This document shows, in pieces, positions 1-64,000 of a stretch of 64,000 nt of DNA. The notes under the pieces were generated by a model. The model searched no databases, was not told where the DNA came from, and was given only the letters and a program-made list of their open reading frames with translations. Every line of letters begins with the position of its first letter. The first letter of the stretch is position 1. The translations under genes and the position numbers were made by a program. Origin of the DNA: Planctomycetota bacterium (GTDB lineage Bacteria > Planctomycetota > UBA8108 > SXIK01); NCBI GenBank assembly GCA_965223845.1, contig CBDCXR010000004.1:1312001-1376000 (forward strand), written 5' to 3'.

Positions 1-325
1 GCGGCTGGTGGTACGGGCCGCAGAGCGCGCTGCTCCCGAGGATTTGCGAGTGGCGAATCACTTTCTTGAGGTAGTCGACCGCGCTGGCGCGCACCGCTGC
101 GTCCGGACTGATGGGGTTCGCTTCCTCGGTGGCGACGGTGACCGTCGTGCACTCGAGTCCCTGGCGATCGAGCTCGGCGCGGAGCTTTTCGAAGTGCGCG
201 TCGTCACCTTCAAACAGGGGAATCTCGACACCATCGAATCCGGCCGCCTTGATTCGCTCGAGCTGCGGATAGTGCTCATCGGTGACGTGCGTCGTCCAGA
301 GCAGCATGTTCATGCCGATTTTCAT
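1..325 (-). CDS. Sugar phosphate isomerase/epimerase, D-tagatose/D-psicose 3-epimerase family (5' part only; runs off the window)
   Basis: Not in the ORF track; manual translation from ATG at 325 gives MKIGMNMLLWTTHVTDEHYPQLERIKAAGFDGVEIPLFEG...ALCGPYHQP, with the typical GFDGVEIP TIM-barrel N-terminus; AGGGA RBS upstream. Confidence 0.8.
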   Translation of the reverse strand, partial: MKIGMNMLLWTTHVTDEHYPQLERIKAAGFDGVEIPLFEGDDAHFEKLRAELDRQGLECTTVTVATEEANPISPDAAVRASAVDYLKKVIRHSQILGSSALCGPYHQP

Positions 326-575
326 CAGGATTCCCTCTGCTTGGGAGCTGTGGTCGCCGAGCTCGCCGTGTCGGATTCATCTTCCGGTGAATCGCGTTGC
401 GCGCCGGATGAGCGCCGTACTGTACCCCAATCCCCGAGGACTTGGAAGTCGGGCCGGCCCGGCGTTGAGTACGGCTTCGGAGTTCCTTGGACGGGACGAG
501 CGCGAGTGCTATCTTGAGCCGTTGACGCCCGCGATTCCGATCGATCGCGAACCGACACCGCCGAGGAGCCCGCTC

Positions 576-932
576 ATGAGCGACCAGATTCCCCGCACCG
601 TCCACCGTCCGATGCAGTTCGAAAACGGCGAAGCGATCGGCATCAGCAATCGCTGGTACAAAGGGCAGTACTGCACGATCCTCACGCGAGCCGGACTCGT
701 CGGCTGCGGCATCTACCACTGCGACACGGCGCAAAAGTTTGGCCAGGCGATCGCGATCGCGCGCGGAACGCCCGAGAATCCCCTCGTCGAGCCGGAGGAT
801 CTCCTCGAGGCGAAGATCGTCGACGCGACGGGACACGCGAAGGACCTCGGGATCACGCTCGGGATGACGGGGCGCGACGCGGTCGAAATCCTTCTCGAGC
901 GGTCCCGTGAGCTCGAGTCGAGCTCGGCTTAG
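576..932 (+). CDS. YunC/DUF1805 family protein
   Basis: GLVGCGIY...AIARGTPENPLVEPEDLLEAKIV..T..A..LGI..GMTGRDA pattern; GAGGAG RBS before ATG 576. Confidence 0.8.
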   Translation: MSDQIPRTVHRPMQFENGEAIGISNRWYKGQYCTILTRAGLVGCGIYHCDTAQKFGQAIAIARGTPENPLVEPEDLLEAKIVDATGHAKDLGITLGMTGRDAVEILLERSRELESSSA

Positions 933-962
933 ACTCTCGCGGCTACGACGATCCCGCAGGCC

Positions 963-2021
963 TCAGGGCGCGATGAGGACCTTCGAGTAGAACTCGCCGC
1001 CCGCGCGCATCATTTCGAGCGCCGCGAACGCGTCGGGCAGCGCGACGCGGTGCGTGATGAGCGGGTGGAGATCGATCGTTCGGCGAGCCATCGCATCGAG
1101 CGTGGCGCGCCATTCGTCGTCGCCGAACGCGCTGAAGTGCGAGTTCCACGTGCCGTGGAGACTGACTTCGCGACGCATGAGCTGGGAGAGGAGAGGCGCT
1201 GGAATCTCGACGTCACCGGAGGGATTGCCGAGGAGGACGACCCGTCCCTGGCGTCGCGTACTCGCCATCGCCTGGCGAAGTGTCGCGGGAACGCCGGCGC
1301 CGTCGAAGGTGACGTGCGCGCCCGCCCCGGCGGTCTCCGCCGCGACGACCTCGACCGGATCGCAGTCTCGGCTATTGAGGCTGTCTTCAAAGCCGAGCGA
1401 GCGGGCGAGCGCGAGCTTCTCCTCGACGAGGTCGAAAAGAACGACCCGCGATGCGCCCATCGCGCGTAGCCACTGCGCGACCATGAGGCCGATCGGGCCC
1501 GCACCGAAGATCGCCGCGAGCTCACCCGGGCGCGTCCCACCGCCTTGTCTCACGGCGTGAAGAGCGACGGCGGCGGGTTCGGTCATCGCCGCCTCTTCGA
1601 GGCTCACCGAATCGGGGACTCGGATGAGGTTTCGCGCGGGCGCGCAGACAAACTCGGCGAAGCCACCATCGCTTCGCGAACCGAGATAGTCGTAATTCTC
1701 ACACTGGACGTAGGTCCCCTCCTCGCACGACGCGCACGCGTCGCACCAGAGAAGCGGAAACACGGCGACCCGATCACCGGGCGTGACGCCCGCGACGTCC
1801 GGACCGCACGCCTCGACCACACCGGCGAATTCGTGTCCGCACACGGTCGGAAACGAATACGTGCCCTTAACAAAGACGCGCGGAATGTCCGAGCCGCAGA
1901 CACCGCAGAAGCCGACTCGCACGAGCACCTCACCCGAGCTCGGCTCCGGTCGCGCGATCGATTCCAGTCGGGCGTCGCCCACCGCGTGGAGGACGAGAGC
2001 CGACATCGTCTCGGCGGTCAC
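963..2021 (-). CDS. Zn-dependent medium-chain polyol dehydrogenase (galactitol-1-phosphate 5-dehydrogenase-like)
   Basis: GVCGSD, GHEFAG, structural Zn CxxCxxCx7C, GAGPIG Rossmann motif; GTG start overlaps the rpe stop (GTGA). Confidence 0.85.
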   Translation of the reverse strand: MTAETMSALVLHAVGDARLESIARPEPSSGEVLVRVGFCGVCGSDIPRVFVKGTYSFPTVCGHEFAGVVEACGPDVAGVTPGDRVAVFPLLWCDACASCEEGTYVQCENYDYLGSRSDGGFAEFVCAPARNLIRVPDSVSLEEAAMTEPAAVALHAVRQGGGTRPGELAAIFGAGPIGLMVAQWLRAMGASRVVLFDLVEEKLALARSLGFEDSLNSRDCDPVEVVAAETAGAGAHVTFDGAGVPATLRQAMASTRRQGRVVLLGNPSGDVEIPAPLLSQLMRREVSLHGTWNSHFSAFGDDEWRATLDAMARRTIDLHPLITHRVALPDAFAALEMMRAGGEFYSKVLIAP

Positions 2022-2755
2022 GCTCCCGCCTTTCCGGAGACGGATCGCTGCGCGAGGCCATCGGCGATCGCTTCGCGCACTCGGTTCATGTTGTCGCCGA
2101 GACTCGCCTCGCGGTGGTAGAGGCTGCTCGTCCCCGCGACGAGGATGTCCGCGCCGGCGGCGACCATCTTCGGAATGTTCTCGAAGCTGACGTTGCCGTC
2201 CACTTCGATCGCGACGTCGCCCCGGCCGCGCGCGTCTAGATACTGGCGGCAATCGGCGATCTTGGCGAGAGTCGCCGGCACGAGGCTCTGCCCGGCGAAT
2301 CCCGGATTCACCGTCATGAGAAGGACGAACGCGAGTCGATCGAGAACGTAGTCGAGCGCCGAGAGCGGGGTCGCGGGATTGAGGGCGACTCCCGCACGAA
2401 TGCCGCGTGCCTCGATCAGAGAAAGCGTCCGATCCAAGTGGCAGGCGGACTCCGCGTGCACGGCGAGCTGCTCGGCACCGATTCGTGCGACCTCCTCGAC
2501 GAACCAGTCGTTGTTCTCGACCATGAGATGGACATCGAACGGGAGACTCGTCGTTCCGCGCAGCCCCTCGAGCACGCCGAGGCCGAGCGGCATGTTCGGG
2601 ACGAAGTGCCCATCCATGAGATCAAAATGGATGGAGTCGACGGCGACCGACTCGAGCTCGGCGACCGCCTCACCGAGATGCCGCACGTCGGCGCACATGA
2701 GCGAGGGGGAAACCCGGACGCCTTGCGAGCGCGGAGGATCGGTGGCGGGAGACAT
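2018..2755 (-). CDS. rpe: Ribulose-phosphate 3-epimerase family protein
   Basis: SPSLMCAD, HFDLMDGHFVPN, DVHLMV, MTVNPGFAGQ, EVDGNV, VAGT motifs. Confidence 0.9.
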   Translation of the reverse strand: MSPATDPPRSQGVRVSPSLMCADVRHLGEAVAELESVAVDSIHFDLMDGHFVPNMPLGLGVLEGLRGTTSLPFDVHLMVENNDWFVEEVARIGAEQLAVHAESACHLDRTLSLIEARGIRAGVALNPATPLSALDYVLDRLAFVLLMTVNPGFAGQSLVPATLAKIADCRQYLDARGRGDVAIEVDGNVSFENIPKMVAAGADILVAGTSSLYHREASLGDNMNRVREAIADGLAQRSVSGKAGA

Positions 2756-2780
2756 GGGAGGCCGAGACGCAGCGCGGCCG

Positions 2781-2960
2781 CTACTTCCGCTTCACCTTGT
2801 GGAGGGTGTGACGGCGGAGGCGCGGGCAGTACTTCTTGATCCCTTCCCGGAGCTTCGCCGGGATCCCGCCCTTCACGTTCACGGACGTTCTGTAGTTCAG
2901 CTCGCCCGACTCCGAGCACTGGAGCCAAACGTTCTCGCGCGCGGCTTTCTTCTTCGCCAT
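2781..2960 (-). CDS. rpmG: 50S ribosomal protein L33
   Basis: MAKKKAARENVWLQCSESGELNYRT...KKYCPRLRRHTLHKVKRK, 59 aa, basic. Confidence 0.9.
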   Translation of the reverse strand: MAKKKAARENVWLQCSESGELNYRTSVNVKGGIPAKLREGIKKYCPRLRRHTLHKVKRK

Positions 2961-3113
2961 GGGTCTGCCTTTCGGCGATTCCTTGAGAATCGAGTCTTCG
3001 AGTCGGGCGCCGAGCATCGATCGCGAGGCCCGAGCGACCCAGCACTCTACGGCCGCCGGCGAGAGAAGTAAACCCGCTCGAAGCGGAAATTCTCGGGACG
3101 GTCGCCCCGCCGT

Positions 3114-3884
3114 TCAGTCGCTCCACGGCCGCCAGCGCGACCGATCGATGCAGCAGTCTCGGCGACCCGTAAACTCGAGGCAGCGCTCGGCGCGGTCGAG
3201 CTCCGCGGCGACCTCGGGGACGCTCTCGAGCCCGAAGAACCGCTCGAACGCATCGAAACAGCGATCCGGTTGCGCTCGGGAGACGTCGGCGAGCGTCGAA
3301 TCGGTGCCTTCGCCGCGCGCGGTGACGAGCTCCGGGGTACCGAGCGCCTTCAGCGCGGCTTTGTATTCCTGGGCGGCCTCGATCCACATCTCGGATTCGT
3401 GGTACACGCTGCCCAGGTGGTAGTGGAGGACCGCCCGGCCCTCGTTGTCGCTCGTCGCTCTCGGCTCGAGACGCTCGACGCAGCGCGCGTAGAGGGACAC
3501 GGCCATATCGACGAAGCCGAGGTCGGCGTGGAGCCACGCGAGGTAGAAGAGCGGATCTTCGTCGTGGGCGCCGCGGTCGAGCCCGGGGCGATCCAGTCGC
3601 TCGACCTCGCGGTAGATCGCTGCGGCCCGGCGGGGATCCCCCATCTCGAGACGGTAGCAGTGTGCGAGCTCGAGAAGACGCAGCCCGTCGTGCGGGTTCT
3701 GCTGGACCGACTTCCAACAACAGTAGAGGCGCGCCGTACCGCGGTCACAGTCGAGCGACGACTTGTTCGGAATGCCGTAGGCCGCGTAGACGGAAAGAGG
3801 GATGCCGTCCTGTTCGGAGCGATACGAGACGGCCCTAGCCACGCTCGCGTCGAACGTGGGGAGGTCGAAGCGGAATCGTTTCAT
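3114..3884 (-). CDS. Tetratricopeptide-repeat protein of unknown function
   Basis: Helical repeats LFYLAWLHADLG..DMAVSLYARC and LHYHLGSVYHE...EAAQEYKAAL; ATG at 3884 chosen as start. Confidence 0.6.
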   Translation of the reverse strand: MKRFRFDLPTFDASVARAVSYRSEQDGIPLSVYAAYGIPNKSSLDCDRGTARLYCCWKSVQQNPHDGLRLLELAHCYRLEMGDPRRAAAIYREVERLDRPGLDRGAHDEDPLFYLAWLHADLGFVDMAVSLYARCVERLEPRATSDNEGRAVLHYHLGSVYHESEMWIEAAQEYKAALKALGTPELVTARGEGTDSTLADVSRAQPDRCFDAFERFFGLESVPEVAAELDRAERCLEFTGRRDCCIDRSRWRPWSD

Positions 3885-4376
3885 GGATGGAGTACCCGCG
3901 CGCCATCCGTACGGAGGCTCTGAGCGCCGCAGCCGCCGATGTCTGCCGCGTAGCGTTCTTCGTTGGCGAGGAGAGTAAACGGCGAGATGTGCACGCACGC
4001 GAAAAGCTCGCGCTGCGTCGAGTTCGCCTCCCTAGACTGACCCTTGCGAGATACGATCGAGACCCAAGGATCGCGACGTCGACGATGCCGATGCCGATGT
4101 CGCGGATCGATGTCGAAGCACGCGCGACGCGCCGAGCGGTGCGCTCGATCGCGTCGGACCCCTGCGCCGGCTTGCGAACTCACGTACTGTCGCTTTCTTA
4201 GCGCGCGTCGGTCAAGTGTGAAACATCGTCCTTCGCGACTTTGTTTCGGTCCTCTGGTACCCTTTCGCGCGAAGTTGGTCGCGGGTTCGGGTGAAGCACC
4301 CAAAGGTCGCGATCCGATCGAGTCGAGTCGCGTCCGAACGCACCGGATCCCGCATGCCCCGAACGGAGGAGCTCGC

Positions 4377-6260
4377 GTGACGATCGCCGGAGAGTTCGGC
4401 GCGCGAGAGACCACGCTCGAGCAACACATGGCGGCGCAACCGGTAGAGATCGAAGCGGGTGAATTCCGGTGGCGACTCGCGCTGCACGCGAGTGTCGAAC
4501 GTCTCGAGCGAGTCGTCGCGAGCTTCCCGGAATGCGACCAGCAGATCGGGGCGCGTCGCTTGAAGCACAATCGACTTCGCACCGTGTTTTTCGTTCCCGA
4601 CGGCGACTCGGGGGCGGACGAAGACCGGAGCGCGAGTGAGTCGGCGGCGAGCGACGACTCCGATCCATCCACTTGGCCACCGGGAACGATCGCGAAGTGG
4701 TACCGATACCCGTCATTCGGCGAGAGAGCGCGGTACCGCGTATTCCCGTCGCGCGCCCAGGCCGAATGGCGAGCGCTCGGACGGTTCGAGCGCCTCGGTA
4801 TCCCCGCGCCGCGCCGCCTAGCCATCGGGATGCGACACGGACGGGGCGATTTCGAGGAGGGGCTGCTTCTCGAGTTCCTCGTCGGCACGCTGCCGATTAG
4901 CGCGGTCGTCCACGAAAGCGAATCCCCGTGGGAGTGGGGGCTTCAGCGCCCGCTCTTCCCGCGCACGGAGCTCAGCGAGCGACAGCGGTGTGTTCTCGAG
5001 GCGGCGGGTCGGGCGGTACGGACTCTCCACGATCGCGGCGCGTGGCACCGCGATCTCCACCCGGGGAATCTGCTCTTCGACGAAGCGCGGCGAGAGCTCT
5101 ACTTCATCGATCTCCATTCGTGTCGCTTCCTTCCGCGAGTCCCTCGTTCGCTCCGGCGACGCGGCGTCGTCGAGCTCTTTCACCATCTCGGGGTCAGCGT
5201 CCCGCGAGAGGGCGCGCGCACGTTCCTCGAATCGTACGGGGTCGGCGCTCTCTTCGGGGCCGGAGTGACGATCGAGTGCGCCCTCGCGCGACTCGACGCT
5301 GCGCTGCTCGCGCGTCGGCGCAAGTGGATCCGCAGTCGATCGAAACGGTGTCTCGTTCGCTCGACGATGTTCGAGATCGTCTCCGGCCGCGGCGAGAGAC
5401 TCTACCACCGCCGAGAGTGGGACGCGGAAGCGCTCCGGGACGTCTGCGCGGACGACTCGCGCGGCGAGCTCGTCAAGTCGTCTGCGCGCGGAGCCGTCGC
5501 GCAGGCCGATTGCTCGGGTCGACGCGTGTGCGTGAAGAGACGGCGATATTCGGTGCGCGAGAGCCTGCGCGCCCTCGTCGAGCGACACCGACTCCTTCGC
5601 GCGTACGCCGCCGGGCATTCGCTCTGGGTTCGAGGAGTTCCCACTCCGAGCGTCGTCGCGCTGCGGGAGGTTCGGCGCTTCGGCCTCGTGCGCGAAGCGC
5701 AGCTCGTGACGGAGTGGGTCAGCGGCGCGGAGCCTCTTCACGAACTCCTCTTCGCGCGTTGGTGGGATGCCGCGGTCGATCGTGTGGCTCCGGCCGAGCG
5801 TCGGCTCGTCGCGGAACGTGTGGGCGGATTCGTACGGTCGGTTCACGAAGAAGGGCTCTATCCGCACGATCTTTCGCCGCAAAACGTCCTCGCGACAGAG
5901 GGTCTCTTTGCGCGCGGGGACGGCGATGCCTCGCGAGAGGTCGGCTCCGGTGCTCCCGCTCTCTTCCTCGTCGATCTCGACCATCTTTATCTGTGGCAGA
6001 AGCTGTCCGTTCGCCGGCGACGGAAAAACCTCTCGCAGATCGGGAATCTGCCCGAGGGTCACGTCCGGTCGCTCGATCTCCTGCACGCCCTTCGCACCTA
6101 CGCGGCTCATGATCGAGCGTGGTGGAGCCGCGAATTCGTCGCCGAGCTCCGCGCCGACGTCCTCGACGAACACCTCCGCGTCGTTCTCCGCCGCTCTTGC
6201 CCGTCGTCCGGTGCTTCGATAGGATCTGGGCCCAACAATGGGGCGGCGGCAGCGGAGTGA
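4377..6260 (+). CDS. Lipopolysaccharide kinase (Kdo/WaaP/InaA family) with two tandem kinase domains
   Basis: Domain 1 HRDLHPGN...FIDLH; domain 2 PHDLSPQN...LVDLDH; GGAGGAG RBS before GTG 4377. Confidence 0.75.
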   Translation: MTIAGEFGARETTLEQHMAAQPVEIEAGEFRWRLALHASVERLERVVASFPECDQQIGARRLKHNRLRTVFFVPDGDSGADEDRSASESAASDDSDPSTWPPGTIAKWYRYPSFGERARYRVFPSRAQAEWRALGRFERLGIPAPRRLAIGMRHGRGDFEEGLLLEFLVGTLPISAVVHESESPWEWGLQRPLFPRTELSERQRCVLEAAGRAVRTLHDRGAWHRDLHPGNLLFDEARRELYFIDLHSCRFLPRVPRSLRRRGVVELFHHLGVSVPREGARTFLESYGVGALFGAGVTIECALARLDAALLARRRKWIRSRSKRCLVRSTMFEIVSGRGERLYHRREWDAEALRDVCADDSRGELVKSSARGAVAQADCSGRRVCVKRRRYSVRESLRALVERHRLLRAYAAGHSLWVRGVPTPSVVALREVRRFGLVREAQLVTEWVSGAEPLHELLFARWWDAAVDRVAPAERRLVAERVGGFVRSVHEEGLYPHDLSPQNVLATEGLFARGDGDASREVGSGAPALFLVDLDHLYLWQKLSVRRRRKNLSQIGNLPEGHVRSLDLLHALRTYAAHDRAWWSREFVAELRADVLDEHLRVVLRRSCPSSGASIGSGPNNGAAAAE

Positions 6261-6317
6261 CCCCGAGTCACCCTCACTCGCCGCGACTCCCCGCTCGCGA
6301 ACGCCGAGGAGAGCTCG

Positions 6318-6683
6318 ATGCCCGACGCTTCAGACGACGCCTCGCCGGGGAACGGACCGTCTCGGCCGGACTCCGCTCATCCGAAGATTCGCGACCCCCG
6401 CGCGAGGGAATTCGTCCTTCGGCATTGGCGCGCGAACCTGAGGATCACGCTCACGCTTCTCGTCTTGTGGGCACTCGCGGGTCTCGGCTGCGGCGTGATC
6501 TTCGCGGAGAAGTTGAACGCGGTGCGCATCGGTGGTTTTCCGCTCGGATTTTGGTTCGCTCAGCAGGGAAGCATCGCCGTATTCGTCGTCTTGATCCTCG
6601 TCTACGCGGTGCTCGTCAACCGACTCGACGAACGCCTTCGCCGAGACCTCGACGACCTTCCGCCGGACCACCCGGGAAAGTAG
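6318..6683 (+). CDS. DUF4212 small membrane subunit of a solute:sodium symporter
   Basis: HWRANL...GGFPLGFWFAQQGSI signature; immediately upstream of the symporter. Confidence 0.9.
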   Translation: MPDASDDASPGNGPSRPDSAHPKIRDPRAREFVLRHWRANLRITLTLLVLWALAGLGCGVIFAEKLNAVRIGGFPLGFWFAQQGSIAVFVVLILVYAVLVNRLDERLRRDLDDLPPDHPGK

Positions 6684-6711
6684 TCGTCCCCTCCACGAGC
6701 AACCTGCCGGC

Positions 6712-8532
6712 ATGACCACGCAAACCTGGACGTTCGTCTTCGTCGGCCTCTCGTTCGGGCTCTATCTCTTCATCGCGTGGCGAAGCCGGGTACGCGACAC
6801 GCGCGGGTTCTACGTCGCCGGGCGCGGCGTGCCCGCGGCAGCGAACGGCATGGCGACCGCCGCCGACTGGATGAGCGCCGCGTCGTTCATCTCGATGGCC
6901 GGCTTGATCTCGACTCTGGGGTACACGGGCGGCGTCTACCTCATGGGCTGGACCGGCGGCTACGTTCTCCTCGCACTCTTGCTCGCTCCGTATCTCCGAC
7001 GGTCGGGCTGCTACACCGTCCCCGATTTCGTCGGCGACCGCTACGACTACGAATCGGGCACCAATGCCGCGCGTATTCTCGCCGTCGTGTGCGCGATTTT
7101 CGTGAGCTTCACCTACGTCGCCGGCCAGATGCGTGGCGTCGGAATCGTCTTCTCGAAGTTTCTCGAGGTTCCGATCGACCTCGGCGTCCTCATCGGCGTC
7201 GGCATCGTTTTCGTCTACGCGACGCTCGGCGGAATGAAGGGGATCACCTGGACGCAGGTCGCGCAGTACTGGGTGCTGATCACCGCGTTTCTGATCCCGG
7301 CGATCGCCATCAGCATCCAGCTCACCGGAAACGCGATCCCGCAGATCGGAATGGGGAGCGAGATCTCCGGTACGGGCGTCGCCCTCCTCGATCGACTCGA
7401 CGAGCTCCATCGCGAACTCGGCTTCGAGCAGTACACCGCGGCGTTCACATCGCCGCAGTGGGGGATGCTGAACGTCTTTTGCGTGACGCTGGCGCTGATG
7501 GCGGGGACGGCCGGCCTCCCGCACGTGATCGTTCGGTTCTACACCGTGCCGAACGTCAAGGCGGCGCGAACGAGCGCGTTCTGGGCGCTCTTTTTCATCG
7601 CCCTCCTCTATCTGACCGCGCCGGCCACGGCGGCGTTCGCACGCTACTTCATGATCGAGAGCCTCCACGGGAAGACCGCGGCGGAGCTGCCCGGGTGGTA
7701 CGAGTCATGGTCGAAGACGAATCTGATCGTCTGGCTCGACGACGGCGACGGGACGGTGGAGTACTACGGAGGCAAGAATCCGACGCAGTTCGCCGAGAAT
7801 GAGCTCTTTCGCATCGGCAAGCTTCCGGAGGACGAGTTCGCGTCGATTCGTGCGGATCACTCGCGCTGGCTCGAGACGGACGGAGCCGAGGGGCACGACG
7901 GCCGCATCGAGCTCCGGCAGCGCGGGCTTTCGGGGCCCGATCGCGACATCATCGTCCTTGCGACTCCGGAAATGGCGAATCTCGCGTCGTGGATCGTGGC
8001 GCTCGTCGCGGCGGGCGGCCTCGCCGCGGCGCTTTCGACGGCGAGTGGCCTCCTGCTCGTGATCTCCTCCAGCGTCGCGCACGATCTCTACTTCCGCATC
8101 GTCGATCCGTCCGCGTCCGAGCGGATGCGGCTCCGCGTCGGGCGCATCACGATCGGCTGCGCGGTGGTCGTCGCGGGTTTCTTCGGGATCTACCCACCGG
8201 GCTTCGTCAGTCAGGTGGTCGCCTTCGCCTTCGGACTCGCCGCGTCGAGCTTCTTTCCCGCGATCGTGCTCGGGGTGTTCAGCCGGCGGGTCGGCGCGAT
8301 TCCCGTGATGGTCGGAATGCTCTCGGGCATGCTCTTCACGGCCGTCTACATTCTCGGAGCTGTGTATTGGGAGATGCCGCACTGGTGTTTCGGCATCGGT
8401 CCGCAGGGGATCGGGACCGTGGGCATGCTCGTCAACTTCGCCCTGACGCTCGCACTCACTCCGTTCTTTCCGCGGCCGCCCGAGAAGGTCGTCGAGTTCG
8501 TCGAGCGGATTCGAGAACCGGAGCTGGACTGA
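6712..8532 (+). CDS. actP: Cation/acetate (monocarboxylate) symporter, ActP-like sodium:solute symporter
   Basis: NGMATAADWMSAASFISMAG, GGMKGITWTQVAQY, GTAGLPHVIVRF, AAGGLAAALSTA; many TM helices. Confidence 0.85.
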   Translation: MTTQTWTFVFVGLSFGLYLFIAWRSRVRDTRGFYVAGRGVPAAANGMATAADWMSAASFISMAGLISTLGYTGGVYLMGWTGGYVLLALLLAPYLRRSGCYTVPDFVGDRYDYESGTNAARILAVVCAIFVSFTYVAGQMRGVGIVFSKFLEVPIDLGVLIGVGIVFVYATLGGMKGITWTQVAQYWVLITAFLIPAIAISIQLTGNAIPQIGMGSEISGTGVALLDRLDELHRELGFEQYTAAFTSPQWGMLNVFCVTLALMAGTAGLPHVIVRFYTVPNVKAARTSAFWALFFIALLYLTAPATAAFARYFMIESLHGKTAAELPGWYESWSKTNLIVWLDDGDGTVEYYGGKNPTQFAENELFRIGKLPEDEFASIRADHSRWLETDGAEGHDGRIELRQRGLSGPDRDIIVLATPEMANLASWIVALVAAGGLAAALSTASGLLLVISSSVAHDLYFRIVDPSASERMRLRVGRITIGCAVVVAGFFGIYPPGFVSQVVAFAFGLAASSFFPAIVLGVFSRRVGAIPVMVGMLSGMLFTAVYILGAVYWEMPHWCFGIGPQGIGTVGMLVNFALTLALTPFFPRPPEKVVEFVERIREPELD

Positions 8533-8679
8533 GCGAGTCGCGGCGCGCGACCGGCATTCGGAACGACGCCGGTGGTGAAAAGGTCGGGTGAGGCTCGAGG
8601 CGACGCGAACTCGAGTTGGATCCTGGTCCCGTCGCCACCTACAATCGGCCGGAGCTCCGAGCGAGAAGGAGGAGAATTC

Positions 8680-11088
8680 ATGCCTGTCTGTTACGCGTCC
8701 GCTCGTGTGCCGCGAGCGCGACGACCGAGAACGAGCCGCTCCCACTGCATCACTTGCACGTGGTGGACCCTCGCGTTCTTGATCGGTGCATCGACAACGC
8801 TCGCCGACGAGGGAAACGCGTCGGCGAAAGGCGGCGACGGCGACGCGAAGCCGTCTAGCGCTACCGAATCCGAAGATCCCGCAGAGCTTCCGGCCGGCCA
8901 CTCCGCTCACGGTGAAGCGTTCAACGAAGGGCCGCGTCAGAAGGCTTATTTGATGGGGACGACGGGACGCGTCCATTTCCCGGTCTCGACGGAGAACGAA
9001 GAGGCCCAAAGGTTCTTCGATCAGGGAGTCGGTCAACTCCACGGCTTCTGGTACTTCGAGGCCGAGCGCTCGTTCCGGCACGTCGTTTCCCTCGACCCCG
9101 AGTGCGCGATGGCGTACTGGGGACTCGCGATGGCGAACACGAACAACGAGAAGCGCGCGAAGGAGTTCATCGCCGAGGCGGTCAAGCGGCGCGAGCAGGC
9201 GAGCGAGCGCGAACGGCTGTGGATCGACGGCGCCGACCGCTACCTGAACTGGGAGGGAAAGGATCAGAAGAAGCGAAAGCGCGAGTACATCCGAAATCAC
9301 GAGGAGATCATTCACGAGTATCCCGAAGAGATCGAGGCGCGCGCATTTCTCTCCGTCCGGTTGTGGCAGTTCAACGGCGATCTCCCCATCACGAGCCACG
9401 AGGCCGTGGACGCGCTCCTCGCGCAAGTCTTCGCGAAGAACCCCGATCACCCCGCGCATCACTTTCGCATCCACCTTTGGGACTACGAGAAGCCGGAGCG
9501 CGCGCTAGAGTCCGCCGCCCGGTGCGGCCAGAGCTCGCCCGGGATCGCGCACATGTGGCACATGCCGGGGCACATATTTTCGCGCCTCAAGCGCTACGCC
9601 GACGCGGCGTGGCAACAGGAAGCGTCGGCGAGAACGGATCACGCGCACATGATGCGCGATCTCGTTCTCCCCGATCAGATCCACAACTACGCGCACAATA
9701 ACGAGTGGCTCATTCGCAACCTCATTCACGTGGGGCGAGCGTTCGACGCGCTCGATCTCGCGCTCAACATGACCGAGCTGCCGCGCCATCCGAAGTACAA
9801 CACCCTCTCGCGGCGTGGCCGGAGCGCGTCGTACGGAAGGCGGCGCCTCATCGAGGTGCTCGAGAAGTTCGAGCTGTGGGAGCGACTGCTCGCGCTCAGC
9901 TCGACCGCCTACTTCGAGCGAACGGACGACCACCGCGCGCGCCTCGCCTGGCATCGAGCGCGGGGTGGAGCGCTGTTCGAGCTCGGCCGCTTGGACGCGA
10001 TCGACGGTGAAGTCAGCGCGGTAGAGAGCCTCGAGAAGGAGATCATCGAGGAACGCGACGCGAAGGTGGAGGAGGCGCGGAAGAAGGCGGCCGACGAAGA
10101 AAAGAACGAGGAAGATACGAAGAAGGCGGAGAAGCGCGCGGCCGATCCGTTCAAGCGGCGCCTCGACGAGTGCGAGCGTGCACTCAAACAGCTTCGCGGG
10201 TACGCGATGTTTTTTCGCGCGAGTCCCGTCGCGGCGTTCGATCAATTGGCGAAGGCGGGAATTGACGACCGGCGAAAGCTCCGTCTCCTCCTTCGATTGA
10301 GTCGTCGCGAGGAAGCGCAGAAGCTCGCGCGGGAACGCGTCGAGAAACGCGAGGGCGAAGTCCTCCCGCTAGCGGATCTCTGTCACGTGCTCGCCGCATC
10401 CGGGCGCGACGACGAGGCCGCCGAGGTGTTCGCGAAGCTTCGTCCGCTCGCCGCTCGCGCCGACCTCGACGTCCGGCCGTTCGCGCGGCTGGAGCCGATT
10501 CAGAAGGCGCTCGGGTTGCCGGACGACTGGCGCGAGATCCTCTCGCCTCCGGCCGACATCGGCGAACGTCCCGCGCTCGACGACCTCGGTCCCTTCCGCT
10601 GGGCACCACCCGTCGCGCCCGAGTGGACGCTCGAGGGACGACTCGGTCAGAGAGTTTCGCTCGCGGACTACAACGGACGGGCCGTCGTGGTGATCTTTTA
10701 TCTCGGAGCCGGCTGTCTCCACTGCGTCGAACAACTCGACCACTTCGCGCCGAAGACCGAAGAGTTTCGTCGGGCGGGTCTCGACCTCGTCGCGATCAGC
10801 ACCGAGGATGTCCCGACGCTCACGAAGGCGCTCGTCAGCTTCGAAGAGGCGGGAAAGAACATCCCGTTTCCGCTCGTCGCGAACGGTTCGCTCGACGTGT
10901 TCAAGGCCTACCGCTGCTACGACGACTTCGAGAAGGTTCCGCTGCATGGCACGTTTCTCATCGATGCGGCGAAGCGGATCCGCTGGCACGACATCAGCTA
11001 CGAGCCGTTCGACGATCCCGACTTCGTAATCGAGGAAGCGACGCGGCTCCTCGGCGAGCCGGAGGCGACGGCGGCCGGAGTGTTCTGA
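8680..11088 (+). CDS. Secreted TPR protein with C-terminal redoxin (AhpC/TSA) domain
   Basis: Signal-like N-terminus; AQRFFDQGVGQLHGFWYFEAERSF, HMWHMPGHIF; C-terminal FYLGAGCLHCVEQ and HGTFLID; AGGAGG RBS. Confidence 0.75.
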   Translation: MPVCYASARVPRARRPRTSRSHCITCTWWTLAFLIGASTTLADEGNASAKGGDGDAKPSSATESEDPAELPAGHSAHGEAFNEGPRQKAYLMGTTGRVHFPVSTENEEAQRFFDQGVGQLHGFWYFEAERSFRHVVSLDPECAMAYWGLAMANTNNEKRAKEFIAEAVKRREQASERERLWIDGADRYLNWEGKDQKKRKREYIRNHEEIIHEYPEEIEARAFLSVRLWQFNGDLPITSHEAVDALLAQVFAKNPDHPAHHFRIHLWDYEKPERALESAARCGQSSPGIAHMWHMPGHIFSRLKRYADAAWQQEASARTDHAHMMRDLVLPDQIHNYAHNNEWLIRNLIHVGRAFDALDLALNMTELPRHPKYNTLSRRGRSASYGRRRLIEVLEKFELWERLLALSSTAYFERTDDHRARLAWHRARGGALFELGRLDAIDGEVSAVESLEKEIIEERDAKVEEARKKAADEEKNEEDTKKAEKRAADPFKRRLDECERALKQLRGYAMFFRASPVAAFDQLAKAGIDDRRKLRLLLRLSRREEAQKLARERVEKREGEVLPLADLCHVLAASGRDDEAAEVFAKLRPLAARADLDVRPFARLEPIQKALGLPDDWREILSPPADIGERPALDDLGPFRWAPPVAPEWTLEGRLGQRVSLADYNGRAVVVIFYLGAGCLHCVEQLDHFAPKTEEFRRAGLDLVAISTEDVPTLTKALVSFEEAGKNIPFPLVANGSLDVFKAYRCYDDFEKVPLHGTFLIDAAKRIRWHDISYEPFDDPDFVIEEATRLLGEPEATAAGVF

Positions 11089-11104
11089 CCGAGTCGGGCC
11101 GCGC

Positions 11105-12568
11105 TCAGTCGTCGAGTCCGAAGTACGCGAGGAGAAACGCGCGAAGGTCGTCCGACTGGACGAGGTGGACGACGTCGAGAAGTCTCTCGAGGTCTCGCCG
11201 CCGTTTGGCGGCGACTTCTTCGGGCTCGATCTCGTCGGGCTCGAGCCCCCGGACGAAGCGGTAGTGTTCGGGCTCTCCCGTCGGCTCGATGACGCCCAGC
11301 TTCTCGAGGGTCGTCGCGCAGGCTTCGGCCCGCCGATCGCCGCGGTTTCGGCCGGTGATCGTCTCGCGAAGGTCATCGACGGAAAGGCTGTGCCGCGGAT
11401 TTCGTTCGAAGGCGTGGGAGGCGTCGACGAGCAGATCGACCGAAGGGTTGAGCCACTCGACGAACTCCTGCTGGATCGCGAGGTCCGCCTCGTCGTAGAG
11501 AAGGACACATGACGACGGCTCGCCGTCACGTCCGGCGCGTCCGACTTCTTGGTAGTACGCCTCGACGGACCCGGGCACTTGTGCGTGCACGATGAAGCGA
11601 ATGTCCGGCTTGTCGACACCCATCCCGAACGCGTTGGTCGCGAGGAGAAGAAGGCGCTCGTCGGGGCGGGCCGCGGAAAACCGATCGTAAACGCGCTTCT
11701 TTTCCCGCGGATCGAGCTGGCCGTGGTAGATCTCGACGCGCTGGGAGCCGTGGGAACGCCGGAGGTCGACGGCCATCTCCTCGAGCGTTTTGATCAGCGT
11801 GAAGTAGACGATGCCCGTCCCGGGATTCTCGTCCGCAATCGACTCGATCGCCTCGCGCTTGTCTTCGCTCTTCCACACGGGCTGGACGCGAAAGTCGAGA
11901 TTCGGCCGGTCGATCCCCGTTGCGAACACGGGAGTCGAGTCGGCGTCGAGGCGAAGAGTCGCGAGAATCTCGCTCCTCACCGCGGCAGTCGCCGTCGCGG
12001 TCAGAGCGACCGTCGGGGGATCGCCGACGCGCGCGCGGAACGATCCGACCTCGTGGTACGCGGGGCGAAAATCGTGACCCCACTTCGCGATGCAGTGCGC
12101 CTCGTCCACGGCGAGAAGTTTCACTCCGCCCGGGACGCGGTCGAGCGCAGCCACGAAGTCCTCCTTGTACATGCGCTCGGGCGTCGCGTAGATGAGCTCG
12201 TACTCGCCGGCCGCGAGTTTTTCGTAGCGCCGAACTCTCTCCTTCCGATCGAGAGTGCTGTTTACAAACTCCGCGTGAATCCCGCGGCGCCGGAGCGAGG
12301 CGACCTGGTCTTCCATGAGCGCGATCAGCGGACTGAAGACGAGCGTCGTCCCTATGCTCGGCATGGCGAGCGCCGGGAGCTGGTAGCAGAGGCTCTTTCC
12401 CGAGCCGGTCGGGAGAACGACGAGCGCCGAGTCGCCGCCGAGGAGAGTCTGGACGACGCGCGCCTGGACCGGATAGAGCCGCTCGAGGCCGAAGCGCTCG
12501 CGAAGAAGCGCGTGCGCCTCTTCCGGAATGCGCGGCTCGGCGCCCGGTCGAGCCTCAGGAGTCGTCAT
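11105..12568 (-). CDS. recQ: RecQ family ATP-dependent DNA helicase (short form, no HRDC domain evident)
   Basis: PTGSGKSLCYQLP, VDEAHCIAKWGHDFRP, TATAT, ATNAFGMGVDKPDIR, YYQEVGRAGRDG. Confidence 0.9.
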   Translation of the reverse strand: MTTPEARPGAEPRIPEEAHALLRERFGLERLYPVQARVVQTLLGGDSALVVLPTGSGKSLCYQLPALAMPSIGTTLVFSPLIALMEDQVASLRRRGIHAEFVNSTLDRKERVRRYEKLAAGEYELIYATPERMYKEDFVAALDRVPGGVKLLAVDEAHCIAKWGHDFRPAYHEVGSFRARVGDPPTVALTATATAAVRSEILATLRLDADSTPVFATGIDRPNLDFRVQPVWKSEDKREAIESIADENPGTGIVYFTLIKTLEEMAVDLRRSHGSQRVEIYHGQLDPREKKRVYDRFSAARPDERLLLLATNAFGMGVDKPDIRFIVHAQVPGSVEAYYQEVGRAGRDGEPSSCVLLYDEADLAIQQEFVEWLNPSVDLLVDASHAFERNPRHSLSVDDLRETITGRNRGDRRAEACATTLEKLGVIEPTGEPEHYRFVRGLEPDEIEPEEVAAKRRRDLERLLDVVHLVQSDDLRAFLLAYFGLDD

Positions 12569-14162
12569 CGCGCTCCTCGAGCTCGGCATCGGACTCGCCG
12601 TCCGGCCGCTGCGGCTCGCCGCGACGCTCGTGGACCTCGAGGAGCAGAGTCTTCGCGATCGTCTTCGCGCTCATGGTCCACGCGAGAAGCGAATCTACGT
12701 CCTTCGTATCAGCGCGGTCGACGAAGACGACCCGCCGTTCTCGCCGGAGAACGACACTCTCGACTCCTTGTTCTCGCCATCGCCTGTCACCGTCGCCGCG
12801 GGAGACGACGCTCCGATCGCCGGCGTAGAGAGTGACGAGCGCGTCTGCGAATTGAGACGCATCTCCCGGAGTGTCCCACTCGGTCGTCCAGAGGAGAAGC
12901 GTCCGGGGCGGCTCGGGTTCTCCTTCGGGAGTGGCTTCCCCGGCGTCGCCGGCGCCGTCGACCGATTCGTCGAGCGGCGCCCCCTTCGCGTAGATCCGAT
13001 ACGAGTCCCCGTCCCATCCCGCGGCGGCCGTGCCGCTCCGGGGACGGTGGAGCTTCGGTCGAAAGAGGATTTCGATTCCGAGTTCGCCCAAGCAGTTCTC
13101 TTCGGCAAGACGCCATTCGTTCGGATCGAGGGGAGGCGGAGACGGATAGGAGAACGCGACGGGATCGTCGCGCGTCTCCGGAAGATACTTCTCGGGGTGG
13201 AGGATCTGCTCCGTACTGAGCGGTGGGACGCGGAACGCAGCGTCGATGCGAGACCATGTGCCGTTGCGTCCCAGCTCCGCACAAAACGTAAACCCGGACA
13301 CGTACGGAAAGATGAGCGTCTCGCGGAGGATGAGCGGGGCTCGGCGAAACGCCGAACCTCCAGCGAACGCGGCTCCGAGGTTCATCGTCATCGCCATCGC
13401 GATTCCGATCACCGGCGCTCCTTCGAGAAACTCACGCGGATCGGGAACGTCCGACGCACCCATCAGCATCACGAGCATCGCCTCGCCCTCGACGAGCGCC
13501 GCGTAGGCGAGCGACATATCGTCGTCCGATCGGAGAGACTCGCCCGTCGAGTGGAGGTCGAAGTGCTGATCCGCCAGTGCGTGCGCCATCTCGTGGACGA
13601 GGACGGCCTTCTCCTCCTCCGGGTCGAACGTCGAGTCGGATCCGAAGAGGCGGTCGAAGAAGGACTTCTTCTTCGTGTCCGCTTCGATCGATCTGGCGAT
13701 CAGGTAGAGCCGCTTCGTATCGGGGTCGTAGAATCCCGCGATCTCGCTCGTCATCAGCTCGAGCATCGTCACCGCTAGATCGAATCCCGGCGGACAGAAG
13801 CCAAAGTGAACGAGAGCGAGATTGGCGGCCTCGATGTCTTCCGGCGGCAGCTCCCGGTCGAGCGTCCGGGCGAGATACGCCCCGAGATCGGACTCCGTCA
13901 TGTACTCGACGCGAAGCGGCTCGCGGAACTCGAGCCCCCGCCAGCGCGGAAGCTTGCGCACGTAGGCCTCTTTCCAGCGCTCGAGAGCCGCTTCGAAGTC
14001 TCCAGCGTCCGCGAGATCGTCGCCAGCGCGAAGAATCTCGCTCGGAGTCGCTCCCGCGTCCGGATCGGTCGCGGGCGGGAGGTCCTCGGCCACCGCGGTC
14101 GAGCCACACGTCGAGACGAGAAGCGCGATTGTGAGAATCCTGCGGAACAGCGAATGAGCCAC
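12555..14162 (-). CDS. Secreted zincin-like metallopeptidase (DUF6782-like)
   Basis: Signal peptide; IAGFYDP, HEMAHALADQHF (HExxH), ALVEGEA, FPYVSG, PPLSTEQILHP, AAAGWDGD; GGGAG RBS before GTG 14162. Confidence 0.7.
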   Translation of the reverse strand: MAHSLFRRILTIALLVSTCGSTAVAEDLPPATDPDAGATPSEILRAGDDLADAGDFEAALERWKEAYVRKLPRWRGLEFREPLRVEYMTESDLGAYLARTLDRELPPEDIEAANLALVHFGFCPPGFDLAVTMLELMTSEIAGFYDPDTKRLYLIARSIEADTKKKSFFDRLFGSDSTFDPEEEKAVLVHEMAHALADQHFDLHSTGESLRSDDDMSLAYAALVEGEAMLVMLMGASDVPDPREFLEGAPVIGIAMAMTMNLGAAFAGGSAFRRAPLILRETLIFPYVSGFTFCAELGRNGTWSRIDAAFRVPPLSTEQILHPEKYLPETRDDPVAFSYPSPPPLDPNEWRLAEENCLGELGIEILFRPKLHRPRSGTAAAGWDGDSYRIYAKGAPLDESVDGAGDAGEATPEGEPEPPRTLLLWTTEWDTPGDASQFADALVTLYAGDRSVVSRGDGDRRWREQGVESVVLRRERRVVFVDRADTKDVDSLLAWTMSAKTIAKTLLLEVHERRGEPQRPDGESDAELEERDDDS

Positions 14163-14435
14163 GACGAACTCCCGGCACGGGTCGGCGGTCGGTGGAACGA
14201 TCACCCGAGACCGACTCGGGTGGCACGCAATGATTCTACCGAACCGCCGTCGACTTTCCCGGCGGCGGCGAGCGCGTGCCAGGTCTTTTTTCTGTCGCGC
14301 GTCCGGGGGCTCTGGTAGGCTTCGCCGCCCGCCGAAACATCCCCGGCCGAGACGCGGCGTTTGAATTCTGGCGTTCACAGTCGCGTCCAACTGAAGCCTG
14401 CCCTCGCTGCCTTTTTCACGATCCGGAGTGTACGC

Positions 14436-15578
14436 ATGGATTTCTCGAGACGGACTCTTTCTTTCGCGATCCTTCTTCTGATTTCGTTCGCATCGGTCGG
14501 CCCGGCGTTCGCGCAGGATTCAGCCGAAGAAGGAGAGAAGGCGGCCGCGACGGCACCCGCGAAAGATCCCAAGGCCCCGGACGCCACCAAGAAGCCGCCG
14601 CGGCGAGTCGCCGCCGCGCACATCGTGATCTCCTACCAGGGCGCGCCGCGTGCCTTTCCTGGAATCACTCGAACGAAGGAAGAAGCACGAGCGCGAGCCG
14701 AAGAGGCGCTCAAGGCGGCGCGCGCTCCCGAGGCCGTGTTCAAAGACGTCGTCGCGAAGTTCACCGACGATCCGAACGGCGGGGCGAACGGCGGAATGAT
14801 CGGAATCATGCGGCGCCGGCAGCTCAGCGGGCCGTTCGAGGCGCTGGGAGCTGCGCTCTTCTCGATGGAGGAGGGGCAAGTCTCGGACATCGTCGAATCC
14901 CCGTTTGGCTTTCACGTGCTTACGAGGACAAAGATCGTCGAGTTCGCTGCGTCCCATATCCTGATCCAGCACGAGGAATCGAAACGATCGCGATCGAGCC
15001 GCACGAAGGAGGACGCGCGCAAGTTCGCCGAGGAACTCTCCGCCCAGGCGAAAGCAGACGGAGCGGATTTCGCGGCCCTCGCGCGGAAGCACTCGGATGG
15101 ACCGAGCGCCCCCAAGGGCGGCTCCCTGGGAATCTTCTCCGCGGGGCAGATGGTCCCGCCGTTCGAGAGCGCGCTCCGCGAGCTCAAGGTGGGTGAGGTC
15201 AGCGGCGTCGTCGAAACTCAGTTCGGATTTCACATCATTCGTCGAGACGCGATCGAGCGCGTCGGCGCGAGCCACATCCTCATTCAGTACAAGGGGTCGT
15301 CCCGAGCCGACGCGAGCGTGACTCGGACGAAGGACGAAGCCAAGGCGCTCGCGGAGAAGCTCGTCGCCCAAGCGAAGGCGGAGGGAGCAGATTTCGCCGC
15401 GCTCGCGCGAGAGCATTCGAACGGCCCCTCGGGACCCGACGGTGGCGACCTCGGCCTCTTCGGCAAGGGGGCGATGACGCCGCCGTTCGAGAAGGCCGCC
15501 TTCGCGCTCAAGGTTGGCGAGGTGTCGGGCGTCGTCGAGACGAGCTTCGGATTCCACATCATCCTTCGCACGGAGTGA
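14436..15578 (+). CDS. Periplasmic peptidyl-prolyl isomerase with three parvulin (rotamase) domains
   Basis: Signal peptide; three repeats of ASHILI...RTKEEA...FAALAR.HS.GPS...GG.LG.F..G.M...FE.A...[17 protein letters not shown]. Confidence 0.9.
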
Positions 15579-15717
15579 GCTCCGGCGCGGCGGGGTATGT
15601 GGCGAACGGTGTGGACGCCGATCGGACGAACCGGACTTCGGGCCGAGTTCTCCGATTCGGGGCGGTCGAGGATTCTCTATCGACCGGGAACCCATGGGGT
15701 AAGATAGGCGTTCATCG

Positions 15718-15745
15718 GTAAGTCGAGTGCCGTTCGGGACATCTT
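15718..15745 (+). promoter_or_regulatory. Candidate ECF-sigma promoter GTAAG-N17-CATCTT
   Basis: About 110 bp upstream of the CotH gene; same spacing as the sites at 22819 and 52074. Confidence 0.35.
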
Positions 15746-15852
15746 CGCCGCGAGGGTGTCCGAGGTCCGGACGTCACCCTGCGAGCCTCGGCCGGGGGGT
15801 CGCGAATCGCGGGAGCCGTAGCGTTACCTCAATGACGACGGGGAAGGGTCCA

Positions 15853-18800
15853 ATGAAGCGTCGCTCCGCATGGCTGGTTCTAGCGTTTCTCGTCTGCCGA
15901 CTGGGAACCGCCGATACACTCGTCATCACTGAATTCATGGCGATCAACGAAGATCGCATCGTGGACGAAGACGGCGAGTACCGCGATTGGGTCGAGATCT
16001 ATAACTACGGCGAGGCCCCGGTCGATCTCGAGGGCTGGGCGCTGACCGACGACGAGGAAGTTCTCGACAAGTGGAAGTTCCCCGCCGGTCGCTCGCTCGC
16101 GCCGGGCGAGTTTCTGGTCGTGTTCGCCTCCGGAAAGTGGCGCGACGGCGAAGAGCTCCACACGAACTTCAAGCTCTCGAAGGGTGGCGAGTACCTGGCT
16201 CTCGTGGCACCCGACGGCGTGACGAAGACGTCGGAATACACCCCAGAGTATCCGCGGCAAGTTCCCTTCGCGTCCTTCGGCGTCGAGATGGGGACGTCGA
16301 TCGGGATCGTCGGGACGGTCACGCCCGCTCGCTACCTTGTCCCCGCGGACGACAGCGTCGACGCGACCTGGACCTCGATGGACTTCGATGACGGGGCGTG
16401 GAAACAGGGCTCGACCCCTCTCGGGTACGACCGCAAGTCGCGGGAGACGTACTCCGCGAGCATCATGACGGACGTCAGCGAAGATCTCGACCGCGTCAAC
16501 TCGACGCTCTACGTGCGCATTCCCTTCGAAGCGACGGGTCTCACGGGGCTTGCATCGCTCCTCCTCAACGTGCGCTACGACGATGGTTTCGTCGCCTATC
16601 TCAACGGCACGGAGATCGCACGGCGGAACGCTCCCGACACGCTGAATTGGGAATCCCGAGCCGACTCGACTCATTCCGATGTCCTCGGCGTGATCCCCGA
16701 GGAGATCGACGTCTCGGAGCACGTCGGTCTTATCCGCGAGGGCGAGAACGTGCTCGCGTTCCACGCGCTCAATCGGAGCTCGGGGAACTCCGACTTTTTC
16801 ATCGCGCCGGAGCTGGAAGGCATCATCGCGACCGACGATCTCCGCATCGACAAATTCGCCTATCTGCCGAATCCGAGCCCCGGGCGACTCAACGGGAGCG
16901 GCTTCCCCGAGATCTCGGAAGATCCCGAGTTCGAGCGGAAGAGCTCGGCATTCGCCGAAGATTTTGGGCTCGTTCTCTCGGCCGCCGAAGGCGCCGAGAT
17001 CCGCTACACGCTCGACGGGTCGGTGCCGGCGGAGTTTTCGCCGCTCTACTCCGGACCGATCACGATCGACGGAACCACGACCGTCCGTGCGCGCACCTAC
17101 GCCGCCGGAAAGCTGGCGAGCGACATCGTCTCACACACCTACATGAAGCTCGCTCCGTCGATCGTCCAGCGCTCCTCGAATCTCCCTCTCGTCCTCGTCA
17201 ATACGTTCGGCGTTCGCCCGTCGAACAACGGTCAGTGGGTGCGCGGCCAGATCGTCGTCATCGATCTCGACACCGACGGTCGATCGAAGATCACCTCCGA
17301 GGCGCAGTTCATCGGAAACTGCGCCGTCAAGGTGCGGGGATCGAGCACGGGTGGGCGCACCAAGTTCTCGATGAACCTCGAGATTCGCGACGAGGAAGGC
17401 GAGGACCTGGACGTCGAGCTGCTCGGCTTCCCCGAGGAATCCGACTACGTGCTCTACGGCGCGCTCAACTTCGACCGGGCGCTGATCCGGAACCCGCTCA
17501 TGTACGAGCTCAGCAACCAAGTGGGTCGCTACGCGGTGCGGACGAAGTTCATCGAGCTGTTCATGAACATGAACAACCAGGATCTCGCCAACGGCCATTA
17601 CTACGGAGTGTACTCGTTCTGCGAGCGGATCAAGCGCGGCCCCGACCGCGTCGACATCGCGCCGCTCCCGCGTGACGCTCTCGAGGAGCCGGAAGTGACG
17701 GGCGGATACATGATGAAGATTGACCGACTCGATCCGGGCGATCGAGGCTTTCCGGGCGGCGGCCGGACTCTCGGTCACGTGGAGCCGAAGGAGACCGAGA
17801 TCGCGCCGGCGCAGCGCGCGTACATCTCCGGCTACGTCACGCAGATGGTCAATTCGCTCCGCACTCGAAACTACGAAGAGTTCATCGACGTCGGCTCGTG
17901 GATCGACCACCACATTCTGAACGTGCTCGCAAACAACGTCGACGCGCTTCGACTCAGCACCTATATGTTCAAGGACCGCGAAGGCAAGTACGAGTACGGC
18001 CCGATCTGGGACTTCGACCGATCGATCAATTCGACGGACGGCCGTGACGACAACCCTCGCGCGTGGCACGGGACCGGCGACGCAACGCGCTTCTTCGAGT
18101 ACCCCTGGTGGGTGGACCTCTTCCGCCATCAGGAGTTCATGCGTGCGTACCAGCTTCGCTGGAAGGAGCTGCGCGGTGGGGCGCTTTCGACCGAGAACGT
18201 CGACGCGGTGATCGACCGCATGGCCGCGGAGCTCACCGAGTCGCAGCCGCGCGAGGCAGCACGGTGGAACCAGACGAATCATGCGGGCTGGCTCCGAGAG
18301 ATCGCCGCGATGAAGTCTTGGTTGGCTCAGCGGTCGGCCTGGATCGATTCTCAGTTCATCATCCCGCCGGAGTTCGATCGCGAGAGCGGGGACGTCGAGC
18401 GAGGCGCTCTCCTCACGATCACGGGAGACGAGGGCGTGATCTACTACACCACCGACGGAAGCGACCCGAGGGGACCGGGAAGTCGGCCCGCCGAATCAGC
18501 GATCGAGTACACCGAGCCCGTCGTCATCGACCGTACCATGTGGGTTCGAGCGCGCTCGCTCATCGGGACACGCACTTGGAGCGACGTTACGGACGGGACG
18601 TATGTCGTCGATCCGATCTCCATCGCGATCACGGAGTTCATGTACCGACCCCTCGGCGCGGATCCGGGCAAGCCGTTCAGTCGTACGGACTACGAGTGGA
18701 TCGAGCTTCTCAACACCGGAACGACCCCGCTCGACGCCGTGCCGCTCGCGTTTCCCGGGAGTCCCGTTCGGTTCTCTTTCGCGGAGAACAGCGACGTGAC

Positions 18801-19407
18801 GACGATCGCTCCGGGCGAGTACGTGGTCATCGCCCGCGACACCGAGGCCTTCATCGACCGCCACGGCGACGCCGCGAAGGTCGTCGGCAACTTCGAGACT
18901 GGGTCGCTGAGCGATTCGGGAGAGACGATCGAGCTTGTCTACGGCGATTTGACGGTGATCGAATTTCGCTACGAGGACGACTGGCACCCGACGACCGACG
19001 GGGACGGCTACTCGCTCACGCTCGTCGATCCGAGCACGCCGGTCGCCCAGCTCGAAGACGCGGCGAGCTGGCGGGCGAGCTCGGCCGTAGGCGGGAGCCC
19101 CGGTCGACCGGATGGCGACGCGCCCACCGGTGGTCTGCAGAAGCCGGGCGACTTCAGCCAGGACGGGAAGCTGAGCGTCACGGATCCCATCCTTCTTCTC
19201 CGCAATCTGTTCTCCGGACAGGGAACTCGACCGTGCGCGACCGACGCCGGCAACGTTGCCCTTCTCGACGTGAACGGCGATGCGTCGCTCGACGTCGCCG
19301 ACGCGGTGTTTACGCTGCAGTATCTCTTCCAGCGCGGAGACGCACCTGCGCGCGGCGCGGCGTGCGTGATGACGGTCGGCTGCGAGAACGCGTGTGCGAC
19401 GCCGTAG
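15853..19407 (+). CDS. Secreted lamin-tail / CotH kinase / chitobiase-Fn3-like / lamin-tail / dockerin-like protein
   Basis: VITEFMA.N...DWVEIYN (LTD); RYTLDGSVP; VRGSST, LIRN, GPIWDFDRS (CotH); C-terminal GDFSQDGKLSVTD...DVNGDASLDVADA..LQYLF. Confidence 0.85.
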   Translation: MKRRSAWLVLAFLVCRLGTADTLVITEFMAINEDRIVDEDGEYRDWVEIYNYGEAPVDLEGWALTDDEEVLDKWKFPAGRSLAPGEFLVVFASGKWRDGEELHTNFKLSKGGEYLALVAPDGVTKTSEYTPEYPRQVPFASFGVEMGTSIGIVGTVTPARYLVPADDSVDATWTSMDFDDGAWKQGSTPLGYDRKSRETYSASIMTDVSEDLDRVNSTLYVRIPFEATGLTGLASLLLNVRYDDGFVAYLNGTEIARRNAPDTLNWESRADSTHSDVLGVIPEEIDVSEHVGLIREGENVLAFHALNRSSGNSDFFIAPELEGIIATDDLRIDKFAYLPNPSPGRLNGSGFPEISEDPEFERKSSAFAEDFGLVLSAAEGAEIRYTLDGSVPAEFSPLYSGPITIDGTTTVRARTYAAGKLASDIVSHTYMKLAPSIVQRSSNLPLVLVNTFGVRPSNNGQWVRGQIVVIDLDTDGRSKITSEAQFIGNCAVKVRGSSTGGRTKFSMNLEIRDEEGEDLDVELLGFPEESDYVLYGALNFDRALIRNPLMYELSNQVGRYAVRTKFIELFMNMNNQDLANGHYYGVYSFCERIKRGPDRVDIAPLPRDALEEPEVTGGYMMKIDRLDPGDRGFPGGGRTLGHVEPKETEIAPAQRAYISGYVTQMVNSLRTRNYEEFIDVGSWIDHHILNVLANNVDALRLSTYMFKDREGKYEYGPIWDFDRSINSTDGRDDNPRAWHGTGDATRFFEYPWWVDLFRHQEFMRAYQLRWKELRGGALSTENVDAVIDRMAAELTESQPREAARWNQTNHAGWLREIAAMKSWLAQRSAWIDSQFIIPPEFDRESGDVERGALLTITGDEGVIYYTTDGSDPRGPGSRPAESAIEYTEPVVIDRTMWVRARSLIGTRTWSDVTDGTYVVDPISIAITEFMYRPLGADPGKPFSRTDYEWIELLNTGTTPLDAVPLAFPGSPVRFSFAENSDVTTIAPGEYVVIARDTEAFIDRHGDAAKVVGNFETGSLSDSGETIELVYGDLTVIEFRYEDDWHPTTDGDGYSLTLVDPSTPVAQLEDAASWRASSAVGGSPGRPDGDAPTGGLQKPGDFSQDGKLSVTDPILLLRNLFSGQGTRPCATDAGNVALLDVNGDASLDVADAVFTLQYLFQRGDAPARGAACVMTVGCENACATP

Positions 19408-19508
19408 AAGCGCGCTCGACCCCACGGGGCCGCGTTTCGGCGTCGCGCCGTCCGATTTCCGAAGGACCCAGACGGGGCTGAGGCCGCGCTGAGGCCGGGG
19501 CCCCACGC

Positions 19509-20816
19509 ATGGACTTCTACGAGAAAATCGCGGCGCGCAGCGCTCGGATCGGAGTCGTCGGCCTGGGCCACGTCGGCCTCCCGCTTCTTCAGGCGTTTGT
19601 CGACGCTGGATTTCGCGGCGTCGGGATCGATCGGGACCGCGAGAAGGTCGCCGCGCTGCGCGACGGAATCTCCCCGATCGATCGAGTCTCCTCCGAATGG
19701 TTGGCCGCGCGGACGGAGGAGCGCCGGGTCGTCGTCACGGCGGAGAACGCCGCGCTCGCCGAGGTCGATGCGGTCGCGATCTGCGTTCCGACGCCGCTCA
19801 CGAAGGCGCGGGAGCCCGATCTCGCGCCGCTCCGCGAGGCCGCGAGCGAAGTCGGCCGGCACGGCGCGCCGGGCGCCCTCGTCGTCGTCGAGAGCACGAG
19901 CTACCCTGGCACGACCGAGGACGTCGTACGGCCGCTGATCGAGGCGGAGGGCCGGCGGCTCGGGCGCGACGTGTTCCTCGCGCATTCACCCGCGCGCGAG
20001 GATCCCGGAAATCCCGAGTTTCGCATTCGCTCGATCCCGAAGGTGGTCGCGGGCGTCGACGCCGACAGCACGTCTCGCGCGAAGGCACTCTACTCCGCAG
20101 TCGTCGGCGAGGTCGTCATCGTGTCGAGCCCCGCCGCGGCGGAGGCGACGAAGATCCTCGAGAACATCTACCGATCGGTCAACATCGCCCTCGTCAACGA
20201 GCTCAAGGTCGTTTTCGATCGCATGGGCGTCGATATCTGGGAGGCAATCGGCGCCGCGTCGACGAAACCCTTCGGGTTTCACGCGTTCTATCCCGGTCCG
20301 GGGCTCGGTGGACCGTGCATCCCCGTCGATCCGTTCTATCTCGCGTGGAAGGCGCGAGAGTTCGACCGCGGGACGCGCTTTATCGAGCTCGCCGGTGAAG
20401 TGAACATGGCGATGCCGCATTTCGTGGTCGAGAAGGTCAGCGGTGCGCTCAACGAACGCCGTCAAGCGCTCCGCGGGTCGCGCGGCCTCGTGATCGGCCT
20501 CGCGTACAAGCGGAATATCCGGGACGTCCGGGGCGGACCGGCGTTCCGCATCATCGAGCTTCTCGCGGCCGCGGGAGTCGACGTGGTCTACCACGATCCG
20601 CACGTCGCGAGCTTTCCGAGCGGCGAGTGCGCCGTCGAAGTTCCCGGCGTGCCCCTCGCCGATGACGAGCTCCGGCGGGCAGACTTCGTCGTGATCGTGA
20701 CCGACCACGACGACATCGATTGGGCCTTTGTCGTAGAGCACGCGCGGCTCGTGATCGATACGCGCAACGCCACCCGGGCGGTGCGCGAGGGTCGCGATCG
20801 GATCGTGCTCGCGTGA
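19509..20816 (+). CDS. Nucleotide-sugar dehydrogenase (UDP-GlcNAc/ManNAc 6-dehydrogenase, WbpA-like) with atypical active-site residues
   Basis: GVVGLGHVGLP, ICVPTP, ESTSYPGTT, KILENIYRSVNIALVNE, TKPFGF, GPGLGGPCIPVDP, DTRNA. Confidence 0.85.
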   Translation: MDFYEKIAARSARIGVVGLGHVGLPLLQAFVDAGFRGVGIDRDREKVAALRDGISPIDRVSSEWLAARTEERRVVVTAENAALAEVDAVAICVPTPLTKAREPDLAPLREAASEVGRHGAPGALVVVESTSYPGTTEDVVRPLIEAEGRRLGRDVFLAHSPAREDPGNPEFRIRSIPKVVAGVDADSTSRAKALYSAVVGEVVIVSSPAAAEATKILENIYRSVNIALVNELKVVFDRMGVDIWEAIGAASTKPFGFHAFYPGPGLGGPCIPVDPFYLAWKAREFDRGTRFIELAGEVNMAMPHFVVEKVSGALNERRQALRGSRGLVIGLAYKRNIRDVRGGPAFRIIELLAAAGVDVVYHDPHVASFPSGECAVEVPGVPLADDELRRADFVVIVTDHDDIDWAFVVEHARLVIDTRNATRAVREGRDRIVLA

Positions 20817-21004
20817 CGCAGAGCCCGTAGACCGCGGCGGTCGCAGGGGAGCTCTTCGCCCGGGGCTGCCTTCGTGGCGAACGCTCGCTCTGGCGCAGAG
20901 CCAGCGAACGACCAGGGGGGCTTCGTGAACGTCCCCTCAGAACGTAGCTCGCGTCGAGCGCTTCTTTCTAGACCGGTCTCTCGCTGTCGCCGCCGCCTCA
21001 GTTC

Positions 21005-21050
21005 AAAAAAAAACCGACTCCGGCGCGGCGAGCACGCCGAGGAGTCGGTT
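21005..21050 (-). terminator. Rho-independent terminator downstream of the PKD/Fn3 lipoprotein gene
   Basis: Perfect 10-bp stem AACCGACTCC (21012-21021) / GGAGTCGGTT (21041-21050), extended by inner pairing and followed on the minus strand by a run of T. Confidence 0.8.
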
Positions 21051-21127
21051 GACGCAAAGAGGATAGTTTCTGGCCTGCCGCGCCCGCCCCGCCGGCGACG
21101 GCGGGAGCGGGCGACGGGCGGCGACGG

Positions 21128-22627
21128 TCAGATGTCGATTCGTACTTCGGGTCCGGGCGTGCTCTCGTTTCCGAACTGGTCGACCGCGATCACGGTCACG
21201 AAGTAGGTGCCCGGGAGCAACTCCGGGAGGACGTAGCTCGTCTCCGTGCCCGCGTTGAACGAGTCGGTGTACGAGCCCGAGGTCGTCCCGAGTAGAACGC
21301 GGAATTCAGCGAAATCGAGAAGGGTGGAGCCGTCCTCGTTGGCGGTCGGCGCCTCCCAAGCGAGAGCGACGATCTCCTCCGGCGTGACGATCTCGACCGT
21401 CCACGCGACCGAGTCGAGCGCTGTCTCGTGCGCCGCACCGTCGTCTACCGTGCAGCGAACCTCGTAAACTCCGACTACGTCGAACGTGAGGTTGATCGAG
21501 AAGCCGGTCTCGCTCTGCTCGACGCCGTCGACTGACCACCGTGCGGTCACCGGGTCACCTTCGACATCGTCAGCCGTGACGCTGAACTCGATCGCAGTGC
21601 CCGTGGCAGCACGGAGGTTCAGCGTGGACGGTGACGTCGACGAAATCGCCGGGGGCTCATTGGGCGCGGGTTCCGGCTCCGGAGTGGGTTCGGGTTCCGG
21701 CTCGGGTTCTGGAGTCGGCTCGGGCTCCGGTTCGGGCTCTGGAGTCGGCTCCGGCTCTGGTTCCGGAGTTGGCTCGGGCTCCGGAGTCGGTTCGGGCTCT
21801 GGTTCCGGAGTCGGCTCGGGCTCTGGTTCCGGAGCTGGCTCGGGCTCTGGAGTCGGTTCAGGTTCTGGCTCCGGAGTCGGCTCAGGCGTTGGTTCCGGAG
21901 TCGGCTCGGGCTCTGGTTCCGGGGTCGGTTCCGGCGAAATGATCACTGGATCCGTCACTTCGACGACGAAGCTCACGATTGCGACTGCGCCTTCGTCGTC
22001 GAACACGCGAGCGGAGAAGGGGTACCGACCCGCGGCCGCGTAGGTATGTTCGGCGCTCGCTCCGGTCGCAGTCGCGCCGTCACCGAACGCCCACTCGATA
22101 GCGGCGGAATCGATGACCGACTCGACATCGGAAGCCGAGCCGGCGAACTGCACCGTCAAGGCGTCGACGCGCGGCTCGTCGAGTGTCAGGCTAGGCGGGT
22201 GGTTCAAGCTCAGCGTCTCGTTCAGAGTGCTCTCGGCACCACTCGCGTCGATGTACGAGAGGGCGATGGGAAAGTCACCGCCGGTCGCGTACGTGTGAAC
22301 GGGCTGAGCCTCCGAGGATACGCTCCCATCCCCGAAGGACCATTCGACAACTGCCGCGCCCGATTCGGTGGCGTTCGCCACGAAGAACTCGACCTCGAGG
22401 GGGAACGCCGGATCGAACTCGACGTCGACCACGGGCGCGATGACGGGGTTCTCGTCGGGCGAGGCTTCGGCGCCGCCGCCGAGCGCTTCGGCGACCTTGC
22501 TTCCGCACGAAGTCAGATGGAACAAGCAAAAGCCGGCGACGACGGCGATGCCCCATCGCCGGAGACCAGTCGGAGCGACGAACCGCTCGGAGTGGGCTCG
22601 CGCAGAATTCAATTCGGGAGCGGACAT
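21128..22627 (-). CDS. Surface lipoprotein: 2 PKD domains, Pro/Glu/Thr stalk, Ig-like domain, C-terminal Fn3
   Basis: Lipobox LTSC; WSFGDG..HTY and WAFGDG..HTY; (EP/TP)n linker; C-terminal [13 protein letters not shown]...[18 protein letters not shown]. Confidence 0.8.
21666..21933 (-). repeat. Low-complexity hexamer-based coding tandem repeat (EP/TP dipeptides, about 90 aa)
   Basis: Degenerate ggttcc/ggctcg/ggagtc/ggctct units; the third-position variation fits the Pro-Glu/Pro-Thr frame on the minus strand. Confidence 0.9.
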
Positions 22628-22818
22628 CGGTTCACCTTTCACGGGCTTCGGCGCGAGGGGGCCCCGGAGTTCGTTCCGTGCGCACGACGATCGGCGCGCG
22701 GAATTCGAGGGCCTCGCGTCCCGGCCGAAGCTCGGGGCAAGGTGAGTGCCAGCGATCGGCTTGGTCGCCCTAAGGTCCCGCGAGCGGGTTGTTTAAGGGA
22801 GAACCGGTCATCGCTCGG

Positions 22819-22846
22819 GAGGCGCTCCCGGGCCGCCCGTTCTTAC
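22819..22846 (-). promoter_or_regulatory. Candidate ECF-sigma promoter GTAAGAACG-N13-CGCCTC
   Basis: About 190 bp upstream of the PKD/Fn3 lipoprotein gene; boxes and spacing identical to 52074-52101. Confidence 0.45.
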
Positions 22847-23032
22847 ACGGCGGGGACGAAACGGTGCACCGGCTCGCGCTCGAAGGGTTGGGCCTCGTTA
22901 GGGGCACGCGTGCTCCCGGCGGCCCGCCCGCGTCCCGGAGACCCATGCCGGTCAGGCGCGCCCGGGGCGCTGGAGCGACACCGCGGGGGTGTTCGCGCGA
23001 TCTCTCGACCGGCCCTCGTTCGAGGAGGTCCT

Positions 23033-23812
23033 CTACGGGATCAGGACGAGCTCTTCGGAGAGCGGGCCTTCCGTACCGTCCGGGCAGACCTCCGCGACCG
23101 AGAGGTGGTACGTCGTTCCCGGGACGAGGTTCCGGAATTCGAACTCGCTCTGGATCGACACGTCGCCCAGCCAGTAGAAGGTCGACACGGGCTGAGTCCA
23201 CGTGTACTCGCGCTCGGCATGTCCGAGGTAGACGTTGTATCCGTACGACGGCGTGGGCGTGCCGGAGTCCCACCGGACGCGGATGCTCGCTCCGCGGCCG
23301 CCGCGGCAACCCGGCGGGTCGATCTCGCCGTCGCAGTCGTTGTCGACTCCGTCGCAAAACTCCTCAAAGGACGGCGTGACCGGGGGACCGTTTGTCCCTA
23401 GATACAGAAAGTTGATGAGGCGAATCGGATCGTTGAGATCGAGAATCCCGTCGCCCGTCGAGTCGCACAGCGGCGGACAGATCTTCCCCCGTCGACTCGA
23501 GAACAAGAAGTCGAGCGCGGAGATCACATCTCCGATGTCGACGGTCGAGTCGCGGTTGCAGTCGCCGCCTTTCCAACTAAACTCGGGCTCGACGAGATCG
23601 GCGGCGATGGCCGTCGAGAGCGTCCCGAATGAAGACGTACCGACACGGTCCGTAGCGGACTCGGAAATCAACAACACCGTCACCGCGACGAGGACTTTGC
23701 GGCACCAGCGGGGGCACCGGACGTACCGGCGGCGGCGCGAACGACAAACGTTCAGACCGTCGACAGCATAGGAGTCGTCGTCGCCGCGAAACCCAACCCA
23801 GCGGCGGCGCAT
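23033..23812 (-). CDS. Secreted protein: dockerin-like domain, Cys/Asp metal-binding motif, C-terminal Fn3 (start uncertain)
   Basis: GDCNRDSTVDIGD..SALDFLF...CDSTGDGILDLNDP; EEFCDGVDNDCDGEID; VRWDS...YGYNVYLG...LVPGTTYHLSV. Confidence 0.7.
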   Translation of the reverse strand: MRRRWVGFRGDDDSYAVDGLNVCRSRRRRYVRCPRWCRKVLVAVTVLLISESATDRVGTSSFGTLSTAIAADLVEPEFSWKGGDCNRDSTVDIGDVISALDFLFSSRRGKICPPLCDSTGDGILDLNDPIRLINFLYLGTNGPPVTPSFEEFCDGVDNDCDGEIDPPGCRGGRGASIRVRWDSGTPTPSYGYNVYLGHAEREYTWTQPVSTFYWLGDVSIQSEFEFRNLVPGTTYHLSVAEVCPDGTEGPLSEELVLIP

Positions 23813-24378
23813 TCTGCGTTCCTTACAGTCGTCTCAGAATCTTGGGGAAACCCTACACCCGTCGCCCCGACAGACCTCCCCAGCACTGTCATTCCCTGAG
23901 CACTGTGATCAAGTCCCGTTTGCGAGGACTCGACTCAAGGAAAGCGCTACGAAATCGAGGCGAGAAAGGCGACCGCGAGTCCGCGACTCACGACGCAGTG
24001 GAGAACGCAAATGTTAGGCCACTCAGTTCCCTTTCGCAACCGGGAATCCGGGTGTAAACCAATGGTTTGGCGCCTTTCTGCGTGGCGTTTCAGACGACAG
24101 CCGGCGGGACCGAAGTAGAGGGTGCGGGACTTGCCGACACAACATCCGGAAACCGGTCGAACATCTCCCCGAAAACCGACCACTAGCTCAATGTTTTTCG
24201 GTAGGTGTTCGGGAGGCGAGGCGTCTTTTGTCGGAGAATCCGTCGTTCCATCTCGTTCGCTTCGGCGCGATCTTGGTTCTCGAAATCGGACGACGCCGAG
24301 TCCCGACGCCGCAATCCCGCGCCTTCTGAACACTCCGCCAACCGGTTCTTCCATCGACGGACCACACCGAGCCGCGCC

Positions 24379-25275
24379 GTGACGAACGCATCGCAGTCGC
24401 AGATCCCCGACTCCACGATCGCCGCTAGCCTGCACGCGAATCGCATCGCCGTGGGTGCTGCCGCCGCCGGATTCATCGCGTTCTTCTGGACGACCGGACG
24501 CGGGTTGATCGAGCAGTGGTCGAGGGACGACGACTACTCCTTCTGCTTTCTCGTCCCGGTGATCTCGCTCGCGATCCTGTGGGCCGATCGAAAACGACTC
24601 GGCGCGCTGCCGGCGCGACGATCGATACTCGGGCTCGTCGCCTGCGTCCTCGCGCTCGGTGCGTACCTCTTCGCGCAGCATCTTTCGATCAACCTCATCG
24701 CGCGACTCGCGGGGTGGGGCACGTTCGTCGGTGCGGTGATCTTTTGTCTCGGGTGGGGCATCGTCAGGGCGAAGGCGTTCCCGTTCCTGTTTCTCCTCTT
24801 CGCGATCCCTCCGCCCTTCTTCGTTACGTCGCCCATTCGTCTCGAGCTGAAGCGACTGGTGACGCTCCTCTCGACGGAGCTCCTCACACTCGTCGGGGTG
24901 CCGATCGCTCCCGATGGGAACGTGCTCGTTCTCGGCGAGCACCTACTCGAAGTGGCCGACGCCTGCACCGGCATCCGTTCGCTCATGGTGATCATCGCGA
25001 CGTCCGTTCTCTTCGCCTACGTGTTCCGCTGCCGCTGGTGGACGGGAGCGCTTCTCGTCGCGACGGCGATTCCCATCACGGTCGCGGCGAACGTCGGTCG
25101 CATCATCGTGGTCGCGGGCGCACTTTACGTCCTCGACCTCGACCTCACGAGCGGCGTCGCTCACGAGGCGGTCGGAATGGCGGCGTTCGTGGTCAGTCTC
25201 GTCCTTCTCTACGTGACCTATCGCTTCTACGAATGGTGTCTCGCATCGCCGGCGCCGAAGGGGGACGAGTCATGA
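24379..25275 (+). CDS. Exosortase (EpsH/Xrt family)
   Basis: About 8 TM helices; WSRDDDYSFCFLVP, FPFLFLLFAIPPP, LEVADACTGIRSL (Cys), ANVGRI (Arg), AHEAVG (His); start could be 24205. Confidence 0.9.
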   Translation: MTNASQSQIPDSTIAASLHANRIAVGAAAAGFIAFFWTTGRGLIEQWSRDDDYSFCFLVPVISLAILWADRKRLGALPARRSILGLVACVLALGAYLFAQHLSINLIARLAGWGTFVGAVIFCLGWGIVRAKAFPFLFLLFAIPPPFFVTSPIRLELKRLVTLLSTELLTLVGVPIAPDGNVLVLGEHLLEVADACTGIRSLMVIIATSVLFAYVFRCRWWTGALLVATAIPITVAANVGRIIVVAGALYVLDLDLTSGVAHEAVGMAAFVVSLVLLYVTYRFYEWCLASPAPKGDES

Positions 25276-25976
25276 ATCGGTTCGCAGTCGTCGCCGTGCT
25301 TCTCTGGTGCGCGTTCGCTCTCAAGGTCGGGCTCGTCGGCTCGGCCGATGGCCGCGTCGAGGCCCTCGATCCGCGCATCCCGCTCTCGGAGTACCCCGAA
25401 ACCGTCTTCGGAGCAGGCTGGTCGGTGAAAAACGTCGAGCTTCCGGCCCGCGTGGTGGAGCTCGCCGGGCTTTCCGACTACGTCCACCGAGAGTACCGAC
25501 AAGGAGGGCGCGCGTTCGTTCTCTACGTCGCTTACGTCCGCGGCCGCGCGAACGATGGGATCCACCACCCGAGCGTCTGTCTCCCGAGCCACGGGCTCGA
25601 AATCCAGTCGCAGGAAACGTATTCGATCGCCGCGAGCTCGAAGCGCGCCGTCGACTGCATGGAACTGCGCTGCGAGAGCAAGTTCGGCGAGGGACTCTTC
25701 AGTCTGTCGACGTTCTACGGGAACGGACGCTTCCATCCCGATCCCAACGCACTCCGTCTGGCGGACCGCCTCTCTCCTATGCGATACTACGTCATGGTGA
25801 CGGTGACCGGAGACTACATCGGGTCGCTGGACCGGACGCGGGAGTTCTACTCCGAGCGCATGCGCGAGGCGCTGCCCGCGCTTATGGCTCATCTCCCCGG
25901 GGCAGTCGTAGAGGCCGAGAGCGAGGCTAGCGGTGAGTCCGCCACCCGCGCGGGTGAATCCACACGGGTCGAGTGA
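25272..25976 (+). CDS. Exosortase-associated EpsI family protein
   Basis: ATGA overlap with the exosortase; N-terminal TM; SDYVHREY..LYVAY...IHHPSVCLPSHG (H-x-P-x-x-C motif). Confidence 0.8.
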   Translation: MNRFAVVAVLLWCAFALKVGLVGSADGRVEALDPRIPLSEYPETVFGAGWSVKNVELPARVVELAGLSDYVHREYRQGGRAFVLYVAYVRGRANDGIHHPSVCLPSHGLEIQSQETYSIAASSKRAVDCMELRCESKFGEGLFSLSTFYGNGRFHPDPNALRLADRLSPMRYYVMVTVTGDYIGSLDRTREFYSERMREALPALMAHLPGAVVEAESEASGESATRAGESTRVE

Positions 25977-26077
25977 CGCAGCGTTACGCCCGGACCGATC
26001 CGAACGAGTGAGCCGAATCCCAGAGTGATCCAGCGCCCGCGAGTTTCGTCCGGCGCCCTCCAACCCGATAGCCGAGC

Positions 26078-29000
26078 ATGAAGCTACGCCTCTTCCTTTT
26101 TTTGCTCTTCCTGATCGCGATTCCCGCGGTGCCGCTCTACCTGCTCCGCGACACCCAGGACAATCAGATCCGGCGGTGGCGGGACGCGTCGCGGACGTTC
26201 CTTTACGACATCGGCGATCTGGACCGCGCCGAGGAGCTGAACGAGCAGGTGCTCGCGCGGTTGCCGGAGTCGGTGACGGACCGCGTCGTTCGCGCGCTGA
26301 TCTTGGAGGCGCGCGGCACGGAAGAGTCTCTGACGCAGTCACTTGAGGCACACGAGGCGCTCGTCGAGGAGTTTGGGTCGCGGCTCCTCGTCCTCCATCT
26401 CTACCGCGCCCGAATTCTGATGGCGCTCGGACGCGCGGGCGAGGCTCGAGCGGTCGCCTGGAGCGTCGTCGACGGTTTTCCCTATGCCGCGACGATGGAG
26501 CTCGGGCGCATCGCGATGGCGCTCCACGAGACCCGGGCCGCCCTCGATCACTTTCGCCGCGCCACGGAGTTCGCCGGCGGGGCGTTCGAATCGGTCGGCG
26601 CGTGGGTCGGGCTCGCCGACGCGGCTCAGGCTCTGCAGCAGACTCCAGTCTCCACGCTGACCGCCGTCGAGACGGAAACGCTTCAGCGGCAGTACGTCGG
26701 TGCTCTCGAGAAGGCCCTCCAAGATCTGATCGATGCGGAGAGTACTCTCGCCCACCCGCGGCGTCTTCTCTGGGTCACGCGGATCGCCGATCGCCTCGCG
26801 GCGACCGAGAGCTCGATGCGGACGCCGTTCTACAACTGCTTTCAGCGCCTGGAGGATCTGCGCGTCCGCGACCGTCACATGTCCGGACTCAGCTTTTACA
26901 GCCTCGTCAGCGGCCTTCTCCTCCTCAAGGCGGCGGAATTCGAAGCTACCCTCCTCGAAGCGGCGAGCGGTGAGAACCAGGCCTCGCTCTTCGTCGCGGC
27001 GAACCATCGCCTGGCGCGCGCGCTCGCCGCCTATTCAGTGAAAGACGCGCGCGATTTGCTTGCGAAGGTTCCGGAGCCCGAGCCGGAGACTCCGCCCGCG
27101 CCGGACGACGAGGACGACCGCGCGACGAAGACGTCCATCGTCGCCGACTACGCCGAGGTGCTCCGCGATCGCAAGCACTACACCGAGATCCTCATGGCGG
27201 TCGCGAACGGGTATCTCGCCTCGAGCCGGTTCAACATTCTCCTCAGCGACGACTCGGAGCTCTCCCTCGCCGCGCGAATCGCCGACGCCGTCGCGTGCGA
27301 CGACGCGGATATCAGCGCGACGTTCCGTCTCGTGCAGGGTCTCGCGCGCTACCGCGGCGGCGCTGCGGCGTCCACGGAGTGGCTCGAATCGTTCTTCGAC
27401 GGATTCTCCGAGACCGAGACGATGCGGATGGCGCTCGCGCTCGCGACGTGGTCGTTCGATCACTTGCCGAGCACCGATCTGGCCGGGAGGTTCCTCGATC
27501 TGGCCCAGCGTTCGGGCAAGTACTCGCGCGAGCTGCTCGGTGCGCAGGCGATCCTCCTCAGCCGCATGCGCGAGCGGCCTCAGACGGCGGAGCGCGCGGA
27601 GAAGGATCTCGAACAGCTCATCGGGTCGGCCGCCGAGAACTCGCGCGACTTCAAGGAGCATCTCCGGGTCGTCGATCTCCTCACGCGGGTCCACGGTGCG
27701 AGCCGCGCGCTGCAGTATCTTCGCGGGATCGAGGTCGTTCCCGCCGATCAGCTCGCGTACGAAGCGACGCGGGACCGCCTCGCGACGATCGCGGAACACT
27801 CCACGCCGCCCGACGCCGAGCGCCTGCGCAACGCGCTCGCACTTCGCATCCGACTTCTCCTCCACCATCCCGGAGCCCTTCCGACGCCGGATGCGCCGTC
27901 GATTCGTGAGAGCGTGATCCGTCTTCGCGATGATCCGAGTGGGGGCGACGACGCGGTGGACGACGTGGTGGGGAGCCTCGTTCGCGACGCGTTTCCGGCG
28001 GCGTCGGACGACGAGTCGAAGCGCTTCGTGAGGATCCTGCGCGCGTTTTGTCGCCAGGAGTTCGCGGTCGTGTTCGCGGACTCGGAGCCCCTCGCTGACG
28101 GCGATTCGTTCCAGCCAGTCCTCTCCCTCATTCGTGGGACGAGCGCACTACGACTAGGGACCGGCACCGGCGAAGAAGCGATCACCTCCGAGGTGCAAAA
28201 AGCTCAGCGCGAGTGGCTCGATCGAGCGCGCGCAGAGTTTCAGCGCTATCCGGACTACCCTCCGAATCGACTCGAGCTGTTCCGAGCGCGCCTCGCTCGC
28301 GTGCCGGTCGATCGCGACATCGACGCCGAATTGCTCGCGGAGCTCGAGTCGGCCGCGCTGGGCGGGGAGCTGGGGCCCCAGGGGCAGTGGCTGCTCGTCC
28401 TCGCGCTCCAGCATCGGCTGAACGCGCAGCTCGCGGAAGTCGAGTTCGATGCCGCCGCCGCGCGCGCGACCTTCGTCAAGCTGAGGCGAGTCCTCCGATC
28501 GCTGCTCGAGCTCGATCCCGGGTTTCTGCCCGCGTACGAAGCGCTCGCCGAGACTTACGTCTTCGCCGACGGCGCCGACGACGACCTCCGCGAGGTGTTC
28601 GAGGTCGATCGAGAGCGCGCGATCAACGCGCTTCGCGCTGCCCCCGCGCTGACGCTCCCGATGCTCCGGCGCCTCACCCAAATCATGCCGGCGTCTCGAC
28701 CGCCGCAGGAGACGCTCGTCTACCTCGAGGCGCTCGCGCTCCTCGAGCCGTCCGCGGACGTCTTCATCGTGCTGAGCGAATACTACTTGAAGATCGCGCC
28801 GCCCGAGTTCTACCTCCGGCTCTACGCCGAGGATCCCGCGCCGCCCCCGCAGGAGCTGGCGGTTCGGGAGGCCGAGGAGGAGCTCGCAACGATCGTGCGC
28901 AGCGTGCTCGGGGCCGACGGTCGGAAAATCCGCGCTCTCGTCGAATTCCTTCGCTCCTCAACCTCCTCCGGCTCGATCCGCGGAGTCGTGATCGAGGCGC

Positions 29001-29620
29001 TCGCGGAACGGTTCCGCTCGGTGCCGGAGCAGAGCGCGGTGCGGGAGCTGGCGCTCGCCCAGCACTTCTCGCGGCTCCGGGAGCAGGCGATCACGTCCAA
29101 TGTCAAGCATACGTACAAACAGCGTATGCTAGAGCACTACTCCCGGTCCCGGGAGTTTTTCGAGACTCTCGGCCAGAGTCCACCTATCCTGTTGTTGAAC
29201 AACCTCGCATGGCATCTTTTGTCCGAGCCGGATGAGGATGCCCGGAGGAGAGGTCTGGAAATTGCAAGGACGGCCAAGCAGCGGGCCTTAGGGCCGGATC
29301 GGATGCCTCAGGTGTACGACACCTACGCCTGGGCGCTCTACCGAAACGGCGAGCTTGTCGACGCACTCCGGGAATACCGGAGCCTGCTGGAGATTCAGGA
29401 CGCGCCAAGTTATCGGTTTCGGTTCGCGAAGGTTCTGTCGGATTCCGGGTGGGACCACGACGCGCTCGCCGAGCTGAACCGCGTGCTGAATCTGCCGCAC
29501 TCGTTTCCGGAGCGAGAAGAAGCGAAACTCCTCAAGCACGAAGTCTCGAGCCGAATCTCGGCCCGAGACGACGAAGAATCTGATTCTGACTCCGGCGCGG
29601 AGCCGAAAACCTCCTCATGA
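26078..29620 (+). CDS. Large membrane-anchored TPR/helical protein (PrsT-like position in an exosortase locus)
   Basis: N-terminal TM; C-terminal LLNNLAWHL...YDTYAWALYRNG...RFRFAKVL...FPEREEAK, typical of exosortase-system TPR proteins. Confidence 0.7.
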   Translation: MKLRLFLFLLFLIAIPAVPLYLLRDTQDNQIRRWRDASRTFLYDIGDLDRAEELNEQVLARLPESVTDRVVRALILEARGTEESLTQSLEAHEALVEEFGSRLLVLHLYRARILMALGRAGEARAVAWSVVDGFPYAATMELGRIAMALHETRAALDHFRRATEFAGGAFESVGAWVGLADAAQALQQTPVSTLTAVETETLQRQYVGALEKALQDLIDAESTLAHPRRLLWVTRIADRLAATESSMRTPFYNCFQRLEDLRVRDRHMSGLSFYSLVSGLLLLKAAEFEATLLEAASGENQASLFVAANHRLARALAAYSVKDARDLLAKVPEPEPETPPAPDDEDDRATKTSIVADYAEVLRDRKHYTEILMAVANGYLASSRFNILLSDDSELSLAARIADAVACDDADISATFRLVQGLARYRGGAAASTEWLESFFDGFSETETMRMALALATWSFDHLPSTDLAGRFLDLAQRSGKYSRELLGAQAILLSRMRERPQTAERAEKDLEQLIGSAAENSRDFKEHLRVVDLLTRVHGASRALQYLRGIEVVPADQLAYEATRDRLATIAEHSTPPDAERLRNALALRIRLLLHHPGALPTPDAPSIRESVIRLRDDPSGGDDAVDDVVGSLVRDAFPAASDDESKRFVRILRAFCRQEFAVVFADSEPLADGDSFQPVLSLIRGTSALRLGTGTGEEAITSEVQKAQREWLDRARAEFQRYPDYPPNRLELFRARLARVPVDRDIDAELLAELESAALGGELGPQGQWLLVLALQHRLNAQLAEVEFDAAAARATFVKLRRVLRSLLELDPGFLPAYEALAETYVFADGADDDLREVFEVDRERAINALRAAPALTLPMLRRLTQIMPASRPPQETLVYLEALALLEPSADVFIVLSEYYLKIAPPEFYLRLYAEDPAPPPQELAVREAEEELATIVRSVLGADGRKIRALVEFLRSSTSSGSIRGVVIEALAERFRSVPEQSAVRELALAQHFSRLREQAITSNVKHTYKQRMLEHYSRSREFFETLGQSPPILLLNNLAWHLLSEPDEDARRRGLEIARTAKQRALGPDRMPQVYDTYAWALYRNGELVDALREYRSLLEIQDAPSYRFRFAKVLSDSGWDHDALAELNRVLNLPHSFPEREEAKLLKHEVSSRISARDDEESDSDSGAEPKTSS

Positions 29621-31074
29621 ACCCTCTCTTTCTTCGCCAGAAGCTCTCTCGAGTCCTCTCCCGGCCTCCGGAAGTCCTCTACGCACTGAGTTCGCATCCG
29701 TTCCTCATTCTCGGATGTCTGTGCCTCGGAGGACTAGCCACGTGGGCGTCGCAGGTGAGCATGCAGACGACGTACGTCGCTTCGGCGCAACTGCTCGTCC
29801 AGCCGCCCGATACGACGGCGGAAGGCCGCGTGAACGCGCGCTCGCGGCTCGAGCAATTCCAGTTCTTCAATCGGCAGGTGCGGATCCTCGACAGCGACCC
29901 CGTCATCGGCGACATGCTTAAGATCCTCACCGGCGAGGGAACCGAGACCGGCTCGATCGCGGATTCGAATCCCGTCCAGCAGATCGGCGAGCGTCTCAAC
30001 GACTTCCAGGATCGCATCGAGGAGCTGATCAAGCTCGACCAGGCGGCGATGGGAGCGCGCGGCAACGACCTCCAGGCTCGAATCTACGCCTTCCGGGATC
30101 GCGCCCGGCTCGAACCGGATTCGAAGAACAACGTCGTCCATCTGTACGTCCACGGTCAAAACCGCGACGCGATCATGAAGGAGATCCGGACGTGGATCGA
30201 CTCGTACGAGGAACGCGCGAACGCGATCGCACAAAAGGGCCAAGAGGAGTTGATTCAGAGCCGGTTGAGCTACCGGCGCGAAGTGCGGGATGAAGCCGAC
30301 CGCAAGCTGAAGAAGCACCTCGAGACCTACCCCGAGATCGCGGACTGGACGGCCGAAGACCTGATGCTCGTGATCACGAACACGCAGGCGCGCATTCAGG
30401 AGCTCGACAACCGCATCCTCAACTACCGTCCCGAGACGCCGGCGGACCGGCCGCGTTCTCCCGCGCTGCTCGAGCTCGAGGGGGAGATTCAGGGACTCGA
30501 ACGGACCCTCCGCGGTCGCGAGATGGCGCTCTTCGACATGGAGCTCTATCTCGCCCCCGACACTCCGGAGATCGGGCGCGAGAAGAAGGCGATCGGGCAC
30601 TTGAAGAGCCAAATCGAAGCGAAACAAAAGGAAATCGCACGGATCGAAGCCGCGGAAAACGTGCCCACCACGACGGCCAGCGGCCGCGACGTCCTCGCCG
30701 AGCTCCGCGGGCAGCGGCAAGAGAAAGCACTCGAGTTTACGCGGCTCGTTCGGTTGAAGAAGCACGTCCACACCTTGGCCGACCTCGAGAAGACGCTCGA
30801 AGTGGCCCAGGGCGACCTGCAGGAAGTCGAGGCGACGGCGAACATGGTCGCCACTCAGCGCGGCGTCGACATCCTCGAGCCCCAGCGACCAGCGGTGAAC
30901 GCACGTCGCGAGGGGCCGCGTCCGCTCTACGTCGTGCTCGGCGGGATCGGGATCGGGATGTTTGTCGGCATGGCGTTGGCAGTCCTCTGTGAGGTGTTTA
31001 GCGGGCGGGTTCGATTCAAGCACGACGTGATGGCCGAGCTCGGCATGCCCGTCATCGCGGTTTTCCCGAAGTAG
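29617..31074 (+). CDS. Polysaccharide co-polymerase / chain-length determinant (Wzz/GumC-like)
   Basis: N-terminal TM plus YVASAQLLV; long coiled coil; Pro-rich ILEPQRP..GPRP; Gly-rich TM; C-terminal ELGMPVIAVFP. Confidence 0.8.
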   Translation: MNPLFLRQKLSRVLSRPPEVLYALSSHPFLILGCLCLGGLATWASQVSMQTTYVASAQLLVQPPDTTAEGRVNARSRLEQFQFFNRQVRILDSDPVIGDMLKILTGEGTETGSIADSNPVQQIGERLNDFQDRIEELIKLDQAAMGARGNDLQARIYAFRDRARLEPDSKNNVVHLYVHGQNRDAIMKEIRTWIDSYEERANAIAQKGQEELIQSRLSYRREVRDEADRKLKKHLETYPEIADWTAEDLMLVITNTQARIQELDNRILNYRPETPADRPRSPALLELEGEIQGLERTLRGREMALFDMELYLAPDTPEIGREKKAIGHLKSQIEAKQKEIARIEAAENVPTTTASGRDVLAELRGQRQEKALEFTRLVRLKKHVHTLADLEKTLEVAQGDLQEVEATANMVATQRGVDILEPQRPAVNARREGPRPLYVVLGGIGIGMFVGMALAVLCEVFSGRVRFKHDVMAELGMPVIAVFPK

Positions 31075-31078
31075 TCGA

Positions 31079-31969
31079 ATGAGTAAAGATCCCGCTGAAT
31101 TGACCACCCCGGAAGTGACGGACGTCGAGCTTGCCGTCGAGCAGCCGAACGCCGCCCCCGTCATCGCGGCGACGGAACGCCCGAAGACTCGCTTCGGTCA
31201 GCTTTTCCGCAGCCGAAGGGCGGCACAGTTTCTCGGCTATCCTCTCAATCGTGAGGCCTTGCCGCCGAAGCTCCGCGACCACCGGCGTCTCATGCGTCGA
31301 CTGCAGCGCTACGCCGCCGACTCGGAGCTCGGCGACACGACGCTGCAATTCCGCGACGCGATCGTTCGTTCCGTCGTCGGTCAGTCCGAAGACCAACGCA
31401 CCGGAATCACGGTGGCGCTCTCCGGCGTCGAAGGCGGCGAGGACGCCCGCCTCACGTCCCTCGTTCTCGCGATCGCACTCGGTGCCAACACCCACTACCG
31501 CGTCGCGCACATCGACGGTCTTTTCGATCAGTCTTACTTCGAAGCGCTGACGACCGTCCTTCAGCTGACCGAGAACACCGGGCGCGTCGAGCGCGGGGGC
31601 GCTCGCCTTCGCGGATACTTCAATCCGAATCAGCCGAACGTCTATTTCTTGAAGAATGTCTTCGACGAGAACCCGCTCGGGTTCTTCTCGGACAAGCACC
31701 TGAAGAGCTATCTCGAGATTCTGAAGAGCCGGTTCGACTTCACGGTCATCGGAATGCCTCCGTTTGCGACCGACTCGTCGAACGTCTTCCTCGCGCCGGA
31801 GGTGGATCGACTTTATCTCGTCGCCTCGGCCGGGAAGACGCGGGTGCACGATGTAGATCACTGTATGGAAGTAGCGGCCGAGGCCAACATCGAGATCACG
31901 GGAGTGGTGCTCAACGAGCAGAAGGCGCCGCTCTGGTCCCGTCTCTTCTGGCGGCGGTACTTTTTCTAG
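31079..31969 (+). CDS. CpsD/CapB-like BY-kinase homologue with degenerate Walker motifs
   Basis: Position after the co-polymerase; fold order matches (VAHIDG; LKSRFDFTVIGMPP; VDRLYLVASAGKT; ITGVVLN) but Walker A reads GGEDARLTS. Confidence 0.7.
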   Translation: MSKDPAELTTPEVTDVELAVEQPNAAPVIAATERPKTRFGQLFRSRRAAQFLGYPLNREALPPKLRDHRRLMRRLQRYAADSELGDTTLQFRDAIVRSVVGQSEDQRTGITVALSGVEGGEDARLTSLVLAIALGANTHYRVAHIDGLFDQSYFEALTTVLQLTENTGRVERGGARLRGYFNPNQPNVYFLKNVFDENPLGFFSDKHLKSYLEILKSRFDFTVIGMPPFATDSSNVFLAPEVDRLYLVASAGKTRVHDVDHCMEVAAEANIEITGVVLNEQKAPLWSRLFWRRYFF

Positions 31970-32301
31970 TCTCGAGGCCCGCGTCCCTGCGTTCCCGTCT
32001 CTCAACGGTACTCGAGAGCGTGGTTGCGCGCGGATGTCGGTGATTCCGGTTCGCGGCACTTTTAGTTGATCTTCACCGTGTTGGCTCAACATCTCTGGCG
32101 GCCCGGCGAGTGCGCTCGCCCGGCGGGAGAGAGTCGCGAGGACTCTCACGCTCCACTCGACGGGGGTCCGTCGCGCGCGCCCAGAGGATTCCCGGTAGCT
32201 CATGCGACGCGCGGTTGGCTGGGGCGCGGCGTCGGGGAGTATTCTTCTCTGGCTTCGGCGCGGCCGGGGAGAGTTACGCGGACAGTTTTCGGAACGTACG
32301 A

Positions 32302-33345
32302 ATGACGACGACGGAGCTCGAGGGGAGCAGGGGGGCGAGCGAGCCTCGGCGTTCCGTCGGAGTGGTCGTCATCGGCCGGGACGAGGGCGAGCGACTCGTG
32401 CGTTCGATCGACTCGCTCGGCGAGTACTGCTCGACGACGGTGTACGTCGACTCGGGATCGACGGACGATAGCGTCGATGTGGCGCGGACCCGAGGCTGCG
32501 ACATCGTCGAGCTGGACCCCACGCGGCCGTTCACCGCCGCGCGGGCGCGGAACGAAGGCTTCGCCCGCCTTCCCGAGGAGATCGAGTACGTCCAGTTCGT
32601 GGACGGCGACACGGCGCTCGAGCCCGGTTGGATCGAGTCGGCGGCGGCGGCCCTCGACGAGCGCGACGACGTCGCGGTCGTCTGGGGATCACTGCGGGAA
32701 CGAGACGCGACTCGCTCCGTCTACAAGCGGCTCTGCAACCTCGAGTGGCAGCGCGAGAACGCCGATTCGCGCATGTTCGGAATCTTCATGGTTCGTAGCT
32801 CGGCGTTTCGCGAAGTCGAAGGATTCGATCCGACCGTCGCCGCCGGCGAAGAGCCGGAGCTCGCGCTCCGGCTCGAGGCGAAGGACTGGGCCCTTCGGTA
32901 CCTGTCCGCTCCGATGGGCATCCACGACGTCGGCGACATGAGCTTCGGATCCTGGTGGCGGCGCACCATGCGTTCCGGCGCTGCCTTCCTCCGCGCCGCG
33001 GTCGAAGGCGGCGACCGACACGCGCGAAGGGCGATCGGACGCATCGTGTTTTGGACTGTAGGAATCGCCGCACTCGCCGCTCTCACCGCGCTTCTTCTCG
33101 GCCCGTGGGGATGGCTCGGTCTCCTCGCGTACCCAGCTCAAATCGCGCGGCTCGCCGCTCGACGCCATCGCCGCTGCGGCACTTCTTGGGGGGAATCTTG
33201 GCTCTTCGGGGCGGCGTGTGTTTTCGGCAAGTGGCCCGAGTTGCTGGGGGCGATCGGGCAGTCGATGCGATTGAGCACGCGAAAGCGCGCCCCCGAGCCG
33301 ATGATGGAAGCTCCGCCGGTACCCTCCTGTGACGAGACCCGCTGA
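32302..33345 (+). CDS. Glycosyltransferase family 2
   Basis: VVVIGRDEG, YVDSGSTDDS, FTAARARNEG, FVDGD, AGEEPEL, C-terminal TM. Confidence 0.9.
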   Translation: MTTTELEGSRGASEPRRSVGVVVIGRDEGERLVRSIDSLGEYCSTTVYVDSGSTDDSVDVARTRGCDIVELDPTRPFTAARARNEGFARLPEEIEYVQFVDGDTALEPGWIESAAAALDERDDVAVVWGSLRERDATRSVYKRLCNLEWQRENADSRMFGIFMVRSSAFREVEGFDPTVAAGEEPELALRLEAKDWALRYLSAPMGIHDVGDMSFGSWWRRTMRSGAAFLRAAVEGGDRHARRAIGRIVFWTVGIAALAALTALLLGPWGWLGLLAYPAQIARLAARRHRRCGTSWGESWLFGAACVFGKWPELLGAIGQSMRLSTRKRAPEPMMEAPPVPSCDETR

Positions 33346-33361
33346 AACTGCGAACGACGCG

Positions 33362-34648
33362 ATGAGACCGCTGCCTAAAGACGCCTGCATCGTTTACATC
33401 ACGACGAACGGAATCGCTCAGCCTTGGGTGGGGAATGAGCTCCGCGTCGTCGGCGAGAAGGGCGTTCCGTACGAGATCCACTCGATGCGCCCCGCCGGAC
33501 CGATTCACTTCAAGTCGGAGTGGGCGGAGAGAATCGACCGGAATACGAAGATCCTCTACCCGCTGCCGGTGATCGAAACAGCGGCCGCGGTCCTACTGGG
33601 CCCGTTTCGCTTCGGGCGCGGCTACTTTCGAGCGCTTCGCTCGGCACTCTTCGGGAAGCGTGAGCACCTGCGCGCGAGGGCGGCGTGCCTCTTTCACTTC
33701 GTCGCCGCATGCGTGTGGGCGACCCGCATCCGAAATGAACCGGTCGAGCACATTCACTCCCAGTGGGCGCACTCGGGAGCGACCATCGGGCTCTACGCAT
33801 CGATGCTTCTCGATCGGAGCTTCAGCTTCACGGGTCACGCCGCGGATCTCTTTCGCAACCGCGTTGCGCTAGAGGACAAGATCCGTCACGCCGCGTTCAT
33901 CGGCTGCATTTCGGAGTATCACGCCCAGTTCTATCGCGACCTCGGCGCCCGCGACGAGCAGCTCGAGATCGTCTACTGCGGCATCGACACCGCAATGTTC
34001 ACCCCGGTGACACCGCGAAGCATCGAAGGCGCGTTCCGTATCCGCTCCGCCGGTCGGCTCGTTCCGAAGAAGGGCTTCCGTTACCTCATCGAAGCGTGCG
34101 CCCTTCTCCGAGAGCGCGGCATCGACTTCCACTGCCTCATCGGTGGAAGCGGGGAGCTCGAAGCGTCGCTGAGAGCTCAAATCGCCGCCGCCGGACTCGA
34201 AGGCTGCGTCGAGATGACGGGAGAGCCGCTCGCCCAGGAGGACTTGCCCGAGTTCATGCGCGAGGCCGACGCGTTCTGCCTACCGTGCGTCTGGGCGGAA
34301 GACCAGGACGTCGACGGGCTCCCGCAGCTCCTCGTCGAAGCGATGGCGAGCGGGATTCCGTCGGTTTCCTGTCCGGTGACGGGCATCCCGGATCTCGTCG
34401 TCGACGACCGGACCGGGCTGCTCGCGCCCGAGCGAGATCCCGTCGCGCTCGCGGACGCGCTCGAGAAGCTCGCGCAGGATGAGTCGCTTCGCCGGCGTCT
34501 CAGCGCGGACGGTCGGGCGTGGGTCGAGAAGAACTTTGACATATCGACGAGTCTCGACGGGCTCATCGACCGATTCCATCGGATGCTCGGCCTGAACGCG
34601 GAGCGCAGTCCGAATGCATCCGGCCAGCGGTCCGCGATTCCCACCTAA
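33362..34648 (+). CDS. Glycosyltransferase family 4 (WcaL-like)
   Basis: HIHSQW, SFTGHAADLF, GRLVPKKGF, DGLPQLLVEAMASG. Confidence 0.9.
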   Translation: MRPLPKDACIVYITTNGIAQPWVGNELRVVGEKGVPYEIHSMRPAGPIHFKSEWAERIDRNTKILYPLPVIETAAAVLLGPFRFGRGYFRALRSALFGKREHLRARAACLFHFVAACVWATRIRNEPVEHIHSQWAHSGATIGLYASMLLDRSFSFTGHAADLFRNRVALEDKIRHAAFIGCISEYHAQFYRDLGARDEQLEIVYCGIDTAMFTPVTPRSIEGAFRIRSAGRLVPKKGFRYLIEACALLRERGIDFHCLIGGSGELEASLRAQIAAAGLEGCVEMTGEPLAQEDLPEFMREADAFCLPCVWAEDQDVDGLPQLLVEAMASGIPSVSCPVTGIPDLVVDDRTGLLAPERDPVALADALEKLAQDESLRRRLSADGRAWVEKNFDISTSLDGLIDRFHRMLGLNAERSPNASGQRSAIPT

Positions 34649-34699
34649 AGGTCCCTCGCCGGGACGAGTACGGCGCGGAGGGGAGAGGAGAACCCCACC

Positions 34700-35680
34700 T
34701 TGATCATCACGCAGACGCCATTTCGAGTGAGCTTCGCCGGCGGTGGCACGGATTTGCCCGCGTTTTATCGGGAGGAGTACGGGGCCGTACTCAGCACCGC
34801 GATTCGCCAGCACATGTACGTCACCGTCGGTCCCCGCTTCGACCCGACGATCCGTATTTCCTACATGCAGACGGAGATCGTCGATGAGGTCGGTTCGATT
34901 CAGCACACGATCGCGCGGGAAGCGCTCCGCCATGTCGACCTCGACAGCCACCTCGAAATCACGACGATCGCGGACGTTCCGGCGGGAACCGGCCTCGGTT
35001 CGAGCAGCAGCCTGACCGTCGGAATCCTGAACGCGCTCTACGCCTACCGCGGAATCGTCTCGGGAGCGGAGAAGCTGTCGCGCGAGGCTTGCGAGATCGA
35101 GATCGATCGCCTCGGGAAGCCGATCGGCCGGCAGGATCAGTACGCCGCGGGGTTCGGCGGGCTCAACTACATCCGGTTTTTCCCGGATGACACGGTGGCC
35201 GTCGAGCCCGTACCGTGTCGGCGCGAAGTCATTCAGGAGCTCGAACGACGGAGCCTGATTCTCTTCACCGAGCAGAGTCGAAACGCCGACGGGATCCTCG
35301 AGCAACAGAGCAAAGGGACCGCCGACCGCATCAGCGTGCTGCGACAGATGCGGGATCTCGCCGGCGAGATGCGCGCCGTCCTCGGCGGGAGCGGAAATCT
35401 CGACGAGTTCGCCGCGCTCCTCCACGCGGGTTGGGAGCTCAAGCGCTCGCTAGGTTTCGGCATTGCGACTCAATCGGTAGACGAGTGGTACCAGGCCGCG
35501 CGACGGGCCGGTGCACAAGGAGGGAAGCTGCTCGGGGCGGGTGGCGGCGGGTTCCTCTACCTCCTCGCGGAACCCGAGCGTCACGCGGCGATCCGCGACG
35601 CCCTCGGAAATCCGCGGGAGCTGGACTTCCGGGTCGATCCGCTCGGAAGTCGGGTGATCTTCATCAGCGACGCGCACTGA
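34700..35680 (+). CDS. hddA: GHMP kinase, D-glycero-alpha-D-manno-heptose-7-phosphate kinase-like, copy 1
   Basis: TPFRVSFAGGGTD, PAGTGLGSSS, IGRQDQYAAGFGG, GGKLLGAGGGG; TTG start with AGGAG RBS. Confidence 0.85.
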   Translation: MIITQTPFRVSFAGGGTDLPAFYREEYGAVLSTAIRQHMYVTVGPRFDPTIRISYMQTEIVDEVGSIQHTIAREALRHVDLDSHLEITTIADVPAGTGLGSSSSLTVGILNALYAYRGIVSGAEKLSREACEIEIDRLGKPIGRQDQYAAGFGGLNYIRFFPDDTVAVEPVPCRREVIQELERRSLILFTEQSRNADGILEQQSKGTADRISVLRQMRDLAGEMRAVLGGSGNLDEFAALLHAGWELKRSLGFGIATQSVDEWYQAARRAGAQGGKLLGAGGGGFLYLLAEPERHAAIRDALGNPRELDFRVDPLGSRVIFISDAH

Positions 35681-35686
35681 GATCGA

Positions 35687-36448
35687 ATGAATATGAACGC
35701 ACGGAACGAGCCGGAGCGAACCGCGAAGGTGTTGATGCTCGCCGGCGGCCTCGGGACGCGCCTTCGACCCGTCACCGAGCGTGTGCCGAAATGCCTCGTG
35801 CCGATCGGGGGGCGCGCTCTGATCGATTACTGGTTCGACCTCTTCGCCGAGGCCGGACTCCGCGACGTTCTCATCAATACGCATCACCTCCGGGAAGAGG
35901 TGAGGCGGCATCTCGAGAGCTACCGTGCGAGCGGCGACTTTCGCGTGGAGGAGGCGTACGAACCCGAGCTACTCGGTTCGGCCGGTACGGTCCACGCGAA
36001 TCGGGGCTACATGGACGACGCGGACGATTGCGTCGTCGTCTACGCCGACAACTTGAGCGACGTCGACCTCGGCGAGCTCCTCGCCTGGCACACGGAGCGA
36101 CGGCACGAGTTTTCGATGCTTCTCTACCGCGCGCCGGATCCGAGGAGCGCCGGAATCGCCGAGCTCGACGCCGACGGCCGCATTGTGAGCTTCGTCGAGA
36201 AGCCGGCGAAGCCCAAGTCGGATCTCGCGAACGGCGGCGTCTATGTCGTCTCCGCTTCGCTCTATCGTGAGATCGCCGACATGAACGCGTTCGATCTCGG
36301 CGCAGACGTGCTTCCGCGGTTGGCCAACCGAATGTACGGCTGGTTCTGGAGGGGTTACCACCGCGACATCGGTACACTCGAGGCGCTGCGCGAGGCGGAA
36401 ACGAACGGAATTCAGCAGCTGCGGAAGACCGCGAGGAGCCGCGTGTGA
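35687..36448 (+). CDS. Sugar-1-phosphate nucleotidyltransferase (HddC-like), copy 1
   Basis: LAGGLGTRLRP..PKCLVP, ELLGSAG, FVEKP, RDIGT. Confidence 0.85.
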   Translation: MNMNARNEPERTAKVLMLAGGLGTRLRPVTERVPKCLVPIGGRALIDYWFDLFAEAGLRDVLINTHHLREEVRRHLESYRASGDFRVEEAYEPELLGSAGTVHANRGYMDDADDCVVVYADNLSDVDLGELLAWHTERRHEFSMLLYRAPDPRSAGIAELDADGRIVSFVEKPAKPKSDLANGGVYVVSASLYREIADMNAFDLGADVLPRLANRMYGWFWRGYHRDIGTLEALREAETNGIQQLRKTARSRV

Positions 36449-37026
36449 CTCCGGCTCTGTTCCTCGATCGCGACGGCACGGTCATCGAGCACGTCCACCA
36501 TCTGGTGCGGCACGAAGACGTGCGCCTCATCCGCGGCGCGGCCGCGGCGATTCGCCTCGCGCGCGAGCACGGATTCAAGTGCGTCGTCGTCACGAACCAG
36601 TCGGTCGTCGGGCGCGGCATGCTCACGGAGGCGGGACTCGCTGAAGTCCATCGCGAGATGGAGCGCCAGCTCGCTGAATCGAACGCCGCGGTCGACGCGA
36701 TCTACTACTGTCCGGCGGCGCCGTCGGCATCGGGCGCGTTCGAAGACGAGCACCCCGAGCGCAAGCCACGTCCGGGGATGCTCCTTCGCGCGGCGGGCGA
36801 TCAGGGGATCGATCTATCGCAGTCGTGGATGGTCGGCGATACGAAGACGGACATCGATGCCGGCATCAACGCGGGCTGCGCCGGACAAGTGCTGGTGCGA
36901 ACAGGGCTCGGAGCATCGGTGGAGCGGGACGATCCACAGTGCGGCGAATGGCTCGTCGCGCCCGATCTCCTTGGAGCCGTCGAAGCGATTCTCGAGCGAG
37001 TACGAAATAGGAGCGTTAACTCATGA
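36445..37026 (+). CDS. gmhB: D-glycero-D-manno-heptose 1,7-bisphosphate phosphatase
   Basis: FLDRDGT, VVTNQS, YYCP, RKPRPGML, SWMVGD..TD HAD motifs. Confidence 0.9.
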   Translation: MTPALFLDRDGTVIEHVHHLVRHEDVRLIRGAAAAIRLAREHGFKCVVVTNQSVVGRGMLTEAGLAEVHREMERQLAESNAAVDAIYYCPAAPSASGAFEDEHPERKPRPGMLLRAAGDQGIDLSQSWMVGDTKTDIDAGINAGCAGQVLVRTGLGASVERDDPQCGEWLVAPDLLGAVEAILERVRNRSVNS

Positions 37027-38018
37027 AAGTCCTCGTCACCGGCGGCGCCGGATACGTCGGCAGTGCATGCCTTCGCTATCTCTTGACTCAGGGTTGGGAC
37101 GCGGTCGCGTTCGACAATCTGTGTCAGGGACACCGGGGTGCAGTGCCCGCCGATCGTCTGATCGAAGGCGATATCAACGACACCGAGGCGGTGCGTGCGG
37201 CGATTCGCTCCGTCGGAGCGGAGGGCGTGCTCCACTTCGCCGCGGCGACGGATGTCGCGGAGTCGGTCCGGAATCCCGAGTACCACTACGCCAACAACAT
37301 CGCGGGAACCCTCAGCCTCCTCGTCGCGATGCGGGAGGAAGGCGTCAAACGACTGCTCTTCAGTAGCACGAGCGCTACCTACGGTCTCGCTCCCGAAGTA
37401 CCCATGCGCGAGACCACGGGGCAGAATCCCGTCTGCGCCTACGCGCGGACGAAGCTCGCGGTCGAGTGGATGATCCGTGATTTCGCGACCGCGTACGGGC
37501 TCGGGTTCACCCTCCTTCGCTACTTCAACGCGGCCGGTGCCGATCCCGATGGTGCGAACGGTGAAGACCACGTTCCCGAGAATCACTTGATACCGATCGT
37601 GCTCGAAGTGCCGCGCGGCCAGCGGGAGGAGGTTCTCGTCTACGGCGGGGACTACGACACTCCCGACGGGACCTGCATCCGCGACTACGTCCACACGCGA
37701 GACCTCGCCTCCGCTCACTTCCTCGCCATGAGCCGAACGACGGAGACGACGGATGCGGTCTTCAACATCGGAACGGGACGCGGCCACACCGTGCTCGAGG
37801 TCCTTCGGGCGTGCGAGGAGATCGTCGGCGAGAAGATCCCGCACCGGATCGTCGATCGGCGTCCGGGCGATCCGCCCGCGCTCGTCGCCGACCCGACGAA
37901 GCTAAAGACGGAGCTCGGCTGGGAGCCGGAGTATCCGGAGCTGCGCTCGATCGTCGAGACGGCTTGGCAGTGGCACCAGGCCCATCCGAACGGCTATCGA
38001 CAAGTGGTCGCGCAATGA
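37023..38018 (+). CDS. galE: UDP-glucose 4-epimerase
   Basis: VTGGAGYVGS, HFAA, FSST, YARTK, LRYFNAAGA, DGTCIRDYVH, RRPGDP. Confidence 0.9.
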   Translation: MKVLVTGGAGYVGSACLRYLLTQGWDAVAFDNLCQGHRGAVPADRLIEGDINDTEAVRAAIRSVGAEGVLHFAAATDVAESVRNPEYHYANNIAGTLSLLVAMREEGVKRLLFSSTSATYGLAPEVPMRETTGQNPVCAYARTKLAVEWMIRDFATAYGLGFTLLRYFNAAGADPDGANGEDHVPENHLIPIVLEVPRGQREEVLVYGGDYDTPDGTCIRDYVHTRDLASAHFLAMSRTTETTDAVFNIGTGRGHTVLEVLRACEEIVGEKIPHRIVDRRPGDPPALVADPTKLKTELGWEPEYPELRSIVETAWQWHQAHPNGYRQVVAQ

Positions 38019-39007
38019 CCGAGAACGGCCGGCGGTACTGCCTCATCACTCCGTGTCGTAACGAAGCCGAGTACGCGCGGGTCACGCTCGACAGCGTCAC
38101 GCGCCAGTCGGTCGCGCCCGCGTGCTGGGTGATCGTCGACGACGGGTCGACCGACGAGACCCCGGCGATCCTCGCGGAGTACGCGGAGCGGTTTCCGTAC
38201 ATTCGGATCGTGACCCGCGCCGACCGCGGTGGCCGCAGCGTGGGTCCGGGGGTGGTCGACGCCTTCTACTCGGGTTACGAGGCGATCAGGCCGGACGAGT
38301 TCGACTACGTGTGCAAGCTCGATCTCGATCTCGACCTCCCGCCGGGGTACTTCGAAGGTCTCATGACCCGTATGGAAGCAAACCCGCGGCTCGGAACCGT
38401 GAGCGGGAAACCGTACCTGCGCACGGAATCGGGCGAACTCGTCGCCGAGAAGTGCGGCGACGAGATGTCCGTCGGCATGTCGAAGTTTTACCGCACGCGC
38501 TGCTTCGAGGAGATCGGCGGATTCGTGCGACAGGTGATGTGGGACGGCATCGATTGCCACCGCTGTCGGATGCTCGGCTGGGACGCGCGAAGCTCCGACG
38601 ATGCCGACCTCCGCTTCGTCCACCTTCGAGTGATGGGATCGAGCCAGAAAAGCGTGTTTGTCGGCCGTATGCGCCACGGATTCGGCCAGTACTTCATGGG
38701 GACCTCGTTTCCCTTCATCCTCGTGAGTGCGCTCTACCGCATTACGGAAACTCCTCCGGTCGTCACGTCGCTCGGGATCCTCTGGGGTTACGTGAAGAGC
38801 TGGATCACGCGAAAGCCCCGCTACGATGACACGGAATTCCGTCGCTTCCTTCGGCGCTACCAGTGGCTCGCACTCTTCCGCGGGAAGGAGCGCGCCATCG
38901 AGACGCTGATGCGCGATCGACGCCCGGCCGATGCGCCCCGACCGGACGCCGACGTCTCGTCGCGCGCGTCGGCACCGGAAGCCGTGCGGACGTGCGACGA
39001 GAGCTGA
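38015..39007 (+). CDS. Glycosyltransferase family 2
   Basis: LITPCRNEA, VIVDDGSTD, DRGGRSVGPGVV, KLDLDLDLP, MWDGID. Confidence 0.9.
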   Translation: MTENGRRYCLITPCRNEAEYARVTLDSVTRQSVAPACWVIVDDGSTDETPAILAEYAERFPYIRIVTRADRGGRSVGPGVVDAFYSGYEAIRPDEFDYVCKLDLDLDLPPGYFEGLMTRMEANPRLGTVSGKPYLRTESGELVAEKCGDEMSVGMSKFYRTRCFEEIGGFVRQVMWDGIDCHRCRMLGWDARSSDDADLRFVHLRVMGSSQKSVFVGRMRHGFGQYFMGTSFPFILVSALYRITETPPVVTSLGILWGYVKSWITRKPRYDDTEFRRFLRRYQWLALFRGKERAIETLMRDRRPADAPRPDADVSSRASAPEAVRTCDES

Positions 39008-39011
39008 AGCG

Positions 39012-39734
39012 ATGCAAGCGGTGATTCTCGCCGGCGGACTGGGAACCCGACTCGGCTCGCTGACGGCTCAAATCCCGAAGGCGATGGTGCCGATCGCGGA
39101 TCGTCCCGTCCTCCATCACCTCCTCGACGGACTGCGACGAGACGGAGCTCGCGACGTGACGCTCTGTGTGGGTCATCTCGCGGAAGCCATCGTCGAGAGC
39201 GTCGGCGATGGCTCTGCGTTCGGGCTGCGTGTGAGCTACGCGCACGAACGCGAGCTCCTCGGCACCGGGGGCGCGGTGCTGAACGCTCGGGGCGATCTGC
39301 GCTCCGAGCCGTTCCTCGTCATGAACGGCGATACGCTCCTTCCGAAGCTCGACTATCGTGACCTCTTCACCGCGCACGCCGAGCGCAGTGAGCGGGATCC
39401 GAAGGTCGTCGGCACACTCGTCGTCGTCACGCCGGTCGACGCCGGCGCGTACGGCGTCGTCGAGACCGACGAAAATTGCCTGATCCGCGGATTTCGCGAG
39501 AAGGCCCCGGTCGAGGCCGGAACGGGCCTCGTGAGCGGCGGGGTGTACGTTCTTGCTCCCGACGTCTTCGAATTCATTCCGCCGGGTCGAGCCGTTTCGA
39601 TCGAGTTCGAAGTGTTTCCGGCCGTTCTCGCCGCAGGGAAGCACCTCCTCGCGTACCGCCACCGCGAGTTTTGCGGGGATATGGGAACTCCCGAAGGACT
39701 CGAGCGCGTCCGGCAACACTTCGCCGCGGAGTAG
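39012..39734 (+). CDS. Sugar-1-phosphate nucleotidyltransferase (HddC-like), copy 2
   Basis: VILAGGLGTRL..PKAMVP, LLGTGGA, VMNGDT, FREK, SIEFEVFP, DMGTPE. Confidence 0.85.
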   Translation: MQAVILAGGLGTRLGSLTAQIPKAMVPIADRPVLHHLLDGLRRDGARDVTLCVGHLAEAIVESVGDGSAFGLRVSYAHERELLGTGGAVLNARGDLRSEPFLVMNGDTLLPKLDYRDLFTAHAERSERDPKVVGTLVVVTPVDAGAYGVVETDENCLIRGFREKAPVEAGTGLVSGGVYVLAPDVFEFIPPGRAVSIEFEVFPAVLAAGKHLLAYRHREFCGDMGTPEGLERVRQHFAAE

Positions 39735-39890
39735 GGTAGTCTTGGGTAGGGCAGTTTCGGGACGGGGCCCGGTGAAGCTCGAGGACGCGCGTCGGCATCG
39801 CTGACGGTCGCGGAGCGGGCGGGGAAAGGGCCTCGAGCCAGTACTTTCGAACTTAGAGGGCGCCGGGCCGGCGCCGCAGAGGACTCTCGA

Positions 39891-40931
39891 ATGATCATCC
39901 GTAGTCGAGCCCCCTTGCGACTTAGCTTTGGTGGCGGGGGGACGGACGTCTCTCCGTACATGGACGAACGCGGCGGCGCGGTCCTCAGCGTAACGATCGA
40001 CAAGTACGCCTACGCGACCCTTCAGACCGATGTCCACGGCCTCACGGACGGTGTTGCCGTGGAGTCGCTCGACTACGATGTCGTGGCGAAGTACCACTCG
40101 CAGGACGACCTTCAGTTCGACGGATCACTCGATCTCGTGAAGGCCGTGCTGAAGCGGATGAACGGACACGGAAAGGACGCCGGGCTCCGGTTTTTCCTCC
40201 ACAGCGACGCGCCGCCCGGATCGGGCCTCGGTTCGTCGTCTACCATGGCGGTCGCTCTGCTCGGACTCTTCCGCGAGTGGAAGAATCTGCCGTTCACCGA
40301 CTACCAAATGGCCGAGCTCGCCTGGCAGATCGAGCGAGTCGACCTCGCGATCGCCGGCGGCCGGCAGGATCAGTATTCGGCCGTGTTCGGCGGCGTGAAC
40401 TTCATCGAGTTTCTCAAGTCCGCCGTCGTCGTCAATCCGCTCCGAGTCCGCCCCGATGTCCTCCACGAGCTTCAGTACCTTTGCCTCCTCTGCTACACCG
40501 GAAAGACCCGGATGTCGGACGGCATCATCCGCGACCAGATGGAAGGCTACCGCGAGCAACGGACCGGCGTCACCGAGGCGATGGACGAGCTGAAGCGGAT
40601 CGCCGTCGACATGAAGGCCGCGCTTCTTCAGGGCCGCCTTCGCGACTTCGGCGCGTTGCTCCACGACGGTTGGGAAGCCAAAAAGAAGATGGCCGGGCGC
40701 ATCTCCAATCCCACTCTCGACGAGCTCTACACCGTCGCACGCGAACACGGCGCGCTCGGGGGCAAAGTGACCGGCGCGGGCGGTGGAGGATACATGCTGT
40801 TTATCTGCGAGTTCGACCGAAAGCACATCATCGCCGAGAAGCTCGAGCAGATGGGAGGGCAGATCGTCGAGTTCGCCTTCGACTTCGGTGGTCTCCAAAC
40901 GTGGAAGGTCGACGCCGCCGGAGCGATGTGA
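39891..40931 (+). CDS. hddA: D-glycero-alpha-D-manno-heptose-7-phosphate kinase, copy 2
   Basis: RSRAPLRLSFGGGGTDVSPY, DAPPGSGLGSSS, GGRQDQYSAVFGG, GGKVTGAGGGG. Confidence 0.88.
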   Translation: MIIRSRAPLRLSFGGGGTDVSPYMDERGGAVLSVTIDKYAYATLQTDVHGLTDGVAVESLDYDVVAKYHSQDDLQFDGSLDLVKAVLKRMNGHGKDAGLRFFLHSDAPPGSGLGSSSTMAVALLGLFREWKNLPFTDYQMAELAWQIERVDLAIAGGRQDQYSAVFGGVNFIEFLKSAVVVNPLRVRPDVLHELQYLCLLCYTGKTRMSDGIIRDQMEGYREQRTGVTEAMDELKRIAVDMKAALLQGRLRDFGALLHDGWEAKKKMAGRISNPTLDELYTVAREHGALGGKVTGAGGGGYMLFICEFDRKHIIAEKLEQMGGQIVEFAFDFGGLQTWKVDAAGAM

Positions 40932-41003
40932 ACGCCCGGGGCGAGCCGCTGTTCTTCGGACGGACTCGTCGCCGGATGAATCGAATCGAACCCTTTGAAT
41001 CTG

Positions 41004-41891
41004 ATGATCGAGTCCGTGTCTGAAGCCAGTGTTCCCGTCGTCGAGATCGGCGGTTGTGAGTTCCACTCCCTCACTGAGAGGGAGAGCGTCGAGTTCATCA
41101 CCGACCGCCTGCGCGCCGACGTCGGGGGATGGATCGTGCCGATGAACCTCGACGTCCTCCGCCAGTACAATCGGAATCCGGAGCTGGCGGAGATGTGCGC
41201 CGAGGCCGATCTTCGTCTCGCTGACGGCATGCCACTCGTCTGGGCGAGTCGCCTTCGCGGGACGCCGCTCCCCGAGCGTGTGGCCGGATCGAACCTGATC
41301 TCGAGCCTCGCTGGCGGAGCGGCCGAGGCCGGGCGTCCGATTTTCCTCCTCGGGGGGGACGAGGGAACCGCGGCCGCGGCGGCGGATGTTCTCAAGGACC
41401 GGTTCCCCGCGCTCACCGTCGGCGGCACCCATTGCCCGCCGATGGGGTTCGAGAAGAGTGACGACGAGATGCAGGCGATGATCGACGCTCTCGCCGCGGC
41501 GGATCCGGGCGTCGTCTTCGTCGCGCTCGGATGCCCGAAGCAGGAACGCCTCATCCGCAAGCTCCGCGAGCGCTTTCCGTCGACTTGGTGGATGGGTGTC
41601 GGCATCAGTTTTAGCTTCTTATGCGGTAGAGTGAAACGCGCTCCCAAGTGGATGCAGAACTGTGGGCTCGAGTGGGTGCATCGACTGGCGCAGGAGCCTA
41701 GGCGGTTGTTCCGCCGGTATATCGTTGACGATCTACCGTTTGCGGCTGCGCTCCTCACGAAGTCCGCCTTTCGCCGCGGTCGAACGGCGAAGCCGGACGA
41801 AGGGGCGACGGAGCAGCGAGAGGGCGTCGGGGACGGAGAGACGGGGAATAGCGGGAGTCGACGGGGTGACGATGGCGTCTCTAAACGGTGA
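41004..41891 (+). CDS. WecB/TagA/CpsF family glycosyltransferase (GT26)
   Basis: ADGMPLVWAS, ERVAGS, FLLGG, VALGCPKQE, GVGISF, RAPKWMQ..GLEW.HRL.QEPRRL.RRY. Confidence 0.92.
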   Translation: MIESVSEASVPVVEIGGCEFHSLTERESVEFITDRLRADVGGWIVPMNLDVLRQYNRNPELAEMCAEADLRLADGMPLVWASRLRGTPLPERVAGSNLISSLAGGAAEAGRPIFLLGGDEGTAAAAADVLKDRFPALTVGGTHCPPMGFEKSDDEMQAMIDALAAADPGVVFVALGCPKQERLIRKLRERFPSTWWMGVGISFSFLCGRVKRAPKWMQNCGLEWVHRLAQEPRRLFRRYIVDDLPFAAALLTKSAFRRGRTAKPDEGATEQREGVGDGETGNSGSRRGDDGVSKR

Positions 41892-42930
41892 TTGGACGAA
41901 GCGGACGACGCCCTTCAAGCGGCGGACGCTCTACGGGCTGCAAAAGATGCTCGTGTGGACCGGCATCGCGGGTCTCTACTCGCGGAGCCGAGGGCGACGG
42001 GGTGCGGCGATTCTGATGTACCACAGCGTCGCGAGCTCCGACTCGCCGACGGGAATCGACCCAGCGAATGCGATCTCGGTCAAGGCATTCCGTGAGCAGA
42101 TGGAGTTTCTTCGGCGACGGCGGCGAGTGCTGTCGATGACGGAGCTCGTCTCGATCGTCGAAGCGGACGAGGATCCGGGACCGAACGCGATCGCCGTAAC
42201 GTTCGACGACGGCTACAGGGATTTCCTGACTCTGGCCGCGCCGATTTTGGAGGAGAATCGGATCCCGGCGACCGTGTACCTCGCGACCGAGTTCGTGAGC
42301 GCGAAGCGGCCGATGTGGATCGATGTCCTCTACTCGACCTTCGGCGGAGCGACGCGCTCGCGAGTCGAGGTCGAAGGCGTTCTCGATCGCGAGTACGACA
42401 TCGCGATCCCTCCACAGCGAGCGGCCGCATACGAAAAGCTCCGACTTCACATCGCGGCGGCGACGACGAGTGAGCGTGACCGCGTGATGGGGATCGTCGA
42501 AGAGCAGCTTCGACCGGATCGCGAGCTTCCACGGCTTCTACTCGACTGGGACGAAGTGCGTTCGCTACAGCAAACGGGCCGATTCGAATTCGGCGGTCAC
42601 ACCGCGGATCACCTCGATCTCTCGAGCCACGACGACGAGGTCGGGCGCGACCAGATCGCGCGCTGCTTCAACGATCTCGCCCGCGAGCTCGATCGCTCCC
42701 CGCTTCACTTCGCATTTCCGTACGGCCGATTCAGTACCCGTGCCGTCGACGCCGTTCGCGAGACCGGATTTCGCTCCGCCGTCTGCTCCGACGGCGCCGG
42801 ACGCGTCGGCGCGGATTCCGATCCGTATCAGCTTCCGCGAATCGATCCCCCCGAATGCCACTCGCTCTTCCGCTTTCGGACGAGCGGGGCCTACCCCGAT
42901 CTCTCGAAGTCTCTCTTCAATCGCGTATGA
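41872..42930 (+). CDS. Polysaccharide deacetylase (NodB/CE4 family)
   Basis: ILMYHSV, VTFDDGYRD, GGHTADH, FAFPYG, LPRI. Confidence 0.88.
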   Translation: MASLNGDWTKRTTPFKRRTLYGLQKMLVWTGIAGLYSRSRGRRGAAILMYHSVASSDSPTGIDPANAISVKAFREQMEFLRRRRRVLSMTELVSIVEADEDPGPNAIAVTFDDGYRDFLTLAAPILEENRIPATVYLATEFVSAKRPMWIDVLYSTFGGATRSRVEVEGVLDREYDIAIPPQRAAAYEKLRLHIAAATTSERDRVMGIVEEQLRPDRELPRLLLDWDEVRSLQQTGRFEFGGHTADHLDLSSHDDEVGRDQIARCFNDLARELDRSPLHFAFPYGRFSTRAVDAVRETGFRSAVCSDGAGRVGADSDPYQLPRIDPPECHSLFRFRTSGAYPDLSKSLFNRV

Positions 42931-43943
42931 CCGTCCCTCGCGTTACCGCGCTCATCGTTACCTTCAACTCTGAGGACTGCATCGGTGCGGCTCTCGAGTC
43001 GCTCCGCGATCTTCACTCCGCGGGCGAGCTCGATTGCATCGTCATCGACAATCAGAGTGTGGACGGGACGGTCGAGCTCATTCGCTCCGAGCACCCGTGG
43101 GTCCGCGTGATCGCGCAGCAGGAAAACGTGGGCTACGGTCGAGGGCTCAACCGCGGACTCAAGGAAACGACCACGCCGTACGTACTCTTCATGAACCCGG
43201 ACGCGAGGATGCAGCCGGGAGCGATCGAGCGGCTGCGCGAGTTTCTCGACGAGCGATCGCGCGTGGGCATGGTCGCGCCGGCGATCTCCTCGGCCGACGG
43301 CACGCACTATCAGTTCGCCGGCGCCTTGGCGACGCCGTGGGAGATCGTGCGCGGCGCGTTCGGAAAGATGATCAGCACGCGGCGGACCATCGAGCCGAAC
43401 TCCGCCCCCTTCGAGAGCAATTGGCTCTGTGGCGCGGTCCTCCTCGCGCGCCGCGACCTCATGGTCTCGCTCGAGGGCTTCGATCCGCGGTTCTTTCTCT
43501 ACTTCGAGGAGACGGATCTCTGCCGGCGGGTGACGGCGAGCGGATACGAGCTCTGGGCTGTCGGCGATGCCCTCGCGGTCCACGACGCCGGAACGAGCGC
43601 CCGCGCGTCGAGCGAAGATCTTCACGCAAACAACTGCATCGCGCGGCACTATTTTCAGAGCCGGTTCTACTATCTCCGCAAGCACTTTGGGTTCGCTTCG
43701 GCGTTTGCCGCGGAGCTGGGTGAGCTCGGGGTGATCCTCCTCCGACAGCTGCGGAGCTTCTTCCGGCCCCGGAACGGCCAGCCGCGTCCCCTTGCCCAGC
43801 GGCTGCGGGGGCCGGTATTCCAGAGTCCGCCCCCGGTCGCGGAGTCCTTTTCGGAACTCGACCCATCCCGGACGGCGCCGACTCCATACGCGGCTGCGCC
43901 TCGTCACGCGCCCGACGGCCCGGCGGCTCCCGAATCGCGCTGA
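42927..43943 (+). CDS. Glycosyltransferase family 2 (WbbL/rhamnosyltransferase-like)
   Basis: IVTFNS, IDNQSVDGT, NVGYGRGLNRG, FMNPD, GFDPRFFLYFEETDLC. Confidence 0.9.
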   Translation: MTVPRVTALIVTFNSEDCIGAALESLRDLHSAGELDCIVIDNQSVDGTVELIRSEHPWVRVIAQQENVGYGRGLNRGLKETTTPYVLFMNPDARMQPGAIERLREFLDERSRVGMVAPAISSADGTHYQFAGALATPWEIVRGAFGKMISTRRTIEPNSAPFESNWLCGAVLLARRDLMVSLEGFDPRFFLYFEETDLCRRVTASGYELWAVGDALAVHDAGTSARASSEDLHANNCIARHYFQSRFYYLRKHFGFASAFAAELGELGVILLRQLRSFFRPRNGQPRPLAQRLRGPVFQSPPPVAESFSELDPSRTAPTPYAAAPRHAPDGPAAPESR

Positions 43944-44248
43944 GCCTAGACGCCACCGCTCGCGCGAGGGATTCCGTCCGGATCGACGCCGAGACTGTTC
44001 CAGGGTGCGGGTATACTGATCCGCTGCCGATGTATCAGCGAGGGCGCGCGCGTGAGACTCGGCAACCGCCCCGCCGTGGGCCGCCGTTTTGCCGGGGCGA
44101 ACGATGCGGCCGAAGCGTGGACGCCTTCCCGGGCGCCGCGGCCGCGGCTGCGGTCGTGCGGTGATCTCTCCCCCGACTCGACGGCATCTCAACGAGGGGC
44201 TCGCGACACGCGAGCGCCCCGACTGAATCATGGTCGCCACCTACGCAG

Positions 44249-47200
44249 ATGGACTTCGCTGACACCGATATCGCGATCGTTGGCATCTCGGCGCGCTTTC
44301 CCGGATCGCCGGACGCCGACGCCTACTGGAAGAGCCTCCGCGACGGAGTCGAGAGCATCCGCTCGTACTCGGACGAAGAGCTCGTCGCGGCCGGCGTCCC
44401 CGCGTCCGAGGTCGCGCGCAGCAACTACGTCAAGGCGGGCGCGCCGCTCGAGGAGATGGAGTGGTTCGACGCCGGTTTCTTCGGCTTCGGTCCGAAGGAC
44501 GCGGCCGTTCTCGATCCGCAGCATCGCCACTTCCTCGAGTGCTCTTGGGAAGCGCTCGAGGACTCGGGCACGCGTCCCGCGACGTTCCCCGGATCCATCG
44601 GGGTCTTTGCCGGCGTCGGCATGCAATCGTATTTCATCTTCAACCTCCTCACCAATCGGGAGGTGATGGATACGATGGGTCTCTTCCTCGTTCGCCACAC
44701 CGGGAACGACAAGGATTTCCTACCGACGCGCGTGTCCTATTGCCTCGATCTCCGCGGGCCGAGCGTGTCCGTGCAGACGGCGTGCTCGACGTCCCTCGTC
44801 GCCGTGCATCTCGCCGTGCAGAGCTTGATCAACGGGGAATGCGACTTGGCGCTCGCCGGCGGCGCGACGATCGAGGTTCCCCACCGTCACGGATACCTGT
44901 TCAAGGAGCAGGAGATCCTCTCTCCCGACGGACACTGCCGTTCGTTCGACGCGAGCTCGCGCGGCACCGTGTTCGGAAGTGGGATCGGTGTCGTCGCGCT
45001 CCGGCGCCTGAGTGACGCGGTGGAAGACGGCGATCCCGTCCACGCGGTGATCAAGGGTTCGGCAATCAACAACGATGGTTCGCAGAAGATCGGATACTTG
45101 GCTCCGAGCGTCGACGGTCAGGCCGCCGTCATCCTCGAAGCGCTTTCCCTCGCCGATCTCTCGCCGGAGGACATCGGCTACGTCGAGACGCACGGCACAG
45201 GGACTCCGGTCGGTGATCCGATCGAGGTCGCCGCCCTCACTCAAGCATTTCGCTCGCAGACGGACCGCCGTCAGTTCTGCGCGATCGGTTCGGTGAAGTC
45301 GAACATCGGCCACACCGACACGGCAGCCGGCGTCGCGGGTCTCATCAAGGTGGTGCAGGCGCTGCGGCACGAAATGCTGCCGCCGTCCCTCCACTTCGAG
45401 TCTCCGAATCCCGCCTGTGCGTTCGAAACGAGCCCCTTCTTCGTGAACGATCGTCTCCGCGAGTGGCCGCGCTCGAGCTCGCCGCGACGCGCCGGGGTGA
45501 GCTCTCTCGGCGTCGGCGGTACGAACGCACACGTGATCCTCGAGGAGGCGCCGGTCCTCCCCGCGACTCCTCCCGATGACTCCTGGGAGCTTCTCGTGTT
45601 TTCGGGAAAGACGGTGACGTCGGCCGAGCGCAACGCCGAACGCCTCGCCGCGCATCTCGAGGAGCATCCCGATCTTCACTTGGGCAATGTCGCGTACACC
45701 TACCAGGTGGGGCGCGAGCCGTTCGGGCACCGCCGCGCGGTCGCGTGCCGGGACGGCGCGGATGCGATCTCCGCGATTCGCGACGGCGGGGCTAAGCGCA
45801 TCGCGACGGGAACCGCGCCGGAGACGGAGGCGGCGGTGGTGTTCATGTTCCCCGGAGGGGGAGCGCAGTATCCGCAGATGGGACGCGATCTCTACGATGC
45901 GCTTCCGGTCTACCGCGAGAGTGTCGATCGCTGCCTGGAAACCCTCGCCGGTCTCGTCGACGCCGACCTGCGCGCGCTCATGTTCCCCGCCGACGGTGCC
46001 GATGTCGAGGCCGCCGCCGAGCAGCTCCGCCGGCCGCTTCTCGCCCTTCCCACCTTGTTTGCGACGGAGTACGCGCTCGCGCAGCTCTGGATGAGCTGGG
46101 GCGTCGAGCCCGCTGCGATGACCGGACACAGCATGGGCGAGTACACCGCGGCGTGTCTCGCGGGAGTGTTCACGCTCGAAGATGCGCTCCGCGTCGTCAC
46201 GCTGCGTGGTCGACTCTTCGAGACCTTGCCGCCGGGCGGCATGCTGAGCGTTCCGATGGCCGAAGATGCCGTCCGGCCGCTTCTCGGCGACGAGCTTTCG
46301 ATCGCGGCGATCAACGGTCCGGAACTCTGTGTCGTCTCGGGCGGCGACGCGGCGATCGAGCGCGCGGCCGAGCGGTTCGAGGCGAAGGAGATCGAATTCC
46401 GGCGCCTCAAGATCGACGTCGCCGCACATTCGAGCGAGCTCGAGCCCATTCTCGAAGAGTTTCGGCGCGGCGTCGGCGAGCTCAGCCTCTCGGCGCCCGA
46501 GCGCCCGTTCGTCTCGAACGTCAGCGGCACCTGGGCGCGGCCCGAGGAGGTCGTCACTCCGGAGTACTGGGTGCAGCATCTCCGGCGGACGGTCCGCTTC
46601 GCCGACGGGCTCAGCACGATTCTTCGACAGGGGCCGCAGGCGCTGATCGAGATCGGACCGGGAACGACGCTCGGATCCCTCGCGCGCATGCATCCGGATC
46701 GGCGCACCTCGGATCCCGTCGCCTCTTCTCTCCGGCATCCGCAGGAGAGCGTGGACGATCGACAGTTCCTCCTCTCGAATCTGGGACAGCTCTGGTGCAG
46801 CGGAATGGCCGTTGACTGGCTGAAGTTCCAGGGCGAGCGCGAGCGGCGGCGATTGTCCCTCCCGACGTACGCGTTCGACCGGCAGCGCTACTGGATCGAA
46901 CCCGGGGAGCCGGTCGCCAGGGTCGAGGCGGACGACACGGCGATCACGAAGCTCCCCGCTCTCGAGGATTGGCTCCAGCGGCCGGCCTGGCGCGTCGCCG
47001 GCCTCGCCAACGTCGAAGATGACCTCGCGAAGCGCTGGCTCGTGTTCCTCGATGCGGCGGGCGTCGGATCGGAGGTCGTTCGAGCGCTTCGAGCGCGCGG
47101 TGCCGACGTCGTCACCGTGCGAGAGGGAGATGCCTTCTACGAGGTAGGAACCGAGGAGTTCATCCTCGCGCCCGAGCACGGCGCGGAGGGCTATCGACTG

Positions 47201-50200
47201 ATGCTCGAGCGTCTGGCGGAGCGGGAGTGGACTCCGGACGAGATCGTCCACCTCTGGCTACTGACGGAGCGGGAGTCGTACCGTCCGGGTTCGAACTTCT
47301 TCCATCGCAATCAGGAGCAGGGGTTCTACAGCCTCCTCTTTCTCAGCCAAGAGCTCAGCGATCGGTGGCTCGAGAGTCCTTGCGGGCTGACGGTCGTCTC
47401 GACGGGCATGCAGCGGCTAGGGGACGAGACGCTCGCCTACCCGGAGAAGGCCACCGCTCTCGGCCCCGTGCGAGTGATCCCGAACGAGTTTCCGCTCGTC
47501 CGCTGCCGGAGTTTCGATGTCGACCTGCCCGCACCGCGGCGGCGCCGCGCCGCGGGCGCGCGCTTTTCCGCGCTCGCAGAAGCGCTGATCGATGAGATCC
47601 GCGCCGGCGAGGATCCCGAAGTCGCGCTCCGGGGTGAATCACGATATGTGAAGACCTACGAGCCTCTCCACCTCGAGCCGGCTAAGGCGGAGGAATCGCG
47701 CCTGCGGAAGGGTGGTGTCTATCTCATCACCGGTGGACTCGGCGGGATTGGAATGGCGGTGGCGCAGTACCTGGCCGAGCACTGGCAGGCTCGTCTCGTT
47801 CTCGTCGGTCGCTCCGGACTGCCGGAGCGGAGCGCGTGGGATCGATGGCTCGGGACGCACAGCGAGCGCGACCCGAAGAGCCTCGGCATTCGAGCCGTGC
47901 GCGAGCTCGAACGGACCGGCGCCGAGGTGTTGGTGGGAGTCGCGGATGTCGCCAATCCCGAGCAGATGAACGCCGTCATCGCAGAGGCGAACGAGCGCTT
48001 CGGGCCGATCCAGGGGGTCGTTCACGCGGCCGGAAATCTCGACGACGCGATCATTCCGAGCAAGACGCAGGAGCAAATCGAAAACGTCTTTTCGCCCAAA
48101 GTGCACGGGACGCTCGTCCTCACGAACCTTTTCGCCGAGACCGCGCTCGATTTCTTCGTCTTCTTTTCGTCGACGAGCACGATCCTCGGCCCGGCAGGTC
48201 AGGTGGACTACACGGCGGCGAACTGCTTCTTGAACGCTCTCGCGGAAAGTCAACGCTCGGTGGGGCGGGATCGAGACAGCGGCGGCACGTTCGCGGTTCA
48301 GTGGGGAGTGTGGAACGAGGTCGGGATGGCGCGCGCGCTCAGTCGTCGCATCGGTCAGCCCGACGCAGAGTTCTTTACCGCGCGCGAGCTGCTGCCGCAT
48401 CCACTCCTCGACGAACGACTCGTGACGGCGTCGGGCGATATCGCGTACGGTGCGACGTACTCGGCGGAGTCGCGGTGGATCATCGCGGAGCACCGGACGC
48501 GTGCCGGCCAGATGCTCGTTCCCGGGACTGCGTTCCTCGAGCTCGCTCGCGCGTCGTACGAGGACAGCCGCCGCTCACCGGAGTGCGAGCTGAAGAACGT
48601 GAGCTTCCTCGTTCCGCTCGAGGTGAAGGAGGGCGCCGAGCGAGAGGTGCGCGTCGAGCTCACGCGGAGCGACGGTGACTTCAGTTTCAGCATCCGCAGT
48701 CGTCGTTCGGTCGAGCACCCCTGGACGCTTCACGTCGAAGGGGGATGTGCGGCGCTCGCGTCCGAGGTCCCCGGTCCCCTCGATCTTTCGTCCATCTCCG
48801 AGCGCTGCCGCGACGTCGTTCTCGATGAAGGCGGCGACGCCCTGCGGACGGATCAGGAGGAGTTCCTCGACTTCGGACCGCGCTGGGCGGTGCTCCGGCG
48901 AGCCGAGTTCGGGCGTGGCGAAGCGCTCGCGCGCATCGAGCTAGCACCCGAGTACGAAAGCGAAGTCGGATCGTTCGGACTCCACCCGGCTCTCCTCGAT
49001 ATCGCGACCGGATTCGCGCTGCGACTCGTCGAGGGCTACGCGCCGGGGCGAAACCTCTACGTTCCCGTGTCCTACGATCGCGTTCGCGTCTACCGGCGAC
49101 TCCCGGCATCCTTCCATAGCTGGATGCGTCCCGTAGAAACGTACACGACCGACGACGACGTCGTCGCGTTCGACGTCACGCTCGTCGATGGTGAAGGGCG
49201 CGCTCTCGTCGAGGTCGAGGGCTTCCGCATGAAGCGACTCGACACCGCGCTCCTCCTCCCGCCGGAGAGCTACGCTTCCGAAGCGCAGCTCTCGGCCGCC
49301 GAACGGTTCTTCATGACGACGTTCGATGCGGGCATCGATGTCCGCGAAGGCATGGAGGCTCTCGCGCGCGTCCTCTCGGGCTCGACCGGAGCGCAGATCA
49401 TCGTGTCCTCGATCGATCTCGACGCCCTCCGTGCAGGGATGGAACGGGCGCGCGAGTCCGAAGGCGCCGGAGAGACACAAGTCAAATTCGCTCGTCCTAA
49501 TCTCTCGAGCGAGTACGAAGCTCCGCGAGACGAGGTCGAAACCGCACTCGTCGCTCACTGGGAGGAGCTCCTCGGTGTCGATCAGCTCGGAGTCCACGAC
49601 GACTTCTTCGAGGTCGGCGGACATTCACTCGTCGCCGTCCGGCTGTTCGCCAAGATCAAGAAGGAGTTCGGAGTCGAGCTGCCGCTTTCCGTTCTCTTCG
49701 AGGCCCCGACGATCGCGGGCTGCGCCGACATCATCCGCGCGCAGACCGGCGACCGGGAGGCGAGCGGAGCCGGCGGAACGTTTCGCTCGGCCCACAAGTT
49801 TCTCGTTCCGATGCGAACGGTCGACGACGCGAAGAAACCGCCGTTCTTCATCGTCGCGGGCATGTTCGGAAACGTCCTCAATCTCCGCTATCTCGCCTCC
49901 CGTCTCGGCGACGATCAGCCCGTCTACGCGGTGCAGGCGAAAGGGCTTTACGGCGACGATCAGCCGCACACCCGTTTCGAGGACATGGCGCGCGACTACC
50001 TCGAGGAGATTCGGACCGTTCAGCCGGAAGGGCCGTACTTTCTCGGCGGCTTTTCGGGCGGAGGGATCACCGCGTTCGAGATGGCTCAGCAGCTCCGCGC
50101 CGCTGGCGAGGACGTCGGAATTCTCGTCATGCTCGACAGCTTTCCGCCGGAGATTCCGTCGCTCGACTGGGGGGACCGTCTGCGGATTCAAGCGCAGCGA

Positions 50201-50683
50201 CTCTCGCGCCAGGGTGTCTCGTACGTCTTTACGTGGGCCAAGAACCGCGCGCAGTGGGAGTGGAAGAAGATCACGAGGCGATTCGGCGAAGCCGAAGAAG
50301 AGCTGACGCCGGCCGAGTTTCGTTCGACGCAAATCGAGGCCGCGTTTTACGACGCGCTCGCGCATTACGACGTGACGGACTACCCGGGGAAGGTCATCCT
50401 CTTCCGGCCCAAGCTCGACGAGTCTCACCGGCTGAGCGGAGGACGCGTCGCGAACAAGGACCGACGCCTCGTCGATCCGACCAATCACTGGGCTCCGTAC
50501 GTCTCCGGCGGGATCGAGGTGCACGAAGTCGTCGGCGATCACGACAGCATGGTCCTCGAGCCGAATGTGCGCGTGCTCGCGAAGAATCTGCGCGCGGCGG
50601 TGGAGGAGGCGCAGCTCGCCTGGGCAGTGGCCGCGAGCCCCGAGACGGCAGCGGAGAGATCGGTCGTCGAGCCCGCGCGTTGA
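44249..50683 (+). CDS. Single-module type I polyketide synthase, KS-AT-KR-DH-ACP-TE
   Basis: KS QTACSTS / HGTGT / NIGH; AT GHSMG and VAAHS; KR GGLGGIG, HAAGNLDD, DYTAAN; DH EHRTRAGQMLVPG and HPALLD; carrier FFEVGGHSL; TE GFSGG and GDHDSM. Confidence 0.95.
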   Translation: MDFADTDIAIVGISARFPGSPDADAYWKSLRDGVESIRSYSDEELVAAGVPASEVARSNYVKAGAPLEEMEWFDAGFFGFGPKDAAVLDPQHRHFLECSWEALEDSGTRPATFPGSIGVFAGVGMQSYFIFNLLTNREVMDTMGLFLVRHTGNDKDFLPTRVSYCLDLRGPSVSVQTACSTSLVAVHLAVQSLINGECDLALAGGATIEVPHRHGYLFKEQEILSPDGHCRSFDASSRGTVFGSGIGVVALRRLSDAVEDGDPVHAVIKGSAINNDGSQKIGYLAPSVDGQAAVILEALSLADLSPEDIGYVETHGTGTPVGDPIEVAALTQAFRSQTDRRQFCAIGSVKSNIGHTDTAAGVAGLIKVVQALRHEMLPPSLHFESPNPACAFETSPFFVNDRLREWPRSSSPRRAGVSSLGVGGTNAHVILEEAPVLPATPPDDSWELLVFSGKTVTSAERNAERLAAHLEEHPDLHLGNVAYTYQVGREPFGHRRAVACRDGADAISAIRDGGAKRIATGTAPETEAAVVFMFPGGGAQYPQMGRDLYDALPVYRESVDRCLETLAGLVDADLRALMFPADGADVEAAAEQLRRPLLALPTLFATEYALAQLWMSWGVEPAAMTGHSMGEYTAACLAGVFTLEDALRVVTLRGRLFETLPPGGMLSVPMAEDAVRPLLGDELSIAAINGPELCVVSGGDAAIERAAERFEAKEIEFRRLKIDVAAHSSELEPILEEFRRGVGELSLSAPERPFVSNVSGTWARPEEVVTPEYWVQHLRRTVRFADGLSTILRQGPQALIEIGPGTTLGSLARMHPDRRTSDPVASSLRHPQESVDDRQFLLSNLGQLWCSGMAVDWLKFQGERERRRLSLPTYAFDRQRYWIEPGEPVARVEADDTAITKLPALEDWLQRPAWRVAGLANVEDDLAKRWLVFLDAAGVGSEVVRALRARGADVVTVREGDAFYEVGTEEFILAPEHGAEGYRLMLERLAEREWTPDEIVHLWLLTERESYRPGSNFFHRNQEQGFYSLLFLSQELSDRWLESPCGLTVVSTGMQRLGDETLAYPEKATALGPVRVIPNEFPLVRCRSFDVDLPAPRRRRAAGARFSALAEALIDEIRAGEDPEVALRGESRYVKTYEPLHLEPAKAEESRLRKGGVYLITGGLGGIGMAVAQYLAEHWQARLVLVGRSGLPERSAWDRWLGTHSERDPKSLGIRAVRELERTGAEVLVGVADVANPEQMNAVIAEANERFGPIQGVVHAAGNLDDAIIPSKTQEQIENVFSPKVHGTLVLTNLFAETALDFFVFFSSTSTILGPAGQVDYTAANCFLNALAESQRSVGRDRDSGGTFAVQWGVWNEVGMARALSRRIGQPDAEFFTARELLPHPLLDERLVTASGDIAYGATYSAESRWIIAEHRTRAGQMLVPGTAFLELARASYEDSRRSPECELKNVSFLVPLEVKEGAEREVRVELTRSDGDFSFSIRSRRSVEHPWTLHVEGGCAALASEVPGPLDLSSISERCRDVVLDEGGDALRTDQEEFLDFGPRWAVLRRAEFGRGEALARIELAPEYESEVGSFGLHPALLDIATGFALRLVEGYAPGRNLYVPVSYDRVRVYRRLPASFHSWMRPVETYTTDDDVVAFDVTLVDGEGRALVEVEGFRMKRLDTALLLPPESYASEAQLSAAERFFMTTFDAGIDVREGMEALARVLSGSTGAQIIVSSIDLDALRAGMERARESEGAGETQVKFARPNLSSEYEAPRDEVETALVAHWEELLGVDQLGVHDDFFEVGGHSLVAVRLFAKIKKEFGVELPLSVLFEAPTIAGCADIIRAQTGDREASGAGGTFRSAHKFLVPMRTVDDAKKPPFFIVAGMFGNVLNLRYLASRLGDDQPVYAVQAKGLYGDDQPHTRFEDMARDYLEEIRTVQPEGPYFLGGFSGGGITAFEMAQQLRAAGEDVGILVMLDSFPPEIPSLDWGDRLRIQAQRLSRQGVSYVFTWAKNRAQWEWKKITRRFGEAEEELTPAEFRSTQIEAAFYDALAHYDVTDYPGKVILFRPKLDESHRLSGGRVANKDRRLVDPTNHWAPYVSGGIEVHEVVGDHDSMVLEPNVRVLAKNLRAAVEEAQLAWAVAASPETAAERSVVEPAR

Positions 50684-50771
50684 CGACGGGCGAAACTCAA
50701 GCGATCAGGATCGAGGCCGAGCGCGCTCGCGCGTCCGGCACGCGAAGAGAACACTCGAGAGGAGCTTCGGA

Positions 50772-51365
50772 GTGAACGACGAACACTACTGGCGCAGCGC
50801 GCTCGAAGACGCACGGGACGTCTTGGTGAAGTTCCTAGAGGATCCGGATCAGCTCGCGAGGTGCGGCCGGTTTTCGGCGCTCGTCGGCGATGCGCTCGCC
50901 GCGGGTCACACCGTCTTCACCTGCGGAAACGGCGGGAGCCACTGCGACGCGATGCACTTCGCCGAGGAGCTCACGGGGCGCTACCGGCAGAATCGGCGAC
51001 CGCTCCCGGCGCTCGCTCTCGGTGATCCGAGCCACACCACTTGCGTGTCGAACGACTACGGGTTCGAGCACGTCTTCGCGCGTCAAGTCGAAGCGTTCGG
51101 CCGTGACGGAGATGTTCTCATCGGACTCTCGACGAGCGGCAATTCGCAGAACGTTTGCCGCGCCTTCGAGGTCGCCGAGAAGAAGGGAGTCCGGCGCGTG
51201 GGACTCCTCGGGAAGGACGGCGGCAAGCTATTGGAAATGAGCGATCTCGCGATCGTCGTCCCCGGCCAGACCTCCGATCGGATCCAGGAGATCCACATCA
51301 AGCTGATTCACACGGTGATCGAAACGGTCGAGCGCCGTCTCTTTCCCGAGAATTACGCTTCGTGA
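50772..51365 (+). CDS. gmhA: Sedoheptulose-7-phosphate isomerase
   Basis: CGNGGSHCDAMHFAEELTGRY, CVSNDYG, STSGNS, DRIQEIHIK. Confidence 0.93.
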   Translation: MNDEHYWRSALEDARDVLVKFLEDPDQLARCGRFSALVGDALAAGHTVFTCGNGGSHCDAMHFAEELTGRYRQNRRPLPALALGDPSHTTCVSNDYGFEHVFARQVEAFGRDGDVLIGLSTSGNSQNVCRAFEVAEKKGVRRVGLLGKDGGKLLEMSDLAIVVPGQTSDRIQEIHIKLIHTVIETVERRLFPENYAS

Positions 51366-51425
51366 GCGAGTCGGTCGCGTCGCCTCGGGCTGCCGGAGGC
51401 GATCGCCGTTCGCTCGGCTCCGAGA

Positions 51426-51869
51426 TCAGTCCGCGACGAGCTCGGTGACGATTTCGTTCGAAAGCGGCCCTTCGTTCCCGAAATGATCGTACGCCGCGAC
51501 GGCGACGTAGTACGTTCCGGGTTCGAGATCGTAGAGCGTGACGCGCGTGTCCGTCCCGACATCCGTCACCATGTCGTAGTTGCCGGACTCGCGGCCGTCG
51601 TAGATCCGGTAACCAGCTAGGTCACCGAGCTCGGAGCCGTCATCGTTCGCCGTCACCGAGTCCCACGTCACCTGTAGGGTCGCGGTCGCCGGCGGGGGCG
51701 GGGGAGGAGGTGGCGGCGGGGACGAGTCGGAGATCCCTCCGGTCGCGCCATCGAGATCGTCGATGAGGACCTCGTCACCGGCGCATCCGATCAGCGAGCT
51801 CGCACACACCATCGCAATGGCCCACTTCGCGACGAAACTCGTTCCTGCGAGCGAAATCGTGGCGCGCAT
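51426..51869 (-). CDS. Small lipoprotein with a poly-Pro linker and a C-terminal Fn3 domain
   Basis: Lipobox LIGC; run of 10 Pro; VTWDSVTANDDGSELGDLAGYRIY...PGTYYVAVAAYDHFGNEG; GGAGGG RBS. Confidence 0.8.
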   Translation of the reverse strand: MRATISLAGTSFVAKWAIAMVCASSLIGCAGDEVLIDDLDGATGGISDSSPPPPPPPPPPATATLQVTWDSVTANDDGSELGDLAGYRIYDGRESGNYDMVTDVGTDTRVTLYDLEPGTYYVAVAAYDHFGNEGPLSNEIVTELVAD

Positions 51870-52073
51870 GGATCCCTCCGCTTTCTCTCCGTTACCGCCC
51901 AGGGCGCCGTCGGTCCCGAGGGGGCGCGCGGTCGCCGGAAGGCGAAAGGCAACGTTCGTGCCGCGGTGCGGTGTGGAGCTGCGACGGCCCGGAAGTTGTT
52001 CTACGAGGGACAGTTACCGGATTCTCGCGCGTACCCGCCGGAGACCGCGAAGTGGCCCACGGGGCCGCGATGG

Positions 52074-52101
52074 GTAAGAACGCCACGACCGGAAACGCCT
52101 C
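52074..52101 (+). promoter_or_regulatory. Candidate ECF-sigma promoter GTAAGAACG-N13-CGCCTC
   Basis: About 225 bp upstream of the nucleotidyltransferase-like/priming transferase pair; matches 22819-22846. Confidence 0.45.
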
Positions 52102-52326
52102 GGTAGGCGAATCGGGGCGGGCGCGACGTATCGCAGCCGCGTCCGGCCGAGACGTTCGCGCGGTCTTGAGAGTCCCGAGCTCAGGAATGTTCAGCGCCGC
52201 CGCCCGCCGGCCGATGAAACCATGGCAGCCGAGTCGTCTTGACGGTTCGAGCACGCGTTCGCTACGCTCGGCTTGGTCGGCGCGCGTTCGGGCGGGATCG
52301 CCCGGAGGGAAGGGACGGAACAATCG

Positions 52327-53271
52327 ATGAGTGAGAGCCTCGGTACGGCGAGCGGTCCCAGTCCCGCCCCGCGAAGTCTTGTTTTGCTCGGCGGAATCGT
52401 CCGCGTCGATCACTTCGGCGCGGAGCTCGGACGATCGGTGCTCGACCTTCCGATCTCGCCGGACGAAACGATGTTTTCGGCCTGGCGCGAGCACGCGCAG
52501 ACCCTCGCTGAGGCGATCGGGAGCGAGCCTCTCGACGTATCGCTGGTCGTCAACTCGGACCGGACTGTTCCGGACGGGTGGTCGAACGACGACCGCGTTC
52601 GCCTCACGATCGAGCGCGACCCGGCGGAGTACCGCGGAACGGGCGGGCTCCTGCGCGACTTCGTCGCCCGCAAGTACGATGCGGATGATTGGATCCTCGT
52701 CGCCAACGCGGCGCAGCTGTTCCTCGAACCGCTTCCCCCGCTCGTCGAGCGGCTCCGTGCAGCGGGAGCCGAAGTGGCTACGCTGACTCAGAAGGACGGC
52801 ACACCCGCCGGACTCACTCTCCTCAGGTGCGGAAGTCTCGACGTGATCCCCGAGGTCGGCTACTGCGATCTCAAGGAGCAGGGGCTCGCCAAGATCGCGG
52901 AGCTCCGCCCTGTCGGCGTCGTCACACTCGAACCGACGTGTGTCCATCCCGTCCGCGGTCTCGACGACTACGTCGAAGCGCTCAAGGCCTTGTACCGCCA
53001 CCGACAAACCGGGCCGGGCGTCGTCTCCGATCCGTTTGCCGAAGAATGGCAGGCGACCTTTTCGGTCGTCGAGCCGGAGAGCGTTGTCGAGGAGGGAGCC
53101 GTTCTCCACGATGCGGTCGTCCTCCGCGGCGGCCGGGTCGAGCGGGGAGGATTCGCCGCGCGTACGATCGTCGGGCCGGGAGGTGTCGTCCGCGCCGGCG
53201 AATCGGTCATCGACGCCGTCGTCCACGAAGGTGGCGTCAGTCACCCGTCCACGGTCGTGACGGGGCGCTAA
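52327..53271 (+). CDS. Degenerate nucleotidyltransferase-like protein with C-terminal left-handed beta-helix
   Basis: LVLLGG replaces LAGGxGTRL; YRGTGGLLRD, ILVANA; C-terminal hexapeptide repeats (VEEGAV LHDAVV LRGGRV ERGGFA). Confidence 0.65.
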   Translation: MSESLGTASGPSPAPRSLVLLGGIVRVDHFGAELGRSVLDLPISPDETMFSAWREHAQTLAEAIGSEPLDVSLVVNSDRTVPDGWSNDDRVRLTIERDPAEYRGTGGLLRDFVARKYDADDWILVANAAQLFLEPLPPLVERLRAAGAEVATLTQKDGTPAGLTLLRCGSLDVIPEVGYCDLKEQGLAKIAELRPVGVVTLEPTCVHPVRGLDDYVEALKALYRHRQTGPGVVSDPFAEEWQATFSVVEPESVVEEGAVLHDAVVLRGGRVERGGFAARTIVGPGGVVRAGESVIDAVVHEGGVSHPSTVVTGR

Positions 53272-53511
53272 GGGCGGTCGTAGGGGGCCGAGGCGAGCGA
53301 CTCGCGCGCGAGATTCGGCTTGGCTCACCGGCGTCGCCTGGTTCCGAAGAACTCGCTCGACGCGGCGAGAGAGTACGGCCGATTGCGACGTTCTCGGCGG
53401 GGAGGGTATTATGATGTGCCTTCGCGCTCGCGGAATGCGGTCGCGGCCGCCATCTCGGCCCGCGATCGAGTCGCGGATCCCGCCGACTCGCCGAGAGGAG
53501 ATTCCGGTACT

Positions 53512-55017
53512 GTGTCGACCGTCGCCGCCCCGGCTCAATCGAGCTCCCGTCCGCGAGTCGCCGATCGCCCCCTCCTTTGGGGCCTCGCACCAGCTGAACT
53601 GCACGATCGATTCTGGGCGGCGCGCGGTGTCAAAGTCGTGCGGCGCGACGAGGCCGCTTCGCTCGGCGACGATGCCTCCTTCTACCTTCTCACCGAGTCG
53701 AATGCGCTCGTCACCTTCGACCTGAGCGTGCTGATGGGGGCCTTCAATTGGTTTCGAACGAAGGTGCTCGTCTTTCGACTGAGCGATCAGGCGAACCCGG
53801 ACTACCGCGAGATCGCCGTCACGGACGACGACGGGAAGCTCGTCGAGTTCCAGCGCGTCTACCGGACCGCGGAGCCGCGCGAGACGCGAGTGCTTCTCAC
53901 CCGCGACCGGGGAATTGCTGAGCTGTGGCAAGCGTCCGCTGAACCCGACGCGAGCTGGCGGCTCATGTTTCAGTTCATCTCGCCCGCGTCGCGCGTGGTC
54001 GATGTCGTCGACGGGCGAATCTACGAGATCGGCGTGCCGAACGACGAAGTCTCGCTCCTCAAGGAGCTGATGACCCTATGGGCGCGACCGGACGCGACGG
54101 TACCGCGAGTGCGCGCGGCGGGCGAACGAGTGTGGGCGGATCGCGGCGCAGAGATCGATCCGAATGCGAAGGTGCACGGTCCCCTCTGGCTCGGGTGCGG
54201 TCGAACGATCGGACCCGGCGAGAGTGCGGTCGGTGCGGCGGTCCTCTGGGACGCCGAGCCGACGGGTGAGGGAGACGATGCAGCGGACGGCGGCGCGGAG
54301 AACGAAGCGAGCGCCGACGCCGTTTCGCTGAACGGGAAGCGACGGCGGCGCGGGAACGGAACGTCGAGCCGGCGGCGCGGGGGCGAAGACGAATTCGCGG
54401 CGACGAGCGCTCGGACGGGAGGCTATTTCGGCAAGCGCGCTTTCGATATCGTGTTTTCGTTCGTCGCCCTGTGCTTCACGCTTCCCCTCTATCCGTTCAT
54501 CATGCTCGCGATCTTCCTCGAGGATGGTCGCCCGTTCTTTTTCGCGCACCGCCGCGAGACGGTGGGCGGAAAGGACTTTCCCTGCCTCAAGTTTCGGACG
54601 ATGCGCCGGGACGCCGAGGAGATCAAGAAGCGTCTTCTCGAGCAGAACCAGGTGGACGGACCGCAGTTCTACATGGAAAACGATCCGCGCATACTGCGCG
54701 TCGGCCCCTTTCTCCGCAAGCTGAAGCTCGACGAGCTGCCTCAGTTCTTGAACGTGCTCGTTGGGCACATGTCGGTTGTCGGACCGCGCCCGAGTCCGCT
54801 CTCGGAAAACCAGTTCTGTCCCGCGTGGCGCGACGCGCGCCTCAGTGTTCGTCCCGGAATCACCGGACTCTGGCAGGTACGCCGGACTCGGCGCGAGGGG
54901 CTCGATTTCCAGGAGTGGGTGCAGTACGACCTCGAGTACGTGAAGAACACGAGCTTCGCGCACGACCTGTGGATTCTCTGGCGAACCGTGTTCGTCGTGG
55001 CGTTCGGTCGCTACTAG
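53512..55017 (+). CDS. Priming phosphoglycosyltransferase (Bac_transf) with an N-terminal nucleotidyltransferase-like/LbH extension
   Basis: C-terminal KRAFDIV, KFRTM, DPRILRVGPFLRKLKLDELPQFLNVL.GHMSVVGPRP, RPGITGLWQV, DLEYV; start uncertain (53320-53512). Confidence 0.88.
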   Translation: MSTVAAPAQSSSRPRVADRPLLWGLAPAELHDRFWAARGVKVVRRDEAASLGDDASFYLLTESNALVTFDLSVLMGAFNWFRTKVLVFRLSDQANPDYREIAVTDDDGKLVEFQRVYRTAEPRETRVLLTRDRGIAELWQASAEPDASWRLMFQFISPASRVVDVVDGRIYEIGVPNDEVSLLKELMTLWARPDATVPRVRAAGERVWADRGAEIDPNAKVHGPLWLGCGRTIGPGESAVGAAVLWDAEPTGEGDDAADGGAENEASADAVSLNGKRRRRGNGTSSRRRGGEDEFAATSARTGGYFGKRAFDIVFSFVALCFTLPLYPFIMLAIFLEDGRPFFFAHRRETVGGKDFPCLKFRTMRRDAEEIKKRLLEQNQVDGPQFYMENDPRILRVGPFLRKLKLDELPQFLNVLVGHMSVVGPRPSPLSENQFCPAWRDARLSVRPGITGLWQVRRTRREGLDFQEWVQYDLEYVKNTSFAHDLWILWRTVFVVAFGRY

Positions 55018-55183
55018 ACGCGAGGACGCGCACCTCGCCGGCTTCGAGTCTCTCGAAAGCTCGCCTTCGCAGTCCCATCGCGAGCCCGGGTGAGCCTCGC
55101 CGGCTGCCGCCGGTCGAGCGAGCCTCCGGCTCTGTCCAGTCACCGGGCGTAGGGCGTCTTTAGCGAGTGCGTTCGTTGATCCA

Positions 55184-56416
55184 TTATTGTGGGCAGGCCT
55201 CGCCGCTCGGGCACAGTCTAAGCGAGTCGCCCGAGGGGTCCTTGCCACAGGATTCCGTGCCCGGGCGAGGGAGCGCCCGCCCGCCGCTGAACAGCCAGCC
55301 GAGACCGCGGACCGAATCCGACACGTCGACCTTGCCGTCGTCGTTGGCGTCTGCGGCGTCGAGACAGCGCGGCGCGCCGCCGTCCCCGAAGAGGCCGTCG
55401 AGGATTCGAATGAAATCGGCGAGATTGACGGCGCCGTCGCGGTTCGCGTCGCCACGGAGGAAGATCGCATCCCCGCTCGAGATCGGTACGGCGATCATGG
55501 GGTCGTCGGGGACGTTGGTCTCGATCTCGAGGACGGCTTGTTCCGGGTCGTCACTCTGCGGTTCGTAGCTGACCGGCACCGATACGGAGGAGTCGGCGGG
55601 AATGTCGATCGTGTCCGCTCCCGAGTCGATCGCAAAGGTCCCGGGCGATGACTCGAAGAGGGTCAGAGTAACGGTCAGCGTGCTTCCGCCGGAGTTCGTG
55701 ATCTCTACGTCGACGGTCTGCGTCTCGCCGATGGGCGTCACTCCGAAGACGACGTCGTTCGGCGAAACCTCCACGTCTGCGGCCGCGCAGATATTGACCG
55801 GCGCCGATTCGCGCACGGGATCGATCGAACGAACGCCGTAGGCCACGCGGTTGTTCACTGCTGCACCGGGACCGCGCAGCCCGTCTTCGAACTCGACCAC
55901 TGTGGCCGTGCAATCCATGAGCGGGACGTCCGCCTCGAGGGCGAGGCGCAAGACGGGGAAGCGACCGGTGGGCGGAAGGCTGACGGAACGCTCGAGCGAG
56001 AGAACGACGACACTGATCACGCCGACGTTCCCGTCGCCCTCGGTGAGGAGGGTCTGCTCGAATCCCTGGTGACGAAACCCGGTCGGGTCGTCGCTGCGGG
56101 AAGCCGCGGCCGTCTGTTCGGTCGTCGCGCCGACGATGTCTCCACCGGTCGCGACCGCGGAGATCGACCACCCTTGGGCGCCGTAGGACGTCGTGACGCC
56201 GCGGCTCTCGAGCCAGACGATCTGGCTGTAGCGGATCCTCTCGTTCCGCGTTGCGTGCACGGCGCCCAGATCGGAAACGGAGAGTGTGAATTCCTGCGCG
56301 GAGAGGCGCCCTGCCGAGACGTCGACGAGGAGCACCGCAATCCACGCGACGAGCGCGGGGAGCGATCGCCGACGCGCCGACTCGGAAAGAATCGGGCGAG
56401 AGCAACGAGGGGACAT
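55184..56416 (-). CDS. Secreted protein: cohesin-like beta-sandwich, ASH/choice-of-anchor-D Ig domain, C-terminal dockerin-like domain
   Basis: Signal peptide; AQGWSIS...VISVVVLS domain; VVFGVTPIG...ITNSGG.TL...YEP...LEIETNVPD; FLRGDANRDGAVNLAD...DAADANDDGKVDVSD...CGKDPSGDSL. Confidence 0.75.
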   Translation of the reverse strand: MSPRCSRPILSESARRRSLPALVAWIAVLLVDVSAGRLSAQEFTLSVSDLGAVHATRNERIRYSQIVWLESRGVTTSYGAQGWSISAVATGGDIVGATTEQTAAASRSDDPTGFRHQGFEQTLLTEGDGNVGVISVVVLSLERSVSLPPTGRFPVLRLALEADVPLMDCTATVVEFEDGLRGPGAAVNNRVAYGVRSIDPVRESAPVNICAAADVEVSPNDVVFGVTPIGETQTVDVEITNSGGSTLTVTLTLFESSPGTFAIDSGADTIDIPADSSVSVPVSYEPQSDDPEQAVLEIETNVPDDPMIAVPISSGDAIFLRGDANRDGAVNLADFIRILDGLFGDGGAPRCLDAADANDDGKVDVSDSVRGLGWLFSGGRALPRPGTESCGKDPSGDSLRLCPSGEACPQ

Positions 56417-56957
56417 ATCGATCTGCGTTCCTTGAGATTGGGGTCGCTGGGGGGACCGTGACGGCGGATGGATTCGGGTCAATACGTCGACCCCATCCGC
56501 AAAACCGCGGACACACGCCGATCCCTGCGCACCGGCTCTGCGTTCCAGTGAAACGCGCACCACCAATGAAGAATTGTCTGAGAAAGCACCACTCGCGACG
56601 CGCCGGTCACCGTGACTCGAGGGCTTCGCCGCCGTCCGCATTTGCCTGCGGTAGCGCGGAATCCCAGAGCGAATCAACGTCGGGCGACGTCGCCGGCCGT
56701 CGGTTCGGCGCCCGGGCACTGGCCGGTGCGCGGAGAGTCTCCGCGATCCCAACGGTCCGATCAAGTCCGTTAAGCAAACCTCGGACCACGCCCGATCGGA
56801 GTCGTCCCGGTGTCTCGTGAGGCCTTCCACCGAACGACTTACACCGATCGCCGCTCGATCGAGCCCGTCGCGCTCGCAAACGGGATCAGGACGGCGACGA
56901 AAGAGTGCGGGAATCTCCGACAGAACTCCGGAGCCTCGGCCGTAGAATGAGCGGATC

Positions 56958-57791
56958 ATGGTGCGTCGACCGAGTTTCGAGATCATTCCCCCGACGAGCG
57001 AGCTCGGCGAGCGGGAGCTCCGTTTCGTCTCCCCGGACCGCTCGCGCAGCCCGCGGCGACTGACGCCGGACGACGTCGATCGCTTCGATCGCGATGGCTA
57101 CCTCGCGGGGATCCGCGCTCTCGATCCCGACGAGGCCGACCGCCTGCGAGGCTATTTCGACGCGCTCCTTGCGGAAACTCTCGCGAGTGGGGGGACCAGC
57201 TATTCGATCAGCTCGGCCCACCTTTCCCACGGTCGCGTTTACGACCTCATGCGCGACGAGAGAATCGTCGACGTCGTCGCCGATCTCCTCGGTCCGGACG
57301 TGGTCGGGTGGGGCGCCCACTTCTTCTGCAAGATGCCGGGCGACGGGAAGACCGTGTCCTTTCACCAGGACGCGAGCTACTGGCCCCTCTCACCGGCGCG
57401 GACGGTCACCGTGTGGCTCGCGGTCGACGCTTCCGACGAAGAGAACGGTGCGATGGAAGTCATCCCCGGGTCGCATCGTCATGGTGCGATTCCGTTCGAG
57501 CGGAGCGACGCGAACGAGGACAACGTCCTCGATCAAACGGTCCCGAACGCCGAGCGTTTCGGTCAACCGGTCCCGATCAAACTCGCTGCCGGCGAGATCT
57601 CCGTCCACTCCGATCTACTTCTCCACGGATCGGGTGCGAATCGCTCGCGCCGACGGCGCTGCGGCCTCACGCTCCGCTATTGCCCTCCTTGCGTGCGCGC
57701 GGGACGCGGCTGGAACGCGAAGGGCATCCTCGTCGAGGGCGGAGACCCGTCCGGGCACTGGGCGAATCCGCGCCGGCCCGACGCGAACTGA
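56958..57791 (+). CDS. Phytanoyl-CoA dioxygenase (PhyH) family Fe(II)/2-oxoglutarate dioxygenase
   Basis: FDRDGY, FCKMPG, FHQDASYW (HxD), VWLAVD, ENGAMEVIPGSH, LLHGSGANRS..RR. Confidence 0.9.
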   Translation: MVRRPSFEIIPPTSELGERELRFVSPDRSRSPRRLTPDDVDRFDRDGYLAGIRALDPDEADRLRGYFDALLAETLASGGTSYSISSAHLSHGRVYDLMRDERIVDVVADLLGPDVVGWGAHFFCKMPGDGKTVSFHQDASYWPLSPARTVTVWLAVDASDEENGAMEVIPGSHRHGAIPFERSDANEDNVLDQTVPNAERFGQPVPIKLAAGEISVHSDLLLHGSGANRSRRRRCGLTLRYCPPCVRAGRGWNAKGILVEGGDPSGHWANPRRPDAN

Positions 57792-57823
57792 CGCGTCTCC
57801 GGGCCGGCGAGCGCGCGGCAACC

Positions 57824-60800
57824 TCAGAACCCGCACGCGCTCGGACAGCCTTCGATTCGCACGCACGCGCCGCTCCCGAGCGGAGGGGGCGGGCCGTTCT
57901 CGAAGAGGTAGCCGAGGATGTAGAGCACATCGGAAATATCGACGGAGTCGTCGGCGTTCGCGTCCAGCACGGCGAGGTTGCCGCCGTCTTCGAGTGACGC
58001 ACCGTCGCAGGGAAGCGCCGCTGCCCCGCCGCCGAAGAGACGCCGGAGGTAGCTGACGGCGTCGGCGATGTCCACGTTCCCGTCCTGGTTGCTGTCACCC
58101 GGACGCTGCCGACCGCCGAGCCCCGAGAGCGCCGGGTCCTCGTCGCCGGGAGTCCCTCCGAGTACCGTGGCCTCGATCCAATTCGCCGGCTCGGACCACG
58201 TGTTCAGCTCCTCGCTCGGATCGGCGAACGTGAGACTCACACCGAAGCCATCGGTCTCCGGCAGCCACGCGTCGGAATAGGCGAACTCCATGATGGGTTC
58301 GACCAGCGGTCCGTAGACGGAGATCACTTCGCTGTCGTTGTCGAGATTCCCGTCGTACTCCCCGCCGATGCGGATCGCGCCGGCGTCGTAGCGCTCGGCG
58401 AACGCATCGAGGTTGCTCACGATCACGATGTGCTCCCCCGGCGCGAGCTCGCCCGCGTCGTCCGGAAACGTAAATCGGATCGCCGTTGCGACGCTGGCAC
58501 CCGCGAGGTCGATCGGCGTGTCGCTCGCGTTGAGGAACTCGAGAAACTCGAAATCGTCATCGTCGTAGACGCTGTCGAGCGGAGGATCTTCCGGGTGGTA
58601 CATGATCTCGCTCACGACGAGCCGCGGCGTGGTGACCACGAAGGTCTCCGCCACGGGGCCGCTCCACATCGATGCGCTGACTCGAGTGCGCGCGACGACG
58701 CGAGAGTTGTCGTCGAGCACGATCGGACCGGAGTACTGCTCGGCGCCGCTCGCGATGCTCCCGCCGCGGGCGCGGGGGTCGCTGCCGTCGATCGTGTAGT
58801 AGATCGAGCCCTCCTCGGAAGTCAGTCGAAGCTGGAATCCCGGGTTGATGTGATGCCCGGAGTTGCTGAACTCCGGCGCCGCGGGAAACTGATCGTCTAT
58901 CCATTGCGCCCGCGCGCGCAGCCAGCTCTTCATCCAGGCGACCTCGCTCGACCAGGTGCGACCGCCGAGGACATTCCACTTCTGAAAGTTCCTCACTTGA
59001 GCCTCGGAAATCACATCGGCCATCGAGTCGATGATGCCCTCGATCGATGCCTGGCTGAGATCTCCGCGTCGAAGCTCTTGCCAGCGGTCCCGCCATCGCT
59101 GCCAGAAGTCCGGATCGTCGAACAATCGGTTCCACCAGGGATAGTTGAAATAGTCCGTGGCGTCGCCCGTTCCGCGCCACGCCCGAGGATTGTCGTCGCG
59201 TCCGTCCGTCGAGCCCATGGAACGATCGAAGTCCCAGATCGGACCGAATTCGATGCGACCGAAGCGACTCTTGTAGAAGTACGTGCTCAGACGGAGCGCG
59301 TCGACGTTCATGGGGAGAACATTGAGAATGTGATGATCGATCCACGAGTCGACGTCGACGTAGCGGACGTAGCCGTTCACCGGATCGCGAAAGTTGGCAC
59401 CGTTCAGTGTCGTGTTGAACGCGTTCATGTAGTTCCGGAGCCACGTCGCCTGATCGTCCGTAATGTTATCCTCCTTGGGATACACGTAACCGATCGTGCG
59501 GCCGGCCGCGGAGAACCCGGAGTCGCCAGGATCGAGTCGATCGATCTTCATCATGTAGCCGCCTTGGATTTCGGGCGGGGCATCGTGCGTCGGCGAAAGG
59601 CGTTCCACGTCAACTCGATCCGGTCCGCGTTTGATCTTCTCCATGAAGGAATAGACCCCGACATAATCGGACGACGACATCGAGCCGCCTCCCGTGTTGA
59701 CGTAGACTTCGCAGAACTTCGATCGGCACGCGTAGCGCCCTACTCGGTTGCTGAGCTCGTAGATGAACGGGTTGCGGAGGAGCGCGCGATCGAAGTTGTA
59801 CGCGCCGTAGAGGATCCAGTCGGACTCCTCCGGTAGGCCGAGCGGAAGGATGTCCTTGTCGTTGTCACGCTCATCCCACGCCTCGACGGTGTACGCCTTT
59901 TTGGGCCGGTTCTGAGTGCTCGAGCCGCGGATCTTGATGCCGATGCGCGTCGAGACGTCGGGCGCTCGCGTCAGTCGAGCCCGGCCGTCTTCCTTCGGTT
60001 CGAAGATCGCCATGAACGCCATCTGCTGCGAGTTCGCCGGTACGCTCCCGGCGCCGAAGTTGTCGATGACGACGATCGGGATGTCCGAGTCGAAGTTTCG
60101 CACCGTCGAGGAGAGCCGAAGGTAGGTGTGCGTGACGACCGGACTCGGCGAGAGGTCGCCGTCGAACGACCGCGCTCGGACCATCACGGACTCGCCGACG
60201 GAGATGGGGCCGCCGTAGACCGTGGATCCTTCTTCCGGCTCGGAGCCGTCCGTCGTGTAGCGAATCGTGCCGGGCGCATCGAGAACGAGATCGAAGTCTG
60301 TCGAAAAGACGCCGCTTTCGACGGAGAACGCCGGCGGAGTGGAGATCCCGGAGAACCCTGGGAGATTCCCGAATCCGGGCGACGGGAGGTGGAAATAGAG
60401 CTGCTGCGTCGCGTCGAGCTCGCCGCCGCCGACGGCGTCGAGCTCGGGGACGATGAGAAAATCGGAGCTCCCGGTGCTCCGGTTGAGCCCGTGGATCGCG
60501 AGGACGTTGTCGCCGTCCTCGAGAACGTTCGCCGAGAGACTGAAGCTCTCGTAGACGAGCGCTTCTTCGTCTCTGTGGTCCGAAGACGCGGTCGAATTCC
60601 ACGCGGGCGAGGACGGGGCATTCGCTTCGGCCACCTTGCTCCCGTTGATGTACGCGACGAAACCGTCGTCGTACTTCATTCGAAGCGTCAGTCCGCCGAA
60701 ATCGGCCGCGTTCTCGACGGTGAACGGGACGCGGATGTAGCAGCCCTCGCGCTGGTCGTACATCGCGTCTTCAAGGTCGATGTCGATGAGGTTCGTGTAG

Positions 60801-61390
60801 TCGGAATTCCGGTCGTAGCCGACGCCGGTCACGCCGCTCATCCAGCCGCCGTCGTCGAAGTCGACCTCACGCCACGACGTCCCGATGTTCCCGGTCGGAA
60901 CGAGCGCCGTGGCCGGGTCGCCGGCGCGGACGAGCCGCGCGAAGTTCGCGTTCTGAGAGAGTCCGTACGAAAAATCGGGGACCTGGAGGGGGTAGTCGGC
61001 GAACTGCCACGCGATCGTGACGCCGTCCGGTTCGACTAGAGCGAGCGATTCACCTCCGCCCGAAAGTCGGAAACTGACGTGGAGCTCGTCCCCGCGGCGA
61101 TCCTTCTCGGACGCGAAGACGAGCAGAAACTCCCCTTCGCCGAGAACTCGCGTGGGAAACTGCCACTTGGTGAGATCGGCGAGGTCGTCCGTCGCGTACC
61201 ACCCGCCGAGATCGACGCTGCCCGGACCGCAGTTGTAGACCTCGAACCAATCGGGAAAGCTGCCGTCTTCGTCCTCGAAGGTGGAGTCGTTGACGGCCAT
61301 GAACTCTGTGATCACCACGTCGGCCGCGACGGGGAGAGGGAGCACGGCGAGAGCGATCCATAGGGCGGGAGAGCGCAGGAAGCGAGGCAT
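57824..61390 (-). CDS. Secreted lamin-tail / CotH kinase / chitobiase-Fn3-like / lamin-tail / dockerin-like protein (paralogue of 15853-19407)
   Basis: VVITEFMAVN...DWFEVYN; IRGSST; GPIWDFDRSMGSTDGRDDNPRAW; C-terminal PGDSNQDGNVDIADA...LDANADDSVDISD. Confidence 0.85.
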   Translation of the reverse strand: MPRFLRSPALWIALAVLPLPVAADVVITEFMAVNDSTFEDEDGSFPDWFEVYNCGPGSVDLGGWYATDDLADLTKWQFPTRVLGEGEFLLVFASEKDRRGDELHVSFRLSGGGESLALVEPDGVTIAWQFADYPLQVPDFSYGLSQNANFARLVRAGDPATALVPTGNIGTSWREVDFDDGGWMSGVTGVGYDRNSDYTNLIDIDLEDAMYDQREGCYIRVPFTVENAADFGGLTLRMKYDDGFVAYINGSKVAEANAPSSPAWNSTASSDHRDEEALVYESFSLSANVLEDGDNVLAIHGLNRSTGSSDFLIVPELDAVGGGELDATQQLYFHLPSPGFGNLPGFSGISTPPAFSVESGVFSTDFDLVLDAPGTIRYTTDGSEPEEGSTVYGGPISVGESVMVRARSFDGDLSPSPVVTHTYLRLSSTVRNFDSDIPIVVIDNFGAGSVPANSQQMAFMAIFEPKEDGRARLTRAPDVSTRIGIKIRGSSTQNRPKKAYTVEAWDERDNDKDILPLGLPEESDWILYGAYNFDRALLRNPFIYELSNRVGRYACRSKFCEVYVNTGGGSMSSSDYVGVYSFMEKIKRGPDRVDVERLSPTHDAPPEIQGGYMMKIDRLDPGDSGFSAAGRTIGYVYPKEDNITDDQATWLRNYMNAFNTTLNGANFRDPVNGYVRYVDVDSWIDHHILNVLPMNVDALRLSTYFYKSRFGRIEFGPIWDFDRSMGSTDGRDDNPRAWRGTGDATDYFNYPWWNRLFDDPDFWQRWRDRWQELRRGDLSQASIEGIIDSMADVISEAQVRNFQKWNVLGGRTWSSEVAWMKSWLRARAQWIDDQFPAAPEFSNSGHHINPGFQLRLTSEEGSIYYTIDGSDPRARGGSIASGAEQYSGPIVLDDNSRVVARTRVSASMWSGPVAETFVVTTPRLVVSEIMYHPEDPPLDSVYDDDDFEFLEFLNASDTPIDLAGASVATAIRFTFPDDAGELAPGEHIVIVSNLDAFAERYDAGAIRIGGEYDGNLDNDSEVISVYGPLVEPIMEFAYSDAWLPETDGFGVSLTFADPSEELNTWSEPANWIEATVLGGTPGDEDPALSGLGGRQRPGDSNQDGNVDIADAVSYLRRLFGGGAAALPCDGASLEDGGNLAVLDANADDSVDISDVLYILGYLFENGPPPPLGSGACVRIEGCPSACGF

Positions 61391-61562
61391 GGAGCGATTC
61401 CGATGGACGAGACGGGCAGCAAGCGAAACACAAACGGCGCGCCACCCCGACGCGCCGTTGAATCTTCACACAAGTCGGGCCCATTTTAGCGCGATTCCGG
61501 CACCGGACGAAGCGATCAATCGAGCATCGCGGGCCGGGCGGAGCGGCCGCAGACGCCGCTCG

Positions 61563-63305
61563 TCAGTCGGTGTCGCCGCCGGCGATCGGCCGGACCTCGA
61601 CGAAGTACGCTCCGCGGCTCTTTCCGTTCGGGTCGGTGAGCCAAGTCTGAAGCTTTTGCGGTCCGGCGGCTGCTCGCGCCCGGAGCGTCACTGCGCTGGC
61701 GCCGGCGGGAACGGTCGCGGTCACTTCCGTCTCGCCGATCGCGAGACGCGCGCTCCGCGCCGTGAGTGGCTTGGCCTCACTCGCGGGTAGCGTGCGGAGG
61801 ACGAACTCGTAGAGACCTTCCCGCTCGACGTCGACCGCCCAGAAGCCGTTCGTCATCGGGGCGCGGCGGACCATCCCTTGATTCCACGGCGGATTCGGCC
61901 CGTGCCAGTCGTGGCAAGTGAGACGCGACGGCGACTCCTTCGGCGAGCCGAGGACTATGGGAACGAATTCCGCGAACCGCGGCGTCAAGCTCTCCCACCA
62001 CGCGTCGTACGCCGAGCGAAGTCTTGCGACGACCTTCGCGTGCGCATCGGCGACGTTCGTCGCTTGCGCCGGATCCGCCGCGAGATCGAAGAGCTCAGTG
62101 CCGTTGACGAGTCGCCAGCGTTTCGTCATCACCGCAGACTTGCGCCACTTCTTCGGGTGCTCGATCCGTTGCGAATGAACGAAGAGCGTGCGGTCGAGGG
62201 TCCCTTGTTCACCGCGGAGCATCGCGGCGAGGCTCGTCCCGTCGATTCGAAGATCCTTCGGAACTGTGACCCCGCAGAGACCGGCGAGTGTCGGAAGCAC
62301 GTCGATGTGCGCGGTCAGAACGTCGAGGTCGCGTCCGCGACCGGTTCCCCCGATCCCGCCTCCCGGCCAGCGAACGAAAAACGGCACTCGGTGACCGCCG
62401 TCGTATTCCGATCCCTTCTTTCCGCGCATTCCGGCGGAGAACCCCTTCCAGCTTCCTTCTTCCCCTCGACGTCCGCCGACTCCCGCGGCCGTTCCGTTGT
62501 CCGTCATGAAGACGATCACGGTGTCCGCGGCGATCTTCGTCTCGTCGAGCTTCGCGACGAGACGTCCGATGTTCTCGTCGATGTTCGTGATCATCCCGTA
62601 GAACCGAGCCATCGTGTTCGGCACCCCGCGATCGCGGTACGGCTTGCTGTAGCGTTCATCGACGAGAAACGGCCCGTGCGGCGCGTTCGTCGATAGGTAC
62701 GCGAAGAACGGGCGTTCATCGGACGCCGTGATGAAGCGGATCGCCTCGTTGAACCAGACGTCTGTGCAGTAACCTTCAACCTTCTCCGGCCGACCGTTGC
62801 GAAAGTACGTATCGTCGAAGTAGTCGTTTCCCCAGGCATCCGGCGTCTGGCCGACTCCGCCGCCGCCGTGTGCGAACGTGACTTCGAACCCGACGTCTTG
62901 CGGGCGCGACGGGTAGTTGTCGCCGAGATGCCATTTCCCGAACATGCCGGTGCGATAGCCGCTCCGGCGAAAGAGCTCGGCGATCGTGACCTCTTCCGGG
63001 CGCAACATCGAGCGACCCATGATCGTGTGCCAGACGCCGGTTCGCGTGGAGTAGCGACCGGTCATCAGCGCTGATCGAGTCGGAGAGCAGGTCGGATCGA
63101 CGTGGAAGTCGGTGAGCCGAACACTTTCGCCGTGAAGTCGATCGAGATGCGGCGTCTGGATCATCGTGTTCCCGTGTGCGCCGACGTCGCCGTAGCCCTG
63201 ATCATCCGTGATGATGACGATGACGTTTGGCGGCGCTGCGTGCAGCGATGCGGCGAGGGCAAGCCCGAGGAGTACGGCCGAAGCGAGCGATCGACGAAAG
63301 AGCAT
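61563..63305 (-). CDS. Secreted arylsulfatase (formylglycine-dependent, S1 family)
   Basis: Signal peptide; PNVIVIITDDQG, CSPTRSALMTGR, GKWHLG, NAPHGP, FMTDNG, YDGGHRVP. Confidence 0.93.
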   Translation of the reverse strand: MLFRRSLASAVLLGLALAASLHAAPPNVIVIITDDQGYGDVGAHGNTMIQTPHLDRLHGESVRLTDFHVDPTCSPTRSALMTGRYSTRTGVWHTIMGRSMLRPEEVTIAELFRRSGYRTGMFGKWHLGDNYPSRPQDVGFEVTFAHGGGGVGQTPDAWGNDYFDDTYFRNGRPEKVEGYCTDVWFNEAIRFITASDERPFFAYLSTNAPHGPFLVDERYSKPYRDRGVPNTMARFYGMITNIDENIGRLVAKLDETKIAADTVIVFMTDNGTAAGVGGRRGEEGSWKGFSAGMRGKKGSEYDGGHRVPFFVRWPGGGIGGTGRGRDLDVLTAHIDVLPTLAGLCGVTVPKDLRIDGTSLAAMLRGEQGTLDRTLFVHSQRIEHPKKWRKSAVMTKRWRLVNGTELFDLAADPAQATNVADAHAKVVARLRSAYDAWWESLTPRFAEFVPIVLGSPKESPSRLTCHDWHGPNPPWNQGMVRRAPMTNGFWAVDVEREGLYEFVLRTLPASEAKPLTARSARLAIGETEVTATVPAGASAVTLRARAAAGPQKLQTWLTDPNGKSRGAYFVEVRPIAGGDTD

Positions 63306-63561
63306 GTCTCTGATTCCTCATGTCGCGTGGAACTGGGAAGGCCGGTGATTGTACCTGAAGCTCGCGCTCGAATGTCGGGCGAGAGCCGGCTCGTCGACCC
63401 TGAGTTTCCCGACCGACCGCCCGAGGAGCAGCGTCCGGTGCGGCGTGAAGAAGTGGTAGGATAGACCGCGACGGATCGATCCCTGGGCGCAGGGGTCGCC
63501 GGGGGCAGCTACGGAATCGCACGCCCCGGTTGCGCGTGCGCGGGATCGCAAGGAGAAGGCG

Positions 63562-64000
63562 ATGCATCGGCACTTCGTGCTGTCGGTAGCTGTGCTGTTC
63601 GCGGGGGCGGCGACGGTCGCGGCGCAACCCACGGAGGAGGACGGTTCCATCCGCGCCTCGGAGTGGCTCGCGCTCGGTGTATTTCGGCATACGCTCCACT
63701 GCGATTCTCCGCTCGACGAGTCGTTTCGCGGGTTCGCGGCTCCGACGGTTCCCTTCTGCGAGTACCCGGCCGCGGGGGACGAGGCCGAGCTCGATCCGTT
63801 TCTCGCGCTCGCGATCGAGTACCGCGGACCGGTCGGTGAAAACGGCCATCCCGTTTGGCGACACTTTGCGCCCGACGTCCGGAGCGGAGACGTCAATCTC
63901 ACGGCGGATCCTGAGGTCGAGTGCTTCGGGCAGGACGGATTCGATTGCCATCGCCTCGTCACCTGGGCGGCCACGTACATCGAGTGGTCGGGACCGAATC
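63562..64000 (+). CDS. Secreted protein of unknown function (5' part only; runs off the window)
   Basis: Not in the ORF track; AGGAG RBS, ATG 63562, MHRHFVLSVAVLFAGAATVAAQPTEEDGSIRASEWLALGVF..., open to the window end. Confidence 0.65.
   Translation, partial: MHRHFVLSVAVLFAGAATVAAQPTEEDGSIRASEWLALGVFRHTLHCDSPLDESFRGFAAPTVPFCEYPAAGDEAELDPFLALAIEYRGPVGENGHPVWRHFAPDVRSGDVNLTADPEVECFGQDGFDCHRLVTWAATYIEWSGPN

Follow-up and report, generated by a model that had tools for sequence, protein, structure and literature searches.

Exosortase genes usually lie within polysaccharide loci, and Cys, Arg and His residues have a recognized role in the enzymes that they encode. The XrtA/PEP-CTERM exopolysaccharide loci of Haft and colleagues reportedly combine an EpsH exosortase, EpsI and the TPR lipoprotein PrsT with the chain-length and kinase proteins EpsF/EpsG and a priming transferase, and work by Craig, Cherry and Brady in 2011 is said to have linked N-acyl amino acid synthases to PEP-CTERM/exosortase systems. 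In the wcb locus of Burkholderia, a PKS occurs together with GDP-heptose genes. Type I PKSs (WcbR/RkpA) are described for the wcb (Burkholderia) and rkp (rhizobia) capsule loci in a passage of PMC3908369. Further, an orphan PKS/glycosyltransferase/NRPS/PPTase cluster is described as conserved in roseobacters, its product being given there as unidentified (Martens 2007, as related in a passage of PMC5014874, 2016). Our literature search found no later report of this product and no work tying the cluster to polysaccharide or exosortase loci.

We analysed a 64,000-nucleotide stretch of DNA from a Planctomycetota bacterium, hereafter the window. Pfam and NCBIfam scans recovered, each at its place, every gene that an earlier note on this DNA had listed (Table 1). 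The note had also described the region as co-oriented, which holds for 21 of the 22 genes, the FN3-domain lipoprotein-like gene being the one on the minus strand. Because of this shared strand and the stop/start overlaps between many neighbouring genes, we regard the locus as more than a chance assembly. No Wzx, Wzy or Wza gene was found within the 64-kb window by Pfam scan. On balance, we read the locus as an exosortase-type surface-polysaccharide locus with two added modules, one for sugar supply and the other one half of a widespread, conserved peptide/polyketide assembly line.

Table 1. Features of the locus, with positions in the window and the basis of each assignment (paired values are score vs model cut-off)
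Feature	Position	Strand	Basis
NDP-sugar dehydrogenase (UDP-ManNAc/UDP-Glc dehydrogenase type)	19509..20816	+	UDPG_MGDP_dh N/central/C
Exosortase	24379..25275	+	TIGR02602, Cys/Arg/His motifs, seven hydrophobic segments
EpsI-like exosortase partner	25272..25976	+	DUF3485; signal or anchor helix
TPR protein, 1180 aa	26078..29620	+	weak TPR_2 match; N-terminal hydrophobic segment
Wzz/EpsF-like chain-length (PCP) protein	29617..31074	+	Wzz 25.6 vs 25.5
BY-kinase-like P-loop protein (weak assignment)	31079..31969	+	TIGR01007 34.8 vs 108
GT2, Glyco_trans_2_3 type	32110..33345	+	Pfam; one C-terminal TM segment
GT4	33329..34648	+	Glycos_transf_1 113.8 bits
GHMP kinase, first set	34700-35680	+	HddA model 160.7 vs 600
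Nucleotidyltransferase, first set	35687-36448	+	Pfam/NCBIfam scans
GmhB-like HAD phosphatase, first set	36445-37026	+	NF006506 141 vs 178
UDP-glucose 4-epimerase GalE	37023..38018	+	TIGR01179 380.1 vs 262.3
GT2	37811..39007	+	Pfam
Nucleotidyltransferase, second set, HddC/Man-1-P guanylyltransferase-like	38931-39734	+	HddC model 103 vs 300
HddA-like heptose-7-phosphate kinase, second set	39891-40931	+	HddA 298.3 vs 600
WecG/TagA/CpsF-family glycosyltransferase	40995..41891	+	Pfam 202 vs 27.4
Polysaccharide deacetylase (CE4)	41662..42930	+	Polysacc_deac_1 74.1 vs 23.1
GT2, conserved PKS partner	42855..43943	+	Pfam
Single-module type I PKS, 2144 aa	44249..50683	+	KS-AT-KR-DH-ACP-TE (Pfam)
GmhA sedoheptulose-7-phosphate isomerase	50565..51365	+	TIGR00441 218.1 vs 209.45
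FN3-domain lipoprotein-like, small	51426..51869	-	fn3 22.2 bits, below cut-off
332-aa protein	52273..53271	+	orthologues upstream of priming transferase
Polyprenyl-phosphate glycosyl-1-phosphate (priming) transferase	53320..55017	+	Bac_transf 204 bits

The exosortase scores 161.9 bits against TIGR02602 (cut-off 105.55), and its motifs ADACTGIRS, NVGR and AHE contain the Cys, Arg and His that the earlier note had described as intact. The longest reading frame starts at 24205, position 24379 being an in-frame GTG, and the genome holds no other copy. Identity as XrtA was rejected by the XrtA model (170 vs a cut-off of 208). The ATG of the EpsI-like gene overlaps the exosortase stop, and its product matches DUF3485 (50.8 vs 26.1) while falling under the cut-off of TIGR02914 (37.9 vs 42.8). 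Its orthologues adjoin the exosortase in genome G005 and the sister genome G003, where the TPR gene likewise follows EpsI; the TPR protein is distantly PrsT-like at its C-terminus (TIGR02917, 43 bits vs 312). The Wzz-like protein has two transmembrane segments (20-39 and 436-464) and reaches 47.5 bits against the EpsF model, well under cut-off, and the kinase-like protein shares 48% identity with its G003 orthologue and 39% with that of G005.

The NDP-sugar dehydrogenase (TIGR03026, 371.8 vs 189.8), encoded 3.4 kb upstream of the exosortase, could possibly supply sugar to the WecG-type transferase, which scores 155.9 against TIGR00696 (cut-off 69). The locus holds two kinase/nucleotidyltransferase pairs where the earlier account had given one; the kinase of the second set matches the HddA model over the full length, though under cut-off. 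The GmhB-like phosphatase carries a HAD-IIIA domain (97.6 vs 44.6), and the genome's only HddA and GmhB homologues are those in the window. A heptose-modifying role for the product of 37023-38018 was rejected on its GalE match. Probable true starts lie after 38018 for the adjoining GT2 and near 50793, past the PKS stop, for GmhA. The interval from GmhA to the priming transferase is occupied by the FN3 gene, which has a 39% identical orthologue in the same place beside the NRPS-like gene of G003, and by the 332-aa gene, which immediately precedes the priming transferase gene in each of the three loci compared (window, G005 and G003). Its product matched no family in the Pfam and NCBIfam scans; the nearest Atlas clusters, a lead only, are mainly from Planctomycetota and nucleotidyltransferase/hexapeptide-like. 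The priming transferase scores 248.8 against TIGR03025 (cut-off 295.55) and has a long unannotated N-terminal region, the G005 and G003 orthologues aligning from residue 84.

The PKS has no loading module, since its KS begins at residue 6, and no ER domain. All catalytic residues are present (KS C179, H315 and H355; AT S628; KR Y1321; DH H1415 and D1584; ACP S1793; TE S1936, D1963 and H2098). Along its full length it shares 45–49% identity with the PKSs of G005 (49%, the closest relative in the tree) and Rhodobacteraceae members, and 21 genome-contig loci carry a full-length relative at 42–48% identity. A 1550-aa initiation protein is encoded within 10 kb of the PKS in 17 of these 21 loci, in the order PKS-GT2-NRPS-PPTase, which is the gene set of the orphan cluster as described in the passage of PMC5014874. 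Judged by sequence, the window PKS is an orthologue of the orphan-cluster PKS and not a stand-alone lipid maker. The earlier note knew of no described system with the window's combination of genes; its PKS/glycosyltransferase/NRPS/PPTase part is nevertheless on record as that orphan cluster (passage of PMC5014874).

In the window genome, the partner and PPTase genes lie 3.8 Mb from the PKS (G000 C4:5169078-5174695). The partner is a formyltransferase-adenylation(monooxygenase)-carrier protein to which LgrA is the closest match in the PDB (863 bits, four stretches). It scores 472.7 against the amino-acid adenylation model TIGR01733 (cut-off 317.4), and an insert between the FDxS and NxYGPTE motifs of the adenylation domain scores 520.7 against TIGR04020 (cut-off 244). 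In a phylum sample of 401 genomes, where the best two candidates per genome were scored and the counts are lower bounds, the PKS through to its TE occurs in at least 9 genomes, the partner in at least 10 and both in at least 9, which span five families. Neither the window genome nor most other carriers within the phylum have the two halves linked, and joint action there is a possibility suggested by their co-occurrence. The specialized acyl chain proposed earlier does not fit a PKS that lacks a loading domain and co-occurs with this initiation protein in 9 of 9 carriers; the same two features point to an amino acid as the probable starter and to a product that is probably short, although an iterative mode may give a longer polyene chain.

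The comparison with relatives agrees with the earlier view of the PKS as integral to the locus. In G005, it lies 1.2 kb from the exosortase-EpsI-Wzz-kinase-TPR block, together with the 332-aa gene, PGT, WecG and GT2, and in G003 its partner stands inside the same locus frame, in the order exosortase-EpsI-TPR-Wzz-kinase, then FN3, NRPS-like, PPTase, 332-aa gene and PGT. Across phyla, the most constant PKS neighbour is a glycosyltransferase. The GT2 placed 306 bp upstream of the window PKS belongs to a family with a member next to the PKS at 18 of 29 loci, usually 0–12 bp downstream on the same strand; tblastn found it in 15/21 full-length PKS loci vs 1/59 other PKS loci. Also close to the PKS are Wzy_C-like (11/29), WecG (10/29) and GT4 (9/29) families and that of the GT2 at 32110..33345 (8/29); Wzz, further GT2, GT4 and GNVR genes occur in Rhodobacteraceae PKS loci, and G005 and G044 both have an orthologue of the GT2 at 37811..39007 (60–63% identical) next to WecG and the PKS. 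The constancy of the glycosyltransferase makes it likely that the product is joined to a sugar, as had been suggested. The heptose part of that suggestion was not supported: the linkage of heptose genes to the PKS on which the earlier note had drawn did not recur, with heptose genes beside the PKS in none of 8 relatives' loci and none of 80 genome-contig loci.

We favour, with moderate confidence, a reading in which the NRPS-PKS product decorates or primes a sugar polymer rather than forming a lipid anchor for sorted proteins. The sugar-supply module would comprise a GDP-heptose-type pathway, GalE and the second kinase/nucleotidyltransferase pair, and the assembly line would comprise the initiation protein (with a formyltransferase, an adenylation domain into which an FMN monooxygenase is inserted, and a carrier domain), the PKS, the GT2 and a PPTase of the Sfp type, all four of which are encoded in one operon in roseobacters. 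An amino acid would be loaded, probably N-formylated and oxidized, and handed to the PKS, which would add one malonate and then reduce and dehydrate the product, and the TE would free a short amino-enoyl unit. We infer this starter, the single extension round and any part that heptose may play. Because the constant neighbours are the GT2, other glycosyltransferases, Wzy-like, Wzz and priming transferase genes, the most likely acceptor for the TE would be a sugar in the repeat unit or in the polymer. The attached unit would be a non-sugar decoration or primer, a free metabolite or long lipid being less likely. The exosortase genes, we propose, are co-located because PEP-CTERM proteins and the polymer share one surface structure.

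Alternatively, the PKS, GT2, initiation protein and PPTase might make a free glycosylated metabolite that acts as a signal, antibiotic or chelator and plays no part in the polymer, and its siting in glycan loci would then come from a common sugar supply or regulation. The set is routinely classed as a secondary-metabolite cluster, also in the roseobacter literature (passage of PMC5014874), such clusters typically include a TE and a PPTase of their own, and none of the window's glycan genes lies within 10 kb of the PKS in 5 of 21 non-planctomycete loci (L039, L040, L043, L065 and L098). These five loci, and G001, G003 and G191, where none lies near the PKS either, also count against the preferred reading. 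However, the conserved neighbour families include no exporter, regulator or resistance gene and instead comprise GT2, Wzy_C-like, WecG, GT4 and Wzz in several phyla, and within the phylum each half occurs inside an exosortase locus in different genomes. We consider a free metabolite unlikely.

The model of the earlier note, adjusted to the new evidence, would have the glycosylated NRPS-PKS product serve as the exosortase acceptor, or anchor, for cleaved PEP-CTERM proteins; at least four PEP-CTERM-type tails, candidate substrates, are encoded in the window genome. Linkage to an exosortase does recur, at 19 kb from the PKS in the window, 1.2 kb in G005, 4.5 kb in Yoonia (XrtD), 10 kb from a second PKS copy in G607, 46 kb in Tabrizicola, 6.6 kb from the NRPS-like half in G003 and, for a weak exosortase-like gene, 8.5 kb in G312. 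In the phylum sample, 8 of 10 carriers have an exosortase vs 137 of 401 genomes overall, but 129 of those 137 fall outside the 10 PKS/partner carriers. Acyl-carrier enzymes tied to exosortase A form a named family, TIGR03098, against which the partner scores 230 (cut-off 592). The usual siting of exosortase genes would explain the linkage without shared chemistry. Nor does the cassette require an exosortase. At E<=1e-20, with the best two candidates per genome and counts as lower bounds, 61 of 78 Rhodobacteraceae carriers gave no exosortase match; the overlap is at least 17 genomes vs 18.6 expected by chance, and in 15 of the 17 the PKS and exosortase genes are on different contigs. G044 carries the PKS and partner with no exosortase found, and on the complete chromosome of G191 the PKS, partner and exosortase are all more than 1 Mb apart. 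These observations make the anchor role improbable. Very improbable is a WcbR/RkpA-like iterative PKS building a long-chain lipid to carry or anchor a heptose-containing polysaccharide, a role that has been proposed in the wcb and rkp loci: iteration is possible for single modules, GmhA, HddA-like kinase, GmhB-like phosphatase and nucleotidyltransferase genes, the genome's only HddA and GmhB homologues among them, stand beside the PKS, and wcb/rkp clusters join a type I PKS to capsule genes (passage of PMC3908369), but a PKS without an ER can make no saturated chain, this one has an NRPS-type partner, the window ORFs scanned include neither an ABC exporter nor a KpsS/KpsC-type gene, and the heptose linkage is absent from related loci.

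Several known systems come closest to the locus. Acyl/amino-acid chemistry next to exosortase genes has a precedent in the N-acyl amino acid synthases, although these belong to another enzyme family, small N-acyltransferases rather than megasynthases. The partner shares its formyltransferase, adenylation and carrier order with the LgrA initiation module of linear gramicidin but has a luciferase-like monooxygenase (TIGR04020) between the A4 and A5 motifs and no condensation domain after it, and the ketosynthase of the PKS is the presumed acceptor. As in the wcb/rkp loci, a single-module type I PKS stands among surface-polysaccharide genes, a likeness of arrangement; unlike them, the window lacks ABC-transporter export genes and KpsS/KpsC-type genes, its PKS carries a TE, has KR-DH order with no ER and goes with a partner of NRPS type, and the heptose-PKS linkage is not conserved among PKS relatives. 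With the XrtA/PEP-CTERM loci, the window shares an exosortase with Cys/Arg/His, EpsI, TPR, Wzz-like and kinase-like proteins, glycosyltransferases and a priming transferase, as well as PEP-CTERM tails in its genome. It differs in an exosortase under the XrtA cut-off, in TPR, EpsF and kinase matches far under theirs, in having no OPX/Wza gene or PrsK/PrsR regulators seen in the window and only about four candidate substrates in the genome, and in an NRPS-PKS half in place of the XrtA-tied acyl-CoA ligase and hydrolase genes. With the roseobacter cluster, it shares a PKS of the same architecture at 45–48% identity (Sulfitobacter, Roseovarius, Sagittula, Yoonia and Tabrizicola), the same GT2 partner and, elsewhere in the genome, the PPTase and the F-A(LLM)-T protein, the latter 45% identical along its full length. 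Whereas the roseobacters keep the set together, the window genome splits it, with the PKS and GT2 in the exosortase locus and the NRPS-like and PPTase genes 3.8 Mb away, and its GT2 lies upstream of the PKS rather than translationally coupled downstream, in a set embedded among heptose and exosortase genes.

The PKS of the window is ordered KS-AT-KR-DH-ACP-TE, with the KS at the very start, and keeps all of its catalytic residues. A protein search placed it in a large family of uniform length (~2130-2190 aa) and domain set, no member of which is functionally named. Hosts of the family include Planctomycetota, Myxococcota, Pseudomonadota and Acidobacteriota, with relatives in at least seven phyla, and some members are fused to a PPTase. 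The PKS is 44-48% identical to those of 11 Rhodobacteraceae loci, in alignments that cover no less than 98% of its length. It falls within the family tree (27 members, FastTree, with local supports only and one long-branch pair flagged), which places as its sister the PKS of another genome of the phylum, G005, also its closest relative at 49% identity. Members from the window's phylum sit at no fewer than five places in this tree, among Chloroflexota, Actinomycetota, Acidobacteriota, Binatota, Myxococcota and Pseudomonadota, a spread that suggests that the cassette has moved from phylum to phylum more than once.

GT2 and other glycan-assembly genes are the constant partners of this PKS. We compared 29 loci at which the family member is full-length, namely 21 of 80 listed genome-contig loci, seven from the window's phylum and the window itself, and grouped the ORFs within 10-12 kb independently of the window. 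One GT2 family was present in 18 of these loci, typically on the PKS strand and 0-12 bp downstream, and a GT2 of the window clusters with the GT2 that trails the PKS elsewhere. A 1550-aa protein, followed by a PPTase, was found in 17, all within the 21 loci from outside the phylum. Further neighbours were a weakly Wzy_C-like membrane protein (11/29), a WecG-type transferase (10/29), a GT4 (9/29) and a second GT2 (8/29), and in Rhodobacteraceae Wzz, GT2, GT4 and GNVR proteins are additional neighbours. Around PKSs of other kinds, tblastn recovered GT2 at 1 of 59 loci and WecG likewise at 1 of 59.

The earlier note regarded the PKS as integral to its locus. This holds, but the PKS is integral as one half of a two-protein assembly line whose other half stands 3.8 Mb away. 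The 1550-aa partner consists of formyltransferase N and C domains, an adenylation domain split by a luciferase-like monooxygenase, and a carrier domain. Among solved structures, it most resembles the formylating initiation module of LgrA (863 bits), and its score on the amino-acid adenylation model is above the cut-off (472.7 versus 317.4). The insert passes TIGR04020 (520.7 versus 244) and is located between the A4 (FDISVLE) and A5 motifs, the only two motifs of the domain that were placed. In interrupted adenylation domains of the MtaG type, the substrate is glycine. The window's genome encodes an orthologue of the partner (45% identity over 1527 aa, tblastn), followed by an Sfp-type PPTase.

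Co-occurrence of the two halves was examined in 401 genomes drawn evenly from the phylum, scoring the best two candidates per genome. The PKS through to the TE was found in at least nine genomes and the full partner in at least ten, related genomes in the sample being non-independent. Both occur together in nine genomes from five families, and 9/9 PKS carriers have the partner; about 2.5% of the genomes carry each protein, almost always the two together. The tenth partner genome, G391, holds only a 36%-identical stretch without a TE, in a 3188-aa frame; this is a different PKS and was counted as a miss. Two further genomes, G111 and G175, were rejected as family members, since their matches cover just residues 1-931 of the C-terminal query (1245 residues) and have no ACP/TE part.

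The same set of genes is found in roseobacters. In the part of PMC5014874 that concerns it, the PKS/GT/NRPS/PPTase cluster is treated as an orphan secondary-metabolite cluster, listed since 2007. Unlike this listing, the synteny of the cluster points to surface polysaccharide, and the cluster has the look of a system, dependent on carrier proteins, for adding a non-sugar unit to such a polymer. A short amino-acid-primed unit would be assembled on the carrier domains, extended once, then reduced and dehydrated, and the TE would release it by transfer to a sugar, either in the surface polymer or in its lipid-linked precursor. This three-step, amino-acid-primed route is the most economical mechanism. 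The main rival is a free glycosylated metabolite as product, which would agree with the secondary-metabolite listing and is at odds with the reading drawn from synteny. A long-chain lipid is unlikely because the enzyme has no ER domain and its starter is of the NRPS type.

Scanning the ORFs with Pfam and NCBIfam bore out the previous gene list for the region at 24-55 kb, with corrections: a GalE gene, two kinase/nucleotidyltransferase pairs in the locus, and two genes that separate gmhA from the priming transferase, one an FN3 gene on the minus strand and the other an unannotated gene for 332 aa. Among the heptose genes, GmhA passes TIGR00441 (218.1, cut-off 209.45). HddA is the best model for its candidate, a full-length match at 298 against a cut-off of 600, and the GmhB model reaches 141 on the phosphatase (cut-off 178). 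The HddC model scores 103 against 300, and the Man-1-P guanylyltransferase model scores higher (174 versus 440). The HddA and GmhB homologues of the window are the only ones in the genome. Searches around the PKS, in the stretches taken from eight relatives and in all 80 genome-contig PKS loci, brought up no homologue of HddA, GmhA or a GHMP kinase; in G005, a GmhB-like gene lies 25 kb away. The heptose genes, which had been thought to belong with the PKS, are a sugar-supply module specific to the window locus, outside the conserved unit.

No Wzx, Wzy or Wza gene (flippase, polymerase, outer-membrane export) was found in the window. A Wzx-type gene and a member of the Wzy_C-like family stand 340 kb off, and pathway genes seem to be scattered across the genome. 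The two belong to a second glycan group (locus L120), which also includes a GDP-mannose 4,6-dehydratase, a methyltransferase and a beta-helix protein; its Wzy_C-like gene is of the family that usually neighbours the PKS. Two giant CotH-kinase proteins flank the entire locus in inverted orientation. The 332-aa gene matches no Pfam or NCBIfam family and lies directly upstream of the priming transferase in the window, in G005 and in G003, a complete chromosome from the same family as the window's genome. Its look-alikes in the Atlas fall in clusters that are mainly from Planctomycetota and carry hexapeptide or NTP-transferase domains, and the protein may partner the priming enzyme as a degenerate, sugar-nucleotidyltransferase-like protein. 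It showed no similarity to the N-terminal region of the priming transferase.

Features of the locus and of related sites on the same contig (C4)
Feature	Position	Strand	Remarks
Giant secreted-type protein, 1226 aa	window 15727-19407	+	Lamin-tail, CHB_HEX_C/Fn3-associated repeats, CotH kinase
Exosortase	window 24379-25275	+	
GalE	window 37023-38018		
HddA candidate	window 39891-40931		
GT2 of the PKS-trailing family	window 42855-43943		
PKS, 2144 aa	window 44249-50683	+	
332-aa gene	window 52273-53271	+	
600-aa protein	within window 55184-57791	-	ASH/Ig-like and dockerin-type domains; just past priming transferase
PhyH-family dioxygenase	within window 55184-57791		just past priming transferase
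Giant secreted-type protein, 1188 aa	window 57824-61390	-	same architecture as the 15727-19407 protein
Second glycan group (L120)	C4:966000-977900		
Wzx-type gene and Wzy_C-like family member	C4:972-976 kb		
PEP-CTERM-type ORF sharing the motif	C4, end 3528731	-	tail regex
PEP-CTERM-type ORF sharing the motif	C4, end 3913613	+	tail regex
Stretch with the paralogue of the TPR protein	C4:3913000-3915423		outside window
1550-aa partner orthologue	C4:5169078-5173808		
Partner with PPTase	C4:5169078-5174695		
PEP-CTERM-type ORF sharing the motif	C4, end 6350580	-	tail regex

The window spans C4:1312001-1376000 of its host genome (7.93 Mb, 65% G+C); four DNA-type sequencing runs from a single study were listed as containing this stretch, and no RNA run. 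The exosortase is the sole one found in a search of the genome. It scores 161.9 bits against TIGR02602, the EpsH family model (cut-off 105.55), and 163 bits in the whole-genome search, and falls below the XrtA subtype model TIGR03109 (170.2, cut-off 208); other subtype models were likewise not passed. The translation has seven hydrophobic segments and the motifs ADACTGIRS, NVGR and AHE, with the conserved Cys, Arg and His that we take to be the functional exosortase residues. The ATG of the EpsI-like gene overlaps the exosortase stop. One TIGR02595 match in the genome lies above the cut-off (30.1 versus 16), and at least four PEP-CTERM-type tails (PEP, hydrophobic stretch and Arg run) were recognized, out of seven regex matches among 41,044 ORF tails; all of the tails found fall outside the window. 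In three of four such proteins (230-255 aa), the motif LRVGLHV.GF.GGF.E stands right before the PEP signal, and the three look like one small cargo family. The 1180-aa TPR protein has a paralogue (31% identity over the first 474 residues) that starts ~400 bp past one of these, the protein ending at 3913613, a proximity that connects TPR proteins of this family with exosortase cargo.

The linkage of PKS and exosortase, expected from the earlier note to recur in relatives, holds in part. In G005, the PKS is 1.2 kb from, and divergent to, an exosortase-EpsI-Wzz-kinase-TPR block, with the 332-aa gene, priming transferase, WecG, GT2 and GT4 on its other side. In G003, exosortase-EpsI-TPR-Wzz-kinase is followed by FN3, the NRPS-like partner, PPTase, the 332-aa gene and the priming transferase, while its PKS is 4.3 Mb off and lacks all the neighbours that the PKS has in the window. 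A single locus frame thus accommodates different halves of the system, the PKS in one genome and the partner in another. In G312, PKS-PPTase is followed 8.5 kb on by a weak exosortase-like gene, and by a priming transferase. The linkage does not extend to G191, where PKS, partner and exosortase are mutually more than 1 Mb apart, nor to G044, where the partner is 9.4 kb from the PKS and a genome search found no exosortase. In G044, G254 and G083, the PKS stands amid WecG, GT2 and GT4 on a contig without an exosortase. Across the phylum sample, an exosortase is present in 8/10 carriers versus 137/401 genomes.

Nor does the linkage hold as a rule in Rhodobacteraceae. Among 251 sampled genomes, 60 have an exosortase and at least 78 the PKS; 17 have both, versus 18.6 expected under independence, and 61 of the 78 PKS carriers have no exosortase. 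Two of the 17 double carriers, Yoonia and G607, have the exosortase within ~10 kb of the PKS, the remaining 15 having the two on different contigs. This exceeds random placement, yet it is the exception in this family. The exosortase of Yoonia (sp. R78084), 4.5 kb from the PKS, is XrtD (642 versus 400). Two other carriers, Sulfitobacter mediterraneus DSM 12244 and Roseovarius gaetbuli CECT 8370, gave no exosortase match above the family cut-off, although the Roseovarius has one weak hit. G607 has two PKS copies, on contigs C47 and C6, and the more divergent one (41% identity to that of the window) lies 10 kb from the exosortase.

The earlier note had proposed that a PKS acyl chain with heptose anchors exosortase substrates or the surface polymer. 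We consider it improbable that a sugar-linked amino-enoyl NRPS-PKS product serves as the nucleophile or anchor for the few PEP-CTERM proteins of the exosortase in this lineage. The independence from exosortase in Rhodobacteraceae and G044 argues against anchoring as a general function of the family. If true in this lineage, the anchor reading would account for the presence of one half or the other beside the exosortase genes in three or more families of the phylum, would give the first identified acceptor of a bacterial exosortase, and would bear on what exosortases attach their substrates to. The surface-polysaccharide reading concerns a common cluster, carried by at least 78 of the 251 Rhodobacteraceae, and the complementary halves at the loci of the window's genome and G003 make it testable in cultured bacteria.

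Compared with the wcb and rkp capsule systems, the window is without ABC-transporter export or KpsS/KpsC-type genes among its ~40 ORFs at 11-61 kb (Pfam). The closer counterpart is the roseobacter-type cluster, which was reportedly described in Martens 2007 and to which, as far as our literature searches went, no product has since been assigned. The two are alike in having orthologous PKSs and an adjoining GT2 of the same family, and differ in that the NRPS (F-A-LLM-T) and PPTase of the window's genome are placed outside the PKS operon.
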